From positions 2,507 through 66,506 of the forward strand of contig JAMCYU010000001.1 of the NCBI GenBank assembly GCA_023473585.1: a DNA stretch of 64,000 nucleotides, in the 5' to 3' direction. The stretch comes from Patescibacteria group bacterium (lineage in GTDB: Bacteria > Patescibacteriota > Microgenomatia > JAMCYU01). The notes beneath the pieces were generated by a model. The model saw nothing but the letters and a program-made list of their open reading frames with translations. It did not search any database and was not told where the DNA came from. Shown piece by piece: positions 1 through 64,000 of the stretch; position 1 is the stretch's first letter; each line of letters starts with the position of its first letter. The translations under genes and the position numbers were made by a program.

Positions 1-754
1 GCTTTTGTAAATGGGGCGGCAAAGAAGAAACAAAAGATAAGAGTTTTTCATAATCCTCGTAAGTCTTTGTTTCTCCGCACTGGTGAATAATCTGATATTT
101 TTCCAGAAGTTTGGGTAAAATGGCGATCATGGCCTCGTTAAGAACATGAGCCCCTAAATTGCCGCCCGTGATATAAACAAGCGGCAGTTTTTCGTTAAAC
201 AGATTCTGAAAATTATCCGCTGTTGGCGTAAAAATTTCCTTTCTTAGCGGATTTCCGGTATAAACAACCTTTCCCGCCGGCAAACCGGTCGTTGTTTTTT
301 CCCAAGAAAGGCAAATTTTGTCAGCGACCTTAGCAATCAAATCATTGGCTAACCCGGAGACCGCGCTTTGTTCATGAGTCACAATGGGAATTCGTAAAAA
401 CCAGCCGGCGAAAGCAACCGGTAAAGCTAAATAGCCGCCGAAAGAAAGGATAAGATTGGGCTTGTATTTTCTTAAATAATAAAAACTTTGGATTAAGCCT
501 AGGGGAATTTTTAAAAGAGAGGAAAGAGTGTAACGCGAAAAATTTCTTTGTAATCTGCCGGTTGTCAGGGAAACAAAATCAATTCCCAATTCTTTAATGA
601 CCCGATACTCTGTTGATAAAGTTTTGTCCCCCTCAAGGGCATATTTTCGTCCCAAAAAAATTATCTGCCAGCCGTTTTCCCGCAACTTCGGCAAAACAGA
701 GAGGGCCGGCGTCAGGTGACCTCCGGTTATGATGATTTTTTTTGTGCTAGACAT
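1..754 (-). CDS. murG: UDP-GlcNAc:lipid I N-acetylglucosaminyltransferase MurG (C-terminus cut by window edge)
   Basis: Reverse-strand translation from ATG at 754-752: MSSTKKIIITGGHLTPALSVLPKL...HEQSAVSGLANDLIAKVADKICLSW...YITGGNLGAHVLNEA. This is typical of MurG (GT28 N-terminal G-rich loop). The ORF runs to position 1 without a stop and overlaps the ftsW stop by a few nt. Confidence 0.8.
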   Translation of the reverse strand, partial: MSSTKKIIITGGHLTPALSVLPKLRENGWQIIFLGRKYALEGDKTLSTEYRVIKELGIDFVSLTTGRLQRNFSRYTLSSLLKIPLGLIQSFYYLRKYKPNLILSFGGYLALPVAFAGWFLRIPIVTHEQSAVSGLANDLIAKVADKICLSWEKTTTGLPAGKVVYTGNPLRKEIFTPTADNFQNLFNEKLPLVYITGGNLGAHVLNEAMIAILPKLLEKYQIIHQCGETKTYEDYEKLLSFVSSLPPHLQK

Positions 755-1836
755 TGTTTGCTTATGTTTAAAAGGATTCCCACACCTGTCAGCGTCACGA
801 CTAAATTTGAACCGCCATAAGAAACAAAAGGCAGCGGCACTCCGGTTAAAGGCAAAAGCGCGACCATTGATCCTAGGTTAATAATCGCCTGGGTACTTAT
901 CCAAAAAGAAATACCGTAAGCCAAAAGCTGGCCGAAACGATCGGGAGCCAAAAGAGCAATTTTAATCCCCCGCCAAAGAATAAAAACAAAAAGAGCAATG
1001 ACTAAAATAGCTCCGATAAAACCTATCTCTTCGCCAATAATCGCAAAAATGGAATCGGTCATCGCTTCCGGCAGATACTCAAATTTTTGGCGTGATTTGC
1101 CTAAACCCAGACCCCAGAAACCGCCCGAACCAAAAGCCAAAAGAACCTGGCGGATATGATAGGAAGCTCCTAAAGGATCGTTGGCGGGATTAAAAAAAGT
1201 GACCAGGCGCCGAAGCCTGTAAGGCGAAACCACCGCCAAAGCCAAAATGCCGCCGAAGATTCCCGGAGCTAAAAGCCCAAAATGCCACCACGGAGCGCCA
1301 GACAGAAAATAAAGAATTACTGCCAGAACACAAATAACAATGGCGGTACCTAAATCAGGCTCAGCAATGACTAAACCAACGATCAAAGAACAAAGAGTCA
1401 CAAAGGCGAAGAGTCTCTCCCGCTCTTTAGAGGAAAACCACGCTGATAAATAAATCACCAGAGCCAGTTTGGCCGCTTCCGCCGGCTGGAGAGTAAAAGC
1501 TCTAAAATCAAGCCAGCGATGAGCCCCCAAGGCTTTAAGGCCCAAACCGGGAAGGAAAACAGCCAATAAAAGAATAATCGTTATAAAAATAAGCGGCAAA
1601 GCTAAGGAATAAAGCCGGTGATAATCAAAAAAGGAGAAAAAAAACATTAAAGTCAGTCCCAAAAAAAGCCATTGGCTTTGATCTTTAAGATAATGGTATT
1701 TATCGCCGAAATCCCGAAAAGCCGAAACCGAAGAAGCTTCAAAAATAAAAACTAATCCCAAAAGGCAGGTTGTAAAAACCGCCAAAAAAAGCGGCAAGTC
1801 TATTCTTTTTTTTTGACTGTGCAAAGCCAAAGACAT
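727..1836 (-). CDS. ftsW: Peptidoglycan glycosyltransferase / lipid II flippase-family protein FtsW (SEDS family)
   Basis: ORF 727-1938. SEDS hallmarks are present (…PDLGTAIVI…, …ALLPLTGVPLPFVSYGGSNLV…). The longest ORF overlaps murD by 95 nt. The internal Met (MSLALHSQKKRIDLPLFLAV, ATG at 1836) sits just after the murD stop and is the preferred start. Confidence 0.85.
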   Translation of the reverse strand: MSLALHSQKKRIDLPLFLAVFTTCLLGLVFIFEASSVSAFRDFGDKYHYLKDQSQWLFLGLTLMFFFSFFDYHRLYSLALPLIFITIILLLAVFLPGLGLKALGAHRWLDFRAFTLQPAEAAKLALVIYLSAWFSSKERERLFAFVTLCSLIVGLVIAEPDLGTAIVICVLAVILYFLSGAPWWHFGLLAPGIFGGILALAVVSPYRLRRLVTFFNPANDPLGASYHIRQVLLAFGSGGFWGLGLGKSRQKFEYLPEAMTDSIFAIIGEEIGFIGAILVIALFVFILWRGIKIALLAPDRFGQLLAYGISFWISTQAIINLGSMVALLPLTGVPLPFVSYGGSNLVVTLTGVGILLNISKQCLAQKKSS

Positions 1837-1843
1837 TCTTCTT

Positions 1844-3172
1844 TTAGATTGAAAAAACAACATGATTAAATTGTTCTCCTCGGTCAAATTCGTTTTTAAA
1901 CATCCCAAAAGAAGCGCACCCCGGAGATAAGATAACATAATCGCCAGGTTCGGCTGTCATTTTGGCTTGGATGACGGCTTTTTGCAGATCATCAAATTTT
2001 CCCAAAATTTTTATTTTCGATTTTTGACGCTTAACTTCTGATAATAATTCATCGGTAGCCGTCCCTTCAAGAAAAATGACGGCCTTAGCTCTTCTACTGA
2101 TTTCCCCAGCTAATTCCTTAAGATCAAGATTTTTACTTGAACCGCCAGCTAAGAGAATAATCTTTTTATCCTGGTAAGCTTTAAGAGCTTTAATGGTCGC
2201 GATTGGAGTCGTGCTGGTGGTATCGTTGACAAAAGTCACTCCTCCAAGCGAACGAATTTCTTCCAATCTAAAGGGAACGCCCGGAAAACCCATCAGGGCT
2301 TTCTCTGTTATCCTCTGGTCAATTTCTAAGACTTTCGCCACCTGATAGGCCGCCGCCACGTTTTCTAAATTGTGCTCGCCTTTTAATTTTAATTGAGAAA
2401 CAAGTGATTTTGGCAGGTCGCTTTTTTTAAAAAACACTCTTTTTGACTTGGCTTCCCGAGCCAGATCAAGACATGTTTTGTTTTCAAAATTTAAAACCAG
2501 GAAATCATTTTCCTCTTGATATTTAAAAATGATTTTTTTGTCCTGAAGATATGCTTCCATGTTTTGGTAACGATTTAAGTGGTCGGGGTAAATATTAGTG
2601 AGAACGGCCAAGTGGGGGCTGATTTTATCTTCGTCTAAACCCTGAAGCTGCCATGAAGAAAGCTCCAAAACGACTTTGGTTTGAGGAGTCATTTTGTCTA
2701 GCAAGGAAAGAGTGGCGACGCCGCGAAGATTGCCTCCAAGCAGTGTTTTGTAACCCGAGGCTTCTAAAATTTTACCGATTAAATGAGTCGTCGTCGTTTT
2801 ACCTCGTGTTCCGGTCACGCCGATGATGTTTTTCCGATGGGGACAGAGTTTAAAAAACAAGCTTTCGTCCATTTCGACGGGAACGTGGTGTTTTCTAGCG
2901 ACGGCTAAGGAAGGAGAATCTTTAGAAACATCAGGATTACGAATGACAAGATCAGAATTGATAAAATCTTCTTCCCTGTGTTTGCCTAAGATATAAGTTA
3001 TCGGTAAATCACGCAAAAGGTCAAGAGAGGTTTTTAATTCTTTGGCGGTTTTAAGATCCGTGACCTTAACTTTAGCCCCTTTTTCGGCAAAAAACCGCGC
3101 CACACCAACCCCGCCACCTTGAATTCCCAACCCCATCACTAAAATCCGTTGTCCAGAAAAATTCATAAACAT
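1844..3172 (-). CDS. murD: UDP-N-acetylmuramoylalanine--D-glutamate ligase MurD
   Basis: N-terminal Rossmann GLGIQGGGVGVARF and Mur-ligase P-loop GVTGTRGKTTTTHLIG. Its position between mraY and ftsW is the canonical dcw order. Confidence 0.85.
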   Translation of the reverse strand: MFMNFSGQRILVMGLGIQGGGVGVARFFAEKGAKVKVTDLKTAKELKTSLDLLRDLPITYILGKHREEDFINSDLVIRNPDVSKDSPSLAVARKHHVPVEMDESLFFKLCPHRKNIIGVTGTRGKTTTTHLIGKILEASGYKTLLGGNLRGVATLSLLDKMTPQTKVVLELSSWQLQGLDEDKISPHLAVLTNIYPDHLNRYQNMEAYLQDKKIIFKYQEENDFLVLNFENKTCLDLAREAKSKRVFFKKSDLPKSLVSQLKLKGEHNLENVAAAYQVAKVLEIDQRITEKALMGFPGVPFRLEEIRSLGGVTFVNDTTSTTPIATIKALKAYQDKKIILLAGGSSKNLDLKELAGEISRRAKAVIFLEGTATDELLSEVKRQKSKIKILGKFDDLQKAVIQAKMTAEPGDYVILSPGCASFGMFKNEFDRGEQFNHVVFSI

Positions 3173-3234
3173 CTTTATTTAGTTTGTTTTACTTATTATA
3201 CTATTTTAAGAAGCTTCGGAGCAAAAAGAGCTTG

Positions 3235-4269
3235 TCAGGTCATGGCGGCAAGAAAAAGGCCAAAAACAGCCAAAACGATACCGGCTAACCAAAATCTCAT
3301 GACCACCGTTGGCTCTTCCCAACCTTTTTCCTGAAACCAAAGATGAATAGGGGCCACGGAAAAAATTTTTTTGCCGAAGAATCTCTTGCTTAAAAGTTGC
3401 ACAAGCGACGAAGTTACCTCGGCCACAAAGATGCCTCCGATAATAACCAGGGCGATCGGTTTGCCTAAAATAAGACCGATGACGGCCAGAGTGGCACCGA
3501 AAGGCAGGGCGCCGGTATCACCTAAAAAAATTCTGGCCGGATGAATATTAAAATACAAAAAGGCAATCAAACTCCCGATCCAAAGAGCAATAAAGATCGC
3601 CAGGGGAACGTCCAGGATGCCGGCGGAAATGACCCAGAAAGACGTCAGGCAAATAAGCAAAAGCCCCGAAGCTAAACCGTCAAGTCCGTCGGTGATATTA
3701 AAGGCATTGGCAAAAGCGGTGATGACGAAAGCGGCAAAGGGAATGTAAATCCAGTCTAGGGTCAGAAGCCCAAAAAAAGTAATATTAACGATTTTAATCT
3801 GTAATTCACTGTAGAGCCAAAAGGCCACGATGCCCGACAAGAGAAGCTCCAGGATTAATTTATGGCGGATTCTTAGTCCGAAAAAATTCTCCGAAGCACC
3901 GGGAAACGTTTTTTTAATATCATCAAAAAGACCTAAAAGGCCAAAAGAAAGAAAAGTTAAAAGAAGAATTCTTACCTCCGCCAACAAAGGATAGACCGAA
4001 GTGATAGGAACCCAAAAATAGGGCAACATAAAAATCGCGCCAAGAAAAAGCAGCGGCGTTAAAATTAAGGTTAACAAGCCTCCGCCTACCGGTATACCGG
4101 CTTTCCGGGCGTGAAGCTTATCAAAAATAGGGGTGAGTTTCCCGAAAATATCGCGAGTTTCCTGCTGTTGTCTTTGAAAACGAATTTTGTATAAAAGATT
4201 AATAAAGGGAACAAAAAGAAAACTATTAATAAGAAACGAGAAAATCAGTAAACCTAAAAGGATAGCCAT
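3235..4269 (-). CDS. mraY: Phospho-N-acetylmuramoyl-pentapeptide transferase MraY
   Basis: Polytopic membrane protein with the MraY motif NAFNITDGLDGLASG and …LGDTGALPFGATLAV…. ORF 3235-4389 has a 40-aa N-terminal extension overlapping dgkA. The start at MAILLGLLIFSFL (ATG 4269) fits MraY N-termini. Confidence 0.85.
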   Translation of the reverse strand: MAILLGLLIFSFLINSFLFVPFINLLYKIRFQRQQQETRDIFGKLTPIFDKLHARKAGIPVGGGLLTLILTPLLFLGAIFMLPYFWVPITSVYPLLAEVRILLLTFLSFGLLGLFDDIKKTFPGASENFFGLRIRHKLILELLLSGIVAFWLYSELQIKIVNITFFGLLTLDWIYIPFAAFVITAFANAFNITDGLDGLASGLLLICLTSFWVISAGILDVPLAIFIALWIGSLIAFLYFNIHPARIFLGDTGALPFGATLAVIGLILGKPIALVIIGGIFVAEVTSSLVQLLSKRFFGKKIFSVAPIHLWFQEKGWEEPTVVMRFWLAGIVLAVFGLFLAAMT

Positions 4270-4637
4270 GGAAGCCTTTCTAAGATTTTGGGTCCTAAGA
4301 TAAGAAGGGCAATAATGGTTGCCCCGATCGCGGTTAAAAGCATCATGCCGGCGGCAACGTCTTTCGCGGTCTTTGCCGACTCCCGCCATTCGGTCGTCAC
4401 CAAATCGGTGACTGATTCAATGGCCGTATTCATCATTTCCGTAGCCAAACCTATAAACGTCACCAAAACCAAAATCGTCATCTCGATAAAAGAAATCCCA
4501 AGAAAAAATCCCGATAAAATCGCCGCCGTGGCCAGAAAAACGTGGATTTTAAAATTTGGCTGGGAGGTTAAAGCGTAAGATAAACCGGCAAAAGCATTTT
4601 TAAAAGAAATATGATGTCGCTTCAAAGTTTCTACCAT
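4254..4637 (-). CDS. dgkA: Diacylglycerol kinase-family small membrane kinase (DgkA / undecaprenol kinase-like)
   Basis: 127 aa with 3 TM segments. Conserved core …EMMNTAIESVTDLV…AKDVAAGMMLL… resembles the prokaryotic DAGK family (ELLNTAIE motif). Confidence 0.7.
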   Translation of the reverse strand: MVETLKRHHISFKNAFAGLSYALTSQPNFKIHVFLATAAILSGFFLGISFIEMTILVLVTFIGLATEMMNTAIESVTDLVTTEWRESAKTAKDVAAGMMLLTAIGATIIALLILGPKILERLPWLSF

Positions 4638-4644
4638 AGAAAAA

Positions 4645-5928
4645 TTATACTCGTTTTTGCAACTCGGAGCAAGAAAGACAAGAATTATAATAATGACAGG
4701 AAATAACCTTACAGAAAACGGCTTTTTTTTCTAAAAGAAAAATTATCCTTTCTAAATGTTTCAGCAACGAACCCTTAAGATACCATAAGTCTTCCGGCCG
4801 AAGAAGATTTTCCAAGATTTCTGCGACTTCCTGAACGTCTTTGGCCCAAAAAATATGCGACTTTTCCATGCCTGTTTTCTTAGCCGCTTGAGTCGTCAGT
4901 TTCTGCAGAGGTCCGACGCCGACGAAAAAATCAATTTTAAGTCCGGCGATAAATTTGCCCAAGTTTTGATGTTCTTCCAAAGCATATTGCCCCAACTCTC
5001 CCATTTCCCCCAAGACGGCAATTTTTCTCCCCCGGCAGGGGAGAATCATTAGTGTTTCTAAACCTGCCCTGACCGAGGCCGGATTAGCTCTTAAATGATC
5101 ATCCAGAATAATTGTTCCCAGCGGTCCTTTTTCTAAGCTTAATCTTCCTGAAAGAGGCTTAATCTCCCCTAGTCCCCTTTTTATTTGCTTCGTGGTTAAT
5201 CCGTAAATTAAGCCCGCGGCGGCGGTGGCGAGTCCCTCGTGAACGGCATGTTGACCCAAAAGGCCTATCTTAAGGTCTAAATCGGTCACGCCAAATTGTC
5301 TGGCGTGAAGCTTAAAAGAAGTTCCCGTCAACCCCGCCTCAATTTCATCAGCCCAAAAGTCACAAGCCTTATCGGTCCCGTACCATAAAACTTTAGCCCT
5401 GGTTCTTTCGGCCATTTTTCTTACCAAGACGTCGTCAAAATTAAGAATTGCCCAACCATTAGAAGGCAAAGCTTTAAGCAGTTTTGCCTTCTCTTCCATG
5501 ATCCCTTCAATCGAACCTAATAATTCCGGTTCGGAATGAACCGGCGAAATGCCGGTCAAAACGGCTATTTGGGGATTAAAAAGAGAAAGGTGTTTATCCA
5601 TTTCGCCGCGGTGATCAACGCCGCACTCTAAAACCAAAACCTCGTGCCCGGGTCTAAGTTTAAGAAGCGTCATCGGCAGGTTATAGACCGTATCCAAATT
5701 AAGATCGGTCTGCAGGGTTTTATACTTCTGACTTAAAACGTAAGTGATGGCTCTTACCGTGTTCGTTTTGCCGAAAGAACCGGTGACAGCGATAATCTTC
5801 AGATGAGGAAAAAGTTTTAACCAGTTTTTAGCCAACTGGCGACGAAGAGAGTGAAATGGCTGTTTCCACGAGGTGTTTTCCATTAACGTAATTTTACCAC
5901 ATTTAGCTTTTTTGAAGGGCAAGCTCAA
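4645..5928 (-). CDS. murF: UDP-N-acetylmuramoyl-tripeptide--D-alanyl-D-alanine ligase MurF
   Basis: Mur ligase P-loop IIAVTGSFGKTNT and C-terminal domain …LDDHLRANPASV…. The longest ORF overlaps the ddl stop by 26 nt. An alternative start (MENTSWKQ, ATG 5883) removes the overlap. Confidence 0.8.
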   Translation of the reverse strand: MSLPFKKAKCGKITLMENTSWKQPFHSLRRQLAKNWLKLFPHLKIIAVTGSFGKTNTVRAITYVLSQKYKTLQTDLNLDTVYNLPMTLLKLRPGHEVLVLECGVDHRGEMDKHLSLFNPQIAVLTGISPVHSEPELLGSIEGIMEEKAKLLKALPSNGWAILNFDDVLVRKMAERTRAKVLWYGTDKACDFWADEIEAGLTGTSFKLHARQFGVTDLDLKIGLLGQHAVHEGLATAAAGLIYGLTTKQIKRGLGEIKPLSGRLSLEKGPLGTIILDDHLRANPASVRAGLETLMILPCRGRKIAVLGEMGELGQYALEEHQNLGKFIAGLKIDFFVGVGPLQKLTTQAAKKTGMEKSHIFWAKDVQEVAEILENLLRPEDLWYLKGSLLKHLERIIFLLEKKAVFCKVISCHYYNSCLSCSELQKRV

Positions 5929-6937
5929 TAAGTTTTTCCAGAAGTTTGGGGTATGACATTCGCACCCCCTTGGCTTCCTTGGGCACGATGGAAGCTGAGG
6001 TTAAACCGGGAAGGGTATTAATTTCCAAAGCGTAAGGTTTTTGGCCGACGAGGATAAATTCCACCCGCGCCACGCCCCTGGCCCCAATGGTTTTAAAGAT
6101 CCTGACGGACAGACCCTGAAGCGTTTTTGTCATCTTTGACGAAAGCCTGGCCGGCACAATTTCTTCTGCTTTGCCCTTAATATATTTAGCCTCATAATCA
6201 AAAAACTCGTTTTTAGGCAAAATCTCCGCTAAAGGCAAAGCCTGAGGATTGGCGTTGCCCAAAACGGCACAGCTTATTTCCCTCCCCTTAAGATACTCTT
6301 CAACTAAGACCGGCTCGGAATAAGCAAAGGCCAAATCTAAAGCTTTCTTCAGTTCTTCCTTGCCATGAACGACTGAGGCTCCGACACTTGAACCCTGATT
6401 ACAAGGTTTAACAAAAACCGGCGGCTTTTTAAAAAAACGCCAAATTAATTCCGGCGGATCATTTTTTCTGAAAACCAGGTATCGAGGAAAAGGAATTTTT
6501 TCAGAAGCCAGAACTTTTCTAAACATAATTTTGTCCATACCCAAAGCGCTAGCCAAAACGCCTGAGCCGGTATAGGGTATATTTAAAAGCTCAAGTAGTC
6601 CCTGAATAGTGCCATCTTCCCCGTAAGGACCATGCATGGCCAAAAAAGCGACATCAATTTTTTGTTCGTTAAGAATTGTCTGATTTTGAAGAGGAATTGT
6701 TTCCAAAGAAGATTGTTCTTTCTTTTGGTCAGGAAGGCGATGAACAATCGTGTCCAGTTCCAAAAACTTATTTAAAGGTAAAGGTTGCCATCTTTGACCG
6801 TCGCGGGAAATAACGACGGGCAAAACTTCAAACTTTTCCTTATTAAGATAAGCCACGACTTCTCTGCCTGTGGCCAAAGAAACGTCATACTCCGGCGTCC
6901 GGCCGCCCATCAAAACCGCAACTTTAATCTTTTTCAT
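5903..6937 (-). CDS. ddl: D-alanine--D-alanine ligase
   Basis: MKKIKVAVLMGGRTPEYDVSLATG… N-terminus, ATP-grasp signatures (…LAMHGPYGEDGTIQGLLE…, …EINTLPGLT…). 344 aa. Confidence 0.85.
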   Translation of the reverse strand: MKKIKVAVLMGGRTPEYDVSLATGREVVAYLNKEKFEVLPVVISRDGQRWQPLPLNKFLELDTIVHRLPDQKKEQSSLETIPLQNQTILNEQKIDVAFLAMHGPYGEDGTIQGLLELLNIPYTGSGVLASALGMDKIMFRKVLASEKIPFPRYLVFRKNDPPELIWRFFKKPPVFVKPCNQGSSVGASVVHGKEELKKALDLAFAYSEPVLVEEYLKGREISCAVLGNANPQALPLAEILPKNEFFDYEAKYIKGKAEEIVPARLSSKMTKTLQGLSVRIFKTIGARGVARVEFILVGQKPYALEINTLPGLTSASIVPKEAKGVRMSYPKLLEKLIELALQKS

Positions 6938-6954
6938 GAGTTAACTAGAAAAAA

Positions 6955-8202
6955 TTATTTAACTTGTTTATTTTTAAATTCGGTAAAATATTTTGTCCCC
7001 GGCAAAACGTCATCAAAAACAAAAGTCCCGGGTCCGACGACGGCGTTTTTCCCGATGATCGTCCCAGGCATGGTTCCGACCCCGATACCGGTATAGACAT
7101 TCTCGCCCAAAATAACGCCAAAATCGTCAAGTCCCGTCTCAACCTTTTTCCCTTTTATTTTAACTTTAATCACTTGTCTGTCAAAACGCCGGTTGGCCGT
7201 CGTAAAATTGTGAGCCAAACGACAACCCTCACCGATAATGGACGAGGCCACGAAACCGCTGCCAAGCGTGGCTCCGGGCAAGAAAACACTATTTTTAATT
7301 TCCGAAAAAGCTCCGACCCTGGCGTTTTCTTCCAGGACCGCTCCGTCCCTAATTAAGGAATTGTTGCCCACCAAAACGTTCTTGCCTAAATAAACAGGGC
7401 CTTTAATGACGGCATTTTCGTGAATCGTCACGCCGTCCTCAATCTTCATTTTTCCCACCAAAATAACCCCTTTGCCGATTTTGGCCCCCCGACTGATTTG
7501 ATGGGGCATTTTTTCTAATAAATAATCCTTAACGGCCAAAAGATCCCAAGGATATTTTAAGGAAACCGGTTTCGCTTGCGTTTTGACAACTTTAACTTTT
7601 TTAAGTTTCATATATTGATCAAGAGCTGTCTCAAACTGATACTGATCTCTCGGAGTTTTTGCCAAAACAGGCAAGAAATCTTTCGTTAAAAGATAGATCC
7701 CGACAACGCAGGTTCGACTAGATTCCTGGCTTTTCGGCGGTTTTTCTATAAGTCTTAAGGCCTGATCGTCTTGAAGATCCAAAACCCCAAACTCCCAAAA
7801 ATTTTCTTTTTCTTCGGCTAATAAGACGGCATCGGCTTCTCTTTTTTTCTCGATCATCAACTGGCTGAAATTATCAATATCCAAATGATGTGCGTTAAGC
7901 AAGAAAAATTCTTCCTGAAGATGATCCCTGGCTTTTAATAGAGCATCCCCCATACCCAGGGGCTTGTCTTGAGTCACGTAAGTTATGGCCACACCGAACT
8001 TTTTTCCGTCACCAAAATAATTTTTAATCTGGGGATCGCCGGTTTCAACCAGAATGATTTTTTTGATCGCCAATTTTGCCAAGGCTTCAATGGTCCAAGC
8101 CAAAATGGGTTTCCCCATTAAAGGAATCAGACATTTAGGCCTTCCTTCGGAAAGCGGATAAAAACGGGTTGAGGCTCCGGCCGCTAAAATCACGGCTTGC
8201 AT
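6955..8202 (-). CDS. Sugar-1-phosphate nucleotidyltransferase with C-terminal left-handed beta-helix (GlmU-like bifunctional enzyme)
   Basis: N-terminal nucleotidyltransferase motif AVILAAGASTRFYPLSEGRPKCL. C-terminal imperfect hexapeptide repeats (…GKNVLVGNNSLIRDGAVLEENARVGAFSEIKNS…). Embedded between murA and ddl in the PG cluster. The GlmU assignment is inferred from context. Confidence 0.55.
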   Translation of the reverse strand: MQAVILAAGASTRFYPLSEGRPKCLIPLMGKPILAWTIEALAKLAIKKIILVETGDPQIKNYFGDGKKFGVAITYVTQDKPLGMGDALLKARDHLQEEFFLLNAHHLDIDNFSQLMIEKKREADAVLLAEEKENFWEFGVLDLQDDQALRLIEKPPKSQESSRTCVVGIYLLTKDFLPVLAKTPRDQYQFETALDQYMKLKKVKVVKTQAKPVSLKYPWDLLAVKDYLLEKMPHQISRGAKIGKGVILVGKMKIEDGVTIHENAVIKGPVYLGKNVLVGNNSLIRDGAVLEENARVGAFSEIKNSVFLPGATLGSGFVASSIIGEGCRLAHNFTTANRRFDRQVIKVKIKGKKVETGLDDFGVILGENVYTGIGVGTMPGTIIGKNAVVGPGTFVFDDVLPGTKYFTEFKNKQVK

Positions 8203-8204
8203 AA

Positions 8205-9530
8205 TTATTCCCTCCTTTGAATTTTAGCTCCAATTTTTGTCAGACGAGATTCAAAATTTTCGTATCCCCGGTCAATGTGCTCGACCCCTAATAAAATACT
8301 TTCACCCCGAGCGACTAAAGCTCCCAAAACAAGCGTGGCTCCGGCCCTTAAATCAGGAATTGACAAAACGGCATTATGAAGCGTCGTTGGTCCCGTTACT
8401 TTAATCGCGTGGAAATTTCCCGGCCTGTCGTCTTCCGGATTAAAGTTGTAAAAAGTTTCCCGATTCGGAACCGGAGGATTAAAAAAAGAAATTTTGGCTC
8501 CCATTTTAATCAGCTGCTCAACATATTGGAAGCGGCTTTCATAAACCGTTTCGTGAATAATGGCTTCTCCTTCTGCTTGGGTCATTAAAACCGCCCAGGG
8601 CGCCTGCCAGTCGGTCATAAACCCCGGATGAGGAGAAGAAACGACATGAGCGCTTTTTAAGGATTTTTGGTAGTAAAATTTTATTCCCTGTTCTTGTGGT
8701 TCCCAACCGGCTCCAATTTCGGTCAGTTTCTCAAGAAAGATTTTTAAGTTTTGGGGCGATGTTCCCTTAACCAAGACATGACCGCGGGTCACCAAGGCGG
8801 CAATCGCAAAGGTGACGGCTTCGTTGCGATCTGACATGATTTTATAATTTGTTCCCTTGAGTTTCTTAACCCCTTCGATCACAATTTTTCTTGGTTCTGT
8901 CCGCCTGATCTTGGCTCCCATCTTGTTTAAGAGGTTAATCAAGTCATCAACTTCAGGTTCGGCGGCCGCATTTTCCAAAATCGTGGTCCCGGCAGCCAAG
9001 ACAGCGGCGAGAATCACCATTTCCGTTCCGGTATGGGTATTTTTGGCAAACTTAAACGTCTTGCCTTGAAATTTACTGACAACAGCGTGAAAATAACCAT
9101 CAGTACTCTCATAGGTAATTTTGGCTCCTAATTGACATAAGGCTTCAATTGACCGCTCGATCGGTCTGGCCCCGATCCGGCAACCTCCCGGATTGGGGAT
9201 TTCCGCTTCGCCAAAACGGGTTAAAAGAGGAACAAGCATCAGAAAAGAGGTCCGCAGTTTGGCGGCAATGTCTAAGGGAATCGGCCGGTTCTTAATTCTG
9301 GCCGCCGAAAGAGTGAGGGTATGATCGTTTTTAAGATTAACTTCAACGCCTAAACCCTTGGCCATCTCCAACATCAACGAGAGATCCGCAATGAGGGGGA
9401 CATTTTCCAGTCTAACTTCCTCATCGGTTAAAAGCGCCGCCGCGATCGCCGGCAAAACCACGTTTTTGGCGCCAGAAATCTCCACCTCGCCCTGAAGAGC
9501 AAAACCACCGTTAATGGTGTATTCAGCCAT
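8205..9530 (-). CDS. murA: UDP-N-acetylglucosamine 1-carboxyvinyltransferase MurA
   Basis: …INGGFALQGEVEISGAKNVVLPAIAAALLTDEEVRLENVPLIADL… is the classical MurA/EPSP-synthase-fold N-terminus. 441 aa. Confidence 0.85.
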   Translation of the reverse strand: MAEYTINGGFALQGEVEISGAKNVVLPAIAAALLTDEEVRLENVPLIADLSLMLEMAKGLGVEVNLKNDHTLTLSAARIKNRPIPLDIAAKLRTSFLMLVPLLTRFGEAEIPNPGGCRIGARPIERSIEALCQLGAKITYESTDGYFHAVVSKFQGKTFKFAKNTHTGTEMVILAAVLAAGTTILENAAAEPEVDDLINLLNKMGAKIRRTEPRKIVIEGVKKLKGTNYKIMSDRNEAVTFAIAALVTRGHVLVKGTSPQNLKIFLEKLTEIGAGWEPQEQGIKFYYQKSLKSAHVVSSPHPGFMTDWQAPWAVLMTQAEGEAIIHETVYESRFQYVEQLIKMGAKISFFNPPVPNRETFYNFNPEDDRPGNFHAIKVTGPTTLHNAVLSIPDLRAGATLVLGALVARGESILLGVEHIDRGYENFESRLTKIGAKIQRRE

Positions 9531-10448
9531 TTAAAATTCCCCTATTTTGACAATTTCTTCTTCTAATTCCAAGTTAAATTTCTCTTTGACTTTTTCCTTA
9601 ACTTCTTTTATTAAGTTTAACACATCTTTGGCTTTGGCACCACCTAAATTAATCATAAAATTAGCGTGCTGGGGTGAGATCTGCAAGTTTCCAAATTTTT
9701 CTCCCTTAAGGCCCGAAGCTTCAATCACAAATCCGGCCGAAGTCGTTAGGTCTGCCGTCCCGATTCTTAAGGCCTGACTTTTTTTAATATTTTTGAAGAT
9801 ACAACCGGCCGAGGCTCCTGTCGGTTGAGTTTTTTGCCGGTGCTCTATGGCCCAACGGGCTTTTTGCCAAAGAAAATCTGTATCTTCTTTTTGAAGTTGA
9901 AAAATAACCGAGAGAAGAATTTTTAGGTCGTGGGTTTTTTGGGAAAAGATAAATTGGCTAACGGTTTTATCCTGCCAATGGGCATTGCCGATGACCGCTC
10001 CGCCGACCGTCCCCGGCAACCCTAGAAATTCCTCCAAACCCCCAAGACCCTCGTCAATGGCAAAACGGACAAACTGATTAAAAGGCACGCCTGCCTCCAC
10101 TTCGACCAGAACATCTTTAACGTTAAGTTTTACCCCATTTAAAGACGGGCCGATTTTCCCTCTGACCTTAACAATTTTAATGCCTTTGGTTTTATTTTTG
10201 ACGACTAAGCCGCGGAAACCCTTATCGCCGATCAGCACATTTGACCCGCCGCCCAAAATCAGAAAAGGCAAACGCAAGTCTTTGGCCGCCTGATAAGCTT
10301 TAATTAATTCCTCATTCGTCTTGGCCTCAAAATAATAATCGGCCGGCCCGCCGATTTGGAAGGTGGTGTGCAAGACCAGGCTTTCCTTGACCTTTACTTT
10401 ACCTAAGCCCAATTTGTCTTCTAATTTTTGCCAAAGATTGTCTGTCAT
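9531..10448 (-). CDS. murB: UDP-N-acetylenolpyruvoylglucosamine reductase MurB
   Basis: FAD-binding PCMH domain signature …TTFQIGGPADYYFEAKT…GGGSNVL…. 305 aa. Adjacent to murA and murC. Confidence 0.8.
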   Translation of the reverse strand: MTDNLWQKLEDKLGLGKVKVKESLVLHTTFQIGGPADYYFEAKTNEELIKAYQAAKDLRLPFLILGGGSNVLIGDKGFRGLVVKNKTKGIKIVKVRGKIGPSLNGVKLNVKDVLVEVEAGVPFNQFVRFAIDEGLGGLEEFLGLPGTVGGAVIGNAHWQDKTVSQFIFSQKTHDLKILLSVIFQLQKEDTDFLWQKARWAIEHRQKTQPTGASAGCIFKNIKKSQALRIGTADLTTSAGFVIEASGLKGEKFGNLQISPQHANFMINLGGAKAKDVLNLIKEVKEKVKEKFNLELEEEIVKIGEF

Positions 10449-11842
10449 ATTTTAGAAATTAAATCATCATAAATTTTATAAACATCTCCCGCTCCCATCG
10501 TCAACATGATGTCGCCGGGAAGAAGAATTTTCGCTAAAAAATCACCGGCTTCGTTTAATTTGGCAAAATAATGAACATTTTTTTGGTTTTTTTTAATTTC
10601 TAACGCTAAAATTTTACTGCTAATTGTTTTATCAACTTTTTCTCGAGCCGAAGGAAAAATATCCACAATGACAACCTCATCGGCACCGCTAAAAGCCCGG
10701 CCAAAAGCCGAAAGAAGAGCTTTGGTTCGTGAGAAAGTGTGCGGCTGAAAAAGACAGATAATTCTTTTACCGGGGAACCAGGCTTTGGCTGCCGCCAGGG
10801 TACTTTTAATTTGGGCGGGATGATGAGCGTAATCGTCAAAAAACTTGATCTTCTTTTTTTCAGAGATTAACTCGAATCGTCTTTTGGTGCCGGAAAATCC
10901 GGGCAGAATTTCTTTAATTTTTTCCCAGGAAATACCTAAAAAATTGGCGACAATACAGGCCGCAACCGCATTCAAAACATTAAACTGACCGGGAATCTTT
11001 AACGTAAATTTACCCAAATCCGTATTTTTATATTTCAAGTTGAAGAAGGTTAGCGACGGACCAAAAGAAAGACGACTGATTTGGTAATCAGCCAAGGTAG
11101 AGAATCCGTAGGTTAAAACAGGCTTATGGAAAAAAGGTAAGATTTTTCTAACGTTTTCATCGTCAATGCCGGCCACAAGCAAACCGTCCGGGGGAATTTT
11201 TTGGGCAAAAGTCAGAAAGGCTTCCTTAATTTCCGCAAGGTTATCGTAAACATCAGGATGATCAAAATCAATATTGGTCAAAACGGCAATATCCGGCTTG
11301 AGCCAAAAAAACCTCGGCGTGGGATCCAAACCCGGGTCGGTCACGTACTCATCAGCCTCAACCACAAAATAGTCTCCCAAACCGGCGTGACCGGGTGTCC
11401 CTAAAGAAAAGATATCGCCGCAACCCACGGCAAAGGACGGATCAAGTCCGGCGTAAGTCAAAAGATGGGCAATTATAGCCGCGGTGGTGGTTTTCCCATG
11501 ATTGCCGGAAACGGCAATGACTTTTTTTTCGGCCGAGATTTCCCCTAAAGCCTGGGCGTGCATCAAAACTTTTAAACCCCGTTTTTTCGCTTCTTGGGCC
11601 TCCGGATTAGAACTGCCGCCATGGGCTCCGGTCACGACGACCAAATCAGGCTTCCCCTTCAGGTTTTCTTTGGTAAAACCAACTCGAGGAGTAAGATGAT
11701 ATTTTGCCAAAACTTTATCGGTCGGAAACACCTCATCCACATCCGAGCCGGTGACTTTAGCTCCCATTTCAGAAACAAGAATCGCTAGGGGAGTCATGGC
11801 GGCTCCTTTAAGACCGATAAAATGAACGTGTTTAAATTTCAT
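10445..11842 (-). CDS. murC: UDP-N-acetylmuramate--L-alanine ligase MurC
   Basis: N-terminal HFIGLKGAAMTPLA (MurC-type Rossmann) and Mur-ligase P-loop AVSGNHGKTTTAA. 465 aa. Confidence 0.85.
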   Translation of the reverse strand: MKFKHVHFIGLKGAAMTPLAILVSEMGAKVTGSDVDEVFPTDKVLAKYHLTPRVGFTKENLKGKPDLVVVTGAHGGSSNPEAQEAKKRGLKVLMHAQALGEISAEKKVIAVSGNHGKTTTAAIIAHLLTYAGLDPSFAVGCGDIFSLGTPGHAGLGDYFVVEADEYVTDPGLDPTPRFFWLKPDIAVLTNIDFDHPDVYDNLAEIKEAFLTFAQKIPPDGLLVAGIDDENVRKILPFFHKPVLTYGFSTLADYQISRLSFGPSLTFFNLKYKNTDLGKFTLKIPGQFNVLNAVAACIVANFLGISWEKIKEILPGFSGTKRRFELISEKKKIKFFDDYAHHPAQIKSTLAAAKAWFPGKRIICLFQPHTFSRTKALLSAFGRAFSGADEVVIVDIFPSAREKVDKTISSKILALEIKKNQKNVHYFAKLNEAGDFLAKILLPGDIMLTMGAGDVYKIYDDLISKI

Positions 11843-12468
11843 CTTAGGCCAATTACGGCAAAGATCATTTGGTCACGATCTTTCTTTCGGAATGAATAAA
11901 AAAGTTTATTTTGACAGGCCGTACAATAGGGCAAGATCTCGATATTTTTCTTCTGAAGACCTGCCGCCGTTAATTGTTGAAGATTAAGCTCTTTTAAGTC
12001 TAAATGAAATTGACCGTTAATTTTTTTGACTCCCCTTTTAAATAATTTGGCTCTTTCCGGAGAAATATCATAACAGGAGGCACAAATATGAGGACCGAAA
12101 ACGGCCAGCGTCTGTTTTGGACGGCCTTTTAATTTTTCTATTTGCCTCACCATTTTTTTACTTATTTCTTTTAAGGTCCCTTGCCAGCCGGCATGAACGG
12201 CCGCGATAATTTTTCTTTTCGGTTCGTAAAAAAGAATCGGCAAACAATCGGCGGTCCTAACCGCAATCTTAACTTTTTCTGTCTTGCTTATCAAACCGTC
12301 AGCTCCGTTTTTTTTCTGACCCAGATCGCTTTTTTTAACCTGACTGATTTTATTACCGTGAACCTGTTGGGCCAAAACAAGATTTGCAACTTTTGGGTTG
12401 TCTTCACTTCGCGTCGTAAAACCATGAAAAAGATCGGTATATTTTGAAAACAATTTCGCGTAAATCAT
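11839..12468 (-). CDS. pgeF: YfiH/PgeF-family (DUF152) peptidoglycan editing factor / purine nucleoside phosphorylase-like protein
   Basis: …HGNKI…ADGLISKTEKVKIAVRTADCLPILFYEP…AAVHAGWQGTLKEI… matches the conserved Cys/His core of the YfiH family. Sits between murE and murC. Confidence 0.7.
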   Translation of the reverse strand: MIYAKLFSKYTDLFHGFTTRSEDNPKVANLVLAQQVHGNKISQVKKSDLGQKKNGADGLISKTEKVKIAVRTADCLPILFYEPKRKIIAAVHAGWQGTLKEISKKMVRQIEKLKGRPKQTLAVFGPHICASCYDISPERAKLFKRGVKKINGQFHLDLKELNLQQLTAAGLQKKNIEILPYCTACQNKLFYSFRKKDRDQMIFAVIGLR

Positions 12469-13661
12469 AAGGTTAAAAGCGCCTTCGCCACCGCCTCGTG
12501 TTCACTCCACGGATCTTCGGTTTGCCCCCGACATAAACTTTTTTCGTGTCCTTTACCGGTTAAAATAACCAAATCCTCAGGTTTGGCCATCTTGATAGCC
12601 TCTCTGATTGCTTCTTGCCGGTTGACGATTTTTCTGATTACCAAAGCTTGTTTTTCGGACCCCAAAACTTTCTTTGCCCCAAATTCTATGTCCGTCATTA
12701 TCTTCTTGGGGTCTTCGGTCCGATAATCCTCCTCGGTCAGGATCATCACGTCGTCATACCTTGCCGCCGCCTCGCCCATCATTGGTCGCTTACTGGCATC
12801 TCTTAGTCCGGCCGAACCAAAAACATGAATCAATCTCCCCTTAACAAGAGGCTTAGTCGTTGCTAAAAGATTCTCCAAAGCGTTGGGTGTGTGGGCAAAA
12901 TCCACCACCACTCTGAAATCCCGGTTGGTTTCGATAAATTCGAATCTGCCAAAAACACCTTTAAAATCAGCTAGCGTCTGGCGGATTTTTTCATCACTAA
13001 TGCCTAAAACTTGAGCCGCCGCCATCGCGGCCAGGCAATTTTTTTGATTGTATTCCCCCGGCAGGGGAGTGGTAAATAAAAATTTGGCCGGCGTTATGTC
13101 CCCGTTATTAATTCCGTAACTGACAATCTTCGTTGCTTGATACTTGATACCTGATACTAAATACTCGTATGATCCGTCTTCCCGATTGAGAATCGCCCAT
13201 TTAACGCCCCTAAACAATCTTGCTTTGGCCTTTAAATAGTTCTCATGAGTCTTATGGTAATCCAAGTGTTCATGGGTGACATTGGTCAAGACCCCGATTT
13301 GGAAATTGCAGCCGAAAACCCTGTTCTGATTAAGTCCGTGAGACGTCACCTCTAAAACCATATATTTCTCTCCCCTGTCAACGGCCAATCTTAAAAATCT
13401 CTGAAGTTTAAAAGAGGAAGGCGTGGTCACATGAAACGGCAGATCATAATCATGTCCGCCGATTTTGGCTCCCACCGAAGAAATCATGGTCACTTGTTTA
13501 CCTGCCTTCTTAAGAATTTCGTAGATTAGATTGACTGTTGTTGTCTTGCCGTCGGTCCCCGTCACGCCGATAACGATCAAATTTTTGGCCGGATAGCGGA
13601 AAAAAATTGTGGCGAGGAGAGCCACAAAAAGGTGGTAGATATTCTTCAGTCCCTGAGGCAT
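12465..13661 (-). CDS. murE: UDP-N-acetylmuramoyl-L-alanyl-D-glutamate--2,6-diaminopimelate (or L-Lys) ligase MurE
   Basis: Mur ligase P-loop VIGVTGTDGKTTT and …LTNVTHEHLDYH…. 398 aa. Contains an in-frame heptanucleotide tract (13134-13168) encoding …SGIKYQATKIV…. Confidence 0.8.
   Translation of the reverse strand: MPQGLKNIYHLFVALLATIFFRYPAKNLIVIGVTGTDGKTTTVNLIYEILKKAGKQVTMISSVGAKIGGHDYDLPFHVTTPSSFKLQRFLRLAVDRGEKYMVLEVTSHGLNQNRVFGCNFQIGVLTNVTHEHLDYHKTHENYLKAKARLFRGVKWAILNREDGSYEYLVSGIKYQATKIVSYGINNGDITPAKFLFTTPLPGEYNQKNCLAAMAAAQVLGISDEKIRQTLADFKGVFGRFEFIETNRDFRVVVDFAHTPNALENLLATTKPLVKGRLIHVFGSAGLRDASKRPMMGEAAARYDDVMILTEEDYRTEDPKKIMTDIEFGAKKVLGSEKQALVIRKIVNRQEAIREAIKMAKPEDLVILTGKGHEKSLCRGQTEDPWSEHEAVAKALLTL
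13134..13168 (-). repeat. Five tandem heptanucleotides (plus strand TGCTTGA TACTTGA TACCTGA TACTAAA TACTCGT) inside murE
   Basis: Direct reading of sequence. Encodes SGIKYQATK in frame. Confidence 0.8.
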
Positions 13662-13719
13662 GAAGCTAATTATAGCATATTAAAGGTTATGGAAAAAACT
13701 TAAGATTTATCCTTCCTCA

Positions 13720-15393
13720 TTATTCCGTAGGTGAAATACCGTAATAGGTAAAAAGCTCTTTTGAGATGTCAAAAAATAAAGGCGCCGCGGTTTCTGAACC
13801 CCACGGAGAACTTGTCGGCTCGGTTAAACGAACCAACATCACAAATTTAGGTTTGTCAGCCGGCGCAAAACCGACAAAAGAAGCAATGGTTCTTTTGTCA
13901 TCGTAATGGCCGGCCACGGGAATTTGCGCGGTTCCGGTTTTGCCGGCGATACGAAAACCTTTAGGCTTAGCCCACTTCGCTTCGCCGTTATCCACAGCCG
14001 CCACCATCATTTCCCGTAAAGCTACGGTCGTTTCTTTTTTCAAAACTTGATCTAAAACTTTAGTTTTTATTTCGATCTTTCTGCCTTCTTTATCTTTGAT
14101 TGAGGCCATAACATGAGGCTCTAAGAGTTTACCGCCATTGGCCAAAGAAGCGACGGCTTGAAGCATTTTAATGGGTGTTAGGGCAATCCCTTGTCCAAAA
14201 GAAGCCGTGGCCAAGTCGATTTCTTTCCATTCGCTTTTTGGCCTTAACGGCGATTCTTCCTCTTCTTCAAGATCAATGCCGGTCTTTTCTCCCAATCCAA
14301 ACTTTTTGAAATAATCAACCATCTTGTCACGGCCAATTTTTCTTCCTAAAAAAACCATACCGGTATTACAGGAGCGTTCGAGAATTTGCGTCACGGTTTC
14401 GGCCCCGTGATATTTTTCATTCCAGGTCTTAATCGTGTAATCGCCGACAACCAACGGACCATTATCCTGAAAAATATCGGAAGGCCTAATCAGACCTTCA
14501 TTAAGGGCTATCGCCATGGTGATCACCTTAAAAGTTGAACCCGGCTCATAAAGATCGGCGACAACCGGATTTTTAAAAAGCTCCGAAGAGAATAAATTAT
14601 ATTTAAAAGGATCATAAGCCGGAAAAGACGCCATCGCCAAAATTCCCCCCGTTTCCGGATCCATGATAACCACACTGCCCTGTTTCGCTCCGTATCTTTT
14701 GATGGCTTCATTAAGTTTTTTTTCCGCCACAAATTGGACTGTCCGATCAAGATGCAAGATTAAATCCCGACCGTCTTTAGCTTTTTCCTCACTGACCTCA
14801 CCCAATAAAATCGGCGCTCCCCTGACGTCTTTTTCCTGACGTAAATTGCCTTCTTTACCACGAAGCTCACGATCATAAAAACCTTCTAAACCAAAATAAC
14901 CCTTGTCCTTGCCATCGGTGTCACTGCCGACAAAACCCAAAAGATGAGCCGCCATTGAGGCCTCCGAATAAAAACGTCTCGGCTCAAAACTTAGGCCCAG
15001 ACCGGCAAGTTTAAGATTTTTAATCTCCTCGGCTTTCTCCTGGGAAATTTTATGCCCCAAGGCAACCCAATAAAGATCGGGATTAAGCTTGGCGGAGAGA
15101 GAAGCGACCGGAACTTCTAAAACGTCCGCAATTTTTGAGGCAAAGTTGGAATCTTTAATTTTTTTAACTTCGGCAAAAAGGAGATAGGCTTTTTCGTTCG
15201 CAACCAACGGAAAACCTTCACCGGTTAGAATTTCCCCACGACTCGCAGGCAATTGTAAAACTTCGTAATATTGTTTTTCTGCCTGGATTTTTAAAGTTTC
15301 ACCCGAAACAATTTGCCACCAAAACAAACGGCAGACAATTAGAAAAAAGGTTACCAAAAAAAAGAAAAAAAGCAGTTTACTTCGCCGCGACAT
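13720..15393 (-). CDS. ftsI: Penicillin-binding protein, class B transpeptidase (FtsI/PBP2-like)
   Basis: N-terminal TM plus PBP dimerisation domain. Transpeptidase motifs STFK (…GSTFKVITMAIA…), SCN (…ERSCNTG…) and KTGT (…AGKTGTAQ…). 557 aa. Confidence 0.85.
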   Translation of the reverse strand: MSRRSKLLFFFFLVTFFLIVCRLFWWQIVSGETLKIQAEKQYYEVLQLPASRGEILTGEGFPLVANEKAYLLFAEVKKIKDSNFASKIADVLEVPVASLSAKLNPDLYWVALGHKISQEKAEEIKNLKLAGLGLSFEPRRFYSEASMAAHLLGFVGSDTDGKDKGYFGLEGFYDRELRGKEGNLRQEKDVRGAPILLGEVSEEKAKDGRDLILHLDRTVQFVAEKKLNEAIKRYGAKQGSVVIMDPETGGILAMASFPAYDPFKYNLFSSELFKNPVVADLYEPGSTFKVITMAIALNEGLIRPSDIFQDNGPLVVGDYTIKTWNEKYHGAETVTQILERSCNTGMVFLGRKIGRDKMVDYFKKFGLGEKTGIDLEEEEESPLRPKSEWKEIDLATASFGQGIALTPIKMLQAVASLANGGKLLEPHVMASIKDKEGRKIEIKTKVLDQVLKKETTVALREMMVAAVDNGEAKWAKPKGFRIAGKTGTAQIPVAGHYDDKRTIASFVGFAPADKPKFVMLVRLTEPTSSPWGSETAAPLFFDISKELFTYYGISPTE

Positions 15394-15676
15394 TTAAATT
15401 CTCTAAGGCTACCGGGACTTCGGAAACAAGATAGTAAAGTTTTGGTTTAGTGTATCCCGCTTCAGCCGCTTTTTGCGAAACCGAAACTAAAGAAGAAAAA
15501 GAGGCAATTTTTCTCTCAAGAAACTCGTTTTCGTCTCTTAAAATCATAGTCTCATTCTCTGTTTGGCTCAAGGTTAATCCGGCCGTGGTTAAACGATTAG
15601 CCACGAAAACTTGTAAAAGCAGTAAAATGACATTTAAGACAAGAATTGTTTTTGTTAGTTTGGCTAGTTTATTCAT
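15377..15676 (-). CDS. ftsL: FtsL/DivIC-like cell division protein (single N-terminal TM plus coiled coil)
   Basis: 99 aa with TM helix ILVLNVILLLLQVFVANRL followed by a charged helical region. Canonical position between rsmH and ftsI. Sequence is weakly diagnostic. Confidence 0.5.
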   Translation of the reverse strand: MNKLAKLTKTILVLNVILLLLQVFVANRLTTAGLTLSQTENETMILRDENEFLERKIASFSSLVSVSQKAAEAGYTKPKLYYLVSEVPVALENLNVAAK

Positions 15677-16568
15677 ATTTTTCGGCGATTCTTAATTTGG
15701 CACTCCGTGATCTGTGATTTCTTTTTCTTTCCGCATCGGTTGGCTCAATCGGTTTTTTGGTTAAAATTTTTAAAACACCCTGTTCTTCCTCTTCTTTGAA
15801 AAAATTTTTGACAATTCTATCTTCCAGAGAGTGAAAAGATAAAACGACTAATCTGCCTCCATTTTCTAAAAGATCTACGGCCTGCGGTAAGGCTCCTTTC
15901 AAATTATTAAGCTCGTCATTAACGACCATTCTCAAAGCCTGAAAAACCTTGGTGGCCGGATGAATTCGTTCGAATTTGTCTCTTCCTTTTGCTTTGACAA
16001 GAATATCGGCTAATTCATCACAAGTTGTAATCGGTTTTAAGGTACGGGCGCGAGAAACAGCGCGAGCAATTCTCCAAGAATCGTCTTCCTCAGCATATTT
16101 TTTAAAAAGTTCATAAAGTTCTCCTTCGGTTAAACCGTTAATTAAATCTTTTGCCGTAACCGAAAGTTGCGGATCCATACGCATGTCTAAAGTCGCCTCA
16201 GAATTAAACGAAAAACCGCGTCCTGGGGTTTCCAGTTGATGACTGGAAAGACCTAGGTCAAATAAAATACCGGCGACTTTATTAAAGTGATGTCTTTCAG
16301 CGATCTTTTTTAAATGTGCAAAGTTTTCTTTAACAAGGATTAAATTATTGAGACTTTCCCTGTCTAAACTTTTAACTTTTTCCCTAACTTCTTCCAGCGC
16401 CTCGGGATCACAATCTATGCCTAAAACAAGACCCTTGTTTCTAAGAATCTCTAGAGCGTGTCCTCCTCCTCCCAGTGTGGCATCGATATATTTCTTGCCT
16501 TTTCTTATGTTTAAACCCTTAGTGACTTCAGACAAAAGTACCGGTGTATGATAATTATTCGTTGCCAT
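15669..16568 (-). CDS. rsmH: 16S rRNA (cytosine1402-N4)-methyltransferase RsmH (MraW)
   Basis: …YHTPVLLSEV…YIDATLGGGGHALEIL…GILFDLGLSSHQLE…RGFSF… are RsmH hallmarks. 299 aa. Directly downstream of mraZ. Confidence 0.85.
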   Translation of the reverse strand: MATNNYHTPVLLSEVTKGLNIRKGKKYIDATLGGGGHALEILRNKGLVLGIDCDPEALEEVREKVKSLDRESLNNLILVKENFAHLKKIAERHHFNKVAGILFDLGLSSHQLETPGRGFSFNSEATLDMRMDPQLSVTAKDLINGLTEGELYELFKKYAEEDDSWRIARAVSRARTLKPITTCDELADILVKAKGRDKFERIHPATKVFQALRMVVNDELNNLKGALPQAVDLLENGGRLVVLSFHSLEDRIVKNFFKEEEEQGVLKILTKKPIEPTDAERKRNHRSRSAKLRIAEKYE

Positions 16569-16611
16569 TTTTTGACTTATCCACGCTCTCGTCTTTTTCT
16601 CTTATCTCTTT

Positions 16612-17007
16612 TTATTTTAAATTCTTAGCGTATTCTTGCCACTTTTGACTATCCCAGATTTCAAAGTGATCGGCCGCGCCGATGATCGTTACTTTTTCTT
16701 TATTGACCCCGGCATATTTAGCCATCGTTTCCGGCATCACGAATCTTCCTAAAGTTGTTAAATCAATGATCTGGGCATTGTAGGACATTTTTCTTCTTAA
16801 GTTTCGGCTTTCCGGGTCGGAAAAAAAAGGACGCGTCAGCTCCGGCCTAACGACTTCTTCCCAATCTTTTTCCCTAAAACCAAAAATACATTCTTCAAAG
16901 CCGATCGTTAAAACAATTCGCTCACCTCTTATTTCATCACGAATTTTTGAAGGCATCGCCAAGCGGTTTTTCCCAATTAATTTTGCCTCGTAAGTTCCTA
17001 AAAACAT
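16612..17007 (-). CDS. mraZ: Transcriptional regulator MraZ
   Basis: MFLGTYEAKLIGKNRLAMPSKIRDEI… and a second repeat …LGRFVMPETMAKYAGV… (duplicated MraZ/SpoVT-AbrB-like fold). 131 aa. Strong RBS GGGAGTAAGAAGG upstream. Confidence 0.85.
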   Translation of the reverse strand: MFLGTYEAKLIGKNRLAMPSKIRDEIRGERIVLTIGFEECIFGFREKDWEEVVRPELTRPFFSDPESRNLRRKMSYNAQIIDLTTLGRFVMPETMAKYAGVNKEKVTIIGAADHFEIWDSQKWQEYAKNLK

Positions 17008-17050
17008 CCTTCTTACTCCCTTTGTGCTACGTTTTATTCCTATTTATTCC

Positions 17051-17079
17051 ATTTTGATACCTTTTTCACGGCTTGTCAA
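17051..17079 (-). promoter_or_regulatory. Candidate sigma70-type promoter upstream of mraZ (TTGACA -35, 17-nt spacer, weak CAAAAT -10)
   Basis: Minus-strand reading: cTTGACAagccgtgaaaaaggtatCAAAATgg, ~70 nt upstream of the mraZ ATG. GTGGG / GTGTGG elements lie further upstream (17095-17150) and could be MraZ boxes. Confidence 0.3.
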
Positions 17080-17171
17080 GAGGTAAAAAGAGGAAAAAGG
17101 TTATCGAGAAGACCACACTACGAATGGGGTTTTCCGAAGCATTAGCCCACTAACGGGAAATCCTTAAGTTT

Positions 17172-17639
17172 TCACAGTTGATATTCCTGGGTAAAACCCG
17201 TACTCTGACCGGCAATCCTCGTAAACTTTAAGGTTAAGGAAACCTTAGTCACGCCTTCATCATAGACGCAAACATTCTTCGAGCAGGTTCCCAACAAGAT
17301 CTCTCTTAAGATCGTCGTCTGACCGCTCTTAACCTCAATTTTGCCCAAAACACCTCTGGGTAAGCCTCCTTTGGCCTCATAAGCCAGTTCGTACTCAATG
17401 ACTGAAACCCCTTCGGGAATTTTGCTGATTTTTAAATTAACGGCTTTTTTATCAAAACGCGGGGCAAGGTCAATTTCCGCTTCTTTTTCCAAATTCTCCG
17501 GTAAGGTAAAGCTTTTTTTGGGAGCCGATTGGGGATTAGTTTGAGTAGTCGTAAGGGTCGACCGGACACGTAAAAAAACGAACAAACCGATAAGGATAAC
17601 AACGATAGGAATAAAAACCAGGACAGCTTTTTTCGTCAT
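17172..17639 (-). CDS. Hypothetical membrane-anchored or secreted protein (N-terminal TM/signal anchor)
   Basis: 155 aa. N-terminal hydrophobic segment VLVFIPIVVILIGLFVFL, then a soluble domain with no recognisable motif. Confidence 0.45.
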   Translation of the reverse strand: MTKKAVLVFIPIVVILIGLFVFLRVRSTLTTTQTNPQSAPKKSFTLPENLEKEAEIDLAPRFDKKAVNLKISKIPEGVSVIEYELAYEAKGGLPRGVLGKIEVKSGQTTILREILLGTCSKNVCVYDEGVTKVSLTLKFTRIAGQSTGFTQEYQL

Positions 17640-17643
17640 TTTT

Positions 17644-18996
17644 TTACCCCTCCAATTTCTTTAAAAAATATTCTTTTAATAAATCAATTTTCACTCTTTC
17701 CTGTTTGGTCGTGTCTCTATCCCTCACCGTCACGGCCTGATCCTTAAGTGTTTCAAAATCGACGGTTACACACCAGGGGGTCCCGATTTCATCCTGAGCA
17801 AAATAACGCTTACCGATGTTGCCCCGATCGTCCCAAGCAACATAGAACTGGGTTCGGAGTTCAGAGTAGATATCACGGGCCGCTTTAATCAATTCGGGTT
17901 TATTGGCCAAAAGCGGGAAAACGGCAACCTTGTAAGGCGCCAGTTTGGGATTAATTTTTAAAACAACCCGGCCGTTATCCTCATGATAGGCGTCAATTAA
18001 AAGAAACAGCGTCGCCCGATCAACTCCGCCCGAAGTTTCGATAACCCAGGGCGTATACTCCTCCCCAGTCGTTTCGTCTTTATAGGTCAGTTTATGGTTA
18101 CCCAAATCAAAATCGCCCCGGTGATGAATCCCCTCAAACTCACTCCACCCAAACGGCGCTTGGTATTCAATATCCTCGGCTTTTCGGGCGTAATGAGCCC
18201 GTTCGTCGGGAGCATGTTCCCGAAAACGCAGGTTTTCTTTTTTAATCCCCAGCGACAAATACCAGTTTAGTCTTTGTTCCTTCCAATAATTAAAAATTTG
18301 CTCGCCTTCTTTTTCTTCGGGCTTAATAAAATACTCAAGTTCCATCTGTTCAAATTCCCTGGAACGGAAAGTAAAGTTCCCTGGGGTGATTTCGTTTCTG
18401 AAGGCTTTACCGATTTGCGCAATCCCAAAGGGAATTTTAATTCTGGTTGAGGAAACGACGTTTTTAAAATTGACAAAAACGCCCTGGGTAATTTCTCCCC
18501 GCAGATAAGCTTTAGTTTTATCAACTACTCCAAAATAAGTTTCGACTAATAAATTAAAATCTCGTGGTTTATATTCTTTTTCTCCTTTGGACAAAATTCT
18601 AAGATAATCTCCCTCAAAATCATGTCCCCCACTCGGACAAGGAGTATTACTTGGAATTTTTATATATTCTTTATAAATTATTGCTCCTGGTATCTTATCG
18701 ACCCTGAACCTTTTATTACATACTTTACACTCTATCATCATGTCTGAGAAATGTTTCGTATGCCCCGATGCTTCCCAAACCTGGGGATTCATAATAATGG
18801 CGGCATCCAAACCCACCATGTCATCCCTTTGGTAAACCATGCTCTTCCACCATTCCTTTTTAAGATTATTCTTAAGTTCGACTCCCAAAGGCCCATAGTC
18901 CCAAAAGCCGCCAAAACCGCCGTAAATTTCGCTGCCGGGAAAAATAAAACCCCGCCTTTTACAAAGAGCAGTAATTTTTTCCATTAAATCAGACAT
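17644..18996 (-). CDS. glyQS: Glycine--tRNA ligase, alpha2 (archaeal/eukaryote-like) type
   Basis: …RRGFIFPGSEIYGGFGGFWDYGPLGVELKNN… is the class II GlyRS N-terminus. Has a Cys-rich insertion (CKVCNKRF…CPSGGHDFEG) and an anticodon-binding C-terminus. 450 aa. Confidence 0.85.
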   Translation of the reverse strand: MSDLMEKITALCKRRGFIFPGSEIYGGFGGFWDYGPLGVELKNNLKKEWWKSMVYQRDDMVGLDAAIIMNPQVWEASGHTKHFSDMMIECKVCNKRFRVDKIPGAIIYKEYIKIPSNTPCPSGGHDFEGDYLRILSKGEKEYKPRDFNLLVETYFGVVDKTKAYLRGEITQGVFVNFKNVVSSTRIKIPFGIAQIGKAFRNEITPGNFTFRSREFEQMELEYFIKPEEKEGEQIFNYWKEQRLNWYLSLGIKKENLRFREHAPDERAHYARKAEDIEYQAPFGWSEFEGIHHRGDFDLGNHKLTYKDETTGEEYTPWVIETSGGVDRATLFLLIDAYHEDNGRVVLKINPKLAPYKVAVFPLLANKPELIKAARDIYSELRTQFYVAWDDRGNIGKRYFAQDEIGTPWCVTVDFETLKDQAVTVRDRDTTKQERVKIDLLKEYFLKKLEG

Positions 18997-19010
18997 AAAC
19001 TAAATATAAC

Positions 19011-19556
19011 TTATTCCCCTATTTTTCTCAAGAGACGCTGGCTTTTGATTTTTCTCTCCAAAAGATTTTCAATAAAGCTTTCAAGATCGAAGCCTTCTAA
19101 TCTTTTGTCTTTTGCCAAAAAGCCTAAATTCCACAAAAGCCGGCAGCTGAAATCATCTTTCAGATTATCGTCGCCGGCAATTTCTAATTTTTTAAACGCT
19201 TCTATTATTAAATTAAAAACTTCCTGATTTTCCTCTCTTTCGGCACAAAGACCATCAACCAATTCACAAAAATAATAAGCGAGGCTGATTTTTTTCAAAT
19301 CTTTTCTGATTCCTTGAAAGGAATTGACCGTTTCTGCTTCGGTCACAATATCCAGATTTTTACCCGCAGCTAAAAAAAGATTGCTCAGATTAAAAAGTTC
19401 CAGATGGGCGGATTTCCGACTGATCGTTTTTCTTATCCCCGGAGCCCGAACGCGAATTTTGCCGTAATGTTTGGTAAATAAAATTAAAATCCGGTCTGCC
19501 TCCCCGAAATTTTTTCTGGCAAGAATAACGGCTTGGGTTTTATAAGTACGATCCAT
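19011..19556 (-). CDS. recO: DNA repair protein RecO
   Basis: N-terminal OB-fold region …TQAVILARKNFGEADRILILFTKHYGKIRVRAPGIRK… is typical of RecO. ORF 19011-19637 overlaps the upstream gene. Start at MDRTYK (ATG 19556) is preferred. Confidence 0.7.
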   Translation of the reverse strand: MDRTYKTQAVILARKNFGEADRILILFTKHYGKIRVRAPGIRKTISRKSAHLELFNLSNLFLAAGKNLDIVTEAETVNSFQGIRKDLKKISLAYYFCELVDGLCAEREENQEVFNLIIEAFKKLEIAGDDNLKDDFSCRLLWNLGFLAKDKRLEGFDLESFIENLLERKIKSQRLLRKIGE

Positions 19557-19569
19557 TTGGGTGGGCTGG

Positions 19570-21501
19570 TTATAGGGCGAATTTAAGTTCTTTATCGGTT
19601 TTAAGAGGGAATTTATCCTGTTCCTGACCGTTAACAAAGAGTGTGTATTCGTTGGCGTCCGTACCGGGTTGTTTTTGGATGAGAAGTTTTAAATCTTTGC
19701 TGTTTTTTTCCACCTTAAAAGGTAATTTATACTTGACAACAACCTGAGCCGTTCCTTGAGGTTTAATCGTTAAAAAGCCTTCAAAATAGGTTTTTCCGTA
19801 AGCCTCACTGACTACGGCCTTGTCTTCCGAACCCTTAAGGTCAATAAGTTCACTTCCTTTGGGAACATAAACCCGCAGCCAGTTAAGCATCGGCCCGTTT
19901 AAGCATAAACCGCCCCGTTCAAGATTACAACCCGGAGAATTGGCAGCGGGATTTTTGTAGGTGATCGTCACCGTCTTGACGAGGGAACCGTCGCCTTGTT
20001 TTTCATATTCCTGCTTAACCGACTGTTGGACAAACATATTTGACTTGGCTCCCCCTAAATTGGCATCGTTAACATAAAGATAGTCACCGTCAAAATCTCT
20101 GATTCTCCCGCCTAAATTAAAGGATTCAACGCCTTTTTGAGCCGTTTCGTCGTGCATGTAAACTAAAATATGTTTTTCCTGGATTTCCTGAAGTCCCATT
20201 TGGAATAATTTCCCCCAATACTGTCCCGGGGAAACACCCAGGGCTTTTTGCATAATCTGGTAAAGTAAAACGCCCAAGATGTCTTTTCTGTTTTCTCTGG
20301 TGTGGCCGACTCTTTGCCCGGCGTATTCTTCAAGCTCGTAAATGACATTGGGACAGCCGTCGCAGCGTTTGTCCGGCTCGACGGTAAAATTGGTATTATA
20401 GGCAGGGATCGGACCCAAAATTTTCATGGCCTCGACTAAAACATGGGTATCGACGGTAATGATACCGTCGTAATTTAATTTCCCGTAAATTGACTTATAG
20501 ATATCCTCAAACTTTTGCATCGAAACGGAAAAATCAGGTTCAAAATTACTGTCTCTTAAGAAAAGTTTTGTGACTTTAAGATTCTCGGCAATTGGCTTTG
20601 GCGCGGGAAATTTACCGGGATTTAGGCTGTCAAGTTTATAAATATCGTCAGCGATTTCCGCTTTCATTTTCCCTTTTTCAATCTTGAAAAGAGCGTAGGC
20701 CGTAATAAAACCGCCCGTTGGCCGTAATTCTTTATCATTTTGGAAAAGAATTAAATACCTTTTCGCTTCCGGTTCTCCCAAAAGTCCCGGGGCAATTTCC
20801 AAAAGCGGCTTTGAAGTAATAAAAAGACTGGTGGTTTCTTTAATTAGACTTTTAAATTTGGCAATTTGGCTTTTAGGTGCAAATTTATTAAGCTTTTCAG
20901 GATATCTGTTTTCGTCAATTTCGGCGATTTCCCGATTAATAATTTCCAGTTTTTGGGAAAATTCGCCTAATTTCGGCGTTAACTTATCCATGGTCGCCAC
21001 CGCCGTTTGAATCCGCTCGTCGGTTGACTTTGAAACAAAAGTCGAACCCCCTTTAAGACCTAAAAGGTCGGTATAGGGCAAAATCGCCTCAATCGCTATT
21101 TGTCCCGACTCAACCCCGGCCAAACCGGCCCTAATGAGGTGATCACCATCCCGCCAATAACTTCCCAAAAGGGGGAGATTTTTTGTCCAGGATAAAGCCT
21201 GGTATTTATTTTGAGTCAGTAGAAGTTCTGCGTGAGTACTTTTAAGTTTTCCTTTAGCCGCATCAATATCCTGATTTTTCAAAACATCGTAGGTTTCTCT
21301 GGCAACTTTGTAGGTCACCAATCCTTGATTGTAAACGGTTCTTAACGGTAAAACGACCGTAAAAAATATTACCAAACCTATAAGGACGAAGACGCCAAGA
21401 AAAGAAAATAGCTTCTTTTTAGAAAGTCTCAAGGAAAATCTCCCTTTGGGTTTTATCTTAACTTCGGTTTCTAAATTAATCTGGGGAATATTTTCGTCCA
21501 T
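19570..21501 (-). CDS. DUF4012-like membrane-anchored protein (single N-terminal TM, large extracytoplasmic domain)
   Basis: 643 aa. TM at residues ~35-55. Motif …KRYLILFQNDKELRPTGGFITAYALF… resembles the RYLLLFQNNAE.R.TGG signature I associate with DUF4012. Assignment is from memory, not a database search. Confidence 0.5.
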   Translation of the reverse strand: MDENIPQINLETEVKIKPKGRFSLRLSKKKLFSFLGVFVLIGLVIFFTVVLPLRTVYNQGLVTYKVARETYDVLKNQDIDAAKGKLKSTHAELLLTQNKYQALSWTKNLPLLGSYWRDGDHLIRAGLAGVESGQIAIEAILPYTDLLGLKGGSTFVSKSTDERIQTAVATMDKLTPKLGEFSQKLEIINREIAEIDENRYPEKLNKFAPKSQIAKFKSLIKETTSLFITSKPLLEIAPGLLGEPEAKRYLILFQNDKELRPTGGFITAYALFKIEKGKMKAEIADDIYKLDSLNPGKFPAPKPIAENLKVTKLFLRDSNFEPDFSVSMQKFEDIYKSIYGKLNYDGIITVDTHVLVEAMKILGPIPAYNTNFTVEPDKRCDGCPNVIYELEEYAGQRVGHTRENRKDILGVLLYQIMQKALGVSPGQYWGKLFQMGLQEIQEKHILVYMHDETAQKGVESFNLGGRIRDFDGDYLYVNDANLGGAKSNMFVQQSVKQEYEKQGDGSLVKTVTITYKNPAANSPGCNLERGGLCLNGPMLNWLRVYVPKGSELIDLKGSEDKAVVSEAYGKTYFEGFLTIKPQGTAQVVVKYKLPFKVEKNSKDLKLLIQKQPGTDANEYTLFVNGQEQDKFPLKTDKELKFAL

Positions 21502-21546
21502 ATTTCTATCTTAAAGGGTAAATTTAAAATTGTAAATTGGCAATTT

Positions 21547-22185
21547 TTAAATCGCCCCTCTTCCTGAAATCATCGCCCAGGGACTTTTAATTAAAATCAA
21601 AAGGTCGTCTAAAAGATTGCGTCTGTTCACGTATTCGGCATCCATACAGATTCTTTTGTCGAAATTGACTTCCGACCTGCCGGAAACCTGCCAGGCTCCC
21701 GTAATCCCAGGCTTGACGGAAAGAACAATCTTAACCAGTTTTTGCGTTTGGGGATATTTTTTTTGCTGGTCTTCCAGTTCATCAGGATAGTATGGTCTTG
21801 GCCCAACCAAACTCATGTCTCCTTTTAAAACATTAATTAATTGTGGGATTTCGTCCAAAGAATGCTTCCTGATAAATTTACCAACTCTGGTCACCCGGGG
21901 ATCTTCTTTAAGTTTGTAACTTTCTTTCTTATATTGCTCGTAAAGATCTTTAAGTTGCGGATTGGTTCTTAAAAGTTTATGGGCATTAACAATCATGGAG
22001 CGGAACTTGTAAAGCTTAAAAAGCTTGCCGTTTTGACCAACCCGTTTGGGTGTGTCAGCCAGTATCGGACCAGGAGAATCCAATTTAATGGCGATAGCCG
22101 TCACCAAACAAATGGGGGAAAAAATAAGACCCAAAATAAGGGCGCCTAAAATATCAATCGTTCTTTTTAAAAAATCAAAAGACAT
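21547..22185 (-). CDS. Polyprenyl-phosphate sugar-1-phosphate transferase (PglC/WbaP C-terminal domain-type 'bacterial sugar transferase')
   Basis: …KRTIDILGALILGLIFSPI…KLDSPGPILADTPKRVGQNGKLFKLYKFRSM…DEIPQLINVLKGDMSLVGPRP… are canonical small monotopic PGT motifs. 212 aa. Confidence 0.85.
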   Translation of the reverse strand: MSFDFLKRTIDILGALILGLIFSPICLVTAIAIKLDSPGPILADTPKRVGQNGKLFKLYKFRSMIVNAHKLLRTNPQLKDLYEQYKKESYKLKEDPRVTRVGKFIRKHSLDEIPQLINVLKGDMSLVGPRPYYPDELEDQQKKYPQTQKLVKIVLSVKPGITGAWQVSGRSEVNFDKRICMDAEYVNRRNLLDDLLILIKSPWAMISGRGAI

Positions 22186-22191
22186 ATTAAA

Positions 22192-23274
22192 CTAAGTTAA
22201 ATGACTGTTTTCGGTGCCGGAAATCTCTTCGACTAATTTTTTAATTTTCGGAACCGAATTTTTATGACAGACCAAAACAACGTCATTGGTATTAATCACC
22301 AAATGCCCGTCAAGATCAATCGTGGTTACCAGCTGGTTAGTATAGTTATAAACCAAACAGTCCCGGCAGTCTTTTAAAAGCACTTTGCCAGAGGTCACGT
22401 TTTGCTCTGTTGAGGTTTGCAGAGCTTCTTTTAAAGCTTCCCAGGCGCCAACATCACTCCATTCTAAATTTTCAGAAATAACAAGGGCGGTTTTGGGATC
22501 TAGTTTTTCTAAAATCGCGTTGTCGAAGCTAATTTTTTCGATTTGCGGATAAATTTTATTGAGAATCGTTTTAAATTCCGCTGTTCCCCAGGCAGTTTGA
22601 ATCAAAGATAGGTCATGAAACATTTTCGGAACCGAATTTTTATATTGATTCCATAAAAATCTCGGGGTGGTGACGAAATAACCCAAATTCCAGGAATGGC
22701 GTCCGCTTCTAAAATATTTTTCCGCCAAATCAAGTTCGGGACGGTAGCGAAAACTTTTAAATTTATAAATTTCAACGTCGTCTTCTTTGTCAATTCTTAC
22801 GCCATGTTCAATCCAGCCTAAATTTTGACTGGCAAAACGGGGCTTTTGGCCAATAAAAATTATCTTTTGGGGATTTTTGATGATTCTTTTTTCCGCTGTT
22901 TTTAAGATTTTTCTAAAAAACTCTTCTTTTTTCACCAAGTGATCACTCCAAAGAATAACCATGGGAGTATCGGGTGATTCTTTGGCTAAAATAGCCGTCG
23001 CTAAACCGACGGCTGGACCAACATCACGCATTTGGGGTTCACCAATAATATTTTCTCGCGGTAGTTTTGGTAATTGCTGTTGAACTAATTTAATATAGTC
23101 GCTGCCGGTAGAAATATAAATGTCTTTCCATCCAAAGTCGGGAAATAAACGGTCAACTGCCAGCTGTAAGGTTGATTTTTCGCCGATGACTTTTTCAAAC
23201 TGTTTAGGATATGATTTCCGCGATAAGGGCCAAAGCCTTGTTCCTACACCTCCGGCAAAAATAACCGCTTTCAT
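22192..23274 (-). CDS. Mannose-1-phosphate guanylyltransferase-like nucleotidyltransferase (no PMI domain)
   Basis: MKAVIFAGGVGTRLWPLSRKSYPKQF… is the GDP-mannose pyrophosphorylase N-terminal signature. 360 aa. Confidence 0.7.
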   Translation of the reverse strand: MKAVIFAGGVGTRLWPLSRKSYPKQFEKVIGEKSTLQLAVDRLFPDFGWKDIYISTGSDYIKLVQQQLPKLPRENIIGEPQMRDVGPAVGLATAILAKESPDTPMVILWSDHLVKKEEFFRKILKTAEKRIIKNPQKIIFIGQKPRFASQNLGWIEHGVRIDKEDDVEIYKFKSFRYRPELDLAEKYFRSGRHSWNLGYFVTTPRFLWNQYKNSVPKMFHDLSLIQTAWGTAEFKTILNKIYPQIEKISFDNAILEKLDPKTALVISENLEWSDVGAWEALKEALQTSTEQNVTSGKVLLKDCRDCLVYNYTNQLVTTIDLDGHLVINTNDVVLVCHKNSVPKIKKLVEEISGTENSHLT

Positions 23275-24356
23275 TGACTGACTCCTTCCATAAATTTCTT
23301 AAAGTTTTTTTGGAAATTTTCTTTCGAAAATTTTTCCGCTTGTTTTCGACAAACCTCGGGACGGTATTTTTGCTCCGCAAAAACCCTCACGACTTTTTCT
23401 AAAGCTTGGGCTTCTTGCGGTGAAAAAAATTCTCCGGTCACGCCCGCAACAACTGTCTCTAAAGCTCCTCCGCCTTGATAGGCAATGACCGGTTTCCCAC
23501 AAGCCAAAGCTTCGATTGGTACCAAACCAAAATCTTCTTCGCCGGGCAAGATAATTGCCCGACAATTTTGATAGTAAGATAAAAGTTGACTGTCTGTCAA
23601 ATTTTGGCCTAAAAATTCAATGTTTCCCCTTGCCATTAGTTTTAATTTTTTTTCTTCAACGCCAGATCCGATAATTTTTAAGGGCAAGCCTAATTTATTG
23701 AAAGCCTCAATCGCAATGTCTATCCTTTTATAAGGAACTAGTCTTGAAACCACGAGGAAAAATTTTGACTTTTGTTCGTCAGCTGGCGGTTTGAACTTAT
23801 TGATGTCTGCGGGTGGATAAATCACTTCTGCCTCCCGTCCATAATATTTTTTAAGACGCTTCGCCACGTTCTTTGAAATCACAAGGTAGATATCTGGTCT
23901 GGCACTGGCAATTTGATCCCAAATTCTTAGTTTCGTAACTAAAGGTTTCGTTACCATCCTCCATAAAGAATTCTTAAAGTAGTCCTCATACGATTGCCAA
24001 AGATACCGTGTCGGCGTTAGACAATAACAAAGATGTTCTGTTTTGGGCGTCGTGATAATACCCTTGGCGGCTTCAGAGGTCACCGAAATCACCAGATCAT
24101 ACTTATTAAAATCAAAGCTTTCAAAAGCCAAAGGCATTAAGGGAGCATAAAACTCGTGGTGTTTTTTGGCAAAGGGAAAATTTTGTAAAAATGAGGGGAT
24201 AATTTTTGGGAAAACGCTGGCCCACGGCGCCCCTTCAGGATCATAAACAGAAGTATAAAGCGGCGCTTGGGGATAGATCTCGTGTAAAGCTAAAAGAAGT
24301 CTTTCGGCCCCGCCAATTTTGTTGACGCGGTCGTAAACTAAGGCAATCTCCATCAC
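23271..24356 (-). CDS. Glycosyltransferase family 4 (GT-B)
   Basis: C-terminal domain with E-X7-E region …PGEEDFGLVPIEALACGKPVIAYQGGGALETV…. 361 aa. Confidence 0.75.
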   Translation of the reverse strand: MMEIALVYDRVNKIGGAERLLLALHEIYPQAPLYTSVYDPEGAPWASVFPKIIPSFLQNFPFAKKHHEFYAPLMPLAFESFDFNKYDLVISVTSEAAKGIITTPKTEHLCYCLTPTRYLWQSYEDYFKNSLWRMVTKPLVTKLRIWDQIASARPDIYLVISKNVAKRLKKYYGREAEVIYPPADINKFKPPADEQKSKFFLVVSRLVPYKRIDIAIEAFNKLGLPLKIIGSGVEEKKLKLMARGNIEFLGQNLTDSQLLSYYQNCRAIILPGEEDFGLVPIEALACGKPVIAYQGGGALETVVAGVTGEFFSPQEAQALEKVVRVFAEQKYRPEVCRKQAEKFSKENFQKNFKKFMEGVSQ

Positions 24357-24381
24357 CCACTTATTTTAACAGATTTGCAGC

Positions 24382-24840
24382 TCAAAGAAAAAATTCGACC
24401 TTATCCCCAATCTCAATCTTAAGCTTTTTTATCAAACCCTGATTAACCTCTAAAACTTTATCAAAATTTTGTTTCGCCCTAATAATTTGCGGCTTTTCGT
24501 CTTTTTTCGGAAAAGACACGTTTTCGGAAAGATCAACCACGATGCCCTCATTAAGAAAGATAAAATCAAGATTAAATCGCATTTTGTCCATCCAAAAAGG
24601 ATAATTACCGCTTGTTCCAAAAACAAACAACATTCCGGAGTCTTTGGCTAAACTCTCTCTGTCGGACAGTCCATGAGCAATCGCCAGGGGGTCTTTGGCC
24701 ACTTCAACATAAATCGTTTCCTTCTTGATCATCACTTTTTGCCGCTTATCTTCGGAGATTATTAAAAATTTAAACCCGGCAACAAAGCCCAAAACAAGAG
24801 TCAGGAGAAAAAGAAAAATCAACCCTGAATTTTTCATCAT
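24382..24840 (-). CDS. DUF192-family protein (COG1430-like) with N-terminal TM anchor
   Basis: …GMLFVFGTSGNYPFWMDKMRFNLDFIFLNEGIVVDL… resembles the conserved DUF192 core. 152 aa. Confidence 0.55.
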   Translation of the reverse strand: MMKNSGLIFLFLLTLVLGFVAGFKFLIISEDKRQKVMIKKETIYVEVAKDPLAIAHGLSDRESLAKDSGMLFVFGTSGNYPFWMDKMRFNLDFIFLNEGIVVDLSENVSFPKKDEKPQIIRAKQNFDKVLEVNQGLIKKLKIEIGDKVEFFL

Positions 24841-25433
24841 AAATTACTTACCTCCTGATAGATTTTAAACGTTTCTCTGGCCAACTTATCCCAGGAATAT
24901 TTTTTAACCTGCTCTTGCCCTTTTCTGATCATTTCTTCTTTGTTCTGTTGTTTTAAAACATTAGAACAAACCATCTTAAGCTTTTCTGCTATATCCTTGG
25001 GGTTCTGGGGATCAAAGTATAAAGCTCCTTCACCGTAGATCTCTCGAAAAACCGGAATATCCGAGCAAACAACTAAGCAGCTGCTGGCCATCGCTTCTAA
25101 GCCTGGCAAACCAAAACCCTCCATTAAGGAAGGAAAAACTAGGGCCAAAGCCTTTTGGTAAAGACTCGTTAATTCTTCCCTTTTGGCCGGCCCATAGAAA
25201 CTCACCGACTCAGTTAATCCCATGACTTCAACTTTCTTCTTGAGCTGTTTGTAAAAATGGTCTTCTCCGCCGACAAGAATTAACTTAATACCCAATACTG
25301 AATACTTAATACTGGCGATTGCTTCAAGCAGGCGTTCAAGGTTTTTATGGGGATAGGCATTGCCTACATATAAAAAGTATTTGGTATTTAGTATTTGGTA
25401 TTTAGTATTTGGTATTATATTAGGCTGCTTCAT
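24837..25433 (-). CDS. GT4 glycosyltransferase, C-terminal Rossmann domain only (3' half of a split GT4 gene)
   Basis: Begins MKQPNIIPNTKYQILNTKYFLYVGNAYPHKN (heptamer-repeat-encoded linker, then GT4 C-domain start). Contains …EGFGLPGLEAMASSCLVVCSDIPVFREIYGEGALYF…. Overlaps the N-domain ORF by 14 nt in another frame. Confidence 0.6.
   Translation of the reverse strand: MKQPNIIPNTKYQILNTKYFLYVGNAYPHKNLERLLEAIASIKYSVLGIKLILVGGEDHFYKQLKKKVEVMGLTESVSFYGPAKREELTSLYQKALALVFPSLMEGFGLPGLEAMASSCLVVCSDIPVFREIYGEGALYFDPQNPKDIAEKLKMVCSNVLKQQNKEEMIRKGQEQVKKYSWDKLARETFKIYQEVSNL
25281..25315 (-). repeat. Five tandem heptanucleotides (TAACTTA ATACCCA ATACTGA ATACTTA ATACTGG) within the GT4 C-domain ORF
   Basis: Direct reading. 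Encodes …ASIKYSVLGIK…. Confidence 0.75.
25377..25418 (-). repeat. Six tandem heptanucleotides (GTATTTG GTATTTA)x3, i.e. a 14-nt unit x3, at the junction of the split GT4 gene
   Basis: Direct reading: gtatttggtatttagtatttggtatttagtatttggtattat. Encodes PNTKYQILNTKYF. Confidence 0.85.
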
Positions 25434-25944
25434 AAGTTACCGCTATTTTTTCCGAATTGAGATGATAGTGCTTTATAATTTCCCGTTTGGTTGTTTCCGA
25501 AACCGTGATGACCTTAACGGCCCGGTGAAGAGCAACCCACATGACCAGTTTATAACCCAACCTTTTAAGTTTATAGAGAAAAAGGGGCAAAGTCGAGGCT
25601 TTGCCGGTCTCAAAATGGTCCAGGATTAAATCATGAATGGTGACAATAAACTTTCCCGGATAAAAGATAGGCACGGAGAAATAGGGAAAATGGACAAGGT
25701 CCAATTTTTCCCGCCATAAAAGATAGGGCATGACTATTTGTTCTTTCAAGCTATGCCAGCGGATATCAATAATCATTTTTTCAAAGTTAGGTCCGGGAAG
25801 TTTAAATTCCTCAAACTCATTCTTGGCAAAGAACAAAAGATAATGGTTTTTTTGGTCAATTTTTGCCAAATTGCTTGTCAGTTCCTGAACGTAACGACCG
25901 ACACCCGTTTGTTTCCATAATCTGGCATCAATTCCGATTTTCAT
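25420..25944 (-). CDS. GT4 glycosyltransferase, N-terminal Rossmann domain only (5' half of a split GT4 gene)
   Basis: MKIGIDARLWKQTGVGRYVQELTSNLAK… is a typical GT4 N-domain. Ends …EKIAVTYEAA at a position equivalent to the inter-domain linker of the intact paralog 33825-34979. Confidence 0.6.
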   Translation of the reverse strand: MKIGIDARLWKQTGVGRYVQELTSNLAKIDQKNHYLLFFAKNEFEEFKLPGPNFEKMIIDIRWHSLKEQIVMPYLLWREKLDLVHFPYFSVPIFYPGKFIVTIHDLILDHFETGKASTLPLFLYKLKRLGYKLVMWVALHRAVKVITVSETTKREIIKHYHLNSEKIAVTYEAA

Positions 25945-25956
25945 ACTAAAAACTTT

Positions 25957-26820
25957 CTAATTGTTACTTAGTGCTTTTTTTATTTCAATTCCCACCATCA
26001 TTAAAAAGTTCAGTAAAGACGGATACTTTTTTAGATAGTGTTTCCGGTAAAAGATTTTCATCGTTTCGTAAAAATATTCTTTTGTTTCTCTTCTTATCTT
26101 ATTCTCTTCACTGGCTCGGCCGCTTTGTTTTTTAAAATGGGTAATTTTTGCACCTGGATAATAAAAAATTTTAAAGCCGGCCTGTTTTATTCGGTATGAC
26201 CAATCAAGATCTTCGCCGTACATAAAATAATCCTCGTCCAGAAACCCGACTTTCTCAATAACTTCTCTTCTTAAGAAATAAAAGGCGCCGGAAGGTGAAT
26301 CAATTTCGTGAGGTTTATCAATCGGTAAGTAACCCAAATGATATTGGCCGAAAAGCCTGGATTTCGGAAAAAGTTTTTCCAGGCCCAAAAAATACGATAA
26401 AGAAGCCCACGGCGTGGGAAAACCCCGATGACACGCCGGATCAAGAGAGCCGTCGGGAAATTCCACCCGACAGGTGGCGACACCAATTTGAGGGTTTTCC
26501 TCCATAAATTTTAGCATCTTATGGATCGTATCTTTTTCCAAAAGCGTATCCGAATTTAAAAGTAAAATAAATTTTCCTGTTGCTTTTTTAAGACCAAGAT
26601 TATTGCCTTTGGCAAACCCCAAATTCTTTCCATTTTCGATAATCTGTATTTTCTCGTCTTCAACCTTAATGCTTTCTACTGAATTATCCGTTGAGCCGTT
26701 ATCCACCACGATAATCTCAACACTCTCTAGTCCTTTAACCGCTGCCTCAACCGATTGTAAGCAGCGAATGACTAAATCTTTGGTATTATAGCTAAGAACG
26801 ATAATTGAGAGTTTGATCAT
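25957..26820 (-). CDS. Glycosyltransferase family 2 (GT-A)
   Basis: …LSIIVLSYNTKDLVIRCLQSV…EIIVVDNGSTDNS…GNNLGLKKATGKFILLLNSDT… and DxD region …YGEDLDWSYR…. Start taken at MIKLS (ATG 26820), 2 nt before the upstream gene's stop. The longest ORF extends to 26883. Confidence 0.75.
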   Translation of the reverse strand: MIKLSIIVLSYNTKDLVIRCLQSVEAAVKGLESVEIIVVDNGSTDNSVESIKVEDEKIQIIENGKNLGFAKGNNLGLKKATGKFILLLNSDTLLEKDTIHKMLKFMEENPQIGVATCRVEFPDGSLDPACHRGFPTPWASLSYFLGLEKLFPKSRLFGQYHLGYLPIDKPHEIDSPSGAFYFLRREVIEKVGFLDEDYFMYGEDLDWSYRIKQAGFKIFYYPGAKITHFKKQSGRASEENKIRRETKEYFYETMKIFYRKHYLKKYPSLLNFLMMVGIEIKKALSNN

Positions 26821-26821
26821 T

Positions 26822-27982
26822 TCAACTTTTGAGAAAGTTCTCCAGCTTTTCGGCGATAATTTGCCAGTCATAATTTTCTTCAACCAGTTCTCTGGCTCGT
26901 TTAATCATCGCTTCGTATGTCTCCGGATGATTCATAAGATCAATCGTTACCTTGGCTAACTCATCGGTACTGTCACGAACAATCAGAGAATCCTGATCAA
27001 AGCCTTCCTGGCCAACGGGCGTCGTCACCACCGGAACACCACTGGCCATGGCCTCCAAAATTTTGTATTTTGTTCCGCCGCCGCTTTTTAAAGGCGCCAA
27101 AAGAACCGCGGCTTTTTGGTAGGCTTCTTTAATATCTTTGACCGTTTCGTCAATAAGAATATCTTTTTTTTCTAAACGTTTAAGCCAGGCCGGCGGATTT
27201 TGACCGACAATGAGAAGTTGTGCCTCGGGGACTCTTTTTTTAATTTGCGGAAAGATTTCCTTAACCAGCCACTCAACGGCCTGTAAATTTTGAAACCAGG
27301 AGAAATTGCCGATAAATAAAACATTTTTAATCCCCAAAGCTCGCTCCCTTAACATTTTAAAGCTTCCGGTGTCAACGCCGTTAGGAATGATTTCAACGTC
27401 TCCTCTTTCTGTTTTTTCTTCGATAATTTTTTTATCGGCTGCCGACATGACAGCGATTTTGGTCGCTTTTCGCCACATCCGTTTTTCCCAAATTTCCATT
27501 TTAAAAAGATCTATTTGCATCGGCAACCAAAGGATGATTTTTTGCCAAAAGGGCAAATTATCTCTGTATCGCTTATAGGCTAAATATTCGATATTTTGTT
27601 CGCTTAAGAATATCGGCAAAGAAAGTTCGGGAATTTTATCCATTAAATAAAAACACTCGCAATAAATGGCCTCTATTCCAAGAAAATAATCGGCTCGTAA
27701 TTCTTTTGTCTTATAAAGATTCATGATTAAGGGTTTTGTGGAAAATAAGGTTTTGCCCAAAGCTTGAAGCGTCCAGGGTTTATATTGTCTTTTAATTAAA
27801 TGAATCTCGTCGCAAATTTTTGTCAACTCGTCAAGATATTGTCTTTCGTTATCCTGACGGATATAAGAAACCAGCGTCACCCGATGATTTCGCTTTAGGG
27901 CTTGTAGAAGATGGTAGGCTCTTATCTGACCGCCGCTTAAGAGCGGCCATGGCAAAGTCGGCGTCAAAAAAAGAATTCTCAT
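26822..27982 (-). CDS. Glycosyltransferase family 4 (GT-B)
   Basis: MRILFLTPTLPWPLLSGGQIRAYHLLQAL… N-domain. C-domain …GGGTKYKILEAMASGVPVVTTPVGQEGF…. 386 aa. Confidence 0.75.
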   Translation of the reverse strand: MRILFLTPTLPWPLLSGGQIRAYHLLQALKRNHRVTLVSYIRQDNERQYLDELTKICDEIHLIKRQYKPWTLQALGKTLFSTKPLIMNLYKTKELRADYFLGIEAIYCECFYLMDKIPELSLPIFLSEQNIEYLAYKRYRDNLPFWQKIILWLPMQIDLFKMEIWEKRMWRKATKIAVMSAADKKIIEEKTERGDVEIIPNGVDTGSFKMLRERALGIKNVLFIGNFSWFQNLQAVEWLVKEIFPQIKKRVPEAQLLIVGQNPPAWLKRLEKKDILIDETVKDIKEAYQKAAVLLAPLKSGGGTKYKILEAMASGVPVVTTPVGQEGFDQDSLIVRDSTDELAKVTIDLMNHPETYEAMIKRARELVEENYDWQIIAEKLENFLKS

Positions 27983-29376
27983 CTAAGTTTTACAATCACA
28001 AAACGATCGTTGGTGACAATGGGTGTCCATTTTTTGAGGACGTATTGAGTTTCCAAATCGGGGACATTGGTATTGACATAATAATCTGCTCCCAAAGTTA
28101 TTTTTTTCTCGATCTCAAAACCCACTGGCCAACCTTGACGATTTGTCTGGTATAAAAAAGCCGTATCGCCCCCGTAGGGAGCAATAACTTTAGCGTCTTT
28201 GGGTATTAATTTATCCGTTGCCAAACCGGCCTCAACAATCGCCGGATTATTAATCCAGTAATAACTTCTTATCTCCCGCCAGGAGAGCAGGGTTCCTAAA
28301 AGAAAACAGAAAAGCACCATCGTCAAACTGGATAAACGCTGGAAATTGTTATTTTTGCTCAATAAAACCGCCATCCCCTGGCCCAAAAAAATGGCCAGGA
28401 TCGGTAGCCATAAAATTTGGTAGTAATCATGCTGAACATTGCCGCGGGCAAAAACAAGCGCGTAGAGAACGGTTCCTGCCAAGAGGAACAGATTCGTTTT
28501 TTGAGAACCGGTTGATTTAGAGATTAAACCTATAACTAAAAAGACAATCAGCCAATAACCAGAAATAAGCTTGGCCAGTCTTTCTCCCAATAACCAATAA
28601 AAATAAGCGCCGGAAAAACGGATATTCCCGTCATTTAAAAGCCAGAAGTTAGCCGGAATCCCTTCCGGGTATTGCCCAATCCAATAACGCCAGAACAAAA
28701 ACGGCAAAACCGCGAAAAGGGAAAAAAGAAAAAGTTTCAAAAAATAACGGCCGCCGAAGACAGGGTTTCTCAACCAAAAATAAACTAACGGCAAAAGAAG
28801 AAAACCGGCAGTAGGTTTCGTCAGAAGAGCTAAACCCGATAAAATAGCGGCGTTAAACCAAGATTTATCAAAAACCCAAAGAGCCCCGATAGCAAAAAAG
28901 ACCGCCAGCATTTCCGGCAGGATAGCCCGGCTGTAAAAAATGCCGTATGGTAAAAAACAAAAAACAATAAGGGTACAAAAAGCAACCAAGTCTCCGCCTC
29001 TTTTTCTGGCAAGACTAAAAAGAAAAAACGCCGTCCCTAATGAGGCCAGGATACTGATTAAACGCAGTGCTATTTCGATCGTCATCCCCGGTATCATTTT
29101 CGTCAACTTAAATAATCCCACCCCTAATGTTTGGTAAACAGGAAATTCCACCATCCTGTACCCCAAAAGATTATCTTTCCCCGATTGGATATTGGAGAGG
29201 TCATCATAACGAGGCCGAAGAGGGTCAAAACCAAATTTTAAAAAATTTCTCGCCACCGCCGCCGTATCGGCCTGACGCCAAGAATGCCAATCCGCAACCG
29301 GACCATTAAGCCGGTAGAGTCTAAAAACAAAAGCTAATAAAATAATGACGAGAAATAAAATCCGTGTTTTTATCAT
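27979..29376 (-). CDS. Polytopic GT-C-type membrane glycosyltransferase (ArnT/PMT-like, COG1807-type)
   Basis: 465 aa with ~11 predicted TM helices. N-terminal motif …FRLYRLNGPVADWHSWRQADTAAVARNF… resembles the first-loop signature of bacterial PMT/ArnT-family lipid-linked-sugar transferases. Confidence 0.55.
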   Translation of the reverse strand: MIKTRILFLVIILLAFVFRLYRLNGPVADWHSWRQADTAAVARNFLKFGFDPLRPRYDDLSNIQSGKDNLLGYRMVEFPVYQTLGVGLFKLTKMIPGMTIEIALRLISILASLGTAFFLFSLARKRGGDLVAFCTLIVFCFLPYGIFYSRAILPEMLAVFFAIGALWVFDKSWFNAAILSGLALLTKPTAGFLLLPLVYFWLRNPVFGGRYFLKLFLFSLFAVLPFLFWRYWIGQYPEGIPANFWLLNDGNIRFSGAYFYWLLGERLAKLISGYWLIVFLVIGLISKSTGSQKTNLFLLAGTVLYALVFARGNVQHDYYQILWLPILAIFLGQGMAVLLSKNNNFQRLSSLTMVLFCFLLGTLLSWREIRSYYWINNPAIVEAGLATDKLIPKDAKVIAPYGGDTAFLYQTNRQGWPVGFEIEKKITLGADYYVNTNVPDLETQYVLKKWTPIVTNDRFVIVKLR

Positions 29377-32366
29377 TTAATCGGTACTTGTTTGACCTCA
29401 CGCACGACTTCCTGAAGTTCACCTTTTTCAAAAACAAAAACGTGAGAATTCGGAGTCTTGTCCAGAAGATCAAGGGCTTGTTCAAGGGAAGGAACCGTTT
29501 GAATTTTTAGCGTCTCGTCCCGGAAAGAATGCCAAAGAGCATCATCCAAACCAACCGGGAAAACCCAGGCTCTTCCTTCTCTGATGGGGACGTCAACAAA
29601 ATAAAAAGTTTTTCCGTAGGTTAAGGTTATATATTTTAATCTTAAACCCGAAAGAAGTTTAAGGCTCATTTCCCCGGCTTTATACCAGTCTTTATTGGTC
29701 TTGTTCAATTCGCTAAGATAATAATTCGTCAGCAATCCCATTATCAAGATTAAACTCAAGAGCGCATAAACGATTTTCTTTTTCCTAAAAAACTCATAAA
29801 TTTTACAAAGGGTCAGACCCAAAATGATGGCCACGCCTGATGAACTTAAATAAGAATAACGTTCGGTAATATTACCCAAACCAAGAAAGGGTAATAAGGA
29901 GAGTATTGCCAAACCAAAACTAAAAATTGCCAGCGAGGAAAATCTTACTTTTCTTCTTCCCCACCAAAAGATCATAACCGCCAAAACCATCGAAAGACCG
30001 GAAAACAGCAAGAAGATATTCTTATATTGTCTGCCAAAATTGCGCCAGGAATCATAAAACGAAAGAAAGTTCGGACCGGTAAGAATTAATCCAAGATAGC
30101 CGAGTAAATTGCCTAAGCTGTTCGCAAAAAATAAATTCAGATTATAATTATAATCGCCAGAGAGACCGTGCGCCCCGGCCCACGATCTTAAAAGCAGATA
30201 AGCTGGAAGCAAGAGTAAAAAGGCAATCTGTGATTTAATTCTTTTTTGCCCTAAGGTCAGTTCATACCAAAGAATGATTAGCGGTCCGACAATCGCCCCT
30301 TCGTAACTCAAAATGGCCAATAAAAGCAAAAGAAAAGAGAAAAGATAATATCTTTTCTTATTGTTTTGCCTGAATAAACTGAAGAAATACAAGCCGCCAA
30401 TAATTAAAAGCGCGGCAAAGTCATTGCCTATGGTTGAAATCCAAAAAAGAGACTCGCCATGAGAAGGCATGATTAAAAAGATAAGGGCTGCCAAAGCAGC
30501 CAATAATTTATTCCGACTTGATTTAAGAGTAAAAAGATATAAGAAGGCGCTCGTTCCGAAATGAAAAATAAGACTTAGCAAATGATAGCCGAAAGATTTA
30601 AGCCAAAAAACAGTAAACGAAATTAAATAAATAATCTTCGGCACCGGCCGATAGAAAAATCCAGCGGCGTTTGTAAAAAACGAGGGAATATCCTTAAAAG
30701 TGCTTTGGGCTGCCCACCTAAGCCAGGTGAAATCATCACCGACAAAATAATTATTTAAACTGTGGGCAAAAAAACTAAAGGTTAAAATAAAGAGAATAAT
30801 TATGGAAAAAAGAGGCGAAAAGAGAATTTTTTTAATTTCGCTCATTAAGGGAATTTTTTCTTCGTAATAGAGTTTTAAACCGCCAAGGGTAATGCCCAAA
30901 ATAAGCCAAATCGAAAAAGCCACTTTGGAAGCCTCAAAGATATCAATAAGAACGGCGTTGACAGCCAATCCCGTAAAACCGGCCGCAACGCCGATCGCCA
31001 AACTCCGAAGAAATGGCTGGGTGATTTTTTTTAAGGCGTATTTGATAAAAATCGCCAAGTTCGCGATCAAAAAAAGAAAAGATAATAAGCCAAAAATCCC
31101 GGTTTCTCCCAACATCCTTAGATAATCATTATCGGTGGCCAGATTAATTGAGGAATAACCGGTACCCAAGAGAGGGTTTCTTTTAAAAGCCGCAATCGCC
31201 CTGGGCCACTCTCCCTGGATACGAGTCGTTAGGGAAATATCATAAACTAAGGCTTTTTGAATTAAGAAACTTCCCGAAATAGACGCAACCTCACCGGATG
31301 TGGTTGCCAGGGGTTGTTTCTTGATAATGGAAACGGTCATCGTCTTGGGAGCCGTTGTGACGGTCGTCGGTAACCCGATATAGCCGCTACCGGCAGGTAA
31401 ACTTTCCTCCGCCGGACTTTTTTCTGCTTCCGTGATAATCTTTCCGTCTTCAATTTTGTCAACCGTAGCAATTGGTTTACCTGTCTGCAAATCAAAAACC
31501 ACCTGTTTAACTCTAAAGGTTTTTAAATAACGCTCGCCCACCCCACTGGTTATATTCATAAAAAGAATGCTGACCAAAATAACCGGAATAATTAGGAGTT
31601 TTCTTTTCTGCCACCAAAGCATGATGGTCATGGTTATTAAATAAACCATAAAAGAAACTCTTGAGGCGGTAGACAAAAGAAGAAATAAACACAAAAGAAC
31701 GATGCCTAAAAGACCAATTTTGGCTAATTTTTTCTGGACCCCGAAAATGAGCGCGCTCAAAATAGCAATGACAAAAACCAAATAGGCCGCCAGATCGTAA
31801 TGTCCGGCAAAAGTGGAAGTAATTCGGGCGCCTTCAGGAAGATAAAGAGGAATTCCCTTGGCAAATTCTTCGTTCATCGTTAAAAAAGCCGGAAAACCAA
31901 GCAATTTTTGTCCAAAACCGTAGAATAAAACTCCCAAAACGGTAAAGATCAAAATAAAGAGGTAATGATAAACATCTTTAAGACTTTTAACGGTGGAAAA
32001 GGCAATCAGAAAAATGACCATATACTCAATCCGGCGCACCCAGTGAAGGATAGCGACATTGGGGAAAAAATTTGACAATCTGGAAGATAAAAAAACCAGG
32101 GAAAAGACAAGGGAAATTCCCCCAATTAACCAGTAAAGAAAAATCGGCAAAGTTAAGGGTGTCTTTAGGCTCAACCTCCCCTTTAAGAGGTTAAGAACCC
32201 AAATAAAAACTAAGGCTGTCAAGAAAATATCTTCGAGTCTGATGTAAACCCAGGTATGAGGAACGTCTATTAAGGGTAATTTGGGCCATAAAGGGATAAA
32301 AGCCAATAAAAAACCCACGCCAATTTTTAAAAGATGATTGTCAAGCCAATTTATAAGCTTTCGCAT
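29373..32366 (-). CDS. Fusion membrane protein: N-terminal O-antigen ligase/polymerase-like (Wzy_C) domain plus C-terminal PMT/ArnT-like GT-C domain
   Basis: 997 aa with more than 20 TM helices. Residues ~1-450 contain Wzy_C-like signatures …RITSTFAGHYDLAAYLVF… and …TDNDYLRMLGETGIFGLLSFLFL… (compare the WaaL/Wzy H-N-x-Y-L…E-T-G motif). Residues ~500-997 contain …FFAHSLNNYFVGDDFTWLRW… and a further polytopic region, as in PMT_2-type GT-C enzymes. Confidence 0.55.
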   Translation of the reverse strand: MRKLINWLDNHLLKIGVGFLLAFIPLWPKLPLIDVPHTWVYIRLEDIFLTALVFIWVLNLLKGRLSLKTPLTLPIFLYWLIGGISLVFSLVFLSSRLSNFFPNVAILHWVRRIEYMVIFLIAFSTVKSLKDVYHYLFILIFTVLGVLFYGFGQKLLGFPAFLTMNEEFAKGIPLYLPEGARITSTFAGHYDLAAYLVFVIAILSALIFGVQKKLAKIGLLGIVLLCLFLLLSTASRVSFMVYLITMTIMLWWQKRKLLIIPVILVSILFMNITSGVGERYLKTFRVKQVVFDLQTGKPIATVDKIEDGKIITEAEKSPAEESLPAGSGYIGLPTTVTTAPKTMTVSIIKKQPLATTSGEVASISGSFLIQKALVYDISLTTRIQGEWPRAIAAFKRNPLLGTGYSSINLATDNDYLRMLGETGIFGLLSFLFLIANLAIFIKYALKKITQPFLRSLAIGVAAGFTGLAVNAVLIDIFEASKVAFSIWLILGITLGGLKLYYEEKIPLMSEIKKILFSPLFSIIILFILTFSFFAHSLNNYFVGDDFTWLRWAAQSTFKDIPSFFTNAAGFFYRPVPKIIYLISFTVFWLKSFGYHLLSLIFHFGTSAFLYLFTLKSSRNKLLAALAALIFLIMPSHGESLFWISTIGNDFAALLIIGGLYFFSLFRQNNKKRYYLFSFLLLLLAILSYEGAIVGPLIILWYELTLGQKRIKSQIAFLLLLPAYLLLRSWAGAHGLSGDYNYNLNLFFANSLGNLLGYLGLILTGPNFLSFYDSWRNFGRQYKNIFLLFSGLSMVLAVMIFWWGRRKVRFSSLAIFSFGLAILSLLPFLGLGNITERYSYLSSSGVAIILGLTLCKIYEFFRKKKIVYALLSLILIMGLLTNYYLSELNKTNKDWYKAGEMSLKLLSGLRLKYITLTYGKTFYFVDVPIREGRAWVFPVGLDDALWHSFRDETLKIQTVPSLEQALDLLDKTPNSHVFVFEKGELQEVVREVKQVPIK

Positions 32367-33234
32367 AAATTCTTTTTGCTTCCGGGTCTTTAGCGATTAT
32401 ACCAAAAAGAACATATCTTACCAAGGCTCCTGATTTTAAAAGAAACCTTAAAATCGGCATCTGTAAGGGTGATTTGTGTTTTTTAAAAAAATACAAAATC
32501 TCTTGAAATTCTTCAGCGATACCCGCTAAATCGTCCCTGGCGGAAGAACCTTTAAGATGAACGACCCCAGCTTGGGGGTTAAAAACGATCTTTATACCAA
32601 ATTTACTCGCCCTGGCACACCAATCAACCTCCTCCACGTACATAAACATCTTTTCGTCGAAATAACCAACTTTTTCGATCATTTCCCTGGTGGTCAAGAG
32701 AAAGGCGCCTGTCACCCAGCCTAAATCCTGTTGGCGAGTATAGAACTTTAGATTATCCATATGATATGGTTTAAGAAACTGATTTAAAAAATCGAGATTA
32801 TCCAAAAAACTCATCCATAAAAAAACATTAAATAAATTCGGCAGGAATCCTCCTGATGGTTGCAGCGAACCGTCAAGGTTCCTGATCTGACAACCAACAA
32901 CCCCGACTTCCTGATGATTTTGTAAAAAAGAGAGTTCCGTCTCGATCGCTTTTTCAGAAACTAACGTGTCGCTATTTAAAATAAGAAGATAAGTCCCTTT
33001 TGCCTCTCTTAGTCCCTGATTGACAGCTTTGGCAAAACCCAGATTTTTTAGATTTTTTAAAATTTTAACCTGCCCATATCTTTTCTCAACCTCTGCCGCT
33101 GTTTTATCTTCCGAGGCATTGTCAACGACAATGATCTCAAAATCTCCGTTTGTCGTTTGATAAATTGAGGCAAGACAATTAAGAAGAAGGTCGCAGGTAT
33201 TATAACTGGGAATAATAATCGAAAGATCAGCCAT
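32341..33234 (-). CDS. Glycosyltransferase family 2 (GT-A)
   Basis: …LSIIIPSYNTCDLLLNCLASI…EIIVVDNASEDKT…NLGFAKAVNQGLREAKGTYLLILNSDT…. Start taken at MADLS (ATG 33234), directly after the upstream stop. The longest ORF extends to 33318. Confidence 0.75.
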   Translation of the reverse strand: MADLSIIIPSYNTCDLLLNCLASIYQTTNGDFEIIVVDNASEDKTAAEVEKRYGQVKILKNLKNLGFAKAVNQGLREAKGTYLLILNSDTLVSEKAIETELSFLQNHQEVGVVGCQIRNLDGSLQPSGGFLPNLFNVFLWMSFLDNLDFLNQFLKPYHMDNLKFYTRQQDLGWVTGAFLLTTREMIEKVGYFDEKMFMYVEEVDWCARASKFGIKIVFNPQAGVVHLKGSSARDDLAGIAEEFQEILYFFKKHKSPLQMPILRFLLKSGALVRYVLFGIIAKDPEAKRIYAKAYKLA

Positions 33235-33235
33235 A

Positions 33236-33832
33236 TTATTGGAAGAGCCTGGCTCGTCCCAGACGGTATTGGGGATCTTTAAGCTGTCTTTCGGCAATCG
33301 GCTTGGCCGGAACACCACCTACCACCGTAAATTCAGGCACGTCTTTGGTTACCACCGCGCCGGCGGCCAAAATCGCTCCCCTGCCCACTTTAACCCCGGG
33401 CTGAATCATCACTCTCGGGCCGATAAAAACATAGTCAGCGATGGTCACGGGTGCACTGATCGCTTCAAAATCAGGACTATGGATGTTATGTTTGGCGTTA
33501 TAAATAAGAACCTGAGAGGCGATATCGACATGATCGCCGATAGAAAGAGGCGCCCGGCCGTCCAAAAAGACATGATCGCCGATGATCGTATCTTCGCCGA
33601 TGGTCACGCCTTTGGGATCAAAAAAATTCGCCCACATATGAATAATTGAGCCTTTGCCGATTTTCACGCCGGCAAGTTTATAAACCCAACGCCTGACAAA
33701 GTGCAACGGCACATGTCCTATCAATCGCAAAATCATAATTTCAAAATCAAGCCAGTAGTTATAAAGCCGGTTGACAATTTTCAGCAAAGCCTGGCTGAAA
33801 CTTAGTTCTAGACCATTTTTATCTTTAAACAT
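33236..33832 (-). CDS. Hexapeptide-repeat (left-handed beta-helix) sugar O-acetyltransferase (WbbJ/Maa-like)
   Basis: …IGDHVFLDGRAPLSIGDHVDIASQVLIYN… and …YVFIGPRVMIQPGVKVGRGAILAAGAVVTKDVPEFTVVGGVPAKPI…. 198 aa. Confidence 0.75.
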   Translation of the reverse strand: MFKDKNGLELSFSQALLKIVNRLYNYWLDFEIMILRLIGHVPLHFVRRWVYKLAGVKIGKGSIIHMWANFFDPKGVTIGEDTIIGDHVFLDGRAPLSIGDHVDIASQVLIYNAKHNIHSPDFEAISAPVTIADYVFIGPRVMIQPGVKVGRGAILAAGAVVTKDVPEFTVVGGVPAKPIAERQLKDPQYRLGRARLFQ

Positions 33833-34979
33833 GTTTTTCTCCTACTTGTTTTAAAACATTTAACGTCTCTTTGGCGCATTTTTCCCAGCTGAATTTACTT
33901 GCCTGGATTTTCCCTTTTTCAATCAGCACCATTCTTTCATCACTCTCTATCGTTAAGACCTTTTCCAGGCCTTGGATAATGTCTTGGCTATCGTTAGGAT
34001 CAACCAGAATCCCCGCCTCGCCAACCACTTCCGGAAGACTGGAAGTATTTGAGGTAACAACCGGACAACCATAGTTTAAAGCTTCCAAAACCGGCAAACC
34101 GAATCCCTCATAAAGACTGACCAAAACAAAACATTTGGCCTTTTGATAAAGAGCTGGCAGATCCTCATCCGGCACATAATCTAAAAATTTAACCTTCCTT
34201 TCGACGCCGAATTTGCGGGGCGCTTCATAAATCTCCCGATAAAGCCAGCCGGGCTTCCCGACGATAACCAGGGTATAGGGATTGGGATTTAAAGAAGAAA
34301 AGGCCTCAATTAATTTAACAAAGTTTTTCCTCGGCTGCAGCGTCCCCACCGATAAAATGTAGTCATTTTCTATACCGTATTTCTTTTTTATCTCTTCCAT
34401 ACTTAATACTTGATACTTAATACTTGTTACTTGTGTCAGTCCCGGATACGTCACCACTACTTTATCTTCTGCTATTTGATAATACTTAATTATATCACGC
34501 TTCGAAGCTTGCGAGATAGTTAAGACCTTTCTGGCTTTTTTAACCGAATAGGCGGTCCAGTTTTTAAGCTGATAAAGATCGCTTTTTTTAAACATTTCCG
34601 GATATTTCAAAAACGAAAGGTCCATGACGGAAACGACTCTGGGAAAGGGACAAAATCGAGGCGCGTAATGAGTGGGTGTAAAAAAAACGTCAATCTTTTC
34701 TTTTTCACTTAACTTATTTTTCAAAAGCGCCAAGGGCAAGCCTAATTGCGTCCATAACTTTTTGGGGCCGACGATTTTATATTTCCACCGCTCGGTCTCG
34801 TTAGGCAAATCTATCGATGGCTTGTTTTTTAAATATACTTGATAATTAATACTTGATTCTTGATACCTGTCGAATTGTTTTAACAATTCAAAGGCATACC
34901 TGCCTACTCCGACCCTGGTTTTGAAATTAGCCTCATTACCATCAACACCAATTAAAAGAGTTTTTGTCTTGTCTTGCAT
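33825..34979 (-). CDS. Glycosyltransferase family 4 (GT-B), intact paralog of the split/truncated GT4 genes
   Basis: N-domain …LLIGVDGNEANFKTRVGVGRYAFELL…. C-domain …YILSVGTLQPRKN…SLYEGFGLPVLEALNYGCPVVTSNTSSLPEVVGEAGILVDP…. Two in-frame heptanucleotide tracts encode …SSINYQVYLKN… and …TQVTSIKYQVLSM…. Confidence 0.75.
   Translation of the reverse strand: MQDKTKTLLIGVDGNEANFKTRVGVGRYAFELLKQFDRYQESSINYQVYLKNKPSIDLPNETERWKYKIVGPKKLWTQLGLPLALLKNKLSEKEKIDVFFTPTHYAPRFCPFPRVVSVMDLSFLKYPEMFKKSDLYQLKNWTAYSVKKARKVLTISQASKRDIIKYYQIAEDKVVVTYPGLTQVTSIKYQVLSMEEIKKKYGIENDYILSVGTLQPRKNFVKLIEAFSSLNPNPYTLVIVGKPGWLYREIYEAPRKFGVERKVKFLDYVPDEDLPALYQKAKCFVLVSLYEGFGLPVLEALNYGCPVVTSNTSSLPEVVGEAGILVDPNDSQDIIQGLEKVLTIESDERMVLIEKGKIQASKFSWEKCAKETLNVLKQVGEKHV
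34399..34433 (-). repeat. Five tandem heptanucleotides (ATACTTA ATACTTG ATACTTA ATACTTG TTACTTG) in the GT4 inter-domain linker
   Basis: Direct reading. Encodes TQVTSIKYQVLS. Confidence 0.85.
34835..34869 (-). repeat. Five tandem heptanucleotides (ATACTTG ATAATTA ATACTTG ATTCTTG ATACCTG) in the GT4 N-domain
   Basis: Direct reading. Encodes DRYQESSINYQVY. Confidence 0.8.
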
Positions 34980-35056
34980 AAATAAATTCTTTTATGAGAT
35001 TTACTATATTGCTTTAAAGTAATATAGTTTTTAGCCTTATTTTCTACGTTCTTCTC

Positions 35057-35608
35057 TTAAATTCTCCTCCAGTCTTCCACTTTCCCCGGATAAGTTACTT
35101 TTAGTCTTTTCTCTTCAATCCCTAAAATTTGCATGGCATCCCGTTTTGTGCTTTCGGAAATAGAAAAAATAACCGCTGACTCTTTTTTAACCCATTTAAG
35201 CTTCCTTTTTTGAGTCGCCACGATTTTTTTAGCGGTTTCCTCTGGATATTTGTAAACGATAAGATCATACAAAATGGTGGCTTTTTTAGCCTTTAATACC
35301 GGCGGTTCGGTCCAGTCAGAAGTAATAAAGATGTCAACGTCTCCGATAAACCATTCTATGGGGAAAAGATGCAGTCTGTTCCAGAGAAAAGCCAATAGAG
35401 CAAGTGGCAGCCAGAATGTTTTAAGCCGAACATTATTATGCTTGATACTTGATACTGGAAACTTAATACTTTTCCTCAAACTTGAAAAAAACAGAACATA
35501 CTCATTTTTTTTGTCTATCTTTAACAAGTTCTCCACCAAATTCCCTAAATAAGAAGCGACTCCGGTTTTCTCATACGCCATCTGACTAATATCAATGCCT
35601 ATTCTCAT
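35057..35608 (-). CDS. GT4 N-terminal-domain-only ORF (truncated paralog; possible gene remnant)
   Basis: 183 aa. MRIGIDISQMAYEKTGVASYLGNLVENLL… is homologous to the N-domains of 25420-25944 and 33825-34979. Ends …RLKVTYPGKVEDWRRI at the inter-domain linker, and only 77 nt separate it from the next gene. Contains the heptamer tract 35438-35472. Confidence 0.5.
   Translation of the reverse strand: MRIGIDISQMAYEKTGVASYLGNLVENLLKIDKKNEYVLFFSSLRKSIKFPVSSIKHNNVRLKTFWLPLALLAFLWNRLHLFPIEWFIGDVDIFITSDWTEPPVLKAKKATILYDLIVYKYPEETAKKIVATQKRKLKWVKKESAVIFSISESTKRDAMQILGIEEKRLKVTYPGKVEDWRRI
35438..35472 (-). repeat. Five tandem heptanucleotides (ATGCTTG ATACTTG ATACTGG AAACTTA ATACTTT)
   Basis: Direct reading. 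Encodes …KSIKFPVSSIKHN…. Confidence 0.75.
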
Positions 35609-36603
35609 CTTCTTTTATCGGGTCCATAACCTTTGGGGTGAGTCGAGTGCCATTTCCAGGCTGTTTCCACAATCGTTTGCAAGTCAGAATACTTAGGCTC
35701 CCAACCTAATTCTTTTTTGATTTTGGCAGCATCGGCGATCAGTTCCTTGGCATCACCCGGACGCCGACTGCCAAACTTAAGAGGAAAATCTACGCCGCTG
35801 ACTTTTTTAACGATATTAACCACCTCAATATTGGAAAAGCCTATACCTGGCCCGACATTATAAATATGGCTTGACGAATTTTTCATCAAAGAATCAAGGG
35901 CTAGAAGATGAGCCTCACAAAGATCAATAACATGAATATAATCTCTGATGCAGGTTCCGTCTTTCGTTTCATAGTCATTCCCGTAAATCGTAAACTCTCT
36001 GTTTTCCAGGGCCGCCTTAACGGCCAGCGGAATAAGATGCGTCTCTTCCTGATGGTCTTCGCCAAATTGTCCGTCCAGACTCGCTCCGGCGGCGTTAAAG
36101 TAACGTAGAGAAACAGAACGCAGGTTAAACAATTGATCATACCAGGCAAGGATTTTTTCCACCATTAACTTTGACTCGCCATAAGGATTCGTCGGTTCTT
36201 GAGGATCATTCTCGCTAATGGGGATTCTCGTCGGATTGCCATAAACTCCGGCAGAAGAGGAAAAAATTAACCTTAAGACGCCGGATTTAACCATCGCTTC
36301 GATGAGATTTAAGGCTCCGTAAGTATTTGTGTAAAAATATTTATAGGGGTTTTGCATTGATTCCTTCATGGAAATAACCCCGGCAAAGTGCATAACGGCA
36401 TCAAATCTATTTTCAGAAAATAATTTAAACAAACAGTTTTGATCATTAACGTCACCAGTAATGAGTGGAATAGTTGATGGGAGAGTTTTTCGATGTCCTT
36501 CTTTAAGATTGTCTAAAACAACAACTTTGTGATTCTTTTCAAATAATTGCCTTACCATTTGACTACCAATATAACCGGCTCCTCCTGTGACTAAAATTTT
36601 CAT
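35605..36603 (-). CDS. galE: UDP-glucose 4-epimerase
   Basis: MKILVTGGAGYIGSQMVRQL…, …SSSAGVYGNP…YGESKLMVEKIL… (YxxxK), …YNVGPGIGFS…. 332 aa. Confidence 0.8.
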   Translation of the reverse strand: MKILVTGGAGYIGSQMVRQLFEKNHKVVVLDNLKEGHRKTLPSTIPLITGDVNDQNCLFKLFSENRFDAVMHFAGVISMKESMQNPYKYFYTNTYGALNLIEAMVKSGVLRLIFSSSAGVYGNPTRIPISENDPQEPTNPYGESKLMVEKILAWYDQLFNLRSVSLRYFNAAGASLDGQFGEDHQEETHLIPLAVKAALENREFTIYGNDYETKDGTCIRDYIHVIDLCEAHLLALDSLMKNSSSHIYNVGPGIGFSNIEVVNIVKKVSGVDFPLKFGSRRPGDAKELIADAAKIKKELGWEPKYSDLQTIVETAWKWHSTHPKGYGPDKRR

Positions 36604-36869
36604 TCTTTTCTCCTTCTTTTAATTTCGACTAATTGTAGGGTAATACTTAAGACGAAAAAAGCCGCGGCGTAGATGACGAATCTTTGAGCGGTAAAAAAAA
36701 CCCAAAGTGCAAAAAGCGGCATGGCTAAAATTAAAAAAAGCAGGCCCAAACCGGCAGCCAATCGTCCGCTTCTTATAAAGAAAGCCGAAAACAGAAGAAT
36801 GAGAAAGCCGATATCTTGAATTTTCATGATCCTAACCCTTATTATAGAGGAAATGAGCCGGTTAAACAA
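36600..36869 (-). CDS. Small hypothetical membrane protein (2-3 TM), translationally coupled to galE
   Basis: 89 aa with hydrophobic segments GFLILLFSAFFI / LGLLFLILAMPLFALWVFF / FVIYAAAFFVLSITL. Its stop overlaps the galE start. Its 5' end overlaps the divergent plus-strand gene, so the true start may be the internal Met (MKIQD, 36827). Confidence 0.4.
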   Translation of the reverse strand: MFNRLISSIIRVRIMKIQDIGFLILLFSAFFIRSGRLAAGLGLLFLILAMPLFALWVFFTAQRFVIYAAAFFVLSITLQLVEIKRRRKE

Positions 36870-38253
36870 AAACGCGACGAAACTGATTATTGTTTGGATT
36901 CTTCTCTTGTCTATCCTCTATTCTCTGCTTTCAATTCTACGCCACAATCATTTTCAATCCGGCGGCTTTGATCTGGGCCTCTATGATCAGACTGTTTGGC
37001 AATATTCTAAGTTTTTAACTCCCTACAACACGATTAAGGAACGTTTTATCCTGGGAGACCACTTAACCCTGACCTTACCCTTACTTGCTCCCTTGTTCTT
37101 TGTCTGGGACGACGTTAGAATTTTGCTTGTCTTCCAGGCTTTTTGGATAAGTTTTTCTACCTTAGCTATCTATAAGCTCTGTTTAAAACGCGGTTTGTCT
37201 CCTTTTGCCTCACTTAATTTGAGTTTCATTTATAGTCTTTTTTATGGGATACAGTTTGCCATCTTTTTTGATTTTCATCCTGTAATTATCGGAGTAGGAC
37301 TGATTGCCTGGTTAGTATATTTTTTAGAAAGCCATCAATCTAAATTGTTTGCAGTCACCCTTGTTCTTCTTCTTTTAACCCAGGAAAATATGGGTCTTGC
37401 TCTTACCTCCTTGGGCTTAATTTATCTTTTCCGGCAAAAATATCGGTCTTTAGCTATAACTTTTATTTTTGGCGGTCTTCTTTGGAGTTTATTAGCCACG
37501 AAAATCGTCGCTTTCTTTTCCCCTGTCGGCTTTCAGTATACACCGGAATTTGTCTTCAATCCCCTAAAAATTCTAGGCGGTTTTTTTGACTCAGAAGAAA
37601 AAAGGCTTGTCTGGATTTATTCTTTTAGCTGGTTTGCTTTTCTTCCGCTGCTTTCTTTGGGTTCATTCCTGGCCGTCTCTTTTGATCTGGCGCAATATTT
37701 TGTTACCGGCCAGGAATTTGCCCGCATGTGGAGCCCATACATGCATCACCGGGCGATCTTGGCGCCATATTTAGTTTTGGGAGTTTTAGAAACCATGGAG
37801 GTTTTTAAAAGGAAAGGGGTAAATCTTGAGAAAATTTCTGTTTTTTTAGTTATTATTAGCCTGGGCTTACAATATTTTCTCCATTTTCCCCTAAACAAAC
37901 TGACAAAACCCATTTATTGGCAAGACGAAACATGGATGACGGATAACCAAAAATTATTAAAAAGGATTCCCGATAATGTCAGTCTTGTTGCTCAACAAAA
38001 TCTTATTCCCCACTTATCTCACCGTAAGGAGATCTATTTAGTCTGGCCAAGACAGCATGAGGGCCAATGGTGGCTTGATTTTGGCGGTAAACCGCGATAC
38101 TTAGTCGTTGACCTTCATCCGAATCAGTGGCTGACACAATTATTGGAGAGCAATGAAAATTTTGAAGCGGCGGTTAAAAATATGGAAAGTGCCGGCAGAT
38201 TAACTTTAGTCACCTCGGTCAATAAATCACTCCTTTTCAAAATTAACGATTAA
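36826..38253 (+). CDS. DUF2079-like polytopic membrane protein (putative GT-C-like)
   Basis: 475 aa. N-terminal TM then …LRHNHFQSGGFDLGLYDQTVWQYSKF…, resembling the conserved start I associate with DUF2079. About 10 further TM helices and a C-terminal soluble domain. It is the only internal plus-strand gene in the first 56 kb. Confidence 0.5.
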   Translation: MILTLIIEEMSRLNKNATKLIIVWILLLSILYSLLSILRHNHFQSGGFDLGLYDQTVWQYSKFLTPYNTIKERFILGDHLTLTLPLLAPLFFVWDDVRILLVFQAFWISFSTLAIYKLCLKRGLSPFASLNLSFIYSLFYGIQFAIFFDFHPVIIGVGLIAWLVYFLESHQSKLFAVTLVLLLLTQENMGLALTSLGLIYLFRQKYRSLAITFIFGGLLWSLLATKIVAFFSPVGFQYTPEFVFNPLKILGGFFDSEEKRLVWIYSFSWFAFLPLLSLGSFLAVSFDLAQYFVTGQEFARMWSPYMHHRAILAPYLVLGVLETMEVFKRKGVNLEKISVFLVIISLGLQYFLHFPLNKLTKPIYWQDETWMTDNQKLLKRIPDNVSLVAQQNLIPHLSHRKEIYLVWPRQHEGQWWLDFGGKPRYLVVDLHPNQWLTQLLESNENFEAAVKNMESAGRLTLVTSVNKSLLFKIND

Positions 38254-39410
38254 TTCTCTTTAACAAATTCTTTGTATTCGCTCTGAAAAACTTTTTCCCA
38301 TTTATAGTCAGACAATTTATTCTGAAATTTTCTTTTTAAGAAATCTGCGGACAGAATATAATTAGCTACAGATGTCGCGTCTCCTTTTGGGAAAAGAACC
38401 AGTTGTCCGCTCTCGATAAATTTTTTGAAAACGTCGTGATATTCTGGAAGATTATAAGCAATAACCGGTTTATTGATAACCATGGCTTCTAAAACGGCAA
38501 TGGTCATTCCTTCAGCGTAGCTGGGAGATAAGAAAAAATCGCAATTTCTAAAAAGATCGCCCTTTTCTTTGCCTCTTTTATAACCGACAAAAATCATATT
38601 CTTTTCTAACTTGCAAGAACCGACCTTGTCTTTCAACGGTTTCTTATGATAAGAGGCTCCGTCACCCATAATCCCTAAAGTGAAATTTTTTCTTCGCCTA
38701 ACTATTTTTTTCATGATTTCCGCTAAGTCAAAAATTCCTTTGGCCGGGTGGAGTCTGGCCCCAAATAAAGCGTTAAACTTTGGGGTTTTTCCGGAAATTT
38801 TTCCACTAAAAATTTCCGGTTCGATGCCATAATAATCATTTGTTTTAATTACTTTTATTCCCCTTTTTTCATAATATTTTTTAAGATAATTAGGAACGAC
38901 AAAAATGGCATCGGTCTTTTTGAGAAGGAAATTTGAAAATAAAAAAGCAAGATATGGGACGGTTTTTAAGAAAAGACTACCGGGTCTTTCCTGTGGTTTA
39001 GGAACGGTATTGTCAACGTTAACATACCAACGTATTTTTTTATTTAACATTTTTATTAAAAAGGGAATAAAGATTAAATCCAAAGTTGATGACAGTGAAT
39101 AAATAATGTCAACACTTCCTTTGACTTCAAAAATCAAAGGAAGGGCCAGAATATTGACCTTTAAAAAATCTGTGATGGCAGAATAATATTCCTTGCTTTT
39201 CCATTTGAAAGAAAAGGTATGGTAAGTAATTTGTTTTACCTGGCTTTGATAAAATCGCTGCGCCTCCGACGAACAAAGAAGAGAAACTGCTAGGTCTCTT
39301 TTTTGCCAATACTTTATTCTTAAAATCATAGGAACGCGATTAACGCCCTTTGAATAGCTGGGGTCGCAAACCAATATTCGCAAATGTTTCTTTGGAAAAT
39401 TCTTTTTCAT
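38250..39410 (-). CDS. Glycosyltransferase family 4 (GT-B); paralog of 50651-51787
   Basis: C-domain …FFLSPSYAEGMTIAVLEAMVINKPVIAYNLPEYHDVF…. The N-terminus (…ILVCDPSYSKGVNRVPMILRIKYWQKRDLAVSL…) is closely similar to 50651-51787 (…ILVYDTNFVPGISRVIPVIKIKYWQKHDCQITI…). Confidence 0.7.
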   Translation of the reverse strand: MKKNFPKKHLRILVCDPSYSKGVNRVPMILRIKYWQKRDLAVSLLCSSEAQRFYQSQVKQITYHTFSFKWKSKEYYSAITDFLKVNILALPLIFEVKGSVDIIYSLSSTLDLIFIPFLIKMLNKKIRWYVNVDNTVPKPQERPGSLFLKTVPYLAFLFSNFLLKKTDAIFVVPNYLKKYYEKRGIKVIKTNDYYGIEPEIFSGKISGKTPKFNALFGARLHPAKGIFDLAEIMKKIVRRRKNFTLGIMGDGASYHKKPLKDKVGSCKLEKNMIFVGYKRGKEKGDLFRNCDFFLSPSYAEGMTIAVLEAMVINKPVIAYNLPEYHDVFKKFIESGQLVLFPKGDATSVANYILSADFLKRKFQNKLSDYKWEKVFQSEYKEFVKEN

Positions 39411-40858
39411 GATTTTATCAATAAACTCTTAAGACTTTTACTAATTATTCTTTTCATTAAAAAAATATCTGGTAAAACCGTTTTAAAATAAAATTTCATA
39501 TTTTGTAATAAGGCTGATTTCTCCATCTGATAAATTATCTTAAGATATTTTTTATGATAACGATATTTCGTATTTAAAAATATCCTGTCCTTTAAAAAAT
39601 CCGGTGGGTCTTTTTTAAAAAAATCAAGAAGATTTAAAGAAGGAAGTTGCACGAATAATTGACTGTATTCAATCTTGTCACTTAACAGTTTGTTTTCTTT
39701 TGAGTATTCCCAGATTTTCGTGCCCGGATAGGGTGTTAAAATATAGATATGGGTATTGTCCAAGGGGTATTTTTTCATAAACTCATAGGTTTTTTTAAGA
39801 TCGGCTAATGTTTCGCCTGGGGTTCCCACAATATACCCACTGCTACTGGTTAAATTATATTTTCGACAAAGAGTTACGGCTCTTTTATTATCGGCAACGG
39901 TGACGGAATTTTGCTTTAAATAATTTAAAATTCTTTCGGAGCCACTTTCTAATCCAAAGATTAATCGCTTAACGTTCATTTTTTTTAAAATTAAACAAAT
40001 TCTTTCATTAATAAGATTCGCCCTGGCATAACCAAAAAAGGTTAGCTTTTTATTTAAGCCATTTTTCTCTATTAATTCCGCCAATTTTTTAACGCGTTCT
40101 TCCGGAGCTATAAAAAGGTCATCCCAAAACATAATCCCGTCAATTTCATATTTATTTATCAGGTGTTTTATTTCTTTAAGAACGTATTCCGGTGAATGAA
40201 AACGCACTCTTCCCCATTGAACGGGAGAACCGCAAAAGACACAATGATATGGACACCCTCTTGAAGTCATAATCGTCGCCATCCTTCTTACCCCAAAAAG
40301 ATTTATTTGGTCTTTTAAATAAAATTCTTCCATGGGCACTAGTTCTCTGGCCGGAAATGGTAATTCGTCTATATTTTCTATCAACTCCCTTTTCCCAGTT
40401 TTAAATATCTTTGCGTTTTTGAGAAAAATAACGCCTTTTATCTTTTCTATTTTTTTTAAGGGAAACTTGTGATCCTTCTTATAAATCTCGATAAGCTCAA
40501 GAAGGGTTTTTTCCCCTTCACCGATAACGCCTAAATCAAAAACGGGGTCAAAAGATTCGGGTGAAGCGGAAATATGAATACCGCCAATAAATAAAAAAGC
40601 TTTTACTCTTTTCTTGATTTCTTTTGCGCTCTCTAGAGTTTTTTCAAACATCAAAGTGTCGCTCGTAAAGCCGATAATATCCGCGTTAGCCCTAATTATT
40701 TCAGGGATGGGGTTTTCTCCTTCAATAATCTTAACTTTTACCTCTGGTGATTTTTGCTTAATATGGGCAGCAAGAGATAAAAGACCAAAGTGAGGAGATT
40801 GAGCCGGAAACTTCCAAAAGTTTACAAGCAACAGCAAAATTTTAGTCTTTTTTTTCAT
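39407..40858 (-). CDS. B12-binding domain / radical SAM protein (class B radical SAM-like)
   Basis: 483 aa. N-terminal cobalamin-binding-like Rossmann region (…IGFTSDTLMFEKTLESAKEIKK…FLFIGGIH…). Radical SAM CxxxCxxC motif …MTSRGCPYHCVFCGSP…. Confidence 0.7.
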   Translation of the reverse strand: MKKKTKILLLLVNFWKFPAQSPHFGLLSLAAHIKQKSPEVKVKIIEGENPIPEIIRANADIIGFTSDTLMFEKTLESAKEIKKRVKAFLFIGGIHISASPESFDPVFDLGVIGEGEKTLLELIEIYKKDHKFPLKKIEKIKGVIFLKNAKIFKTGKRELIENIDELPFPARELVPMEEFYLKDQINLFGVRRMATIMTSRGCPYHCVFCGSPVQWGRVRFHSPEYVLKEIKHLINKYEIDGIMFWDDLFIAPEERVKKLAELIEKNGLNKKLTFFGYARANLINERICLILKKMNVKRLIFGLESGSERILNYLKQNSVTVADNKRAVTLCRKYNLTSSSGYIVGTPGETLADLKKTYEFMKKYPLDNTHIYILTPYPGTKIWEYSKENKLLSDKIEYSQLFVQLPSLNLLDFFKKDPPDFLKDRIFLNTKYRYHKKYLKIIYQMEKSALLQNMKFYFKTVLPDIFLMKRIISKSLKSLLIKS

Positions 40859-42902
40859 TTCTTTGGCCGGATAAAATGATGAGGGTTACCGCAGATATCA
40901 ATAATGTCAAAACAGTAATGGCCATGCCAAAAGAAAGATATTTTTGAGATGAATATTCCACGATAATATTTTTGTTTTTGTTTTCGTCAATTTTAAAACT
41001 ATTAAATCGATCATAAATTTTTTGCGATTTAATCTCTTTTCCATCGATCTTAACTTTCCATTGAGGATCATAATTTTCCGAAAAACCTAAAACTACGGGC
41101 TTATTGAAATTTTTAATCGTTACCAAATATTGCGTCGGATTAATCATCCGCCATTCTATAGAGCCATCCTCTTGCGTTAAGTTTTCTAACCAAAAACGGT
41201 CGGTAAAATTTTGCGTTTCATAAACAGCGCTTTTTTCAAATGTTTTTACCTTCCGAAAAGAAATAATTTTATCAAGACTTTTTTCCAGTTGGACTCGTGT
41301 GACGGAATCGTATTGTCTATCCTTGATAAAAAGCTCTTCCTCACTATCGTACGGCAGAATTACGTATTTTACTCCGGATAAAAAAAGTTCTCTTTCTCCT
41401 TCTTTGGTCTTTAATTTATCTACCACCGAAGAAGCGTTTTCTAAATTAAAAAAATAAAGACCGTCAATGGCTGGATGATTATCAGAGTAAAAAGCAAAAC
41501 GCTGTTTCTGTGGAATCCAAAAGGTTCTAAAAAAACCAGGTTGATCATTAATAAAATTCTTTAAGTCAACATATTCTCGTGGAATGATTTTGGGCTTAAA
41601 AGTCCCGTTCAATTCTCCGCTCCAGGCTGGTTTGATTAAAAGCAGCAAGCAGCAAGCCACAAGCAGCAAGAATAAACTTGGTATGTATTTTTTAAATTTT
41701 AACCATTCATATATTTTCCAAGTGCTGTATGGAATCAAAACGCTATAGGAAAGAGCCACGAGCGTATAAAATTTAGTCGAGTCCCTAAACATCACCATGC
41801 CCGGAAGATAGTTAAACAAACCTAAATAAATCTCACCGAATGGCCAATTACTGCCCTTGGCTAAAAACGCACCCGCCAGTCCCAAAATTACAAAAAATAT
41901 TATTACCGACTCGCTATCTGATCGAAAAGTCGTTTGTTTCTCTTCGCAGTTTTGAATTTTAACCTGTACTTTTGACTTTTGCTTCGTGACTTTTGACTTA
42001 TTAACAAAAAGCAAACTACTAAAGGCTAATATTGGTATAAAAAGGAACTCCCATTTCATAAAGTAACTCTTTCCGAAAATATTCTCTGGCCAGTTGGGAT
42101 GCAAAAGTGAAAGAGTGTTTTCAAGTTTGGCAAAGCTAAAAAAATTCACCGCGTCGCTGCTTGTATGCGCCAAAGACATTGAACCGGCAGGATTTTCAAA
42201 ATTAAAAAGAAAAGGCAGTAACCAAAAACCGTGGATACCCAAAATAATCAGTCCCGCCATTACTAAGAAAATGATTATTTTTTTGTAATTTTGCAAAAAT
42301 TGTCCGTAGAAAAAAAGACTGTAAAAAATTAAAAGACCCATCCCCAAATAGGCGATGCGAAAATCCCAGGCGACAAGGAGAGCAAGGATTAAGCCAAAGA
42401 TAATCGCTTTCTTTGCCGATGCTTTTTCCCAAAAACTAACAAAGACGGCCAGAGTTAACGGGATTAAAAGATAAGCCAAGACAACCGTTAATTGCCCGCC
42501 GCCCATAATCATTAAAAAATAGCTGTTAAGAAAAAAGATAAAAGAGGAAAGAAAGAAGAATTTTCTGGGAAAAAGCTTCAGTTGCCCGGCTAAAATTGCC
42601 GGGAAAAGAAGTCCGGAGAGAACAATGGGGAAAAACCATAATATCCTTTCTATTGTCGAATAAGAAAAAAATTTCCCTAAAAAACCCAAAGGGACGTTGT
42701 AAAAATATACACCCTGAAACAGCAAGGAGTTTCCTCCAAGCCCGGCATTTCTAAATGTCTCCCAAGAAAAGGGTAAATTAAAATATCCCACTATTTGCTC
42801 CGGATAAAAAAAACTCCAATCACCGGCCGTAATTAAACCACCAAAAAACCAATTCTTAAAAACAAAGAAAATAACAACCAATAATGCTAAAAACCCCATC
42901 AT
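40842..42902 (-). CDS. Giant polytopic membrane protein, paralog family A (GT-C-like; N-terminal ~13 TM domain, large extracytoplasmic C-terminal domain, terminal TM anchor)
   Basis: 686 aa. Shares with 43243-46620 and 46613-48688 the motifs KG.N.PFGE.Y (…AKGSNWPFGEIY…), FR..ST, and the C-terminal …IEY..Q…FG…TM helix. Contains two heptanucleotide tracts. Confidence 0.5.
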   Translation of the reverse strand: MMGFLALLVVIFFVFKNWFFGGLITAGDWSFFYPEQIVGYFNLPFSWETFRNAGLGGNSLLFQGVYFYNVPLGFLGKFFSYSTIERILWFFPIVLSGLLFPAILAGQLKLFPRKFFFLSSFIFFLNSYFLMIMGGGQLTVVLAYLLIPLTLAVFVSFWEKASAKKAIIFGLILALLVAWDFRIAYLGMGLLIFYSLFFYGQFLQNYKKIIIFLVMAGLIILGIHGFWLLPFLFNFENPAGSMSLAHTSSDAVNFFSFAKLENTLSLLHPNWPENIFGKSYFMKWEFLFIPILAFSSLLFVNKSKVTKQKSKVQVKIQNCEEKQTTFRSDSESVIIFFVILGLAGAFLAKGSNWPFGEIYLGLFNYLPGMVMFRDSTKFYTLVALSYSVLIPYSTWKIYEWLKFKKYIPSLFLLLVACCLLLLIKPAWSGELNGTFKPKIIPREYVDLKNFINDQPGFFRTFWIPQKQRFAFYSDNHPAIDGLYFFNLENASSVVDKLKTKEGERELFLSGVKYVILPYDSEEELFIKDRQYDSVTRVQLEKSLDKIISFRKVKTFEKSAVYETQNFTDRFWLENLTQEDGSIEWRMINPTQYLVTIKNFNKPVVLGFSENYDPQWKVKIDGKEIKSQKIYDRFNSFKIDENKNKNIIVEYSSQKYLSFGMAITVLTLLISAVTLIILSGQRNEKKD
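41641..41675 (-). repeat. Tandem heptanucleotides (AGCAGCA AGCAGCA AGCCACA AGCAGCA AGAATAA)
   Basis: Direct reading. Encodes …LLLVACCLLLLIK… in a TM segment. Confidence 0.75.
41968..42002 (-). repeat. Five tandem heptanucleotides (ACTTTTG ACTTTTG CTTCGTG ACTTTTG ACTTATT)
   Basis: Direct reading. Encodes …NKSKVTKQKSKVQVK…. Confidence 0.8.
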
Positions 42903-43246
42903 TTTTTTAACTTATTTCTCGCTTCCAAATAAAAATATTGCCACAGACCAAGACAAATAAAAAGAAATTCCCAAACGCTAAAGCGCTCAGCAAAAATCAT
43001 ATTTTTAAAAAGAAAAAACGGCACGGTCAAAATTAAACAAAGTAAGGCAAGGAAAAAGAAAAACTTTTCGCTGATTTTATAAATTACGCCAATTAATATC
43101 CAATAAAAAAGCAAAACCAGAAGAGCTTGCGAGTCAACGCTTGGATAAAAAGAAAGGTTAACGATAAGACCGCCAAGGCCCAGGGAAACAGCTAGTAATC
43201 GGTATTGACCAAGTTTTTCCTTAATCACTTTAAAAGTCTGTCTCAT
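42899..43246 (-). CDS. Small 4-TM membrane protein (possible GtrA-like lipid-linked sugar translocase)
   Basis: 115 aa. …YRLLAVSLGLGGLIVNLSFY… weakly resembles the GtrA-family N-terminal pattern (…VG..G..vN…). Start and stop overlap the neighbouring genes. Confidence 0.3.
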   Translation of the reverse strand: MRQTFKVIKEKLGQYRLLAVSLGLGGLIVNLSFYPSVDSQALLVLLFYWILIGVIYKISEKFFFFLALLCLILTVPFFLFKNMIFAERFSVWEFLFICLGLWQYFYLEARNKLKK

Positions 43247-46200
43247 TTCTTCCTCCTTTTAATTAATTGTAGTAAAGAAATCAAGCTTATTACCAGAAAG
43301 GCGACAAGAGAAACAATAATTCCCCACACAAACCATTTTTGAGGTTGGTATTCAATCGTTAATTCCCTGTCTTGGTTACTACTTTCAAGATACCACGCAT
43401 TAGCATAGCCGTTAACTAAATAATGATTCTTGTCCGTTAAAGATTTTTGACCATCATAGATTTTCCATCCCTGGTCATAGCTTTGAGAAAGAATTAGATA
43501 AAAAGGTTCGTTTGTTTTAAGAAGAGAAATTTTGTACTTGACCGGGCTTATTTTCGTGGATTCTAAAATAAGTCCCCCCGATAAATCTTCCTTTTTAATT
43601 TTGGACGCAAGAACAAGTTTGGGCAAGTAAACTTTGGTCAATTCAATATTATCAACTAAAACTTTGCCATCTTGAGAATATAAATAAATAAACGCCCCTA
43701 AACTTTCCCTGTCGGCTCTTAAAAGAACCTGATAGTTTTCAATTTTATCTAGTTGATCTCTTAAAAGAACAGTATCGGTCGGCAACCAGTCCCCAGCTAA
43801 TCTGTCAAAGAGATTTTTTCTTTCTTTAATAAGAAGGTTTAATTTTGAATCTTCCTTTAGTTTTTTAAAATTGATTTTTAAAAGATATAATTGATTTGGC
43901 TGCCAATCGCTTATTTCCTGAAGACTTATGGAAATTTCTTTTGGCAGATTGAGGTTTTCGTTAAGATTTTCAAAAAGCAGGCTGTTTAACTTATTACTGA
44001 TTAAATAGTTAGTGTTATAAAATTGCCATTTTTTCGGATCAAGCAAATTAACCGCTTGTCCCAAGTGTACCTTAAAAACGTTTGTTTTGGGTTCAAGTGT
44101 AAAGGTTCCCAAATCTTGTTTATTGATCTCTCCAAAAGAACTATTATTAAGGAAAAATTCTTTTTTCCCTTGGGAAAGAAAAAAAGATTGGTTATTACCA
44201 AAGTCAAGAGAAGCTTCGTATTGACCGAAAACCGGTGTTTTGATTTCGTATTCTAATTGAGAAAATTGTAAAGTAGGCTGAGAAAATTGTAAAGTAGGCA
44301 AAGCATTATTTGGTTTTATTTCTTTTAAGCTTTTAAACGCTTCTCTCCAGGAAGATAATTTTTCTTTATTCCAAAAAGCCGTAGTTTGGCTTAATTTCTC
44401 TATTTTTTCCTGATGCCTGTCTAAATATTCAACAACCAGTTCTAAATTGTCACGTTGATTCCCAAAGTCACCCGATAATTCGATCGCCTTATTTATTTTT
44501 TGTCCGTATCTTTTAAGATTGTCTTGCCACCACTGATTTTGCACTCCCCATTTTATTATCTCGCTTATTCTTTTCGTGGCGTAAAATAATTCTTTATCAA
44601 AAAGTTTCTTCTTATTTTTGACATTAATTTCTTCTTCTTTTTGCTCTTTTAACAAAACAATCTTGTAAAAAAAAGAGCCGGGATTAATTCTTACATAAGG
44701 ATAGAAAACCTCACCAAGATAATTTTCCTGTCCCAAGAAAAGCCGATAATAATTTCTTCCCTTCATATCGAAAGCGGCGTTTCTTGAAGAGCTTTCTATA
44801 ATGACGGAATTTGCGTCTTTCAAAAATTGCGTGTTCTTATCTTGGTCATCGCCTTCCTGATAAACCATGACTTCCTGTTTACGACTTAGTTTTGAGGCCG
44901 CTAAGAAAAGATTATTTTTGTTTCCTTGAAAATAAACAAGCTGTTTGGGTATGTAAATTGGGGGGGTCTGACAAGATGGTTCTACTTTAGTTAAATTGAA
45001 ATAATTATTGTTGATTAAATTTTCTCCCGGAAACGGCAACTGTCTTGTCTTCTCTTGCCCGGCTGCGTCTTTTTCCTCAACGACGTAACCGATATTGTAA
45101 AGAGAGGAAAAAAGACAAGCCTCTTGAGACGAAAAGCTCTCGGGGCTGGAAGGCAAATTCACGCCGCTGGTATGAATTAACGGTTTTTTAGTAAGCCAGC
45201 TTAAGATTGATTGACCGCTATAAAACCAATTTTTATGGACATAACCGTCGTTTAAAGGTAAAGACAAGACTTTATTGTCATCTTTTAACCCGTCAAGTTT
45301 ATCTCCTAATTGGAAATATTCGTTTGGAAGAGAAATCCCCTTTTGTTGAGAACCGCCACCAAAGGAATATTCCAATTTATAGCCTAAATAAATGGGGTGG
45401 AAAATTAAAAGATTGACTATTAATAAACCTATAAAGCCGTATTTCCATTTTTGCGATAAATAATAAGCGCAAATTGTTAAAAAGAAAGAGTAAAAAACAG
45501 CGCCGGCGATGATAACCGTTGAGGTGGTTCTAAAGAGCTTAAAAACCGGAATTTTAGTAAGCATTAATCTGTAAACCTCACCAAAAGGAGGATTCGGTCC
45601 TTTGGCAATGAAGATAAGAATGACTAAGGGAACTAAAAGAAAAAAAATAATTGTTTTCGCTTTTTTATCTTTAATAAAAATTGTTGTCAAAAGAGCGAAC
45701 AACCACAAAGAAAAAGTCCAAACAACAAAAATCGGGTTTGATAAAAATTGGCCAAGATTAGACTTCTTATCAATCAAATTAGAATTAAAAAATCTCATCG
45801 TGAAAGGAAGTGCGGCCGAATAAAGATCCGCGTTTCCGTCATAAACGGTAACCTCTTTTGAATATTGACCATAAATTCCCTTTGCTCCCAAAGTATCGTT
45901 AACGAAAGGAAGAAAAACAAAAGCGTTTAAAAGCAAGGTTAAAATCGATAAAAGAAAAAGTCTTTGAAAAAGTTTTATAACTGAAATTTTTTGAATATAA
46001 CCATAAGCTAAAACGAGGAAAAAGGCAGCCATACAAAAGGTAATTAAAAGTTTTGCCTGGGGAAGATCGGGAAAAAAAGAAATATTAACAAAAAACGAAA
46101 ACGGCAAAATATAAAAGGTTTTTTTGGTTTCAAGAAATTTTAAAAGAAAAAAAAGACAAATCGGAAAACCATATAGGGGAAGGGTCCCTACTAAAACGAG

Positions 46201-46620
46201 AATCGCTGCGGGATTAAGCAGGAAAAACAAAGCGGCAAATAAGGCTAGTTTATTTTGCTCGTATTTTGTTCCCTTAAAAAGGTTTTTATAGAGAAAATAG
46301 CAGCAAATAAATCCCAGGATATAAAAACAAACGGTAAAGATTTTAACGCCTAAATAGGCCGGAACACCAAGAGTCTTCAAAAAGAAAAATGGTAATTGCC
46401 AAAAAAGAAGCATGTATTTAAAAAAACTGAGGCCGTTATTTTGTTCTTCCCAAAGATACAAAGACCTTAAGAGATTATCTTGAGGTTTAAGAGGAAAAAT
46501 AAAATCTCCCCCAATATAAAAATTATTATCCCAAATAGACAAAATAAAGACAATTAAGATAATTATCGGAAGAAAATAAAAATAATTATTTTGACAAAAT
46601 CTGATCGCTTTTTTAATCAT
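43243..46620 (-). CDS. Giant polytopic membrane protein, paralog family A, with ~430-aa extra C-terminal extracytoplasmic extension
   Basis: 1125 aa. N-terminus …FYFLPIIILIVFILSIWDNNFYIGGDFIFPLKPQDNLLRSLYLWEEQNNGLSF… is nearly identical in pattern to 46613-48688. Shares …AKGPNPPFGEVY…FRTTSTV… and the C-terminal …IEYQPQKWFVWGIIVSLVAFLV anchor. Contains a perfect 21-nt tandem duplication (PTLQFSQ x2). Confidence 0.5.
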   Translation of the reverse strand: MIKKAIRFCQNNYFYFLPIIILIVFILSIWDNNFYIGGDFIFPLKPQDNLLRSLYLWEEQNNGLSFFKYMLLFWQLPFFFLKTLGVPAYLGVKIFTVCFYILGFICCYFLYKNLFKGTKYEQNKLALFAALFFLLNPAAILVLVGTLPLYGFPICLFFLLKFLETKKTFYILPFSFFVNISFFPDLPQAKLLITFCMAAFFLVLAYGYIQKISVIKLFQRLFLLSILTLLLNAFVFLPFVNDTLGAKGIYGQYSKEVTVYDGNADLYSAALPFTMRFFNSNLIDKKSNLGQFLSNPIFVVWTFSLWLFALLTTIFIKDKKAKTIIFFLLVPLVILIFIAKGPNPPFGEVYRLMLTKIPVFKLFRTTSTVIIAGAVFYSFFLTICAYYLSQKWKYGFIGLLIVNLLIFHPIYLGYKLEYSFGGGSQQKGISLPNEYFQLGDKLDGLKDDNKVLSLPLNDGYVHKNWFYSGQSILSWLTKKPLIHTSGVNLPSSPESFSSQEACLFSSLYNIGYVVEEKDAAGQEKTRQLPFPGENLINNNYFNLTKVEPSCQTPPIYIPKQLVYFQGNKNNLFLAASKLSRKQEVMVYQEGDDQDKNTQFLKDANSVIIESSSRNAAFDMKGRNYYRLFLGQENYLGEVFYPYVRINPGSFFYKIVLLKEQKEEEINVKNKKKLFDKELFYATKRISEIIKWGVQNQWWQDNLKRYGQKINKAIELSGDFGNQRDNLELVVEYLDRHQEKIEKLSQTTAFWNKEKLSSWREAFKSLKEIKPNNALPTLQFSQPTLQFSQLEYEIKTPVFGQYEASLDFGNNQSFFLSQGKKEFFLNNSSFGEINKQDLGTFTLEPKTNVFKVHLGQAVNLLDPKKWQFYNTNYLISNKLNSLLFENLNENLNLPKEISISLQEISDWQPNQLYLLKINFKKLKEDSKLNLLIKERKNLFDRLAGDWLPTDTVLLRDQLDKIENYQVLLRADRESLGAFIYLYSQDGKVLVDNIELTKVYLPKLVLASKIKKEDLSGGLILESTKISPVKYKISLLKTNEPFYLILSQSYDQGWKIYDGQKSLTDKNHYLVNGYANAWYLESSNQDRELTIEYQPQKWFVWGIIVSLVAFLVISLISLLQLIKRRKK
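44259..44300 (-). repeat. Perfect 21-nt tandem duplication (gagaaaattgtaaagtaggc[t/a]) x2, in frame
   Basis: Direct reading. Encodes PTLQFSQPTLQFSQ. Confidence 0.85.
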
Positions 46621-48688
46621 GTTTGGAAAGAACAGTTATGAGGCAGAAAATAACTGTCAAGATTGATATTATACCACCAATATAGAAAAATCGCTGCGGC
46701 CAATATTCGATTATCAAAACGTAATTTGTCTCGTTCCCAACGTCTTCGGGATTGATTTGCCAACCGTTAGTTTCGCCGCTGGCTAAAAAATGCCTTGAGT
46801 CTGCCAAATCTTGATTTTGGCCTTTCGCATTTTGAACTTGTATTTTCCACTCCGGACTGTAATTTTGCGCCAGGAAAAGAGTGTATGGGCAAGTTGCCCC
46901 CTGAACATTAACCAGATACCTCGTCGGATTAATCTTTCTAAAAGAAATCTTGGGATCGGAATTCGTTTTTTTTACAAAAACCGGCGGCAAGACGCATTCC
47001 GCTTTTACTTTTTTTAAAAGAAAAAATTTATCTTCGAAGATTTTATCCGCCGGAAAAGCAAGATTGCTATCGGCGTAATTGTCAATCGAGTCCTTTTCGT
47101 GCAGAAGATAACCGACATTACGAAATTTAAGCCATTGACAGGCTTCTTCTCTTGTCATTTTCTTCAAAAACTCATTCGCTTCAAGAGCGGTTTTGCCGGG
47201 AATAACGCTATGGCTATGAATCAAGTGTTTTTTTATGAGCCAATTAATAATTGAGGATCCTCTATAACCCCAGTCTTTATAACTATAACCGTCGTCCAAA
47301 GGCACAGAGAGAATCTTTGATTCATCGGCAAGAAAATTTATAAGTTTTGCCATCTGAAAATATTCTTTAGGAATACCTACCCCTTTTTGAAAAGCACTGC
47401 CACCGGGGTAGTTATATAATTTATATCCTAAATAGACAAAGTGAAAAACCAGAACATGAATCAAGATAAAGAAATAAAAAAACCTTTTTTGTTTTTTATA
47501 AAAAGCATAAAGCGATAAGCTCATTAAGAAAGCGAAAAATAGTGATCCGGCCACAACCACCGTTGACGAAGTTCTGAAAACTTTAAAAAAGGAAACGTTA
47601 AAAAGAAAATATTTATAAATTTCGCCGAAAGGAGGATTCGCTCCTTTGGCCAGAAAAAAATAAAAACACGTAAACGCCAGTAAAAGATAAATAATTTTTT
47701 TCTTATCCTTATCTTTTTCCAAAAAACAAAACCACAAAATAATAACCCAGATGAAAAAACTCCAAAGAAGAAAATAAGAACTGCTAAGTGTTTGCCCTAA
47801 TCGCGAAACGTCGTCAACTAAATTTGAATTATAAAACCGCATCGTAAAAGGCAAAGCCGCCGACGGCACATCGGCCATCCCGTTATATACGGTTACGCTT
47901 TGCGAGTATTGTTTAAAAACTCCTCTCCCGCCAAAAACGTCATTAATAAATGGGAGTAAAACAAAAGCGTTTAATAAAAAGACGATTATTGTTGCCGGAA
48001 AAAGAGTTTTAAAGACTTTCCAAAACGAAAGTTTGTTGAGAATTTTGTAAAGGATGACCAAAAAAAATAAACCGATAGAAAAAGTAATTAAGCTTTTCGC
48101 CTGGGGAAGATCCGATAAATAACCAAGATTGAAAAAGATTGTAAATGGCAAAAGAAAAAGAAGATTTTTTCTTTCCAGGTATTTTAAAAGAAAATAGGCG
48201 CAGACAGGAAAAGAATACAGGGGATGAAAACCTATCACCACTAAAATTGCCGATGGATTAAGGATAAAGATGATCGCTGTTATTAAAGCAAGGACTTTAT
48301 CGTCGTATTTTGTTTTCTTAAAGAGAACTCTGTAGGTTAAGTAGGTAAAAATAAATCCAACAACATAAAAAAGGATGATAACGATTTTAATGCCGACATC
48401 GGCGGGAATTTTAAATAAGGAAGAAATTAGAAAGGGGACGTGCCAAATTAAAAACATGTATCTAAAAAAACTTAAACCACTATTTTCTTCTTGCCAAAGA
48501 TAAAGAGCTTTCAGAATATTATTTTGCGGAGCAAGCGGGAAAATTAGATCTCCGCCGATATAAAAATTTCTATCCCAAATTGAAATAATAAAAATAACAA
48601 GAAGGATAAGCGGAAGAAAAAAGATATTATTTTTTTTAATTAGCTTTGTGAAGATTTTAAGCCAGTCATCTTTAATGGCAATTTTCAT
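46613..48688 (-). CDS. Giant polytopic membrane protein, paralog family A
   Basis: 691 aa. …FFLPLILLVIFIISIWDRNFYIGGDLIFPLAPQNNILKALYLWQEENSGLSF…, …AKGANPPFGEIY…FRTSSTVVV…, and C-terminal …IEYWPQRFFYIGGIISILTVIF. Its stop overlaps the start of 43243-46620 by 8 nt. Confidence 0.5.
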   Translation of the reverse strand: MKIAIKDDWLKIFTKLIKKNNIFFLPLILLVIFIISIWDRNFYIGGDLIFPLAPQNNILKALYLWQEENSGLSFFRYMFLIWHVPFLISSLFKIPADVGIKIVIILFYVVGFIFTYLTYRVLFKKTKYDDKVLALITAIIFILNPSAILVVIGFHPLYSFPVCAYFLLKYLERKNLLFLLPFTIFFNLGYLSDLPQAKSLITFSIGLFFLVILYKILNKLSFWKVFKTLFPATIIVFLLNAFVLLPFINDVFGGRGVFKQYSQSVTVYNGMADVPSAALPFTMRFYNSNLVDDVSRLGQTLSSSYFLLWSFFIWVIILWFCFLEKDKDKKKIIYLLLAFTCFYFFLAKGANPPFGEIYKYFLFNVSFFKVFRTSSTVVVAGSLFFAFLMSLSLYAFYKKQKRFFYFFILIHVLVFHFVYLGYKLYNYPGGSAFQKGVGIPKEYFQMAKLINFLADESKILSVPLDDGYSYKDWGYRGSSIINWLIKKHLIHSHSVIPGKTALEANEFLKKMTREEACQWLKFRNVGYLLHEKDSIDNYADSNLAFPADKIFEDKFFLLKKVKAECVLPPVFVKKTNSDPKISFRKINPTRYLVNVQGATCPYTLFLAQNYSPEWKIQVQNAKGQNQDLADSRHFLASGETNGWQINPEDVGNETNYVLIIEYWPQRFFYIGGIISILTVIFCLITVLSKHD

Positions 48689-48693
48689 ATAAG

Positions 48694-49728
48694 CTAAAGA
48701 TTCTCAAAAGTAGGAATTTTTATTTTAATAAACGCGTTAAATTTCCCGCTGCCAAAATAGAGTTTTTTAAGTATTTCCCCATCGGTGATTTTTCTTCTTT
48801 TTTGAATCCATCGGCGTTTTTGTAAAATACGTTTAATTTTTTTTACATTCCACCACCAGGCGGCTAGATATTGATAAGCCACTCTCCCCCGGCCGAAAAG
48901 AGAAAAAATAACTATTTCTACAACATTAATCACCAAATATATCGGTAAAATCCATATTAAAGTTAAGATTGAATAGTTTTTTAAAAAGTTGGTAATCGTA
49001 TTTCTTTCTCCTAAATAACGCCTCATGTAGGTCGTCCTGTATTTTTCCTCGCGCCTTATCCCCCCGCTTAATGATCCACCGCTGTAATGGTAAACCACTG
49101 CTTGCGGAACACTAATCAATGGAATTTTTAACAAATGAGCTTTCCAGGAAAGATCGATATCGTCACAAAATAAAAAAAGATCCGCGTCAAATTGACCCAA
49201 CTTCATAAAGGTTTTCTTGGGTAAGAAAATAGCCGTCCCGTCACAATAAAAGGGTGGTTTTGAATTTTGAGGGCAATCCGCATTATAGAGACGGTAAGGA
49301 AAACTGAAAATATCCAGACAGATACCGTCAAATAAGAATTCACCGCTGTCGTAGCGTTTTTGCCGGCAAAGAAGAAGAAAGTCTTTTTCTTTAATTTTTC
49401 TGGCTTTCTCTAAAAGACTTTGCAGACATTTTTTTTCTAACTTTGTGTCCGGCCCCAGAAAAAACAAATATTCTCCCGTTGCCTCTTTTACCCCCCAATT
49501 ATTACCCTCGGCATAGCCAATATTTTTCAAGGATTCAATAAGTTTGACTCGTAATTTACCTTGAGATTCTAAAATTATCTTTTTGATTTTTTCTTTTGTC
49601 TTGTCTTTTGATAGAGAATCGACGAAAATTACTTCTGTTTGATTATCTGTTTGCTCAATTATTGAACGATAATAACCGTCTAGGAATTTTAAAGAATTAT
49701 AAGTAACCGTGATGATTGAAGTTTTCAT
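48694..49728 (-). CDS. GT2 glycosyltransferase with C-terminal TM helices (GtrB/CsbB/DPM1-like polyprenyl-phosphate glycosyltransferase candidate)
   Basis: MKTSIITVTYNSLKFLDGYYRSI…EVIFVDSLSKDKT… GT-A N-terminus. C-terminal hydrophobic helices ILTLIWILPIYLVINVVEIVIFSLF. 344 aa. Confidence 0.65.
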   Translation of the reverse strand: MKTSIITVTYNSLKFLDGYYRSIIEQTDNQTEVIFVDSLSKDKTKEKIKKIILESQGKLRVKLIESLKNIGYAEGNNWGVKEATGEYLFFLGPDTKLEKKCLQSLLEKARKIKEKDFLLLCRQKRYDSGEFLFDGICLDIFSFPYRLYNADCPQNSKPPFYCDGTAIFLPKKTFMKLGQFDADLFLFCDDIDLSWKAHLLKIPLISVPQAVVYHYSGGSLSGGIRREEKYRTTYMRRYLGERNTITNFLKNYSILTLIWILPIYLVINVVEIVIFSLFGRGRVAYQYLAAWWWNVKKIKRILQKRRWIQKRRKITDGEILKKLYFGSGKFNAFIKIKIPTFENL

Positions 49729-50645
49729 TTACAAAAATAGTTTAGGGTTTTTTTAAGTCCTTCTTTTAAGGAAGTTTTAGCTTCCCAGTCGAGCTTTTTT
49801 TTAGCCAGGGAACTATCAAGAGAACTGCGACGCTGCTCTTTAAAAATGGAGGGTAGGTGTTTTTGAGGGAGAATAATCCTCGTCTGCTCGGTTATAAGGT
49901 CAAAAATCTCATTAATTGACGTTTCTTTACTCGTCCCGATATTTAAAACCTCATTAATGTTTTTTTCTAAAGCAAGAATATTTGCCGACACAATATCGTC
50001 AATAAAAATAAAATCCCTCGTTTGTTTGCCGTCACCGTTTATAAAAACGTTTCCTCCTCTAAAAAATTTTTTACTAAAAATAGCGATAACCCCACCCTCC
50101 CCATCAGGATCCTGTCTTGGCCCGTAGATATTGGCATAACGTAAAACAACAAAATTTAAACCGTAATTTTTAAAATAGAAACCAAGATATTTTTCGGCGG
50201 TAAGCTTATCAATACCATAGGGAGAAAGAGGTTGTTTCGGTTCATAATCTTCGGGCGTCGGCAAAACTTCTGTTTCTCCATAGACAGCGGAAGAAGAAGC
50301 AAAAATAACTTTTTTGAGATTATTCTTAATCCCCGCTTCTAAAAGATTTAAAAAGCCTAAAATATTAATCTCCGCATCCAAAAGAGGATTAAGAATCGAT
50401 TTTCGAGCGTTAATTTGAGCCGCGTGATGATTTAAAATTTCCGGTTTTTCTTTTACAAAAATCCTTTTAATTTCTTCGGTGTTTCTAATATCTGTCTTAT
50501 AAAATTTCGCCTTGGGATTAATATTTTCCTTTTTCCCATGCGCTAAATTGTCAATAACGATGACTTTATGACCAAGATCAATATACTTATCAACAAGATG
50601 CGAGCCGACAAATCCGGCTCCGCCGGTTATTAATATTTTACTCAT
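49725..50645 (-). CDS. NAD-dependent epimerase/dehydratase (extended SDR; UDP-sugar epimerase or decarboxylase-like)
   Basis: MSKILITGGAGFVGSHLVDKYIDLGHKVIVIDNL…, …SSSAVYGE…, …YANIYGPRQDP…. 306 aa. Confidence 0.7.
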   Translation of the reverse strand: MSKILITGGAGFVGSHLVDKYIDLGHKVIVIDNLAHGKKENINPKAKFYKTDIRNTEEIKRIFVKEKPEILNHHAAQINARKSILNPLLDAEINILGFLNLLEAGIKNNLKKVIFASSSAVYGETEVLPTPEDYEPKQPLSPYGIDKLTAEKYLGFYFKNYGLNFVVLRYANIYGPRQDPDGEGGVIAIFSKKFFRGGNVFINGDGKQTRDFIFIDDIVSANILALEKNINEVLNIGTSKETSINEIFDLITEQTRIILPQKHLPSIFKEQRRSSLDSSLAKKKLDWEAKTSLKEGLKKTLNYFCK

Positions 50646-50650
50646 TTTTG

Positions 50651-51787
50651 TTAAACTGCCCTCATAACTTCCAGTTCTTTTTTGACAATTCTGTCCCAGG
50701 TAAAATCTTTTAACGAATTATGAAATAAGTTCTTCTTTTTTTCTCGTTTTAAAATAAAATCAGCAATCGCTTTCAGATCTTTTTGCCTGAACAAAACAAG
50801 CTGACCGCTTTTTAAATAGTTGTTAAAAACTTCATGATAAATCGGCAAATCATAGGCAAGCACCAACTTATTACAAGCAAAGGCTTCAATGACAGCATGG
50901 GGACAACCCTCATCATAACTTAAAAACAAAAAAAAGCCACAATTACGGTAGATGTCCCCTTTTCCCCTGCCGGTTTTATAACCGAAAAATAAGAAATTCT
51001 TGTCTAGATTATACTCTTTAATTTTTCCGAAAAAATTATTCTTGGTTTTTTCGTCGCCATCCCCAAGAATCCCGATCGTGAAATTGGGGTTTTTCTGAGT
51101 TACAATCCTTGCAACTTCAACTAAATCCATAATCCCCTTAGCAAGATGCAGCCTTCCACAGTACAAAGCGTCAAATTTGGGGGCCTTCTTGTTAATTTTT
51201 CCCGTGAAGATCTCCGTTTCTATACCGTAGCCATTGTTTGTTTTGATAACATTTTTCATTCCATTTTTTTGATAATAATTTTTAAGAAAGTCGGTCACGA
51301 CAAAAATCCCGTCAGCTTTTTTTAACAACCAATCGCCAAGCTTAAAAGCTAAATACGGAATAAGGTTTTTAAGATAGGCTCCCGGTCTTTCCCCTGGTCC
51401 AGGCACAATGTTGTCTACCATCACAAACCACTTAATCCGTTTGTCAAGGTTTTTTAAAACCCACGGAACAAATAAAAAGTCGATAACTGAAGACTGTGAA
51501 TAAACAATATCGTACTTTCCAAACACCTCTTTTATCTTTAAAATAGCCAGAAAATTAACCTTAATTACTTCCCAAATTAAAGAATACGGATTTTTAACTT
51601 TGTATTTGAAATCTAGAGAAAGGTAATTTAAACCCCCGAGTTTACTTTTGTAAAAAAATTCCGCGTCTTTTGTCCCGAAAATTGTTATTTGACAATCATG
51701 TTTTTGCCAGTATTTTATTTTGATGACAGGAATAACCCTGCTTATTCCGGGGACAAAATTGGTATCGTAAACTAAAATTTTCAGCAT
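50651..51787 (-). CDS. Glycosyltransferase family 4 (GT-B); paralog of 38250-39410
   Basis: C-domain …FFLFLSYDEGCPHAVIEAFACNKLVLAYDLPIYHEVF…. The N-terminus is paralogous to 38250-39410. Confidence 0.7.
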   Translation of the reverse strand: MLKILVYDTNFVPGISRVIPVIKIKYWQKHDCQITIFGTKDAEFFYKSKLGGLNYLSLDFKYKVKNPYSLIWEVIKVNFLAILKIKEVFGKYDIVYSQSSVIDFLFVPWVLKNLDKRIKWFVMVDNIVPGPGERPGAYLKNLIPYLAFKLGDWLLKKADGIFVVTDFLKNYYQKNGMKNVIKTNNGYGIETEIFTGKINKKAPKFDALYCGRLHLAKGIMDLVEVARIVTQKNPNFTIGILGDGDEKTKNNFFGKIKEYNLDKNFLFFGYKTGRGKGDIYRNCGFFLFLSYDEGCPHAVIEAFACNKLVLAYDLPIYHEVFNNYLKSGQLVLFRQKDLKAIADFILKREKKKNLFHNSLKDFTWDRIVKKELEVMRAV

Positions 51788-52944
51788 ATTTTTTTGAATA
51801 TCTCTAAATATTCGGCGGCGGCATTATTCCAGTTAAATTGACGGGTATGCCGCCTGGTTAAATCTAAATAATCATTGAATTTTTCATTATCCCAGGCCAA
51901 AACTTCATCAATTTTTTTCGTGATACTTTCTTCTTTTTGAGGATCAAAAAGCAAATTTTGATTGCCTATGACTTCAGGCAGGGCGCCGGCATTAGAACAA
52001 ATGGGCAAACAACCACAGGCAGAAGACTCCAGAATCGGCAGACCAAAACCCTCTTCAAAAGAAGGAAAAATAAAAAGCTTCGCAAAAGAATAAAGAACTC
52101 TTAATTCTTCTTTGGAAACAAAACCTAAAAACTTAACTTTTTTAGTTAAATTCATTTCTTCAAGATATTCCTTAAGTTTAGCGATTGTAAAATCTGGCAA
52201 CAACCCGCAAATAATCAACTGATAACCATCAAATTGTTTTATCTCTTTGAAAGCGTTGATTAGGCCAAAAATGTTTTTCCGTTCGTGGTTCGTGGCGTTG
52301 GTAAAAATAAACTTTTCATGTATTTGATACTTTTTCACAAGTTCTGAAAAGACGACTTCGTCTTTCTTCGGAAAGAAAAAGTTGTCTCTGCCCGGATAAA
52401 TGACTTGGATTTTCTTAGGTTCTGCCCGATAAACTTTTTCCAATTGTTTTTTTACAAAAAAAGAGTCGACGACAATACAATCGGCCCTTTTAATAACAAA
52501 CGGCATAAGAGTTTTCATATACATCACTAAATTCATGTAAATTCTTAACGGGTTGTGAGGATATTTTAAGAAACTTAAATCGTGGATTACGGTTAAAAAC
52601 TTAACTCCCTTGGGTTTAAAAAGAGGAAGGACAAAACTTGGGCTTAAGAAAATTTTAACCTTATAGTCTTTGATCAATTTTAAAACATATAAATTATCAA
52701 AAAAAATATTGACCAGTCTTGTGTCTATTCTCCTTAATAATTTTAGAAAAGAAGAGTCCGCCTTAATATAAGAGGCTATTTTCCCTAATCTTTTGTTGCC
52801 GGTCGAAAAAAAATAATATTTGTGCCCTTTGTCTTTTTGAAGAAGCGCCGTAAAAAGTCCGGCAATATAATTTTGGATTCCCGACGGTTTTTCTTCAAAC
52901 ATGCGAAGATTAACACCAATTAGGTCTTTTTGGCAACTGTCCAC
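51781..52944 (-). CDS. Glycosyltransferase family 4 (GT-B)
   Basis: …FIFPSFEEGFGLPILESSACGCLPICSNAGALPEVIG… (E-X7-E). 387 aa. Confidence 0.75.
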   Translation of the reverse strand: MDSCQKDLIGVNLRMFEEKPSGIQNYIAGLFTALLQKDKGHKYYFFSTGNKRLGKIASYIKADSSFLKLLRRIDTRLVNIFFDNLYVLKLIKDYKVKIFLSPSFVLPLFKPKGVKFLTVIHDLSFLKYPHNPLRIYMNLVMYMKTLMPFVIKRADCIVVDSFFVKKQLEKVYRAEPKKIQVIYPGRDNFFFPKKDEVVFSELVKKYQIHEKFIFTNATNHERKNIFGLINAFKEIKQFDGYQLIICGLLPDFTIAKLKEYLEEMNLTKKVKFLGFVSKEELRVLYSFAKLFIFPSFEEGFGLPILESSACGCLPICSNAGALPEVIGNQNLLFDPQKEESITKKIDEVLAWDNEKFNDYLDLTRRHTRQFNWNNAAAEYLEIFKKIC

Positions 52945-53597
52945 AATGATCCTCCTATATTGACGTTTCCAAAAACAGGTCTTAAAAAGGAAGGTGCGGG
53001 ATAAAAAATAATCTCGTCTTTTAAGATTTCAAATCCGGCCTGTTTTAAAAGAAACCTTAGGCTTTCCCGGTTAAATAAATAGAGATGCGTTTTGTCCTGA
53101 TAACCGAACCATTTATTCCCAAGAATCTTTACGAAAAGAGATGAAATATTGGGAGTTTGTAAAAACAAGAAACCGTCTTTTCTTAAAATCCTTTTTGCCT
53201 CAAGAAGAAAATTATAAGGAGATTGTAAATGTTCAATAACATCAATTCCGGTTATCAGATTAAAAATATTATCCTCAAAAGGTAAACCTTTATTAATATC
53301 GGCTTTTATTAATTTAGCCTTGGTGCGTTTTGCGGCTTCTTTAATGGCAAATTCCGAGACATCAAGGCCATAGGTTGTAAAGCCGTCTTTATCAAAAAGC
53401 GCCAATAAATTACCCAGGGCACAACCCACATCAAGCACTCTGACATTTTGCGGCTCGTAATTTCTAATCTTTTGGCAAATTTTTTCTTTATATAAGTACG
53501 AAAGATTGCCCGTCTTATATTCTAAACAGGTAAAATAGTTACTCTCTTTTCCTTTGAAATATTTTTCTTCAAAGCCACTTTTTTTTCGTGAAGTCAT
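52920..53597 (-). CDS. Class I SAM-dependent methyltransferase
   Basis: SAM-binding motif I …[17 protein letters not shown]… and …[11 protein letters not shown]…. ORF 52920-53654 overlaps the upstream acetyltransferase. Start taken at MTSRKKSG (ATG 53597), which still overlaps by ~29 nt. Confidence 0.65.
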
Positions 53598-54153
53598 AGT
53601 GTTTAATGATTTTGGCCGGTTGACCCGCAACCACGCAAAAGGCCGGCACATCATGAGTCACAACGGCATTGGCACCAATAATGGCGTGTTTGCCGATCCT
53701 AATATTCCCTAGAATAACGCTATTTACACCGATAAAACAATCGTCTTCGATGATAATTTCGCCCTTATAAACTATCGGCTGGTCAATAACCGGTTTCTTA
53801 ATATCCTCATATCCATGAGAATGATCCAAAATCGTCACTCTTTCTGACATTAAAACGTTATTGCCTATGCTTATTTTATTGGCGGCAATAATCATTGAAT
53901 AGGCTCCTATATGAACACGATTGCCGATTGTTAATTTCGGTTTTTCTTTTAAGTCGGTATTCGTTCCCATCCAGCAAAAAAGTCCCAAAGAGACGTCGTC
54001 GCCCAGACCGATATTTTCCGGGTGAGTCGTATTAAGAATCGGCCGAATACTTACGCCACTGCCTATTGACTTAAATCGTCTCGTTACAAACCACGTATAT
54101 AAATTAATCAAAATATTTAAAAAGGGACCGAAAACTTCTTGCGCTTTAGGCAT
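53569..54153 (-). CDS. Hexapeptide-repeat sugar O-acetyltransferase (Maa/WbbJ-like)
   Basis: …[36 protein letters not shown]… and …[50 protein letters not shown]…. 194 aa. Confidence 0.75.
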
Positions 54154-54164
54154 AAATTTCTTCC

Positions 54165-55193
54165 TTAAAGTTTAATTTTAATTTTTTGGGCAATCATCCT
54201 TGATAAGATTTTGCTTTTGTAAAAATCGGTCAACCTTATCAGGATAAATTTAGGCAAAAAAAGACACATTAAAGTATAAAACCAAAAACGAAAATCAATA
54301 AGACTCGCTTTTCGATATTTTAGATGATTAATTATTTCCTCAATTAAATCTTCAAATCTTCCGTAATTTCTAATTTGCACAAGTCCCACATAATTTTGAG
54401 CTACATAATCTTGGCAAATTTTTCTCACCTTTTCATATTTAGGCTCTGGTAAGGTTTTAGCAAAAACTTCTATCCAGGTTTGAACCGGCGACGGTTCATA
54501 AATGGCAGGTTTATGTCGACATTGGCTTTCATAAATTCCTACGGCAACGATATAGTCTTTTAAAAAGACGATTTTATGCTTCTTAAAGATAGAAAAAAAG
54601 GGGTAGGCCTGTGAGGTAAAAACATGACTGGAAAAAGGTCTATCCAAATATTTGACCTTAAAAGCTAAGCACGAAACTAAATATGTTGACCTAATAGCTG
54701 CCTCGATTAGCTCTCTTTTGTCACTAAGGGAAATAATCGTATCTTTTTTGGTTGAGGGGGGCGGCCAATAACGAACGGGAATTTTTGGATTAGATTCGAA
54801 TTGATAATAAGGCCTCGTCACGATACCGATATCCTCTCCCAACGAAAATCCGCTGACTATTTTGCTTAAAGCATCTTTAAGCAAAAGATCATCTTGGGCC
54901 ATCATGATCATGATCTCGCCGCTTAGATGTTTTTTAAAATTATTAAGATTGTCTCCGTAGCCAACATTGACCTTGTTTCGGAAAAACTTAATCCTTTGGT
55001 CTTTAAACGACTTAATAACTTCCTCGGTGTTGTCAACGGAACAATCATCATTAACGATGATTTCAAAATTATGATAACTTTGTCCCAAGATGCTTTTGAG
55101 AGCTTTTCCAATTGTTTTCTCACCATTATAACTTGGCAAACAAATGCTTAATTTTGGCTTGTTTTCTAAAGAAAAGCTTTGTGTGCTATTCAT
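54165..55193 (-). CDS. Glycosyltransferase family 2 (GT-A)
   Basis: …[45 protein letters not shown]…. 342 aa. Confidence 0.75.
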
Positions 55194-56433
55194 ATTGGCT
55201 GATAAATTTGTCGAACTTCTCCAAAAGATAATCGATCATTTCATGGGTAATTCCGGGATAAACCCCAATCCAAAAACCGTCATTGGTAATTTTATCAGAA
55301 TTTATTAAATCGCCGACAATCCGGTGTTTAGTCTTTAAGTAGGCCGGGTGTCTTAAAAGATTTCCCCCGAAAAGACTTCTGGTCCCGATTTTATTCTCTT
55401 CCAAGAAATTGACTATTTCCAAACGGCTAAATGGCGCTTTGTCACGGACAATCAGCATAAAACCAAACCAGCAAGGATCGCTTTCAGGTTCTGCCATCGG
55501 CAGAAGAAAATATTTTTGATGTTTTGACAAACCCTTATAAAGTTTAGCAAAATTTTCTTTTCTTATCTTTATAAACTTTGGCAGTTTTTTAAGTTGAGCT
55601 AAACCGATCGCCGCCTGAAAATCGGTTAATTTTAGATTGTAGCCAATCTGCGAATAAATATATTTATGGTCATAACCTAAGGGAAGTTTCCCTAATTTCC
55701 AGGAAAATCTTTTCCTGCAGGTATTGTCTTTTCCTGTCCCGCACCAACAGTCCCTACCCCAATCACGAAACTGCCTGACGGCTTTATATAATAAGGGGTT
55801 GTTGGTGACAACCGCCCCCCCTTCTCCCATCGTGATAATATGAGCCGGGTAAAAACTATAGGTCGAAATATCGCCGAAAGTACCCACCAATTTACCATCA
55901 TAGGTTGATCCTAAAGCGTCAGCGCAATCTTCGATCAACCAAAGATGATATTTCTTAACTAACGCCATAATCTTTTTTATATTAAAGGGGTTACCTAAAG
56001 TGTGAGCCATCATGATCGCTCTAGTTTTTTTGCTGATGGCTTTTTCCACCATTTCCGGCAGCGCATTTTTGGTTTTAAGATCAACATCCACAAAAACCGG
56101 AAGACAGCCGTTTTGAATAATCGGATTAACGGTGGTGGGAAAGCTCGTCGCCAGGGTAATAACTTCATCTTTGGGTTTTAAGGTTTTATTACCTAAGCTC
56201 TTTTGATTAACCAGAGCGGAAATGGCTAAAAGATTAGCTGAAGAGCCGGAATTGACTAAGGTCACATACTTTATCCCTAAATAATCGGCAAACTTTTTTT
56301 CAAATTCTTCGGCAAATCTTCCTTCGGTCCACCAGCCGTCCCTAGCGGCGGCGATGGCATTATTAATCTCCTCTTGGTCATAAACTTTCCCCGAGGCGGG
56401 GATGTATGTTTGACCCGGTTTGAATTTTTGCAT
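55186..56433 (-). CDS. ddhC: CDP-4-keto-6-deoxyglucose 3-dehydratase (E1; DdhC/RfbH/AscC-like PMP-dependent dehydratase)
   Basis: DegT/AHBA-synthase fold (…TYIPASGKVYDQEEINNAIAAARDGWWTEGRFAEEFEKKFADYLG…SGSSANLLAISAL…). The active-site position carries His, not Lys (…SFYPAHIITMGEGGAV…). Has a Cys cluster (…RDCWCGTGKDNTCRKRF…), as in the [2Fe-2S]-containing E1 family. Confidence 0.7.
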   Translation of the reverse strand: MQKFKPGQTYIPASGKVYDQEEINNAIAAARDGWWTEGRFAEEFEKKFADYLGIKYVTLVNSGSSANLLAISALVNQKSLGNKTLKPKDEVITLATSFPTTVNPIIQNGCLPVFVDVDLKTKNALPEMVEKAISKKTRAIMMAHTLGNPFNIKKIMALVKKYHLWLIEDCADALGSTYDGKLVGTFGDISTYSFYPAHIITMGEGGAVVTNNPLLYKAVRQFRDWGRDCWCGTGKDNTCRKRFSWKLGKLPLGYDHKYIYSQIGYNLKLTDFQAAIGLAQLKKLPKFIKIRKENFAKLYKGLSKHQKYFLLPMAEPESDPCWFGFMLIVRDKAPFSRLEIVNFLEENKIGTRSLFGGNLLRHPAYLKTKHRIVGDLINSDKITNDGFWIGVYPGITHEMIDYLLEKFDKFISQYE

Positions 56434-56496
56434 AGTTTTTAAAAAGATAAGGCGCGCGTTGATTTTGTGTCTATTATACTATAAGATTAGGTCAAG
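56434..56496 (+). promoter_or_regulatory. Divergent intergenic region with candidate promoter for the plus-strand SDR gene
   Basis: TTGATTttgtgtctattatacTATAAGat followed by RBS AGGT and ATG at 56497. TTGATT, ~17-nt spacer, TATAAG. Confidence 0.35.
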
Positions 56497-57537
56497 ATGA
56501 ACAAGATCTATCTGGAAGATTTTCGTTTCCTTCTTTCGCAAAAATTACCATGGGAGAACTTACGGAATAAAACTCTTCTTATTACCGGAGCTTCGGGTTT
56601 TATTGCCTCCTATCTTATTAAATTTCTGCTTTTTTTAAATAAAGAAATGGGTCTTCATCTTAAGGTTATTGGGATTGTCAGAAATAAAAAGAATGGGGAC
56701 CAAAAATTTGCTGAATATAAAAAGAGCCAAGATTTGAAAATTCTTGTTCAGGATATTGCTAACCCTCTTAAAATAAAGGAGAAAGTTCATTTTATTATTC
56801 ATGCCGCCAGCCAGGCCAGCCCCAAATATTATAATCTCGATCCCGTTGGGACTTTAAAAGCTAATGTTTTAGGCACCTATAACCTTTTGGAGTTGGCGAA
56901 AAATAACCCTCTTGAGAGTTTTCTTTTCTTAAGTTCTGGTGAAATTTACGGAATGACACCGGCAAAAAAAATAACCAACGAAACCTCCTATGGTTATCTT
57001 GACCCCTTGAATATCAGATCTTGTTATGGCGAAAGCAAACGTTTAGGAGAAACGCTGTGCGTTTCCTACTCTCACCAATACCAAATTCCCGCGAAAATTG
57101 TCAGGCTTTATCATACTTATGGGCCGGGAGTGAATTTAAATGATGGCAGGGTTTTCGCTGATTTTATCAAAAACATCTTAACTAATGAGAATATTGTTCT
57201 TAAAAGCAGCGGCAAAACAACGCGTTCTTTTTCTTATATCGCCGATACTGTTTGTGGATTATTCACAGTGCTTTTCAAAGGAAAAAATCAGGAAGCATAT
57301 AATCTTGCTAACGAGAATGCCACTGTTTCTATAAAAGAACTGGCCGAAACTTTAATTAAATTATTTCCGCAAAAAAAATTGAAAATGATTTTTGAAAAGA
57401 GAGACAAGAAAGAGCTTTATTCTGAAAGTAAAATTACTGATAATAATCCAGATACTAAAAAATTATCTTCGTTAGGTTGGCAGCCGCATTTTTCTTTAAA
57501 AGAAGGTTTTAAAAGAACGATTGAAAGTTATAACTAG
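56497..57537 (+). CDS. NAD(P)-dependent epimerase/dehydratase-family SDR (possible CDP-4-keto-3,6-dideoxyhexose reductase, RfbJ/RfbS-like)
   Basis: …LLITGASGFIASYLIKFL… Rossmann motif. Catalytic …YGESKRLGE… (YxxxK). 346 aa. The specific substrate is inferred only from context. Confidence 0.55.
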   Translation: MNKIYLEDFRFLLSQKLPWENLRNKTLLITGASGFIASYLIKFLLFLNKEMGLHLKVIGIVRNKKNGDQKFAEYKKSQDLKILVQDIANPLKIKEKVHFIIHAASQASPKYYNLDPVGTLKANVLGTYNLLELAKNNPLESFLFLSSGEIYGMTPAKKITNETSYGYLDPLNIRSCYGESKRLGETLCVSYSHQYQIPAKIVRLYHTYGPGVNLNDGRVFADFIKNILTNENIVLKSSGKTTRSFSYIADTVCGLFTVLFKGKNQEAYNLANENATVSIKELAETLIKLFPQKKLKMIFEKRDKKELYSESKITDNNPDTKKLSSLGWQPHFSLKEGFKRTIESYN

Positions 57538-57543
57538 GTAAGA

Positions 57544-59343
57544 TTACTGAAGTTCTTCCCTGATATGATTTATTTCCTCATCTTCTAAAAAGGGAAACAT
57601 TTCGTCCATTGGCGCCGATACAAGTTTACCGTCGGTTGTTTTTTTTGAAGAAACGCCCAGAATATCCTGCCACTTTGGACAGACAATTTCGCAAATAACC
57701 GTCTTTGGACTTTTAAGGATTAAGGGTATCTTTTTTGATAAATCATCTTCTTTCTCCAGCCTATAAAAGGTAAGACCGTAAGCCTTGGCGATTTTTTCCG
57801 TATCCGGAATTAAAACTCCAGATTTGGGCCCCTCGCCGATTAAACGACCGTTAAAAAAGTTCTTCTGCGTCGTCCGGATCGCTAAATAACCATGATTATT
57901 GATGACAAAAATTTTAGCCGGTATTTTATGATAGCCAATCGTGGCTAACTCATGAATATTTAATTGCAATGATCCATCTCCGGTAATACAGATAATCTTT
58001 GCTCGTTTTTGTGCCGCCCAAACACCTAAAATAGCCGGAAGATTATAACCCATCGTTAAAGTGGCGCCGGGAATAATCATTCGCTGCTCTTTTTTCAATT
58101 TTAAGGTTTGCGTACTAATATAGGCCGTCACTCCAGCGTCAGCAATAAAAATATCGCCGGGTTTTGAAGATTTGGCAACTGCCCAAATGGCCTTATACAT
58201 ATTAATTTCTTTAAGTTGTTTATCGGTTTTCGGGATAAAAAGAGAGTATTTGTTTTTTATCTCCTGGCATTTTTTTAACCAAAAACCATGATCATGTTCT
58301 TTAATCTTGTCCTTTAAAATCGCCCTACTTAATTTATCAATGAAACATTTGGCGTCAGAAATAATTAACGAATCGATTTTAATGGTTTTCTTCTTGTGTT
58401 CCTCGGGGTCAATATCAATCACGATTTTATAAGAAAGCGGTGAGAATTTATCATATTCGTGACCAATAAAAGGAACCGCCAAACGACTCCCCAAAGAAAT
58501 AATGAGGTCTGAATTTTGGATAATCATATTGGCAGCTCGATCACCCCTGGTTCCTCCGTGCCCCATATAAAACGGGTTATCATACTCTAAAAGGTCAAAA
58601 CCCATATCGGGGACAACCACCGGGATTCTTAAAAGGGAAATAAGCTTTCGAAATTCCTTAACGGCACCGGAAAGTCTTACCCCGCCGCCGGCAATCATGA
58701 CCGGTTTTTTAAATTTTTGGAGAAGGCTTATGACTTGCCCTATTTCCTGGTCAGTAGCACAAGGAACCGTCTTTTTAGTTTCATTTTGGTTAAAAGGAAG
58801 AAGACCAAGAGGCTCAATTTCTGAAGCGGCAATATCTGACGGGATATCAAGCCATACAGGACCAGGTCTTCCAAACCGAGCTAAAAAATAAGCCTTTTCG
58901 ATCTGCCATCTTGCATCTTCCGGTTTTTCAATAATCGAAGCGTATTTAGTCAATGTTTTAACAATCGGGATAATATTAACTTCCTGAATTCCAAACTGGC
59001 GAAGAGAAGAAACCTCTGAAAATTGAGTCATTTGGGATTTTTTGGCCTGGCTGGACAAGAAAATAACCGGAATTGAATTTTGATAAGCTTCCAAAAGTCC
59101 GGTAATCGCATTCGTTGAGCCGGGACCGGAAGTGACCATGACGGCGCCGGGGATATTTTTTGTTTTCGCGTACGCCTCAGCAGCCATGGCCGCCGCTTGC
59201 TCGTGATGACAACAGATATAATTGATTTTCTTGTGACAGACAACGGCGTCATTTAAATACATCGCCCCGCCGCCGGCTAAAGTAAAAATATGGCTAATCC
59301 CTTTCTTGTAAAGAAAATCAATGATGTAATCAGCAACTCTCAT
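57544..59343 (-). CDS. Thiamine-diphosphate-dependent enzyme, acetolactate-synthase-large-subunit-like (candidate YerE-like sugar C-branching enzyme)
   Basis: 599 aa. N-terminal Pyr domain …GISHIFTLAGGGAMYLNDAVV…HEQAAAMAAEAYAKT…VMVTSGPGSTNAITGL…. Central FAD/NAD-like domain. C-terminal PP domain …ITGDGSLQLNIHELATI… (GDG-x-N motif). Confidence 0.6.
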   Translation of the reverse strand: MRVADYIIDFLYKKGISHIFTLAGGGAMYLNDAVVCHKKINYICCHHEQAAAMAAEAYAKTKNIPGAVMVTSGPGSTNAITGLLEAYQNSIPVIFLSSQAKKSQMTQFSEVSSLRQFGIQEVNIIPIVKTLTKYASIIEKPEDARWQIEKAYFLARFGRPGPVWLDIPSDIAASEIEPLGLLPFNQNETKKTVPCATDQEIGQVISLLQKFKKPVMIAGGGVRLSGAVKEFRKLISLLRIPVVVPDMGFDLLEYDNPFYMGHGGTRGDRAANMIIQNSDLIISLGSRLAVPFIGHEYDKFSPLSYKIVIDIDPEEHKKKTIKIDSLIISDAKCFIDKLSRAILKDKIKEHDHGFWLKKCQEIKNKYSLFIPKTDKQLKEINMYKAIWAVAKSSKPGDIFIADAGVTAYISTQTLKLKKEQRMIIPGATLTMGYNLPAILGVWAAQKRAKIICITGDGSLQLNIHELATIGYHKIPAKIFVINNHGYLAIRTTQKNFFNGRLIGEGPKSGVLIPDTEKIAKAYGLTFYRLEKEDDLSKKIPLILKSPKTVICEIVCPKWQDILGVSSKKTTDGKLVSAPMDEMFPFLEDEEINHIREELQ

Positions 59344-59346
59344 TGT

Positions 59347-60522
59347 TTAAATTTTAGCAAGGGCGATTTTAATCTTTTTTAGGCCTTCTTTTAAATTCTC
59401 AATTGAGGTTGCGTAAGAAATGCGAAGATAACCTTCTCCGTATTTTCCAAAAGCCGTTCCCGGCAAAAGTGCAACTTGAGCCTTGTTAAGAAGATAATCC
59501 GCTAGCCAGGCGGAACTTTTTTTGAATTTTTTAATATTCGGAAAAACATAGAAAGCTCCTTCCGGTTGTTGACAGGAAACACCGGGAATATTATTTAAAA
59601 GCCGAACGACGATATCTCTTCTTTTCTCAAATTCAAAAACCATTTTTTTTGCTTCTTTTTGTGGACCGGTCAGGGCTTCTAAACCGGCATATTGGGTAAA
59701 AGTCGCCGTACAACCAACTAAATGGGTCAATAATGAATCGATTTTGTCTGTAAGAACTGGGGGCATGACTAAATAGCCCAAGCGCCAACCGGTCATCGAA
59801 TAGGTTTTAGAAAAACCGTCAACGATAATCGTCCTCTCCTTCATCTTCGGCAAACTAAAAATACTTTCATATTCCTTATGGTCATAAAGAAGATGCGAAT
59901 AGATTTCATCGGTTAGAACCCAGGTTTTGGTTTTTTTTACCAATTCGGCAATCTCCATGAGAATACTTTTGGACATAACGCCGCCGGTCGGATTGCTCGG
60001 TGAATTTAAAATAACAAGTTTGGTTTTTTTTGAAAAATGTTTTTTAAAGATTCTCATGTCGAAACCAAAACTGTTCTCCTCCAAAAGAGGGATCGGTTTT
60101 CTCATGCCGCCAAAAAAATCGACTAAGGTTTCGTAGGTCGGAAAACCGGGGTTAGGATAAATAATTTCATCACCCTTTTCTATGGTTGCCGCCATGGCAA
60201 CAAAAATAGCGGTTTTACCGCTGGGGGTGACGGCTATTGAATCGCTGAAAACATTAATTTTTCTTTCTTTAGAAATTTTTTTGGCAAGAGCTTCTCTTAA
60301 GGGAGAAATTCCCAACGGAGGATTATACTTAGTTAAACCGTTTTGAAGAGCTTTTATCCCTGCCTGGGTAATATTCTTGGGGGTTGGAAAATCAGGCTGA
60401 CCAATTTCAAAATGAATTATTTTTTTGCCTTGTTTTTCCAAAACTTCCGCTTTTGCCAAAACCTGATAAGCGCCCTCTGCCCTAAGCAGCTTTATTCTTT
60501 CTGTAAATTTAAGAGTTTTCAT
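59347..60522 (-). CDS. Class I/II (aspartate-aminotransferase-fold) PLP-dependent aminotransferase
   Basis: …YNPPLGISPLREALAKKI…, …NSPSNPTGGVM…, and the PLP-lysine region …DGFSKTYSMTGWRLGYLV…. 391 aa. Confidence 0.7.
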   Translation of the reverse strand: MKTLKFTERIKLLRAEGAYQVLAKAEVLEKQGKKIIHFEIGQPDFPTPKNITQAGIKALQNGLTKYNPPLGISPLREALAKKISKERKINVFSDSIAVTPSGKTAIFVAMAATIEKGDEIIYPNPGFPTYETLVDFFGGMRKPIPLLEENSFGFDMRIFKKHFSKKTKLVILNSPSNPTGGVMSKSILMEIAELVKKTKTWVLTDEIYSHLLYDHKEYESIFSLPKMKERTIIVDGFSKTYSMTGWRLGYLVMPPVLTDKIDSLLTHLVGCTATFTQYAGLEALTGPQKEAKKMVFEFEKRRDIVVRLLNNIPGVSCQQPEGAFYVFPNIKKFKKSSAWLADYLLNKAQVALLPGTAFGKYGEGYLRISYATSIENLKEGLKKIKIALAKI

Positions 60523-61499
60523 CTTTTCTCGTCCTTAAGGTGTTTTTGGTACCATAAAAAAGTCTCTTTGATCCCCTCTTTGAAGGCATAATTGGTTCGC
60601 CAGCCAAGATTCCTGATTTTTCTGTCATTAAGATGTTGGTAGGGAATTTCGTTTTTTGCGGTATTTAAGATTTTGTAGGGAATTTTAACTTTTAAAATTC
60701 CTTCTATTTTTTTAACTAACGCCAAAACCGACAATGTCTCGCTGGAAGAAAAATTAAAAGCTTCACCTTTAATTTTGGCAAAATTTTGTAAAAGAAACAA
60801 ATAGCCGCAAACGACGTCTTTAACATAAAGATAATCTCTTACATATTTGCCGTTACTTCTTAATTCTAAAGGTTTATTTTTTATCACGGCCGTGCATATT
60901 CCGGGAATAATCCTATCAGAATGTAAATCGCCTTCTCCGTAGACATTGCCAAAACGCGTTACGGCTACCGGCAATCCATAAGTTTTATAGTAAGCCAAAG
61001 AGATTAGGTCTTCGCAGGATTTAGAAACATCATAAGGATGATCGCCTTTCAGGGCGTCTTCTTCCCAATATTTTCCCTTGATTAATTTTCCATAGGCCTT
61101 ATCGGAGGAAGCAACGATTATTCCCTTGACAAAAGAAGAGAGTCTTGCGGCTTCTAAAAGATTAATTGTCCCCATGACGTTTGTTTCAAAGGCTTCCCGC
61201 GGCTTTTCTAAGGAAGCGGTAACCGTTGAATAGGCGGCTAAATGAAAAACATATTCGGGTTGATATCTTCGGAAAAGTTCGAGAATCTTTTTTTCGTTTC
61301 TGATATCCGTCAATTCCAATTTGACTTTATCTTTGAGTTTATTAAGAGAAAAGGTGGAGTTCTTTTTAAGTTCAATATCAACAACAATAACTTTTGCCCC
61401 AAGTTCAAGAAGCTTTTCGACTAAATGACCACCGATAAAACCCGTTCCTCCCGTCACTAAAATTGTTTTTCCCAAAAGTCCTGATTTAATCATCTTCAT
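60519..61499 (-). CDS. ddhB: CDP-glucose 4,6-dehydratase-like extended SDR (DdhB/RfbG-like)
   Basis: …LLGKTILVTGGTGFIGGHLVEKLLELGAKV… (compare DdhB FWQGKRVFVTGHTGFKG). Catalytic region …ASSDKAYGK… (compare SDKCYEN). 326 aa. Adjacent to ddhA. Confidence 0.5.
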   Translation of the reverse strand: MKMIKSGLLGKTILVTGGTGFIGGHLVEKLLELGAKVIVVDIELKKNSTFSLNKLKDKVKLELTDIRNEKKILELFRRYQPEYVFHLAAYSTVTASLEKPREAFETNVMGTINLLEAARLSSFVKGIIVASSDKAYGKLIKGKYWEEDALKGDHPYDVSKSCEDLISLAYYKTYGLPVAVTRFGNVYGEGDLHSDRIIPGICTAVIKNKPLELRSNGKYVRDYLYVKDVVCGYLFLLQNFAKIKGEAFNFSSSETLSVLALVKKIEGILKVKIPYKILNTAKNEIPYQHLNDRKIRNLGWRTNYAFKEGIKETFLWYQKHLKDEKR

Positions 61500-61505
61500 A
61501 AAAGA

Positions 61506-62285
61506 TTAGTCTTTCCAAATTTTCCACTTTGGATCTTCTTTCCAAAGACGGTTAAGATCATCCACGTCAGGATAAGTGTCCATCGAGTGCCAGAAACCGT
61601 CATGGATAAAAAGCGAAAGCTCTCTTTTGCGGATTAATCTTTTTAGGGCCGGGTGTTCCATTTCCCCTGTTTTTAAGTATCTAAAAAATTCCCTTTTAAA
61701 AACCATAAACCCGCCGTTAACCCATTCATGAAGTACCGGCTTCTCAATAAATTTATCAATAATGCCGCTTCGGTTGGTTTTTAAAAGCCCGTATTTGCTT
61801 CTGGGGTGAACGCCGATAATTGTCCCGATTTTATTTTTCTTTTGATGAAACTTGACCAATTCATTAAGATCAACGTCGCCGACACCGTCTCCATAAGTCA
61901 CCATAAAATCTTCGTCTTCTTGAGGGATATAGGGTTTAAGCCTTAAGATTCTTTCTCCGGGCAAAGTATTTTCGCCGGTATCCACAAAGGTGATTTTAAA
62001 ATCGTCGCCGGTTTTTCCGTCATTTTTGTAAACTCTGGCAAAACCGCTTTTGGTAAAAAGGGTAAAATTGTTGGCAAAATATTTTTGATTCAAAAAATAA
62101 TCTTTAATGTAGTCGCCTTTGTACCCCAAAGCCAGAATAAAGTCATTGAAGCCGTAATGGGCATAGATTTTCATGATGTGCCAAAGAATCGGCTTACCGC
62201 CGACATTAACCATGGGTTTAGGTTTAAATTCCGTTTCTTCTTTTAACCTGTATCCTATTCCCCCGCAAAGAATAATTGTTTTCAT
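61506..62285 (-). CDS. ddhA: Glucose-1-phosphate cytidylyltransferase
   Basis: MKTIILCGGIGYRLKEETEFKPKPMVNVGGKPILWHIMKIYAHYGFNDFILALGYKG… closely matches the RfbF/DdhA family N-terminus. 259 aa. Confidence 0.8.
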   Translation of the reverse strand: MKTIILCGGIGYRLKEETEFKPKPMVNVGGKPILWHIMKIYAHYGFNDFILALGYKGDYIKDYFLNQKYFANNFTLFTKSGFARVYKNDGKTGDDFKITFVDTGENTLPGERILRLKPYIPQEDEDFMVTYGDGVGDVDLNELVKFHQKKNKIGTIIGVHPRSKYGLLKTNRSGIIDKFIEKPVLHEWVNGGFMVFKREFFRYLKTGEMEHPALKRLIRKRELSLFIHDGFWHSMDTYPDVDDLNRLWKEDPKWKIWKD

Positions 62286-63322
62286 TTTAAAAAATATTGT
62301 TTACTTAAAAAAGCGTATGTATTATATACCTTTTTAAGATTTTGTGCCCGGTTGATCTTGTTTTTGCCCGCATGTTGAATGGCTCTGATTATTTTCCAAA
62401 CAAATTTTGGCAGCAATAGGGCCATAATGATAAATAACCAAAATAATAAATTTCTTTTTAATCTTGGCTCGAGTTTGACTAGTCTTTTATCAAATTTAAT
62501 TAAATTAGAACTATTCGAATATAATTTAATAGCTGGCTGCAAAATAATGAAATTCTTATAAAAATTTAGCTTGAAAGCATTGAGTTCTTTTGGAGAAATA
62601 ACTTTAAAAACATAATCGGTATAAGTTTCAAACATTAAACGATTCTGTTTGGAGACTTGGTAATGCGTCAGGATGTCACCTTGAGACCAGGTAATAACCA
62701 TATAATTCTTTGAGCTAAAAAGGGCGCCGTCTTTTTGGGTCGCTTCAAAAATTGCCTTAATCCATGCCGTTTCTCGACAATCAGTCACCTTATTTTCGAT
62801 TCCTTTACTATTCTTAATGACCAAGCCCGCCACATGTCCGGCGGCGACTTTATTAAAAAAATGAACGATTTTTTCTCCCGAGGAATTCTTGGGAAGAACG
62901 ATATCTTTTTCAATGGTAATAATACTTTTACGAAGGCCTTTCCCTATAAATTTTCTTTCGATTAAATTCAGGCGAAGAAAACCATAATTTTTTTTATCAA
63001 TTATTTTTTTTATTTGCTCCAGCGTGTCTTCAAAAAGAATAAAATCGTCATCACCCATCGTAAAAAGGTATTTTCCCCTGGCGTAGGAAAAAACTTTTTG
63101 ATAATTTAATTCAGCACCAATGTTAATTTTGTTACGGTAATATCTAATTCGCTTATCTTTAAAAGACTTGATCACTTGTTGTGTTTCGTCGGTAGAGGCG
63201 TTATCGGAAATAATCAGTTCAAAATCCTTAAAAGTTTGTTTAAGAGTAATGGCAATCGTTGCCTTTAAAAGCTCATAACGGTTGTAGGTAGGAATAACGA
63301 TAGAAAAAAAAGGTTTTGTCAT
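62282..63322 (-). CDS. Glycosyltransferase family 2 (GT-A)
   Basis: …FFSIVIPTYNRYELLKATIAITLKQTFKDFELIISDNASTDET…. 346 aa. Confidence 0.75.
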   Translation of the reverse strand: MTKPFFSIVIPTYNRYELLKATIAITLKQTFKDFELIISDNASTDETQQVIKSFKDKRIRYYRNKINIGAELNYQKVFSYARGKYLFTMGDDDFILFEDTLEQIKKIIDKKNYGFLRLNLIERKFIGKGLRKSIITIEKDIVLPKNSSGEKIVHFFNKVAAGHVAGLVIKNSKGIENKVTDCRETAWIKAIFEATQKDGALFSSKNYMVITWSQGDILTHYQVSKQNRLMFETYTDYVFKVISPKELNAFKLNFYKNFIILQPAIKLYSNSSNLIKFDKRLVKLEPRLKRNLLFWLFIIMALLLPKFVWKIIRAIQHAGKNKINRAQNLKKVYNTYAFLSKQYFLK

Positions 63323-63330
63323 CCGTTTTG

Positions 63331-63359
63331 TTTACAAGATAAGTATTTTACACTATAAT
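63331..63359 (+). promoter_or_regulatory. Near-consensus sigma70 promoter (TTTACA, 17-nt spacer, TATAAT) for the downstream plus-strand PMT-like gene
   Basis: gTTTACAagataagtattttacacTATAATtagg. RBS aaagag 6 nt before ATG at 63378. Confidence 0.5.
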
Positions 63360-63377
63360 TAGGCCAAATTAAAGAGT

Positions 63378-64000
63378 ATGACAAAAAAGAAAAAACTACT
63401 AATATTTTGCCTAAAATTATTTCTTATTGGTCTTCTTCTTTATAATCTCGGCGCTGTTGTTTCGGAAAATAAAGAGAAATATTTTACTTTTGATTACTGG
63501 CAGAGGTTTCCGTCCTTAAAATTTATTTATGAAAATTCGCAATATGTAACGAAAACGCCTATCGGATGGATTCCCGACGAAATAATTTATTCTTATAATG
63601 GACCGGCCCTTGTTAAGGGTGGCTCGCCGATTTTAATCGTTCCCGATTCCCCACCACTGGGTAAATATTTAATCGGCCTGTCTGCTTTAATTTTTAATAA
63701 TGAAAAACTTGTTATTCTTTTCTCCGGCTTTTTAAGCTTCTTTTTTCTTTATCTTCTAGGCAAACAATTATTTAATAATACCATTCTCGCTCTTTTACCC
63801 TGTGTTTTTTTAAGCTTTGAAAAACTCATCTTAAATCAGTTTGTTTTTGTTCCTCTTTTAGATATAATTCAGCTTCCGTTTCTTCTTTCCTGTTTTTATT
63901 TCTTTAATAAAGGCCTCGCTGGAAAAAAGAAAAAACAACTTCTCTATTTCTCTCTCTCGTCAATTTTATTAGGCTGTTTTATTGCCACTAAATTTTTTGT
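63378..64000 (+). CDS. PMT/ArnT-family GT-C membrane glycosyltransferase (N-terminal part; continues beyond window)
   Basis: Open frame from ATG 63378 to the window end with no stop. MTKKKKLLIFCLKLFLIGLLLYNLGAV… TM helix. First-loop DE motif …GWIPDEIIYSYNGPAL…. …PDSPPLGKYLIGL… resembles the HPPLGKYL signature of PMT/ArnT (COG1807) enzymes. Confidence 0.6.
   Translation, partial: MTKKKKLLIFCLKLFLIGLLLYNLGAVVSENKEKYFTFDYWQRFPSLKFIYENSQYVTKTPIGWIPDEIIYSYNGPALVKGGSPILIVPDSPPLGKYLIGLSALIFNNEKLVILFSGFLSFFFLYLLGKQLFNNTILALLPCVFLSFEKLILNQFVFVPLLDIIQLPFLLSCFYFFNKGLAGKKKKQLLYFSLSSILLGCFIATKFF

What the first reader, a model, noticed from the sequence alone, without database searches (positions are those of the whole stretch)
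13134..42002. Recurrent ~35-nt tracts of five tandem heptanucleotides embedded in-frame in coding sequences
At least eight tracts share one architecture. Each is about five tandem heptamers, with a common unit-unit-variant-unit-variant pattern. Plus-strand units are ATACTTG/ATACTTA (13134-13168 in murE; 25281-25315; 34399-34433; 34835-34869; 35438-35472), GTATTTG/GTATTTA (25377-25418), AGCAGCA (41641-41675) and ACTTTTG (41968-42002).

All lie inside minus-strand ORFs and are translated, giving 7-aa-periodic peptides (SIKYQVL, KSKVQVK, CCLLLAA). They occur in an essential PG-synthesis gene (murE), three paralogous GT4 genes and a giant membrane protein.

A heptamer unit is not a multiple of 3, so gain or loss of a single unit frameshifts. 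One GT4 gene carrying such a tract is indeed split into two overlapping ORFs. Tandem heptanucleotide repeats are known as intergenic STRR elements in heterocystous cyanobacteria. A dispersed, fixed-length (5-unit), in-frame, coding-sequence version has not, to my knowledge, been described. The uniform ~35-nt size argues for a templated or site-specific process rather than random slippage.
Basis: seen in the sequence. Interest (0 to 1): 0.75.

Follow-up and report, generated by a model that had tools for sequence, protein, structure and literature searches.

The report
Heptamer-repeat selfish DNA inside CPR genes
Six ~35-base runs of five 7-base repeats that are translated inside cell-wall and sugar-transferase genes of this tiny groundwater (CPR) bacterium are real. 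They match the arms of a little-known hairpin element that carries a small four-helix-bundle gene, so they look like selfish repeat DNA tolerated inside proteins rather than ordinary slippage.

Summary
Period-7 tracts are far in excess (6 against 0.03 expected), and no other period is enriched.

Six of the eight tracts form one family, (NNNGTAT)x4-6: 14 pattern matches at 6 sites against 0.00 expected. The tracts at 41641 and 41968 are unrelated and weaker.

The window is a Patescibacteria (Microgenomates-group) MAG with 96% coding density. All tracts are translated, and they sit in a disordered linker, variable loops or gene ends.

A related species (Ks about 0.5-0.7) has tracts at the same sites and in the same register, but often with other units. 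In two cases every unit carries the same substitution, which is concerted evolution. The GT4 split is old and under purifying selection, not a recent slippage frameshift.

In related CPR genomes, 4-5 NNNGTAT units in inverted orientation flank small S23p/23S-rRNA-IVS-family genes wedged into operons. This held for all 12 arms of six cassettes. ORF-less hairpins and solo arrays of the same family lie in-frame in other genes. Among 54 unselected S23p genes, 26 have an upstream period-7 array.

Best reading: these are copies of an IVS-like, heptamer-armed repeat family, comparable to Rickettsia palindromic elements, kept uniform by slippage or conversion. It is a new variant of known kinds. How it spreads is unresolved.

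The parts
13133..13168 (-). GTAT-family heptamer array of about 4 units (GTATTTA GTATCAG GTATCAA GTATCAA G) inside the Mur-ligase (murE-annotated) gene. Translated as YLVSGIKYQA.
   Evidence: The site is a variable loop in 27 orthologues. The related species has (TTSAAAA)x4-5 at the same site with conserved flanks.
25281..25315 (-). GTAT-family array of 5 units in the C-half of the split GT4 gene, translated as ASIKYSVLGIKL. It forms the 3' arm of an inverted pair with 25377-25418.
   Evidence: The orthologous segment in L540 is only weakly periodic. An in-frame array lies at the same GT4 position in metagenome locus L213.
25370..25418 (+). GTAT-family array of 6 units. GTATTTR reads on the + strand, so the coding (-) strand reads YAAATAC; this is the orientation of a cassette's right arm. 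It is translated as residues 6-19 (IIPNTKYQILNTKY) of the GT4 C-half. The N-half ORF stops at a TAA at the array's degenerate 5' edge.
   Evidence: L540 has (YAAAGAC)x5 in the same register, with the same substitution in every unit. The same peptide, MKLNTKYKILNTK, is made from the right arm of the S23p cassette in L607.
25281..25422 (-). Hairpin formed by the two arrays above. Arms are 33 nt and 82-84% complementary, with a spacer of 62-76 nt (depending on the register in which the arms are paired) that encodes the conserved FLYVGNAYPHKN... core.
   Evidence: The RNA fold is -33.1 kcal/mol against -23.05 +/- 3.4 for shuffles, z = -2.95. The arms are not complementary in L540, so a function is doubtful.
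34399..34433 (-). GTAT-family array of 5 units with strict C/T alternation (CAAGTAA CAAGTAT TAAGTAT CAAGTAT TAAGTAT) in the inter-domain linker of the full-length GT4. Translated as QVTSIKYQVLSM.
   Evidence: The AF2 model shows coil, with mean pLDDT 59 for residues 181-190 and below 50 at 186-188. Orthologues either lack it, have it, or have it 7 aa longer. L541 has the same array and L540 has AAGTCAA/AATTTAA units.
34835..34869 (-). Degenerate GTAT-family array of 5 units at the N-terminal helix-end/loop/beta-2 of the same GT4. Translated as DRYQESSINYQVY.
   Evidence: L540 has (TCAAATT)x4 at this site. Across 103 orthologues, identical residue pairs at lag 7 number 224, against 63-107 at other lags.
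35438..35472 (-). Decaying GTAT-family array of 5 units in the stand-alone N-half GT4 gene. Translated as KSIKFPVSSIKH.
   Evidence: L540 has a cleaner (YAAGTAT)x5 at the same site.
41641..41675 (-). Period-7 tract that is not of the GTAT family (TTGCTGC units), inside a transmembrane helix of the YfhO-like protein.
   Evidence: L540 has TTGCTAC in the three matching units.
41968..42002 (-). Weak, low-complexity period-7 tract (AAGTCAA-like) in a lysine-rich loop of the YfhO-like protein. Not of the GTAT family.
21510..21553 (-). Intergenic AAATTT-core period-7 tract between the Bac_transf and DUF4012 genes. It was not in the finding.
   Evidence: The tract and the surrounding ~120 nt are nearly identical to the related species (4 differences, none inside the tract).
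12465..13661 (-). Host gene: Mur ligase (M and C domains; NCBI annotates it as MurE).
   Evidence: Ka/Ks 0.115.
24837..25944 (-). Host gene: GT4 split into an N-half (25420..25944) and a C-half (24837..25433), overlapping by 14 nt.
   Evidence: The split is conserved in L540. Ka/Ks is 0.13 and 0.11. The intact orthologue in L076 has a 30-aa linker at this position.
33825..35608 (-). Host genes: the stand-alone N-half GT4 (35057..35608) and the full GT4 (33825..34979). In L542 and L603-L606 an S23p cassette with GTAT arms sits exactly between these two genes. The window has 77 nt there and no array.

Best explanation
Six of the tracts belong to a lineage-restricted repeat family: arrays of about 4-6 tandem NNNGTAT heptamers, roughly 28-42 nt.

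**The family in related CPR genomes.** The same arrays, in inverted orientation, form the two arms of small hairpin cassettes. Each cassette encloses a 120-130-aa four-helix-bundle gene of the S23p / 23S-rRNA-intervening-sequence family. The cassettes are wedged between co-directional genes. ORF-less hairpins and single arms of the same family also occur, including in-frame inside genes.

**In this window.** The copies are single arms plus one inverted pair. They survive inside genes under three conditions:
- The orientation and frame avoid stop codons.
- The total length keeps the reading frame.
- The site is a disordered linker, a variable loop or a gene end.

They are translated into SIKYQVL- or NTKYQIL-type peptides. 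One array, in the stop-containing orientation, sits where a GT4 gene was divided long ago into two translationally overlapping, still-selected halves.

**After an array exists.** It behaves like a heptanucleotide microsatellite. Units are homogenised by slippage or conversion, which shows up as concerted evolution. Unit sequences drift or are replaced. Lengths change in steps of three units (21 nt, 7 aa).

**Shown.** The family identity, the cassette architecture, the orthologous persistence, the concerted change and the permissive locations.

**Inferred.** That the window's solo arrays derive from, or are copied from, such elements. The copying mechanism is unknown; candidates are ectopic conversion or template switching nucleated at short local seeds, or insertion followed by trimming.
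For: **Family and excess.**

**Patchy, lineage-specific density.**
- Window: 9.4 sites per 100 kb.
- L541 plus L542: 34 per 100 kb.
- CPR loci carrying S23p genes: 67 per 100 kb.
- 52 other low-GC murE loci: 0 sites in 844 kb.

**Cassettes.**
- In L542, a relative with 70% GT4 identity, a 124-aa PF05635/PF22296 gene lies between the same two GT4 genes as in the window. It is flanked by (WAAGTAT)x5 and (ATACTTW)x5, and the arms pair in the minimum-free-energy fold.
- Levybacteria L603-L606 have the same arrangement.
- In all six CPR cassettes read, all 12 arms are 4-5 NNNGTAT units. In most of them the left arm runs into the ATG start codon. In four of the six the gene's TAA stop lies inside the right arm.

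**Derivatives.**
- L609 has an ORF-less hairpin between atpA and atpG.
- L611 has an in-frame hairpin and a solo array inside a giant ORF, translated as VSGISYLVSSM...QNTNYNIQNT and GILNTKYKIQDT.
- The L607 right arm is translated as MKLNTKYKILNTK, compared with the window's NTKYQILNTKY.

**Generality.**
- Of 54 distinct S23p genes taken from viral contigs without regard to repeats, 26 have an upstream lag-7 array and 14 a downstream one. Lags 5, 6, 8 and 9 give 0-2.
- Where both arrays were seen, the downstream one is the reverse complement of the upstream one.
- Strictly defined arrays are 4.0-6.0 units long, median 4.9.
- Coxiella's S23p IVS has tandem GACAGAT heptamers just upstream of its ORF and a 28-bp stem cut by RNase III (PMC4990558).

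**In-frame copies elsewhere.** Hosts identified from their translated sequences (no domain search was run on these ORFs) include LigA, DnaX, Fmt, MiaA, SufS, a FolC-like protein, Leu/Ile/Val/Met-tRNA synthetases and a GT4 at the window's 25281 position. Orientation is sense in 35 cases and antisense in 9.

**Permissive sites.** Alignments; AF2 model.

**Stop filter.** CAAGTAT is stop-free only in the sense orientation.

**In-situ evolution.**
Against: - No S23p gene is present in the 64-kb window, in 42 kb of the related species, or in the 80 murE loci. The rest of this genome could not be read.
- At orthologous sites the related species often carries other units (AAAATTS, TCAAATT, AAGTCAA), in the same register and at the same length.
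- The GT4 N-terminal site is 7-aa periodic with many different units across about 100 orthologues. Arrays therefore also arise or turn over without any visible cassette.
- Array edges merge into conserved host codons: YQVY = TATCAAGTATAT, VSSM = GTATCAAGTATG, EYL = GAGTATTTA. This fits local seeding.
- The arrays replace variable segments with almost no net change in length, rather than adding to them. This holds for murE, GT4 against L082 and LeuRS against 1h3n, where the net change is +3 aa.
- Heptamer tandem repeats of any unit are common. Permuted control units gave 65, at least 120 and 63 viral contigs, against 87 for YAAGTAT.
- Heptanucleotides are the commonest long simple repeats in prokaryotes (Mrazek 2007, as cited in PMC4679880).
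Confidence: 0.55

Rival explanations
1. Purely local heptanucleotide microsatellites. Each tract arose by tandem duplication of a 7-nt seed in its own gene. Replication slippage maintains it, and selection filters for frame, absence of stops and loop length. On this view the resemblance to S23p cassette arms is coincidental, or the cassettes merely borrow a common unit.
For: - Period-7 arrays of many different units are in general excess: 22 arrays against 0-3 for periods 5, 6, 8, 9 and 10 in 1.33 Mb, and 29 against at most 5.
- There is concerted evolution and unit turnover at orthologous sites.
- Length variants differ by 7 aa.
- Local seeds lie in conserved codons.
- Permuted control units are equally common in viral contigs.
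- The literature proposes a polymerase-slippage explanation for the excess of heptamers (PMC4679880, PMC4692102).
Against: - It does not explain why five or six unrelated sites in one genome share the GTAT core while 844 kb of comparable CPR loci have none.
- It does not explain why the same unit family and length, and in one case the same translated peptide, recur as cassette arms, ORF-less hairpins and in-frame arrays in many different genes and genomes.
- Single-unit slippage would frameshift an essential gene such as murE.
Confidence: 0.27
2. Phase-variable contingency loci. Gain or loss of heptamer units switches surface-glycan glycosyltransferases on and off, as the heptanucleotide repeat in neuO does in E. 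coli K1.
For: - Seven of the nine tracts lie within the 17-kb glycosyltransferase and envelope cluster from 25281 to 42002.
- Seven is not a multiple of three.
- neuO sets a precedent (PMC13001214, title and abstract).
Against: - No unit-number difference was seen between three assemblies.
- The in-frame state and the register are conserved in a species at Ks about 0.5-0.7.
- The arrays are short (4-6 units) and imperfect.
- The same arrays occur in murE and, elsewhere, in tRNA synthetases and DNA ligase.
- The GT4 split is ancient and both halves are under purifying selection.
Confidence: 0.05
3. Selection at the protein level for a SIKYQVL-like peptide motif, with the DNA periodicity as a by-product.
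For: The same peptide recurs in many proteins.
Against: - The peptide is simply the three-frame read-out of one heptamer.
- The periodicity is at 7 nt. Orthologous sites carry unrelated peptides (LKLKIQKSK, SQISNFKFQ) that are equally 7-nt periodic.
- One tract lies in a disordered linker.
- The same units occur untranslated, as cassette arms.
Confidence: 0.02

Closest known systems
23S rRNA intervening sequences carrying an S23p ORF (Coxiella, Leptospira, Brucella, Xanthomonas family PF05635)
   Same: - A small four-helix-bundle gene is enclosed by terminal inverted repeats that form a stem of about 28-35 bp.
- In Coxiella, tandem heptamers (GACAGAT, 2-3 copies plus one degenerate copy) lie just upstream of the ORF, and their number varies between strains (PMC4990558).
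- The CPR cassettes in relatives have the same layout.
   Different: - The elements here are not in rRNA. They lie between or inside protein-coding genes.
- The window has only solo arms and one ORF-less pair, and no S23p gene.
- The arrays are translated.
- RNase III processing has not been tested.
Rickettsia palindromic elements (RPE): selfish repeats inserted in-frame in protein-coding genes. From my own knowledge of Ogata et al. 2000; the term appears in PMC1779305 and PMC10969869 (listed), neither of which was opened.
   Same: - A dispersed repeat family occurs in-frame and translated in unrelated genes, some of them essential.
- The copies sit at structurally permissive sites.
- The host is a reduced genome.
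- A palindromic version exists: in-frame hairpins in L203, L240, L256 and L611.
   Different: - RPEs are 100-150 bp of unique palindromic sequence, not arrays of heptamers.
- RPEs have no associated ORF-carrying master copy.
- Here most copies are single arms of about 35 nt, and they replace variable segments rather than simply adding length.
TAACTGA direct repeats of Beggiatoaceae, cyanobacteria and Bacteroidetes (MacGregor 2015, PMC4679880), and cyanobacterial heptamer repeats including the Nostoc trnL-intron P6b hairpin (PMC4476775)
   Same: - Genome-specific heptamer units occur in sets of 2-6.
- ORF-internal copies are found only in the stop-free orientation and in variable loops.
- Hairpin stems are built from complementary heptamer arrays.
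- One unit class replaces another at the same site.
   Different: - The unit is different (NNNGTAT) and so is the phylum (CPR).
- Nearly all copies here are in coding sequence, because the genome is 96% coding.
- The link to S23p cassettes was not reported for those systems.
Heptanucleotide phase-variation repeats (neuO AAGACTC)
   Same: A heptamer array lies inside a coding sequence of a surface-modification enzyme.
   Different: No variation in unit number was seen. The arrays are short and imperfect, conserved in-frame, and also present in essential genes.

Membership tests
Tandem heptanucleotide repeat families (STRR / TAACTGA-type long simple repeats) | At least 3 tandem 7-nt units, beyond chance | tested here: met
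Tandem heptanucleotide repeat families (STRR / TAACTGA-type long simple repeats) | One unit family recurring at many loci of a genome and rare in other genomes | tested here: met
   Six sites in 64 kb against 0 in 844 kb of other low-GC CPR loci.
Tandem heptanucleotide repeat families (STRR / TAACTGA-type long simple repeats) | Mainly intergenic, often just upstream of start codons | tested here: not met
   All six are inside ORFs, although the window is 96% coding.
S23p-ORF intervening-sequence (IVS) elements | Terminal inverted repeats forming a long stem | tested here: inconclusive
   Only 25281/25377 form a pair (33 nt, 82-84% complementary, fold z = -2.95), and that pair is not conserved in L540. 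The other four arrays have no partner.
S23p-ORF intervening-sequence (IVS) elements | S23p / four-helix-bundle ORF (PF05635) in the loop | tested here: not met
   An HMM built from five S23p proteins finds none in the window. The ORF is present in the relatives L542, L603-L607, L609, L611 and L613.
S23p-ORF intervening-sequence (IVS) elements | Arms of the same sequence family as the window's tracts | tested here: met
   All 12 arms of six CPR cassettes are 4-5 NNNGTAT units.
S23p-ORF intervening-sequence (IVS) elements | Located in 23S rRNA helix 25 or 45 and excised by RNase III | tested here: not met
   There is no rRNA in the window; Rfam returns nothing. Cleavage by RNase III cannot be tested with these tools.
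RPE-like in-frame selfish repeats | Same repeat in-frame and translated in unrelated genes, including essential ones | tested here: met
   Window: Mur ligase and three GT4 genes. Elsewhere: tRNA synthetases, LigA, DnaX, Fmt, MiaA and SufS, identified from their translated sequences.
RPE-like in-frame selfish repeats | Located at structurally permissive sites | tested here: met
   Variable or gapped alignment columns. AF2 shows a linker with pLDDT 59, falling below 50.
RPE-like in-frame selfish repeats | A clean insertion relative to orthologues that lack it | tested here: inconclusive
   Orthologues without the tract are 3-12 aa shorter at the murE and GT4-linker sites. In other comparisons the array replaces a segment of equal length.
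RPE-like in-frame selfish repeats | Palindromic unit of about 100-150 bp | tested here: not met
   The copies are solo arrays of about 35 nt. Hairpin versions of 80-140 nt exist in L611, L609 and at window 25281-25422.
Phase-variable contingency repeats | Unit-number polymorphism or frameshifted alleles among close relatives | tested here: not met
   The tracts are identical in three assemblies. They are in-frame and in register in the related species. Read-level heterogeneity could not be tested.

The most novel reading that the evidence does not exclude
The five-heptamer arrays are recognition sites for the ring-shaped S23p / Avd-like four-helix-bundle proteins. The Xanthomonas S23p is a homopentamer (PMC4990558), as is the related DGR protein bAvd (my own knowledge). 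On this reading one subunit binds one 7-nt unit. The cassette arms would be the protein's own binding or processing site. The solo arrays scattered through mRNAs or genes would be secondary targets. They would form either a post-transcriptional regulon or the substrate of a protein-guided copy mechanism that writes heptamer arrays into permissive sites. This would also give the 30-year-old orphan S23p family, and the heptamer repeats of cyanobacteria, Beggiatoa and Xanthomonas, a function.
Probability: 0.12. Interest if true: 0.85.

Novelty: new variant of a known kind. Interest (0 to 1): 0.62.

Why it matters
Three separately known oddities would turn out to be one system, and it appears widespread in CPR bacteria. 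The three are heptanucleotide repeat families of unknown origin, the orphan S23p genes of rRNA intervening sequences, and in-frame selfish repeats in reduced genomes.

It would show that even very small, 96%-coding CPR genomes carry proliferating repeat DNA inside essential genes: a Mur ligase here, and tRNA synthetases, DNA ligase and DnaX elsewhere. It would show that such DNA can split genes into stable halves.

It gives a concrete, testable candidate for what S23p proteins bind.

It also matters in practice. These arrays add 9-13 spurious residues to proteins, they may contribute to breaks in metagenome assemblies, and they can be mistaken for frameshifts or pseudogenes.

Tried and rejected
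- **Assembly artefact.** Rejected. Three assemblies agree.
- **Strain-level change in unit number.** None found. All 39 differing alignment columns between the window and GCA_023380895.1 lie elsewhere.
- **YAAGTAT as a globally special unit.** Rejected. Permuted control units are as common in viral contigs, so the raw metagenome and viral hits are not evidence for one element.
- **S23p gene in the window or its close relative.** None. None of the 120 best S23p homologues lies on the window's 138-kb contig or on the relative's 788-kb contig.
- **Remnant array in the 77-nt spacer between the N-half GT4 and the full GT4.** This is where L542 and L603 carry the cassette. None found.
- **The 25281/25377 hairpin as a conserved structure.** It is not complementary in L540.
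- **The GT4 split as a recent frameshift.** Rejected.
- **Diversity-generating retroelement.** The Avd-like Pfam hit (PF22296) on the L542 gene suggested this. There is no Avd-like gene in the window. I did not search for a template/variable repeat pair or a reverse transcriptase; the genes around the L542 copy are glycosyltransferases.
- **Rfam.** No family matches anywhere in the window.
- **Heptamer signal at the murE loop as universal.** Only 6 of 81 orthologous loops show it. A seventh hit, in L072, is at a different loop.
- **Whole-cassette fold energy.** Not significant (z = -1.27), although the arms do pair.

Full report
**Organism and context**

The window is from a Patescibacteria (CPR) MAG of the Microgenomates group, close to Gottesmanbacteria by the names sources give to its proteins.
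- The same DNA is present in GCA_023380895.1 at 99.8% identity and in a Logan assembly of SRR10267473 at 100%.
- Nearly every gene is on the minus strand.
- ORFs of at least 100 aa cover 96% of the window.
- The region 1-24 kb is a dcw/mur cluster. The region 24-46 kb is an envelope-glycosylation cluster with GT4, GT2, Wzy_C-like and YfhO-like genes.

Yes.
- Self-similarity at lag 7 gives 6 tracts against 0.03 expected at a threshold of 21/28, and 8 against 0.27 at 19/28. Other lags (4-6, 8-13, 15) give 0-2; only lag 14, the double of 7, also rises.
- Six tracts form one family. The pattern (GTATNNN)3GTAT with up to 2 mismatches gives 14 matches at six sites, against 0.00 in 100 shuffles.
- At five sites GTAT reads on the coding strand, giving units such as YAAGTAT.
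- At 25377-25418 GTAT reads on the opposite strand, so the coding strand reads YAAATAC.
- The tracts at 41641 (TTGCTGC, in a transmembrane helix) and 41968 (weak, lysine-rich) are not of this family.
- A ninth period-7 tract lies between genes at 21510-21553.
- Unit numbers are about 4-6, not exactly five.

**Translation and where the tracts sit**

All six lie in ORFs that have Pfam support and Ka/Ks of 0.11-0.18 against a related species.
- The Mur-ligase tract (YLVSGIKYQA) is in a loop that varies in sequence and length among 27 orthologues.
- An AlphaFold model of the full GT4 has mean pLDDT 86.9. It places the 34399 tract in the disordered inter-domain linker: mean pLDDT is 59 for residues 181-190 and below 50 at residues 186-188.
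- The same model places the 34835 tract on a helix end, a loop and strand beta-2.
- Tandem CAAGTAT has no stop codon in any frame on the sense strand, but its complement does. This explains the common orientation. MacGregor made the same argument for TAACTGA (PMC4679880).
- Because the window is 96% coding, being in a gene is not in itself remarkable.

**The split GT4**

The N-half (25420..25944) and the C-half (24837..25433) overlap by 14 nt.
- An intact orthologue in L076 has a 30-aa linker at the position where the window has 51 nt, made mostly of the YAAATAC array.
- The N-half frame ends at a TAA at the degenerate edge of the array. The C-half starts at an ATG created inside the T-Y-E codons and reads through the array.
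- The same split occurs in GCA_040960625.1.
- Ka/Ks is 0.13 for the N-half and 0.11 for the C-half.
- The array is therefore associated with an old, stable gene fission, not with a recent one-unit frameshift.
- The stand-alone N-half GT4 (35057..35608) is likewise conserved in L540, L541, L542 and L603.

**Comparison with a related species (Ks about 0.5-0.7)**

L003 and L540 are syntenic with window positions 2.5-45 kb. Every tract site has a period-7 tract in the same register and of nearly the same length, but the units often differ.

| Site | Window unit | Related species unit |
|---|---|---|
| murE (13134) | GTATCAA | TTSAAAA |
| 34835 | CAAGTAT-like | (TCAAATT)x4 |
| 34399 | YAAGTAT | AAGTCAA/AATTTAA |
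| 35438 | YAAGTAT, decaying | YAAGTAT, cleaner |
| 25377 | YAAATAC | YAAAGAC |
| 41641 | TTGCTGC | TTGCTAC |

- At 25377 every unit carries the same substitution; at 41641 all three matching units do. That is concerted evolution.
- Across 103 GT4 orthologues the N-terminal site is 7-aa periodic. Identical residue pairs at lag 7 number 224, against 63-107 at other lags.
- Examples of the peptides are KYQISNIKYQIY, EFRISNFEFRIY and YTYHLSPITYHVY. Some variants are 7 aa longer.
- At the linker, orthologues either lack the tract, have SSIKYQVLSM, or have a version 7 aa longer.
- Array edges merge into conserved host codons: YQVY = TATCAAGTATAT, VSSM = GTATCAAGTATG, EYL = GAGTATTTA, TKI = ACAAAAATT.
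- Once present, arrays therefore behave as long-lived, self-homogenising heptamer microsatellites, and their length changes in three-unit steps.

**The link to S23p cassettes**

In L542, whose GT4 is 70% identical, a 124-aa gene sits exactly between the N-half GT4 and the full GT4.
- The gene matches PF05635 (23S_rRNA_IVP) and PF22296 (bAvd).
- It is flanked by (WAAGTAT)x5 on one side and (ATACTTW)x5 on the other. The arms are 35 nt and 83% complementary, and they pair in the minimum-free-energy fold.
- Levybacteria L603-L606 have the same gene at the same place.

Homologues about 70% identical to this gene are very common in Patescibacteria, mostly on short contigs.

Six cassettes were read. 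They lie in four contexts:
- N-half GT4 | full GT4;
- atpG | atpD;
- thyA | folA;
- between two large ORFs with the same DUF2341/Laminin_G_3 domains, which looks like one gene split in two.

In all six, all 12 arms are 4-5 NNNGTAT units. In most of them the left arm runs into the ATG start codon. In four of the six the gene's TAA stop lies inside the right arm.

Derivatives of the cassette also exist:
- L609 has an ORF-less hairpin between atpA and atpG. It keeps the ...AGTATGGA... junction.
- L611 has an in-frame hairpin and a solo array inside a giant ORF with no internal stops. They are translated as VSGISYLVSSM...QNTNYNIQNT and GILNTKYKIQDT.
- The L607 right arm is translated as MKLNTKYKILNTK, which is almost the window's NTKYQILNTKY.

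**Generality and specificity**

An unselected sample of 54 distinct S23p genes from viral contigs gave a clear result.
- 26 have a lag-7 array within 120 nt upstream, and 14 have one downstream.
- Lags 5, 6, 8 and 9 give 0-2.
- Where both arrays were seen, the downstream one is the reverse complement of the upstream one.
- Units differ from element to element.
- Strictly defined arrays are 4.0-6.0 units long, median 4.9.

Part of this is in the literature. In Coxiella, tandem GACAGAT heptamers lie just upstream of the S23p ORF of its IVS, their number varies between strains, the 28-bp stem is cut by RNase III, and the Xanthomonas S23p is a homopentameric ring (PMC4990558).

GTAT arrays are patchy across genomes.

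| Sequence set | GTAT-array sites per 100 kb |
|---|---|
| Window | 9.4 |
| Related species (L003 + L540) | 2.4 |
| L541 + L542 | 34 |
| CPR loci with S23p genes | 67 |
| 52 other low-GC murE loci (844 kb) | 0 |

In metagenome contigs retrieved with the YAAGTAT pattern, in-frame arrays sit in many genes. I identified these hosts from their translated sequences; no domain search was run on them.
- They include LigA, DnaX, Fmt, MiaA, SufS, a FolC-like protein and Leu/Ile/Val/Met-tRNA synthetases.
- One sits in a GT4 at the same position as the window's 25281 tract.
- In-frame hairpins (left arm, short loop, right arm) occur in L203, L240 and L256.
- Orientation within long ORFs is sense in 35 cases and antisense in 9.
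- I did not verify that these contigs come from CPR bacteria.

**What argues for caution**

- No S23p gene is in the window, in 42 kb of the related species, or in the 80 murE loci.
- Arrays with other units occupy the same sites in relatives.
- Heptamer arrays of any unit are common. Permuted control units gave 65, at least 120 and 63 viral contigs, against 87 for YAAGTAT.
- In 1.33 Mb of loci not selected for repeats, period 7 gives 22 arrays against 0-3 for the other periods tested. Twenty of the 22 are 3.6-5.6 units long.
- The arrays usually replace a variable segment without adding length. This holds for murE, GT4 against L082 and LeuRS against 1h3n, where the net change is +3 aa.
- Simple insertion does not predict that pattern. 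Conversion or template switching nucleated at short seeds, or insertion followed by trimming, would fit it.
- I could not separate these mechanisms.

**Conclusion**

The best-supported reading has confidence about 0.55. The six GTAT tracts are copies of a CPR repeat family whose complete form is an IVS-like hairpin cassette with heptamer arms and an S23p gene.
- In this window the copies are passenger DNA translated in permissive parts of proteins.
- One copy marks an ancient gene fission.
- Slippage or conversion keeps them periodic.

The main rival is purely local microsatellites, at about 0.27. Phase variation (0.05) and selection at the protein level (0.02) are poorly supported.

The closest known systems are S23p intervening sequences, Rickettsia palindromic elements and the TAACTGA/cyanobacterial heptamer repeats. 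This case combines features of all three in a new phylum, so I rate it a new variant of a known kind.

Noticed in passing
L543-L602 (viral contigs); also L520, L213, L243, L224: S23p / 23S_rRNA_IVP four-helix-bundle genes in general are embedded in hairpins whose stems are arrays of about 4-6 tandem heptamers. Of 54 unselected genes, 26 have an upstream lag-7 array, against 0-2 for other lags. The unit differs from element to element (AGAAGGC, GTCTGTA, AACGTTG, GGAGAGT and others). In the searchable literature I found this reported only for Coxiella.
   Followed up: yes
L609 2458-2913 and 1492-1601; L613 2466-2899; L607 2453-2935: CPR S23p cassettes sit inside conserved operons: atpG|atpD and thyA|folA. 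One lies between two large ORFs with the same DUF2341/Laminin_G_3 domains, which looks like one gene split in two. An ORF-less derivative hairpin lies between atpA and atpG.
   Followed up: partly
window 21510-21553: An intergenic AAATTT-core period-7 tract lies between the Bac_transf and DUF4012 genes. The tract and the surrounding ~120 nt are nearly identical to the related species (4 differences, none inside the tract), although Ks elsewhere is about 0.5. It may be a promoter or leader element. AAATTT-core heptamers are self-complementary.
   Followed up: no
window 26609-26996 and 32720-32732: All differences between the window and GCA_023380895.1 (39 differing alignment columns over 21 kb, counting mismatches and gap positions) fall in two patches: 29 substitutions within 390 nt at the GT2/GT4 junction, and a 13-nt mismatch/indel patch. 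They look like recombination tracts.
   Followed up: no
L055 2793-2894; L068 3284-3384; L072 10572-10624: Anaerolineae (Chloroflexi) loci carry roughly 100-nt back-to-back inverted heptamer arrays (GCGTATT / ACGCAAT type). One also has an in-frame (TCCAACC)x6 array in murE, at a different loop from the CPR tract.
   Followed up: no
Proteins P0011, P0016, P0017 (MurE loop); P0145, P0148, P0162 (GT4 N-terminal site): Some orthologues carry extra insertions of 20-46 aa exactly at the heptamer-array sites, for example SFGKPFGTSSGRGLRMMLSKVEAS.... These look like a second kind of translated small element landing in the arrays. From my own recollection (no paper was read for this), it recalls the small dispersed repeats reported inside heptamer repeats in Nostoc.
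   Followed up: no
L366, L385, L409, L425 (all from viral contig IMGVR_UViG_3300031949_000082); also L411, L483, L520, L525, L528: Some viral contigs carry many dispersed copies of a three-unit heptamer array used only as a control pattern. Contig IMGVR_UViG_3300031949_000082, for example, has more than ten (YAATTGA)x3 sites on both strands. Genome-specific dispersed heptamer arrays therefore also occur in phages.
   Followed up: no
L240 (LeuRS), near its C-terminus: The same LeuRS gene carries both a GTAT-type in-frame hairpin and a separate AAATTC-type array (NSKFKIQNSKFQS). The second is a 9-aa insertion relative to T. thermophilus LeuRS.
   Followed up: partly

What the first reader, a model, noticed from the sequence alone, without database searches (positions are those of the whole stretch)
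29373..32366. 997-aa fusion of an O-antigen-ligase/polymerase (Wzy_C)-like domain to a PMT/ArnT-like GT-C domain
The N-terminal half has WaaL/Wzy-type signatures (…RITSTFAGHYDLAAYL…; …DNDYLRMLGETGIFGLL…). The C-terminal half is a second polytopic module with a GDDF first-loop motif, like PMT_2-type lipid-linked-sugar transferases.

Ligase/polymerase and GT-C transferase activities are normally separate proteins. A single-chain fusion, followed directly by another ArnT/PMT-like GT-C (27979-29376), suggests a coupled polymerise-and-transfer machine for a surface glycan or glycoprotein.
Basis: inference. Interest (0 to 1): 0.6.

Follow-up and report, generated by a model that had tools for sequence, protein, structure and literature searches.

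The report
Fusion of two membrane glycosyltransferases
A 997-residue membrane protein of an uncultured Patescibacteria bacterium joins a Wzy/WaaL-like module to an ArnT/PMT-like sugar-transferase module; the fusion is real, is conserved in hundreds of related genomes inside a fixed sugar-polymer operon, and probably assembles a cell-surface glycan that has not been identified.

Summary
ORF 29373-32366 (-) encodes 997 aa, and the quoted motifs are there.

- **N-half (aa 1-505).** It is a 12-TM Wzy_C/WaaL-type (GT-C_B) module: Pfam Wzy_C E 3.8e-7, and the whole model matches WaaL 7TPG.
- **C-half (aa 506-997).** It is a 13-TM GT-C_A module. Its own model matches only ArnT, STT3, AglB, PglB, ALG9, DPY19 and PMT. 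An invariant DD sits at the start of the first outer loop.
- **Not an artefact.** At least 440 species-level genomes carry it, and all 80 inspected have one ORF. The named ones are Microgenomates-type Patescibacteria.
- **Context.** It sits in a collinear operon of about 12 genes and is translationally coupled to a second GT-C_A (PMT_2-like, 465 aa).
- **Split forms.** Natural split versions exist, with the N-half and C-half as adjacent genes.
- **New detail.** The histidine that O-antigen ligases use to activate the acceptor is an invariant Asp (D412) here, as in SEDS and inverting Wzy polymerases. The N-half therefore looks like a polymerase rather than a ligase.

Function is inferred: a two-centre extracytoplasmic glycan-assembly enzyme. 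I rate it a new variant of known kinds, of moderate interest.

The parts
29373..32366 (-). Whole gene: 997-aa two-module polytopic membrane protein (25 predicted TM helices, N-terminus inside)
   Evidence: ORF list and translation. AF2 model pLDDT 82.3, pTM 0.81. Topology by the positive-inside rule: 18 K/R per 63 aa in inner loops against 5 per 87 aa in outer loops.
30852..32366 (-). N-half, aa 1-505: 12-TM Wzy_C/WaaL-type (GT-C_B) module
   Evidence: Pfam Wzy_C E 3.8e-7. Weak NCBIfam hits to TIGR03097 and TIGR04370. Foldseek hit to WaaL 7tpg_B, prob 1.0, TMt 0.59, which appears only when the N-half is part of the model.
31803..31898 (-). Outer loop aa 157-188 with conserved MNEEFAKG...R181...GHYD
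   Evidence: Invariant columns. hhalign pairs R181 with the invariant R161 of enterobacterial WaaL, at low probability.
31659..31661 (-). R236 (TASR), counterpart of the first diphosphate-binding Arg of WaaL (Ec R215 / Cm R191)
   Evidence: The same register comes out of three alignments. Present in 81 of 82 sequences. The role of this Arg is taken from PMC10920833.
31242..31517 (-). Beta-rich, length-variable insertion (aa 284-375) in the large outer loop between TM9 and TM10
   Evidence: DSSP strands 284-375 with low pLDDT at 314-362. This stretch accounts for most of the extra alignment columns.
31221..31223 (-). R382 (SLTTR), candidate second diphosphate-binding Arg
   Evidence: Present in 81 of 82 sequences. 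The resemblance to Ec WaaL SLGAR288 and Cm TSVGVR265 is at motif level only.
31089..31133 (-). D412-N-D-Y-L-R-M-L-G-E-T-G-I-F-G: the family's version of the WaaL 'H-N-x-x-x...G-x-x-G' motif, with Asp in place of the ligase His
   Evidence: The HMM alignment places Cm WaaL H313 on D412. hhalign places Ec N339 on N413. D412 is present in 81 of 82 sequences, and no His in the N-half is conserved (H189 is in only 70 of 82).
30924..30947 (-). Outer loop IDIFEASK (aa 474-481) with invariant D475 and K481
   Evidence: hhalign pairs D475 with the invariant D389 of WaaL, at low probability.
30816..30872 (-). Cytoplasmic linker (aa 499-517) between the two modules; it is absent where the genes are split
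   Evidence: Topology. In the split form in L083, the N-protein ends and the C-protein starts at this point.
29376..30851 (-). C-half, aa 506-997: 13-TM GT-C_A module plus a small outer C-terminal domain
   Evidence: Separate AF2 model with pLDDT 88.6 and pTM 0.89. The top 26 Foldseek PDB hits are all GT-C_A enzymes, led by ArnT 5f15 at E 3.9e-5 and TMq 0.49. No Pfam family covers it.
30597..30752 (-). First outer loop of the C-half (aa 539-590), with the putative catalytic D544-D545 (nt 30732-30737) and FFYRP (aa 570-574)
   Evidence: D544, D545, R573 and P574 are present in 81-82 of 82 sequences. The loop follows TM1 on the outer side.
30141..30176 (-). Outer loop GAHGLSGDYNYN (aa 731-742) with conserved D738
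29376..29696 (-). C-terminal outer alpha/beta domain (aa 891-997), with conserved RAWVFPVGL..ALW
   Evidence: DSSP. Invariant P927, W934 and G939. Truncated in the split form.
27979..29376 (-). Translationally coupled second GT-C_A (PMT_2-like, 465 aa, about 11 TM)
   Evidence: PMT_2 E 3.9e-5, below the cutoff. Orthologues carry PF13231 or PF02366 on record. Adjacent to the fusion in 74 of 80 loci, with its start within about 20 nt of the fusion's stop in most. ATGA overlap here.
21547..36603 (-). Surrounding glycan operon. In transcription order: epimerase, GT4 N-domain, GT4, WcaF-like acetyltransferase, GT2, FUSION, PMT_2-like, GT4 (stp1-like), GT2, GT4 (frameshifted here), DUF192, GT4, sugar-1-P nucleotidyltransferase, WbaP-type phosphoglycosyl transferase
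   Evidence: Pfam and NCBIfam. The same gene order appears in nearly all 80 related loci at 35-59% protein identity.

Best explanation
The gene encodes a two-centre, outward-facing glycan-assembly enzyme of a monoderm Patescibacteria (Microgenomates-type) bacterium.

The operon's WbaP-type phosphoglycosyl transferase and its GT4/GT2 enzymes build an oligosaccharide on polyprenyl diphosphate inside the cell. After flipping, by a flippase not found in this window, the N-half takes this lipid-PP-linked unit as donor. The N-half is a 12-TM GT-C_B module with two conserved Arg for the diphosphate and an Asp (D412) where O-antigen ligases have their acceptor-activating His. It most likely polymerises the unit, as inverting Wzy-type polymerases and SEDS proteins do.

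The C-half is a 13-TM GT-C_A module with a DD motif at the start of its first outer loop. It carries out a second lipid-linked glycosyl transfer on the same product, with the coupled 465-aa PMT_2-like enzyme next door. That transfer is either side-chain addition from a polyprenyl-phosphate sugar or hand-over of the chain to its final acceptor. Fusing the modules fixes them side by side in the membrane at 1:1.

Shown here: the architecture, folds, topology, conservation, synteny, and the existence of split forms. Inferred: the donors, the acceptor, the order of the steps, and the polymerase assignment.
For: - **Folds.** The whole model hits GT-C_A enzymes and WaaL. The C-half alone hits only GT-C_A enzymes.
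- **Family signal.** Pfam Wzy_C on the N-half.
- **Topology.** All conserved loops of both halves are on the outer face.
- **Conserved residues.** R236, R382, D412, D475, D544, D545, E638 and D738 are each present in at least 80 of 82 sequences.
- **Register against WaaL.** R215/R191 falls on R236 and H338/H313 on D412.
- **Published rule.** O-antigen ligases have His at this position; SEDS and the inverting polymerases of the same clan have Asp or Glu (PMC10920833).
- **Model confidence.** pTM 0.81 for the two-module model suggests a defined packing of the halves.
- **Operon.** It holds a phosphoglycosyl transferase, about eight GTs and an acetyltransferase, and its order is conserved in nearly all 80 loci.
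- **Split forms.** N-half and C-half occur as adjacent separate genes in the same operon context. This shows two separable modules that stay together.
Against: - There is no biochemical evidence.
- Alignments to WaaL are individually insignificant (hhalign probability 0.25-4.7%), so D412 = His rests on a consistent register rather than on statistics.
- No Wzx/MOP flippase, Wzz-type chain-length regulator or LCP ligase was found in the 64-kb window.
- No clear GtrB-type polyprenyl-phosphate-sugar synthase lies in the conserved operon. Its two GT2s have no TM segment, so the C-half's donor is unidentified.
- The acceptor is unknown.
Confidence: 0.55

Rival explanations
1. The N-half is a ligase or O-oligosaccharyltransferase (WaaL/PglL/WsaB-like). 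It transfers the finished lipid-PP-linked glycan en bloc to a protein (S-layer protein, pilin) or a lipid. The C-half and the 465-aa enzyme then add single sugars from polyprenyl-phosphate donors.
For: - Databases name the family 'O-antigen ligase family protein'.
- The fold match is to WaaL.
- There is a weak hit to TIGR03097, 'putative O-glycosylation ligase'.
- No Wzz-type or Wzx partner typical of Wzy pathways is in the window.
- With about eight GTs, the operon could build one long glycan rather than a repeat unit.
Against: - The acceptor-activating His of WaaL/PglL/PglS-type enzymes (PMC12800693; PMC10920833) is an invariant Asp here.
- No His in the N-half is universally conserved: H189 is present in only 70 of 82 sequences.
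Confidence: 0.22
2. The N-half polymerises and the C-half is the enzyme that transfers the finished chain to its final acceptor. This mirrors the proposed Lactococcus scheme, in which a polymerisation step is followed by a GT-C-fold enzyme (WpsJ) that attaches the polymer to rhamnan.
For: - Both modules are fused, or adjacent when split.
- No LCP-type ligase is in the window.
- There is a precedent model in lactococci (PMC10821137).
- No GtrB-like donor synthase is in the operon.
Against: - Among characterised GT-C_A families, only oligosaccharyltransferases (GT66) use oligosaccharide donors (Table 1 of PMC10920833).
- The C-half has no WWDYG motif and only a 107-aa outer domain.
- WpsJ's activity is itself only proposed.
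- This model overlaps the best explanation, which leaves the C-half's step open.
Confidence: 0.25
3. The C-half is a non-catalytic GT-C-like scaffold or substrate-binding module that only positions or regulates the N-half.
For: No Pfam family and no PDB sequence relative were found. No donor-synthesising enzyme was identified.
Against: - The acidic and basic residues expected of an active GT-C_A are conserved: D544, D545, R573, E638, R727 and D738 are each in at least 79 of 82 sequences.
- Stand-alone relatives exist with no N-half nearby (P0221).
- An extra stand-alone paralogue occurs in some operons.
Confidence: 0.05
4. The long ORF is an artefact: two genes joined by a sequencing or assembly error.
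For: Split forms with two adjacent genes exist. Another gene in this operon is frameshifted in this window.
Against: - A single ORF is found in 80 of 80 related loci from independent assemblies.
- About 120 full-length homologues are listed.
- A conserved linker helix joins the halves, and the two-module model is confident.
Confidence: 0.01

Closest known systems
O-antigen ligase WaaL (CAZy GT121, Pfam Wzy_C, PDB 7TPG) and the related O-oligosaccharyltransferases PglL/PglS
   Same: - 12-TM GT-C_B fold with a large outer loop between TM9 and TM10.
- A conserved Arg in the 'T-x-x-R' position (R236).
- The N-x-x-L...G-x-x-G motif leading into the next TM helix.
- The active site faces outward.
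   Different: - The His that activates the acceptor is Asp (D412).
- A beta-rich insertion of about 90 aa sits in the big loop.
- There is no lipid A-core in a monoderm host.
- It is fused to a second polytopic enzyme.
- Sequence similarity to 7TPG is not significant in a database search.
Inverting bacterial polysaccharide polymerases (Wzy; CAZy GT125-129) and SEDS peptidoglycan polymerases (GT119), clan GT-C1
   Same: They belong to the same structural class as WaaL, but with Asp or Glu at the position of the ligase His plus one or two conserved Arg (PMC10920833). That is the pattern seen here.
   Different: - Membership of a specific CAZy polymerase family was not tested.
- No Wzx or Wzz partner is nearby.
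- No known member is fused to a GT-C_A.
GT-C_A lipid-phosphate-sugar transferases: ArnT (GT83, 5F15/5EZM), PMT (GT39), STT3/PglB/AglB (GT66), DPY19, ALG9
   Same: The fold matches (TMq 0.4-0.54, probability 1.0). The acidic pair lies directly after TM1 in the first outer loop. There are about 13 TM helices and a C-terminal outer domain.
   Different: - It is not recognised by PMT_2 or any other Pfam model, and identity to these enzymes is 11-15%.
- It has no WWDYG motif and only a small outer domain, so it is not an oligosaccharyltransferase.
- The donor and acceptor are unknown.
WadA, the bimodular O-antigen ligase of Brucella and Mesorhizobium (GT121 + GT25)
   Same: It is a Wzy_C-type module fused to a second glycosyltransferase that acts on the same glycan. 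The fusion is read as coupled action (PMC10920833).
   Different: WadA's partner is a soluble GT-A-type domain that uses nucleotide sugars in the cytoplasm. Here the partner is a second polytopic, outward-facing, lipid-linked-donor enzyme.
Lactococcal Wps system (WpsH/WpsI polymerisation, then the GT-C-fold WpsJ attaches the polymer) and GacI/J/K/L-type multi-component glycosylation
   Same: The logic is the same: polymerise a lipid-linked unit outside the cell, and have a GT-C-fold enzyme finish or decorate the wall polymer (PMC10821137).
   Different: Those are separate proteins that work from a monophosphate carrier started by a GacI-like GT2. Here the initiator is a WbaP-type phosphoglycosyl transferase, which gives a diphosphate carrier, and the two membrane enzymes are one chain.

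Membership tests
O-antigen ligase / Wzy_C (Pfam PF04932; CAZy GT121) | Match to the Wzy_C profile above the curated cutoff | tested here: inconclusive
   This protein scores 30.4 bits against a cutoff of 31.7, E 3.8e-7. Five homologues scored 20-29 bits. PF04932 is on record for about half of the 120 listed homologues.
O-antigen ligase / Wzy_C (Pfam PF04932; CAZy GT121) | 12-TM GT-C_B fold like WaaL 7TPG, with a large outer loop before TM10 | tested here: met
   Foldseek hit to 7tpg_B: probability 1.0, TMt 0.59, E 1.2e-2. The hit disappears when only the C-half is searched. 12 helices and positive-inside topology.
O-antigen ligase / Wzy_C (Pfam PF04932; CAZy GT121) | Two Arg that bind the diphosphate of the lipid carrier (Cm R191/R265; Ec R215/R288) | tested here: inconclusive
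   R236 aligns with R191/R215 in three alignments and is present in 81 of 82 sequences. R382 is equally conserved, but its equivalence to R265/R288 is only a motif resemblance.
O-antigen ligase / Wzy_C (Pfam PF04932; CAZy GT121) | Conserved His that activates the acceptor (Cm H313 / Ec H338) | tested here: not met
   The aligned position is D412, present in 81 of 82 sequences. No His in the N-half is universally conserved. The alignments have low probability, so the register needs confirmation by superposition.
Inverting polysaccharide polymerases / SEDS (CAZy clan GT-C1) | Asp or Glu at the position of the ligase His, plus one or two conserved Arg | tested here: met
   D412, R236 and R382 are conserved. 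The rule is taken from PMC10920833.
Inverting polysaccharide polymerases / SEDS (CAZy clan GT-C1) | Match to a CAZy GT125-129 family model | not testable with these tools
   No CAZy polymerase profiles are available. NCBIfam TIGR04370 'oligosaccharide repeat unit polymerase' scores only 17.1 bits against a cutoff of 40.
Inverting polysaccharide polymerases / SEDS (CAZy clan GT-C1) | Wzx flippase and Wzz-type co-polymerase encoded alongside | tested here: not met
   Pfam scans of the ORFs of the 64-kb window show no MOP/Wzx or Wzz family. Every ORF of 400 aa or more is otherwise accounted for.
GT-C_A lipid-linked-sugar transferases (ArnT/PMT/STT3 type) | GT-C_A fold | tested here: met
   C-half model (pLDDT 88.6). 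The top 26 PDB hits are all GT-C_A enzymes: ArnT E 3.9e-5, STT3, AglB, PglB, ALG9, DPY19, Pmt4, AftD.
GT-C_A lipid-linked-sugar transferases (ArnT/PMT/STT3 type) | Acidic catalytic residue(s) at the start of the first outer loop after TM1 | tested here: met
   D544-D545 lie six to seven residues after TM1 (aa 518-538) on the outer side and are present in 81 of 82 sequences.
Pfam PMT_2 (PF13231) | Match to the PMT_2 profile | tested here: not met
   None of 46 C-halves hit it. Two hit PTPS_related weakly and one hit DUF6056. One homologue, P0018, scores 27.5 bits, above the cutoff.
Oligosaccharyltransferases (GT66: PglB/AglB/STT3) | WWDYG motif in a large C-terminal outer domain | tested here: not met
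   The sequence contains no WWD, and the outer domain is only about 107 aa.
Three-component (GtrA/GtrB/GtrC-type) extracytoplasmic glycosylation | A GtrB-type membrane-anchored GT2 that makes the polyprenyl-phosphate sugar, encoded with the GT-C | tested here: inconclusive
   The two GT2s of the conserved operon have no TM segment and give only generic family hits. GT2s with a C-terminal TM exist elsewhere in the window. A stand-alone C-half paralogue is preceded by its own GT2 in L087.

The most novel reading that the evidence does not exclude
The fusion, together with the coupled second GT-C_A, is the complete outer-face machinery for a wall glycopolymer common to Microgenomates. One polypeptide polymerises a lipid-PP-linked unit through an Asp-type GT-C_B centre and passes the chain directly to its own GT-C_A centre, which attaches it to the wall acceptor. 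This would be a route that needs no Wzz-type or LCP-type partners, and it would be the first non-OST GT-C_A shown to transfer a polymer.
Probability: 0.15. Interest if true: 0.75.

Novelty: new variant of a known kind. Interest (0 to 1): 0.55.

Why it matters
- **Envelope of an uncultured group.** Almost nothing is known experimentally about the cell envelope of Microgenomates-type Patescibacteria, which are uncultured. A glycan operon kept collinear across at least 80 species-level genomes at only 35-59% protein identity, and lying about 6 kb from the peptidoglycan (dcw/mur) cluster in this window, points to a core surface polymer of the group.
- **Unreported architecture.** The centrepiece joins the two structural classes of lipid-linked-donor glycosyltransferases (GT-C_B and GT-C_A) in one chain. 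I found no report of this architecture in the searched literature. Databases label only the N-half, as a 'ligase', and that label is probably wrong.
- **Testable predictions.** The fused and split forms are a Rosetta-stone argument that the two activities act on one product. The C-half defines a GT-C_A family that current domain libraries miss. The mutants D412, R236 and D544/D545 give direct tests.

Tried and rejected
**Searches that found nothing useful**
- Sequence-profile searches of the PDB found no real relative, only chance DDB1 hits. I tried the full family, the C-half, the N-half alone and the conserved N-half core.
- Local HMMs of each half against all window ORFs found no paralogue. 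The 465-aa neighbour is not detectably related to the C-half at sequence level.
- NCBIfam on the operon's GTs and on the other GT2s and large membrane proteins gave only generic names.
- Literature searches found nothing describing this protein or operon. The terms covered Wzy_C/GT-C fusions and O-antigen ligase or glycosyltransferase in Patescibacteria/CPR.

I rebuilt the alignment from database proteins as A3.

**Weak or misleading results**
- hhalign of the family against E. coli WaaL, single sequence or profile, gave probabilities of 0.1-4.7%. I used these only for register.
- P0121-type hits of about 530 aa looked like stand-alone C-halves. The one I checked, P0121, is cut by a contig end.
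- H189 looked like a possible substitute catalytic His. I rejected it because it is present in only 70 of 82 sequences.

**Readings rejected**
- An oligosaccharyltransferase reading of the C-half: there is no WWDYG motif and the outer domain is small.
- DUF2079 (36826-38253) as a conserved part of the system: it is present in only 2 of 80 loci.

Full report
**1. The observation**

The ORF list shows an ATG-started ORF of 997 aa at 29373-32366 on the minus strand. It is followed by a 465-aa ORF at 27979-29376. The stop of the long gene and the start of the next overlap in ATGA.

A search of 5.8 billion proteins returned an identical entry, P0001, named 'O-antigen ligase family protein [Patescibacteria group bacterium]'. 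It also returned about 120 listed homologues, nearly all of about 1000 aa, covering 99-100% of the query at 41-67% identity.

A scan of one genome per species found at least 440 genomes that encode a relative. The records with meaningful names are Gottesman-, Levy-, Shapiro-, Woese- and Roizmanbacteria, that is, Microgenomates-type Patescibacteria. In all 80 loci fetched, profiles of the N-half and the C-half hit the same ORF. The long frame is therefore real and old, not a read-through error.

**2. What the two halves are**

*Sequence searches.* Pfam gives only Wzy_C (PF04932) for the whole protein, at E 3.8e-7 and 30.4 bits against a cutoff of 31.7. NCBIfam gives weak hits to an 'O-glycosylation ligase' model and a 'repeat unit polymerase' model over aa 26-275.

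The C-half has no family. Of 46 C-halves scanned, two hit PTPS_related weakly, one hit DUF6056 and none hit PMT_2. One homologue, P0018, passes PMT_2. Profile searches against PDB sequences found nothing.

*Fold.* An AlphaFold2 model built from 64 family members has pLDDT 82.3 and pTM 0.81. Foldseek against the PDB returned the following, all with probability 1.0:

| Target | Protein | Rank / score |
|---|---|---|
| 5f15 | ArnT | rank 1, E 7.4e-4 |
| 8agc_A and others | STT3 | ranks 2-6, 8, 9 |
| 9i5k_A | Pmt4 | rank 7 |
| 6gxc_A | PglB | rank 10 |
| 7tpg_B | WaaL | rank 13, TMt 0.59 |
| 7zli_A | DPY19 | rank 14 |

To see which half matched which, I modelled aa 505-997 alone (pLDDT 88.6, pTM 0.89). 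Its top 26 hits are all GT-C_A enzymes: ArnT at E 3.9e-5 and TMq 0.49, then STT3, AglB, PglB, ALG9, DPY19, Pmt4, AftD and GPI mannosyltransferase. WaaL is absent from that list. So the N-half is the WaaL-like (GT-C_B) module and the C-half is a GT-C_A module.

*Topology.* Using the model's helices and an N-terminus inside, short inner loops carry 18 K/R in 63 residues. Short outer loops carry 5 in 87. This gives 12 TM helices for the N-half and 13 for the C-half. Every conserved loop lies on the outer face:
- aa 157-188
- aa 273-423
- aa 474-479
- the DD loop, aa 539-590
- aa 731-742
- aa 829-834
- the C-terminal domain, aa 891-997

**3. Catalytic residues**

Across the query plus 81 long ORFs from the 80 loci, the following residues are each present in at least 79 of 82 sequences: R181, D191, R236, R279, R382, D412, R417, E421, D475, K481, D544, D545, R573, P574, E638, R727 and D738. 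H189 is present in only 70.

*C-half.* D544-D545 lie directly after the first TM helix of the C-half on the outer side. That is where GT-C_A enzymes carry their catalytic acid (established knowledge of ArnT, PMT and PglB).

*N-half.* I fetched E. coli WaaL and mapped it onto the solved C. metallidurans WaaL. Ec R215, R288 and H338 correspond to Cm R191, R265 and H313. Alignments with the family then gave these registers:

| Alignment | WaaL residue | This family |
|---|---|---|
| Family HMM vs Ec WaaL | R215 | R236 |
| Family HMM vs Cm WaaL | R191 | R236 |
| Family HMM vs Cm WaaL | H313 | D412 |
| Profile-profile vs 29 enterobacterial WaaLs | R161 | R181 |
| Profile-profile vs 29 enterobacterial WaaLs | R215 | R236 |
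| Profile-profile, conserved core | N339 | N413 |
| Profile-profile, conserved core | D389 | D475 |

The N339-N413 pairing implies H338 on D412. Ungapped, Cm HNDIVEAASTTGIPG reads against DNDYLRMLGETGIFG.

These alignments are individually weak (hhalign probability 0.25-4.7%). They agree with each other, however. The published analysis of these families states that O-antigen ligases have two Arg that bind the diphosphate and a His that activates the acceptor. In SEDS proteins and the inverting Wzy-type polymerases of the same clan, an Asp or Glu aligns with that His (PMC10920833; the His and Arg roles are also in PMC12800693).

The N-half thus keeps the Arg residues but has the polymerase-type acid. 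This is why I read it as a polymerase-like enzyme rather than a ligase. That is an inference which a structural superposition should confirm.

**4. Context**

The gene sits in a minus-strand glycan operon. In transcription order it contains:
1. epimerase (35605-36603)
2. a GT4 N-domain ORF
3. GT4
4. WcaF-like acetyltransferase
5. GT2 (32341-33318)
6. the fusion
7. the PMT_2-like 465-aa protein
8. an stp1-like GT4
9. GT2
10. a GT4 that is frameshifted here
11. DUF192
12. GT4
13. a sugar-1-phosphate nucleotidyltransferase
14. a WbaP-type phosphoglycosyl transferase (21547-22185)
15. a DUF4012 protein

tblastn of these proteins against the 80 loci shows the same order in nearly all of them. Counts of loci with a hit covering more than 60% of the query:

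| Gene | Loci (of 80) |
|---|---|
| PMT_2-like | 74 |
| upstream GT2 (32341-33318) | 73 |
| downstream GT2 (25957-26883) | 73 |
| acetyltransferase | 72 |
| GT4 at 33825-34979 (upstream of the acetyltransferase) | 71 |

The PMT_2-like gene starts within about 20 nt of the fusion's stop in most loci.

The left end of the window is the dcw/mur cluster: FtsW, MurD, MraY, MurF, Ddl, MurA, MurB, MurC, MurE and a PBP. No Wzx/MOP flippase, Wzz or LCP family appears among the window's ORFs. The operon's two GT2s lack TM segments.

**5. Fused, split and stand-alone forms**

A profile of the C-half scored against 1.84 billion cluster representatives found this many hits:

| E-value threshold | Proteins |
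|---|---|
| 1e-3 | 96,735 |
| 1e-10 | 57,709 |
| 1e-30 | 1,969 |

Besides fused proteins of about 1000 aa and contig-end fragments (P0121), the top list holds complete proteins of about 450-550 aa.

- **Split form, with DNA.** P0163 (467 aa) lies on contig L083, in the order acetyltransferase, GT2, a 535-aa protein, a 12-nt gap, P0163, a PMT_2 protein, GT4. The 535-aa protein matches the N-half profile at E 1e-154 over positions 6-505. P0163 matches the C-half profile at E 2e-110.
- **Split form, no DNA.** A second contig from another project has the same layout, with proteins of 540 and 480 aa.
- **Extra paralogue.** In L087 an extra stand-alone C-half paralogue, preceded by its own GT2, follows another gene that bears a C-half.
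- **Unrelated neighbourhood.** More distant stand-alone relatives, such as P0221, sit in unrelated neighbourhoods.
- **No Pfam coverage.** None of ten such proteins has a Pfam hit.

The two modules are therefore separable enzymes that are kept adjacent or fused. That argues they act on one product.

**6. Mechanism proposed**

The phosphoglycosyl transferase and the soluble GTs assemble a polyprenyl-diphosphate-linked oligosaccharide. After flipping, the N-half uses it as donor. Arg236 and Arg382 would hold the diphosphate and Asp412 would activate the acceptor hydroxyl, most likely polymerising the unit.

The C-half, and the coupled 465-aa GT-C_A, perform further outer-face transfers from lipid-linked donors. 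These are either side-chain addition or hand-over to the final acceptor. The high pTM of the two-module model suggests fixed side-by-side packing.

What is shown here is the architecture, topology, conservation and genomic coupling. The chemistry, the donors and the acceptor are inferred. My confidence is 0.55.

The main rivals are:
- a ligase or O-oligosaccharyltransferase role for the N-half (0.22)
- the specific polymerise-then-attach version (0.25, overlapping the main model)
- a non-catalytic C-half (0.05)
- an artefact (0.01)

**7. Comparison with what is known**

The N-half works like a WaaL/Wzy/SEDS-class enzyme but fails the ligase's His test. The C-half has the GT-C_A fold and the acidic motif, but belongs to no current Pfam family and is not an oligosaccharyltransferase.

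The nearest precedent for a fused Wzy_C-type enzyme is WadA (GT121 + GT25). Its partner is a soluble nucleotide-sugar GT. The nearest precedent for the logic is the lactococcal Wps pathway, where polymerisation proteins and a GT-C-fold attaching enzyme are separate.

I found no description of this fusion or operon in the literature searched.

**8. Verdict**

The finding is real, and its architectural reading is correct. It is a new variant built from two known kinds of enzyme. It is widespread in one uncultured lineage and mislabelled in databases. Interest: 0.55.

Noticed in passing
window 24837-25944 (-): A GT4 gene is broken into two overlapping ORFs here: the N-domain at 25420-25944 and the C-domain at 24837-25433. 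The same gene is one ORF in 52 of 63 related loci. This is likely a frameshift, either a sequencing error or a pseudogene.
   Followed up: partly
window 727-15393 (-): A complete-looking dcw/mur peptidoglycan cluster (FtsW, MurD, MraY, MurF, Ddl, GlmU-like, MurA, MurB, MurC, MurE, PBP transpeptidase) lies about 6 kb from the end of the glycan operon.
   Followed up: partly
window ~38000-64000: A second glycan island with lower GC (0.33-0.37, against 0.39-0.44 to the left). It contains a GT4, a B12-binding radical SAM enzyme, GT2s with a C-terminal TM segment, a DegT aminotransferase, a TPP enzyme and a methyltransferase. It also has three large polytopic proteins (686, 1125 and 691 aa). Each has about 11-13 TM helices, a big outer domain and a C-terminal TM helix. 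None has a Pfam family beyond a weak YfhO tail.
   Followed up: partly
window 28001-32000, 42001-44000, 46001-48000: Plus-strand AT skew peaks (+0.16 to +0.21) coincide with minus-strand genes for polytopic membrane proteins. This is presumably a codon-composition effect of T-rich Phe/Leu/Ile codons.
   Followed up: no
window 35057-35608 (-): A 183-aa ORF consisting only of a GT4 N-terminal domain is conserved as a separate gene at the head of the operon in 58 of 80 related loci.
   Followed up: partly
window 24382-24840 (-): A DUF192 gene sits inside the otherwise conserved operon. Among the 80 related loci, only L013 has it.
   Followed up: partly
L001, L004, L007 and many other loci: Many species-representative records that carry the same collinear operon are titled 'uncultured Gammaproteobacteria' (TPA 'binchicken' assemblies), or Lysobacterales or Acidiferrales. 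The operon content and the 40-47% identity match Microgenomates, so these titles look like placeholder or wrong names.
   Followed up: no
L087 1-3078 and L088: In one lineage an extra stand-alone C-half paralogue (481 aa), preceded by its own GT2, lies between a C-half-bearing gene and the PMT_2-like gene. This hints that GT2 and GT-C_A genes travel as pairs.
   Followed up: partly
protein family level: The C-half profile finds 57,709 cluster representatives at E<=1e-10. Yet none of 10 stand-alone relatives and none of 46 C-halves hit PMT_2, and nearly all hit no Pfam family at all. A large GT-C_A family may be missing from domain libraries. I did not examine the distant hits.
   Followed up: partly
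window 19570-21501 (-): A 643-aa DUF4012 protein with one N-terminal TM helix and a large outer part follows the phosphoglycosyl transferase. No function is known for it. It could be a chain-length or export factor.
   Followed up: no

What the first reader, a model, noticed from the sequence alone, without database searches (positions are those of the whole stretch)
40842..49728. Tandem trio of giant paralogous polytopic membrane proteins with a GtrA-like small membrane protein and a GtrB/CsbB-like GT2: candidate lipid-linked extracytoplasmic glycosylation module of a possibly undescribed GT-C-like family
Three consecutive genes of 686, 1125 and 691 aa share several features:
- a ~13-TM N-terminal domain (…IGGD.IFPL.PQ.N…LYLW…)
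- a strictly conserved loop motif KG.N.PFGE.Y followed by FR..ST
- a large extracytoplasmic beta-rich domain
- a conserved C-terminal …IEY.PQ… plus TM anchor

The middle copy carries a ~430-aa extension with an in-frame 21-nt duplication. They are flanked by a GT2 with C-terminal TM helices and a 115-aa 4-TM protein. That combination is the architecture of GtrA/GtrB/GtrC and CsbB/YfhO systems, which decorate surface polymers outside the membrane using polyprenyl-phosphate sugars.

I cannot place the giant proteins in a named family from sequence alone; YfhO, AftD/DUF3367 and DUF6541 are candidates. Triplication suggests three acceptor or linkage specificities.
Basis: partly seen in the sequence, partly recalled or inferred. 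Interest (0 to 1): 0.7.

Follow-up and report, generated by a model that had tools for sequence, protein, structure and literature searches.

The report
AftD-like membrane glycosyltransferase paralogs, Patescibacteria
Three neighbouring giant membrane proteins of an uncultured Patescibacteria bacterium are distant relatives of the mycobacterial cell-wall enzyme AftD. They most likely add sugars to a surface glycan outside the membrane, so this is a poorly annotated branch of a known enzyme class and not a new kind of system.

Summary
Five co-directional genes on the minus strand encode a GT2 (344 aa), A (691 aa), B (1125 aa), a 115-aa four-helix membrane protein, and C (686 aa). A and B are 47% identical (E 1e-175). 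A and C are 23% identical (E 7e-18).

The family is large: 12,907 clusters at 50% identity. The named relatives are almost all Patescibacteria.

B–small–C is a conserved, translationally coupled cassette. A is an extra B-like copy.

- The 344-aa GT2 is a generic WbbL/COG1216-like enzyme.
- The small protein shows no GtrA signal. Elsewhere it is the C-terminal domain of a longer membrane protein.

However, a true ArnC/GtrB-type synthase follows C in six more distant loci.

Verdict: a divergent, uncharacterised AftD-like GT-C module within a ~45-kb surface-glycan island. Interest is moderate.

The parts
48694..49728 (-). GT2 glycosyltransferase, 344 aa, with one C-terminal hydrophobic segment (residues 251-281). 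It is WbbL/COG1216-like, not ArnC/GtrB-like.
   Evidence: PF00535 at E 1e-21. NCBIfam EpsD, TuaG and rhamnosyltransferase TIGR01556 over residues 8-270. Best PDB match is TarS at E 2e-6, with no GtrB or ArnC hit. Orthologues occur upstream of the cassette in L001, L002, L003 and L006.
46613..48688 (-). Protein A, 691 aa. An AftD-like GT-C glycosyltransferase: 11 TM helices, a periplasmic alpha/beta plus beta-sandwich domain, and a C-terminal TM helix. It is a B-like copy that lacks the insertion.
48548..48550 (-). Codon of Asp47 of A (GGD, first extracytoplasmic loop), the candidate catalytic or donor-binding acid. Equivalent codons are B Asp39 at 46504-46506 and C Asp28 at 42819-42821.
   Evidence: Invariant in A2 and in A8, and at least 90% conserved in A4. 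Coordinates. It lies within about 2 residues of the extrapolated position of AftD K39/D41.
47561..47647 (-). Loop between TM9 and TM10 of A, carrying KGANPPFGEIY ... FRTSST. It corresponds to EL5 of AftD. Equivalent regions are 45517-45603 in B and 41772-41858 in C.
   Evidence: One search gives coordinates. The Arg is invariant in A2, A4 and A8 and aligns with an Arg of AftD in the sequence PLRNVHK.
43243..46620 (-). Protein B, 1125 aa. An AftD-like GT-C enzyme with the length typical of its clade (1100-1250 aa).
   Evidence: The profile search lists about 150 best representatives, mostly 1100-1270 aa. The A4 profile, whose first row is B, hits AftD at E 8.6e-12 over profile positions 42-574.
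43636..44943 (-). Insertion of ~435 aa in B relative to A (residues ~560-995). It contains a helical DUF5667-like segment followed by a beta-rich, possibly carbohydrate-binding part.
   Evidence: define the boundaries. DUF5667 is weak in B (E 0.012) and reaches E 2e-8 in relatives. CBM_4_9 hits 2 of 41 relatives. The A4 profile gives a weak hit to a hyaluronate-lyase CBM (E 0.0012). The segment alone has no PDB hit.
44258..44299 (-). Perfect in-frame 21-nt tandem duplication (PTLQFSQ twice) inside B's insertion.
   Evidence: TRF reports 2.0 copies at 100% identity. Only a single copy is present in P0006 and P0007.
42899..43246 (-). Small four-helix membrane protein, 115 aa, the conserved partner encoded between B and C. 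Its start and stop codons overlap its neighbours (ATGA).
   Evidence: 51 homologues of 101-119 aa, none with a Pfam domain. Present between the B-type and C-type genes in L001-L006 and L019. AF2 model has four helices, pLDDT 84.7.
40842..42902 (-). Protein C, 686 aa. A GT-C paralogue of a separate and more widespread clade. It retains a Lys (K377, FRDSTK) at the position of AftD K361.
   Evidence: More than 777 homologues. Invariant D28, K349, G350, P354, R373, D374, T376 and K377. Weak hits to the YfhO and PgfM2 C-termini and to MmpA. Identical to NCBI MCL5095150.1 from a Patescibacteria MAG.

Best explanation
A, B and C are polytopic GT-C-fold glycosyltransferases of a divergent clade related to mycobacterial AftD (Pfam PF11847/DUF3367). 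The clade is found mainly in Patescibacteria.

Each protein has 11 TM helices, an extracytoplasmic domain, and one C-terminal TM anchor. The inferred active site faces outward. It is formed by an invariant Asp in the first external loop (A D47, B D39, C D28) and by the conserved TM9-TM10 loop (KG.N.PFGE...FR).

The proteins most likely transfer a sugar from a polyprenyl-phosphate-linked donor onto a surface glycan. That glycan would be assembled by the many cytoplasmic GT4 and GT2 enzymes and by the priming phosphoglycosyltransferase of the same ~45-kb island.

B, the small protein and C form an ancient, translationally coupled cassette. The small four-helix protein is probably an accessory membrane subunit, not a GtrA-type flippase. 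A is a later duplicate of the B type that lacks the CBM-like insertion.

What is shown: fold, homology, paralogy, cassette conservation and gene context. What is inferred: catalytic activity, donor type, acceptor, and complex formation.
For: Fold:
- Next come Pmt4, ALG12, STT3B, AglB, AftA, ArnT, PglB, AftB, PIG-M, DPY19, ALG3, PimE and ALG6.
- Foldseek finds AftD at E 5.7e-8, then OST, PglB, ArnT and AftA.

Sequence homology:
- The A4 profile hits AftD at E 8.6e-12 over AftD chain positions 45-569.
- PF11847 is hit by 11 of 41 B-type relatives and 3 of 39 C-type relatives.

Conserved residues:
- The EL1 Asp and the loop Arg are invariant or nearly so across three alignments.

Cassette:
- B-small-C, with or without A, occurs in L001-L006 and L019.
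- A B/A-type gene, a 315-348-aa small-domain protein and a C-type gene occur in that order in L020, L021 and L023.
- Start and stop codons overlap by ATGA.

Donor context:
- A full-length ArnC/GtrB-type GT2 (ArnC E 6.5e-46; GtrB E 5e-34) lies just downstream of the C-type gene in L005, L019, L020, L021, L022 and L023.

Island context:
- The island holds a Bac_transf phosphoglycosyltransferase, GT4s, GT2s, epimerases, DegT, an acetyltransferase, methyltransferases, a Wzy_C-like protein and a PMT_2-like protein.
Against: - None of A, B or C reaches the Pfam cut-off for PF11847 or YfhO.
- The A2 profile gave only E 0.42 against AftD, and the C-type profile gave no PDB hit.
- Of the five residues essential in AftD, D474/E475 align with Ser/Ser in A and Gln/Ser in B. 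That region is missing from C.
- The K361 equivalent is present only in C.
- E251 aligns with a variable loop.
- No ArnC/GtrB-type donor synthase, no recognisable flippase and no DPA-pathway gene is present in the 64-kb window.
- No biochemical data exist for any member of the clade.
Confidence: 0.7

Rival explanations
1. The proteins use polyprenyl-diphosphate-linked oligosaccharides, not polyprenyl-phosphate monosaccharides. They would then act as en-bloc transferases, polymerases or ligases, in the manner of oligosaccharyltransferases or Wzy/WaaL. That would explain why this clade has no ArnC/GtrB-type synthase next to the cassette.
For: - STT3, AglB and PglB are among the best structural matches.
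- The island encodes a priming Bac_transf phosphoglycosyltransferase and many cytoplasmic GT4 and GT2 enzymes, which would build a PP-linked oligosaccharide.
- No ArnC/GtrB-like gene lies in the window, L001, L002/L003 or L006.
Against: - AftD, a Pren-P-monosaccharide user, is clearly the closest in both fold and sequence.
- In six related loci an ArnC/GtrB-type synthase directly follows the C-type gene.
- The island already has a separate Wzy_C-like protein of 997 aa.
Confidence: 0.15
2. The acceptor is protein, not polysaccharide. The system would be an O- or N-glycosylation system for S-layer, pilin or adhesin proteins, analogous to streptococcal PgfS/PgfM1/PgfE/PgfM2 or to PMT/OST.
For: - C matches the C-terminus of PgfM2 (E 9e-10) and of YfhO. 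The GT2 weakly matches PgfS (E 1.7e-6). An epimerase lies immediately upstream.
- Pmt4, STT3 and PglB are strong structural neighbours.
Against: - All these hits are far below the family cut-offs. PgfM2 scores 37 bits against a cut-off of 1500, and PgfS scores 27 against 500.
- B-type members carry CBM-like insertions. In AftD, Emb and GT136 enzymes such modules bind glycan acceptors.
Confidence: 0.1
3. One or more of the paralogues are non-catalytic scaffolds or lipid-transport factors, like MmpA (NCgl2761/Rv0226c). MmpA shares the AftD N-terminal membrane domain but has no known transferase activity.
For: - C hits the NCBIfam MmpA model (E 2e-10, residues 331-481).
- MmpA is reported to be homologous to AftD residues 1-668 (PMC8698533).
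- AftD D474/E475 are not conserved, and A and B lack the K361 equivalent.
Against: - The MmpA score is 39.8 bits against a cut-off of 210.
- The EL1 Asp and the EL5 loop motif are invariant in each clade, which indicates selection on an outward-facing site.
- The context is glycan biosynthesis, not mycolate biosynthesis.
Confidence: 0.05

Closest known systems
AftD (Rv0236c; M. abscessus structures 6W98/6WBX; Pfam PF11847 GT-C_AftD/DUF3367)
   Same: - It is the best structural and sequence relative.
- Both have an 11-TM GT-C domain followed by an extracytoplasmic domain.
- Both have a conserved acidic residue in EL1 and a conserved TM9-TM10 loop with an aligned Arg. C also has the aligned Lys.
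- B has CBM-like additions.
   Different: - Sequence identity is about 10-12%.
- The window proteins are below the Pfam threshold.
- They have a single C-terminal TM helix in place of AftD's five-TM, ACP-binding bundle.
- They carry at most one CBM-like insertion, against three CBMs in AftD.
- AftD D474/E475 are not conserved.
- No DPA-pathway genes are present.
- The host is Patescibacteria, not Actinobacteria.
YfhO / CsbB / GtcA (Gram-positive LTA and WTA glycosylation) and streptococcal PgfM2
   Same: - All are GT-C enzymes with a C-terminal beta-sandwich plus a final TM helix. C matches the last ~75 positions of the YfhO model and the PgfM2 C-terminus.
- NCBI names protein A 'YfhO family protein'.
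- The concept of a GT2 synthase, a small membrane protein and a GT-C enzyme is shared.
   Different: - No N-terminal YfhO match.
- Scores are below cut-off: 22.2 against 28.5 bits for C, and no hit for A or B.
- The window has no CsbB/GtrB-type GT2 and no GtrA/GtcA-family protein.
Gtr seroconversion modules (GtrA/GtrB/GtrC) and GT136 three-component pentofuranose systems (PMC11127046)
   Same: The logic is shared: a lipid-linked donor made inside the cell and used by a GT-C enzyme outside it. In six related loci an ArnC/GtrB-type synthase is adjacent to the cassette.
   Different: - There are two or three large AftD-like GT-C enzymes instead of one.
- The small partner is neither GtrA, SMR nor MATE by any test run here.
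- The synthase is missing from this window.
EmbA/EmbB/EmbC
   Same: Both are paralogous GT-C enzymes encoded side by side, with CBM-bearing extracytoplasmic domains. EmbA and EmbB form a heterodimer, which is a model for a possible B-C complex.
   Different: - The match is only at superfamily level (Foldseek E 0.17, probability 0.38).
- The TM count and the position of the domains differ.

Membership tests
GT-C fold glycosyltransferase superfamily | Polytopic N-terminal membrane domain whose fold superposes on solved GT-C enzymes | tested here: met
GT-C fold glycosyltransferase superfamily | Conserved acidic residue in the first extracytoplasmic loop | tested here: met
   Asp (A D47, B D39, C D28) is invariant in A2 and A8 and at least 90% conserved in A4. 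It sits just after TM1 in the model.
GT-C fold glycosyltransferase superfamily | Uses a polyprenyl-(di)phosphate-linked sugar donor at the outer face of the membrane | not testable with these tools
   Only contextual evidence is available. An ArnC/GtrB-type synthase is adjacent in six related loci and absent from this window.
AftD family (Pfam PF11847, GT-C_AftD/DUF3367) | Match to the PF11847 model at or above the gathering score | tested here: not met
   No PF11847 hit for A, B or C at E<=1. Relatives do hit it: 11 of 41 B-type (best E 1.6e-15) and 3 of 39 C-type.
AftD family (Pfam PF11847, GT-C_AftD/DUF3367) | Detectable sequence homology to the AftD GT-C domain | tested here: met
   The A4 profile hits 6W98/6WBX at E 8.6e-12 over ~530 residues. 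The narrower A2 profile gave only E 0.42.
AftD family (Pfam PF11847, GT-C_AftD/DUF3367) | Residues essential in AftD: K39, D41, E251, K361, D474 | tested here: inconclusive
   An EL1 Asp is present, but the alignment does not reach AftD 39-41. The K361 equivalent exists only in C (K377). E251 falls in a variable loop. D474/E475 align with S478/S479 in A and Q/S in B.
AftD family (Pfam PF11847, GT-C_AftD/DUF3367) | Three CBMs plus a C-terminal five-TM, four-helix bundle that binds acyl carrier protein | tested here: not met
   Each protein has a single C-terminal TM helix. Only B has an insertion, and that is at most weakly CBM-like.
AftD family (Pfam PF11847, GT-C_AftD/DUF3367) | Arabinofuranosyl transfer from decaprenyl-phospho-arabinose, with DPA-pathway genes in the genome | tested here: not met
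   Among the ORFs of at least 100 aa scanned against Pfam across the window, none was of UbiA/DPPR-synthase or DprE1/E2 type. The activity itself is not testable here, and the rest of the genome was not seen.
YfhO family (Pfam PF09586) | Match to PF09586 at or above the gathering score (28.5 bits) | tested here: not met
   C scores 22.2 bits, covering only model positions 761-835. A and B have no hit. 2 of 39 C-type relatives hit at E<=0.01. The NCBI name 'YfhO family protein' for A was not reproduced.
Gtr / CsbB-GtcA-YfhO three-component glycosylation system | Adjacent GtrB/CsbB/ArnC-type polyprenyl-phosphate GT2 with two C-terminal TM helices | tested here: not met
   The window GT2 has its best PDB match to TarS (E 2e-6), no GtrB or ArnC hit, and one TM segment. 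No window ORF matches the L019 ArnC-like protein at E<1e-15. The feature is met in related loci L005 and L019-L023.
Gtr / CsbB-GtcA-YfhO three-component glycosylation system | GtrA-family (PF04138) small flippase | tested here: not met
MmpA (NCBIfam NF053599) | Score at or above the model cut-off (210 bits) | tested here: not met
   C scores 39.8 bits over residues 331-481 only.

The most novel reading that the evidence does not exclude
B, the small membrane protein and C assemble into a heteromeric, outward-facing glycan synthase. This would be a core envelope machine of Patescibacteria and the main uncharacterised branch of the AftD lineage (about 13,000 clusters at 50% identity). It would be the first defined cell-envelope glycopolymer pathway of the candidate phyla radiation. 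It would also show that AftD-type enzymes are not an actinobacterial speciality. The small four-helix protein would be a new kind of obligatory GT-C subunit.
Probability: 0.25. Interest if true: 0.65.

Novelty: new variant of a known kind. Interest (0 to 1): 0.45.

Why it matters
Patescibacteria are a very large, almost entirely uncultured radiation, and the chemistry of their envelope is essentially unknown.

This work shows three things:
- Their abundant 'hypothetical' giant membrane proteins are AftD-like GT-C enzymes.
- These proteins occur as a conserved B-small-C cassette.
- In many genomes the cassette sits beside an ArnC/GtrB-type lipid-sugar synthase.

This gives a concrete annotation for thousands of genes and a testable model for how these cells build or decorate a surface glycan. 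It also extends the known range of the AftD lineage beyond Actinobacteria.

It does not reveal a new mechanism. GT-C enzymes in glycan loci are expected.

Tried and rejected
- Single-sequence searches of A, C and P0032 against PDB sequences found nothing meaningful.
- The first family profile (A2) reached AftD only at E 0.42. A broader profile (A4) was needed.
- The C-type profile alone (A8) found no PDB match.
- B's insertion alone found no PDB match.
A5 worked.
- The GtrB/CsbB hypothesis for the 344-aa GT2 was rejected. Four other GT2s in the window are also generic.
- MmpA and PgfM2 membership was rejected because scores are far below cut-off.
- There are no tRNA, tmRNA or Rfam hits in the window.
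- A literature search for DUF3367, and for Patescibacteria with GT-C, found no characterisation of this clade.
Full report
**1. What is in the sequence**

Window positions 40842-49728 carry five co-directional minus-strand ORFs:

| Gene | Coordinates | Length |
|---|---|---|
| GT2 | 48694-49728 | 344 aa |
| A | 46613-48688 | 691 aa |
| B | 43243-46620 | 1125 aa |
| small protein | 42899-43246 | 115 aa |
| C | 40842-42902 | 686 aa |

- Neighbouring genes overlap: A/B by 8 nt, B/small and small/C by the 4-nt ATGA, and C with the next gene by 17 nt. This suggests one operon with translational coupling.
- A and B are 47% identical over 561 residues (E 1e-175), and their C-terminal modules also match.
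- A and C are 23% identical (E 7e-18).
- B differs from A mainly by an insertion of ~435 residues (B 560-995; window 43636-44943).
- Inside that insertion is a perfect 21-nt tandem duplication (44258-44299). The closest homologues lack it, so it is a recent slippage event of no obvious importance.
KG.N.PFGE.Y and the following FR occur in all three proteins. IGGD.IFPL.PQ occurs only in A and B, and only the Asp is shared with C.

**2. Fold and family**

No window protein passes a Pfam or NCBIfam cut-off. C gives sub-threshold hits to the last 75 positions of YfhO, to the C-terminus of PgfM2 and to MmpA.

Structure:
- An AlphaFold2 model of A, built on 29 homologues, is confident (pLDDT 84.4, pTM 0.87).
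- It has 11 TM helices, an alpha/beta plus beta-sandwich extracytoplasmic domain (421-662) and a final TM helix.
- Foldseek agrees, with AftD at E 5.7e-8.

Sequence:
- A narrow family profile reached AftD only at E 0.42.
- A profile of 41 diverse B-type representatives reached it at E 8.6e-12 over ~530 residues.
- PF11847 is hit directly by 11 of 41 B-type and 3 of 39 C-type relatives.

The proteins are therefore remote homologues of AftD, not merely fold analogues. NCBI annotates A as 'YfhO family protein' and the others as hypothetical. I could not reproduce a YfhO match for A.

**3. Size and distribution**

- An exhaustive profile search found 12,907 clusters at 50% identity with E<=1e-3, and 4,487 with E<=1e-30. 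The best 150 are mostly 1100-1270 aa, like B.
- C-type proteins (~650-730 aa) are a separate and abundant clade, with more than 777 hits.
- Named sources are Patescibacteria: Collierbacteria, Woesebacteria, Shapirobacteria, Parcubacteria and 'Patescibacteria group bacterium'. Distant hits occur in archaeal MAGs.
- C is identical to MCL5095150.1 from a Patescibacteria MAG.

**4. Conserved cassette**

- In L001, L004, L005 and L006 the order is A-type, B, small, C.
- In L002/L003 and L019 it is B, small, C.
- In L020, L021 and L023 the order is a shorter B/A-type protein (748-779 aa), then a 315-348-aa protein, then C.
- The C-terminal ~100 residues of that 315-348-aa protein match the small-protein profile (E 2e-9 to 5e-5).

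B-type and C-type are thus an old heterotypic pair with a membrane partner between them. A is a later B-like duplicate.

The small protein has 51 homologues without any Pfam domain. It models as four helices. It gives no GtrA hit and only generic structural matches. Because it is homologous to the membrane domain of a longer protein with an apparently extracytoplasmic domain, an accessory subunit seems more likely than a flippase. This is an inference.

**5. The GT2 question**

- The window's 344-aa GT2 has a full-domain match to rhamnosyltransferase and EpsD-type models.
- Its best solved relatives are TarS, heparosan synthase and TarP. DPMS scores only E 0.005, and GtrB and ArnC are absent from the hits.
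- It has one hydrophobic segment. Its orthologues accompany the cassette in L001, L002, L003 and L006.
- By contrast, in L005, L019, L020, L021, L022 and L023 a 308-338-aa GT2 with two C-terminal TM helices follows the C-type gene.
- The L019 copy matches ArnC at E 6.5e-46 and GtrB at E 5e-34 over its full length.
- No such gene exists anywhere in the 64-kb window. The four other GT2s are generic.

**6. Active-site comparison**

Five AftD residues were shown to be essential: K39, D41, E251, K361 and D474 (bioRxiv 10.1101/2019.12.22.885152). I used the alignment, in which chain numbering equals native numbering plus 3.

| AftD residue | Finding in the window proteins |
|---|---|
| Arg three to four residues before K361 | Aligns with the Arg that is invariant in all my alignments |
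| K361 | Aligns with K377 of C, which is invariant in the C clade. A and B have Thr there |
| D474/E475 | Align with Ser/Ser in A and Gln/Ser in B |
| E251 | Falls in a variable loop |
| K39/D41 | The invariant EL1 Asp lies within about two residues of their extrapolated position, but the alignment does not cover it |

The outward-facing site is thus conserved within each clade but only partly shared with AftD.

**7. Context**

- Positions 727-16568 hold a dcw/peptidoglycan cluster.
- From ~19.5 kb to beyond 63 kb lies a glycan island. It encodes DUF4012, a Bac_transf priming transferase, nucleotidyl transferases, several GT4 and GT2 enzymes, a PMT_2-like GT-C, a 997-aa Wzy_C-like protein, DUF2079, epimerases/dehydratases, DegT, an acetyltransferase, a methyltransferase, a B12-radical-SAM enzyme and a TPP enzyme.
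- GC content falls to 0.34-0.35 across 38-56 kb.

**8. Verdict**

The GT-C assignment is correct and AftD is the closest family, but the GtrA and GtrB labels are wrong for this window.
- The most likely function is extracytoplasmic glycosylation or elongation of a surface glycan from a lipid-linked donor, by a B-small-C complex plus an extra paralogue. Donor and acceptor are unknown.
- This is a divergent, uncharacterised variant of a known enzyme kind. It is useful for annotating Patescibacteria but not mechanistically surprising.

Noticed in passing
window 727-16568 (minus strand): A complete dcw/peptidoglycan cluster: FtsW, MurD, MraY, MurF, Ddl, a GlmU-like protein, MurA, MurB, MurC, a PBP transpeptidase and RsmH. 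It lies directly beside the glycan island.
   Followed up: partly
window 27979-33318; also L002, L005, L019, L021, L022: A second conserved module: a GT2 (~290-325 aa), then a ~1000-aa Wzy_C-like membrane protein (29373-32366), then a PMT_2-like GT-C (27979-29376). It recurs downstream of the cassette in five related loci.
   Followed up: partly
window 39407-40858: A B12-binding radical SAM enzyme overlaps the 3' end of gene C by 17 nt. It was seen only here and in the closest relative, L001. It may be a sugar C-methylase.
   Followed up: no
window 36826-38253 (+ strand): A DUF2079 polytopic membrane protein (E 1e-44). It is the only plus-strand gene in this stretch and is also present in L001.
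   Followed up: no
window 35057-35608 and 25420-25944; L005, L019, L021, L022: Short ORFs of 174-191 aa carry only the N-terminal Glyco_transf_4 domain. Each sits next to an ORF with the Glycos_transf_1 domain. This recurring split-GT4 arrangement appears across related loci.
   Followed up: no
window 19570-64000: No Wzx/MOP flippase or ABC exporter was recognised among the ORFs of at least 100 aa scanned against Pfam in the glycan island. A Bac_transf priming transferase (21547-22185) and a Wzy_C-like protein are nevertheless present.
   Followed up: partly
L002 15798-16007, L005 10884-11105, L019 16690-16911, L020 10048-10254, L021 10199-10408, L022 10921-11148, L023 10127-10336: A conserved 68-75-aa ORF lies just downstream of the C-type gene or of the adjacent ArnC/GtrB-like GT2. 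Most copies weakly resemble half of the small four-helix protein (E 6e-5 to 8e-3). No counterpart exists in the window.
   Followed up: partly
window 38000-56000: GC content drops to 0.34-0.35, against 0.39-0.45 in the first 36 kb. This is typical of variable surface-glycan loci.
   Followed up: no
window 57544-62285: A TPP-dependent enzyme, a class I/II aminotransferase, a 4,6-dehydratase-like enzyme and a nucleotidyl transferase sit in a row. This suggests synthesis of an unusual, possibly branched or amino, nucleotide sugar. Related loci carry a split transketolase at this place.
   Followed up: no
L020 and L023 (flanks): In two distant genomes the cassette sits next to CarS-like, DAGK and CDP-alcohol phosphatidyltransferase genes and to ribosomal protein genes S7/S12. 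This hints at a core-genome location.
   Followed up: no
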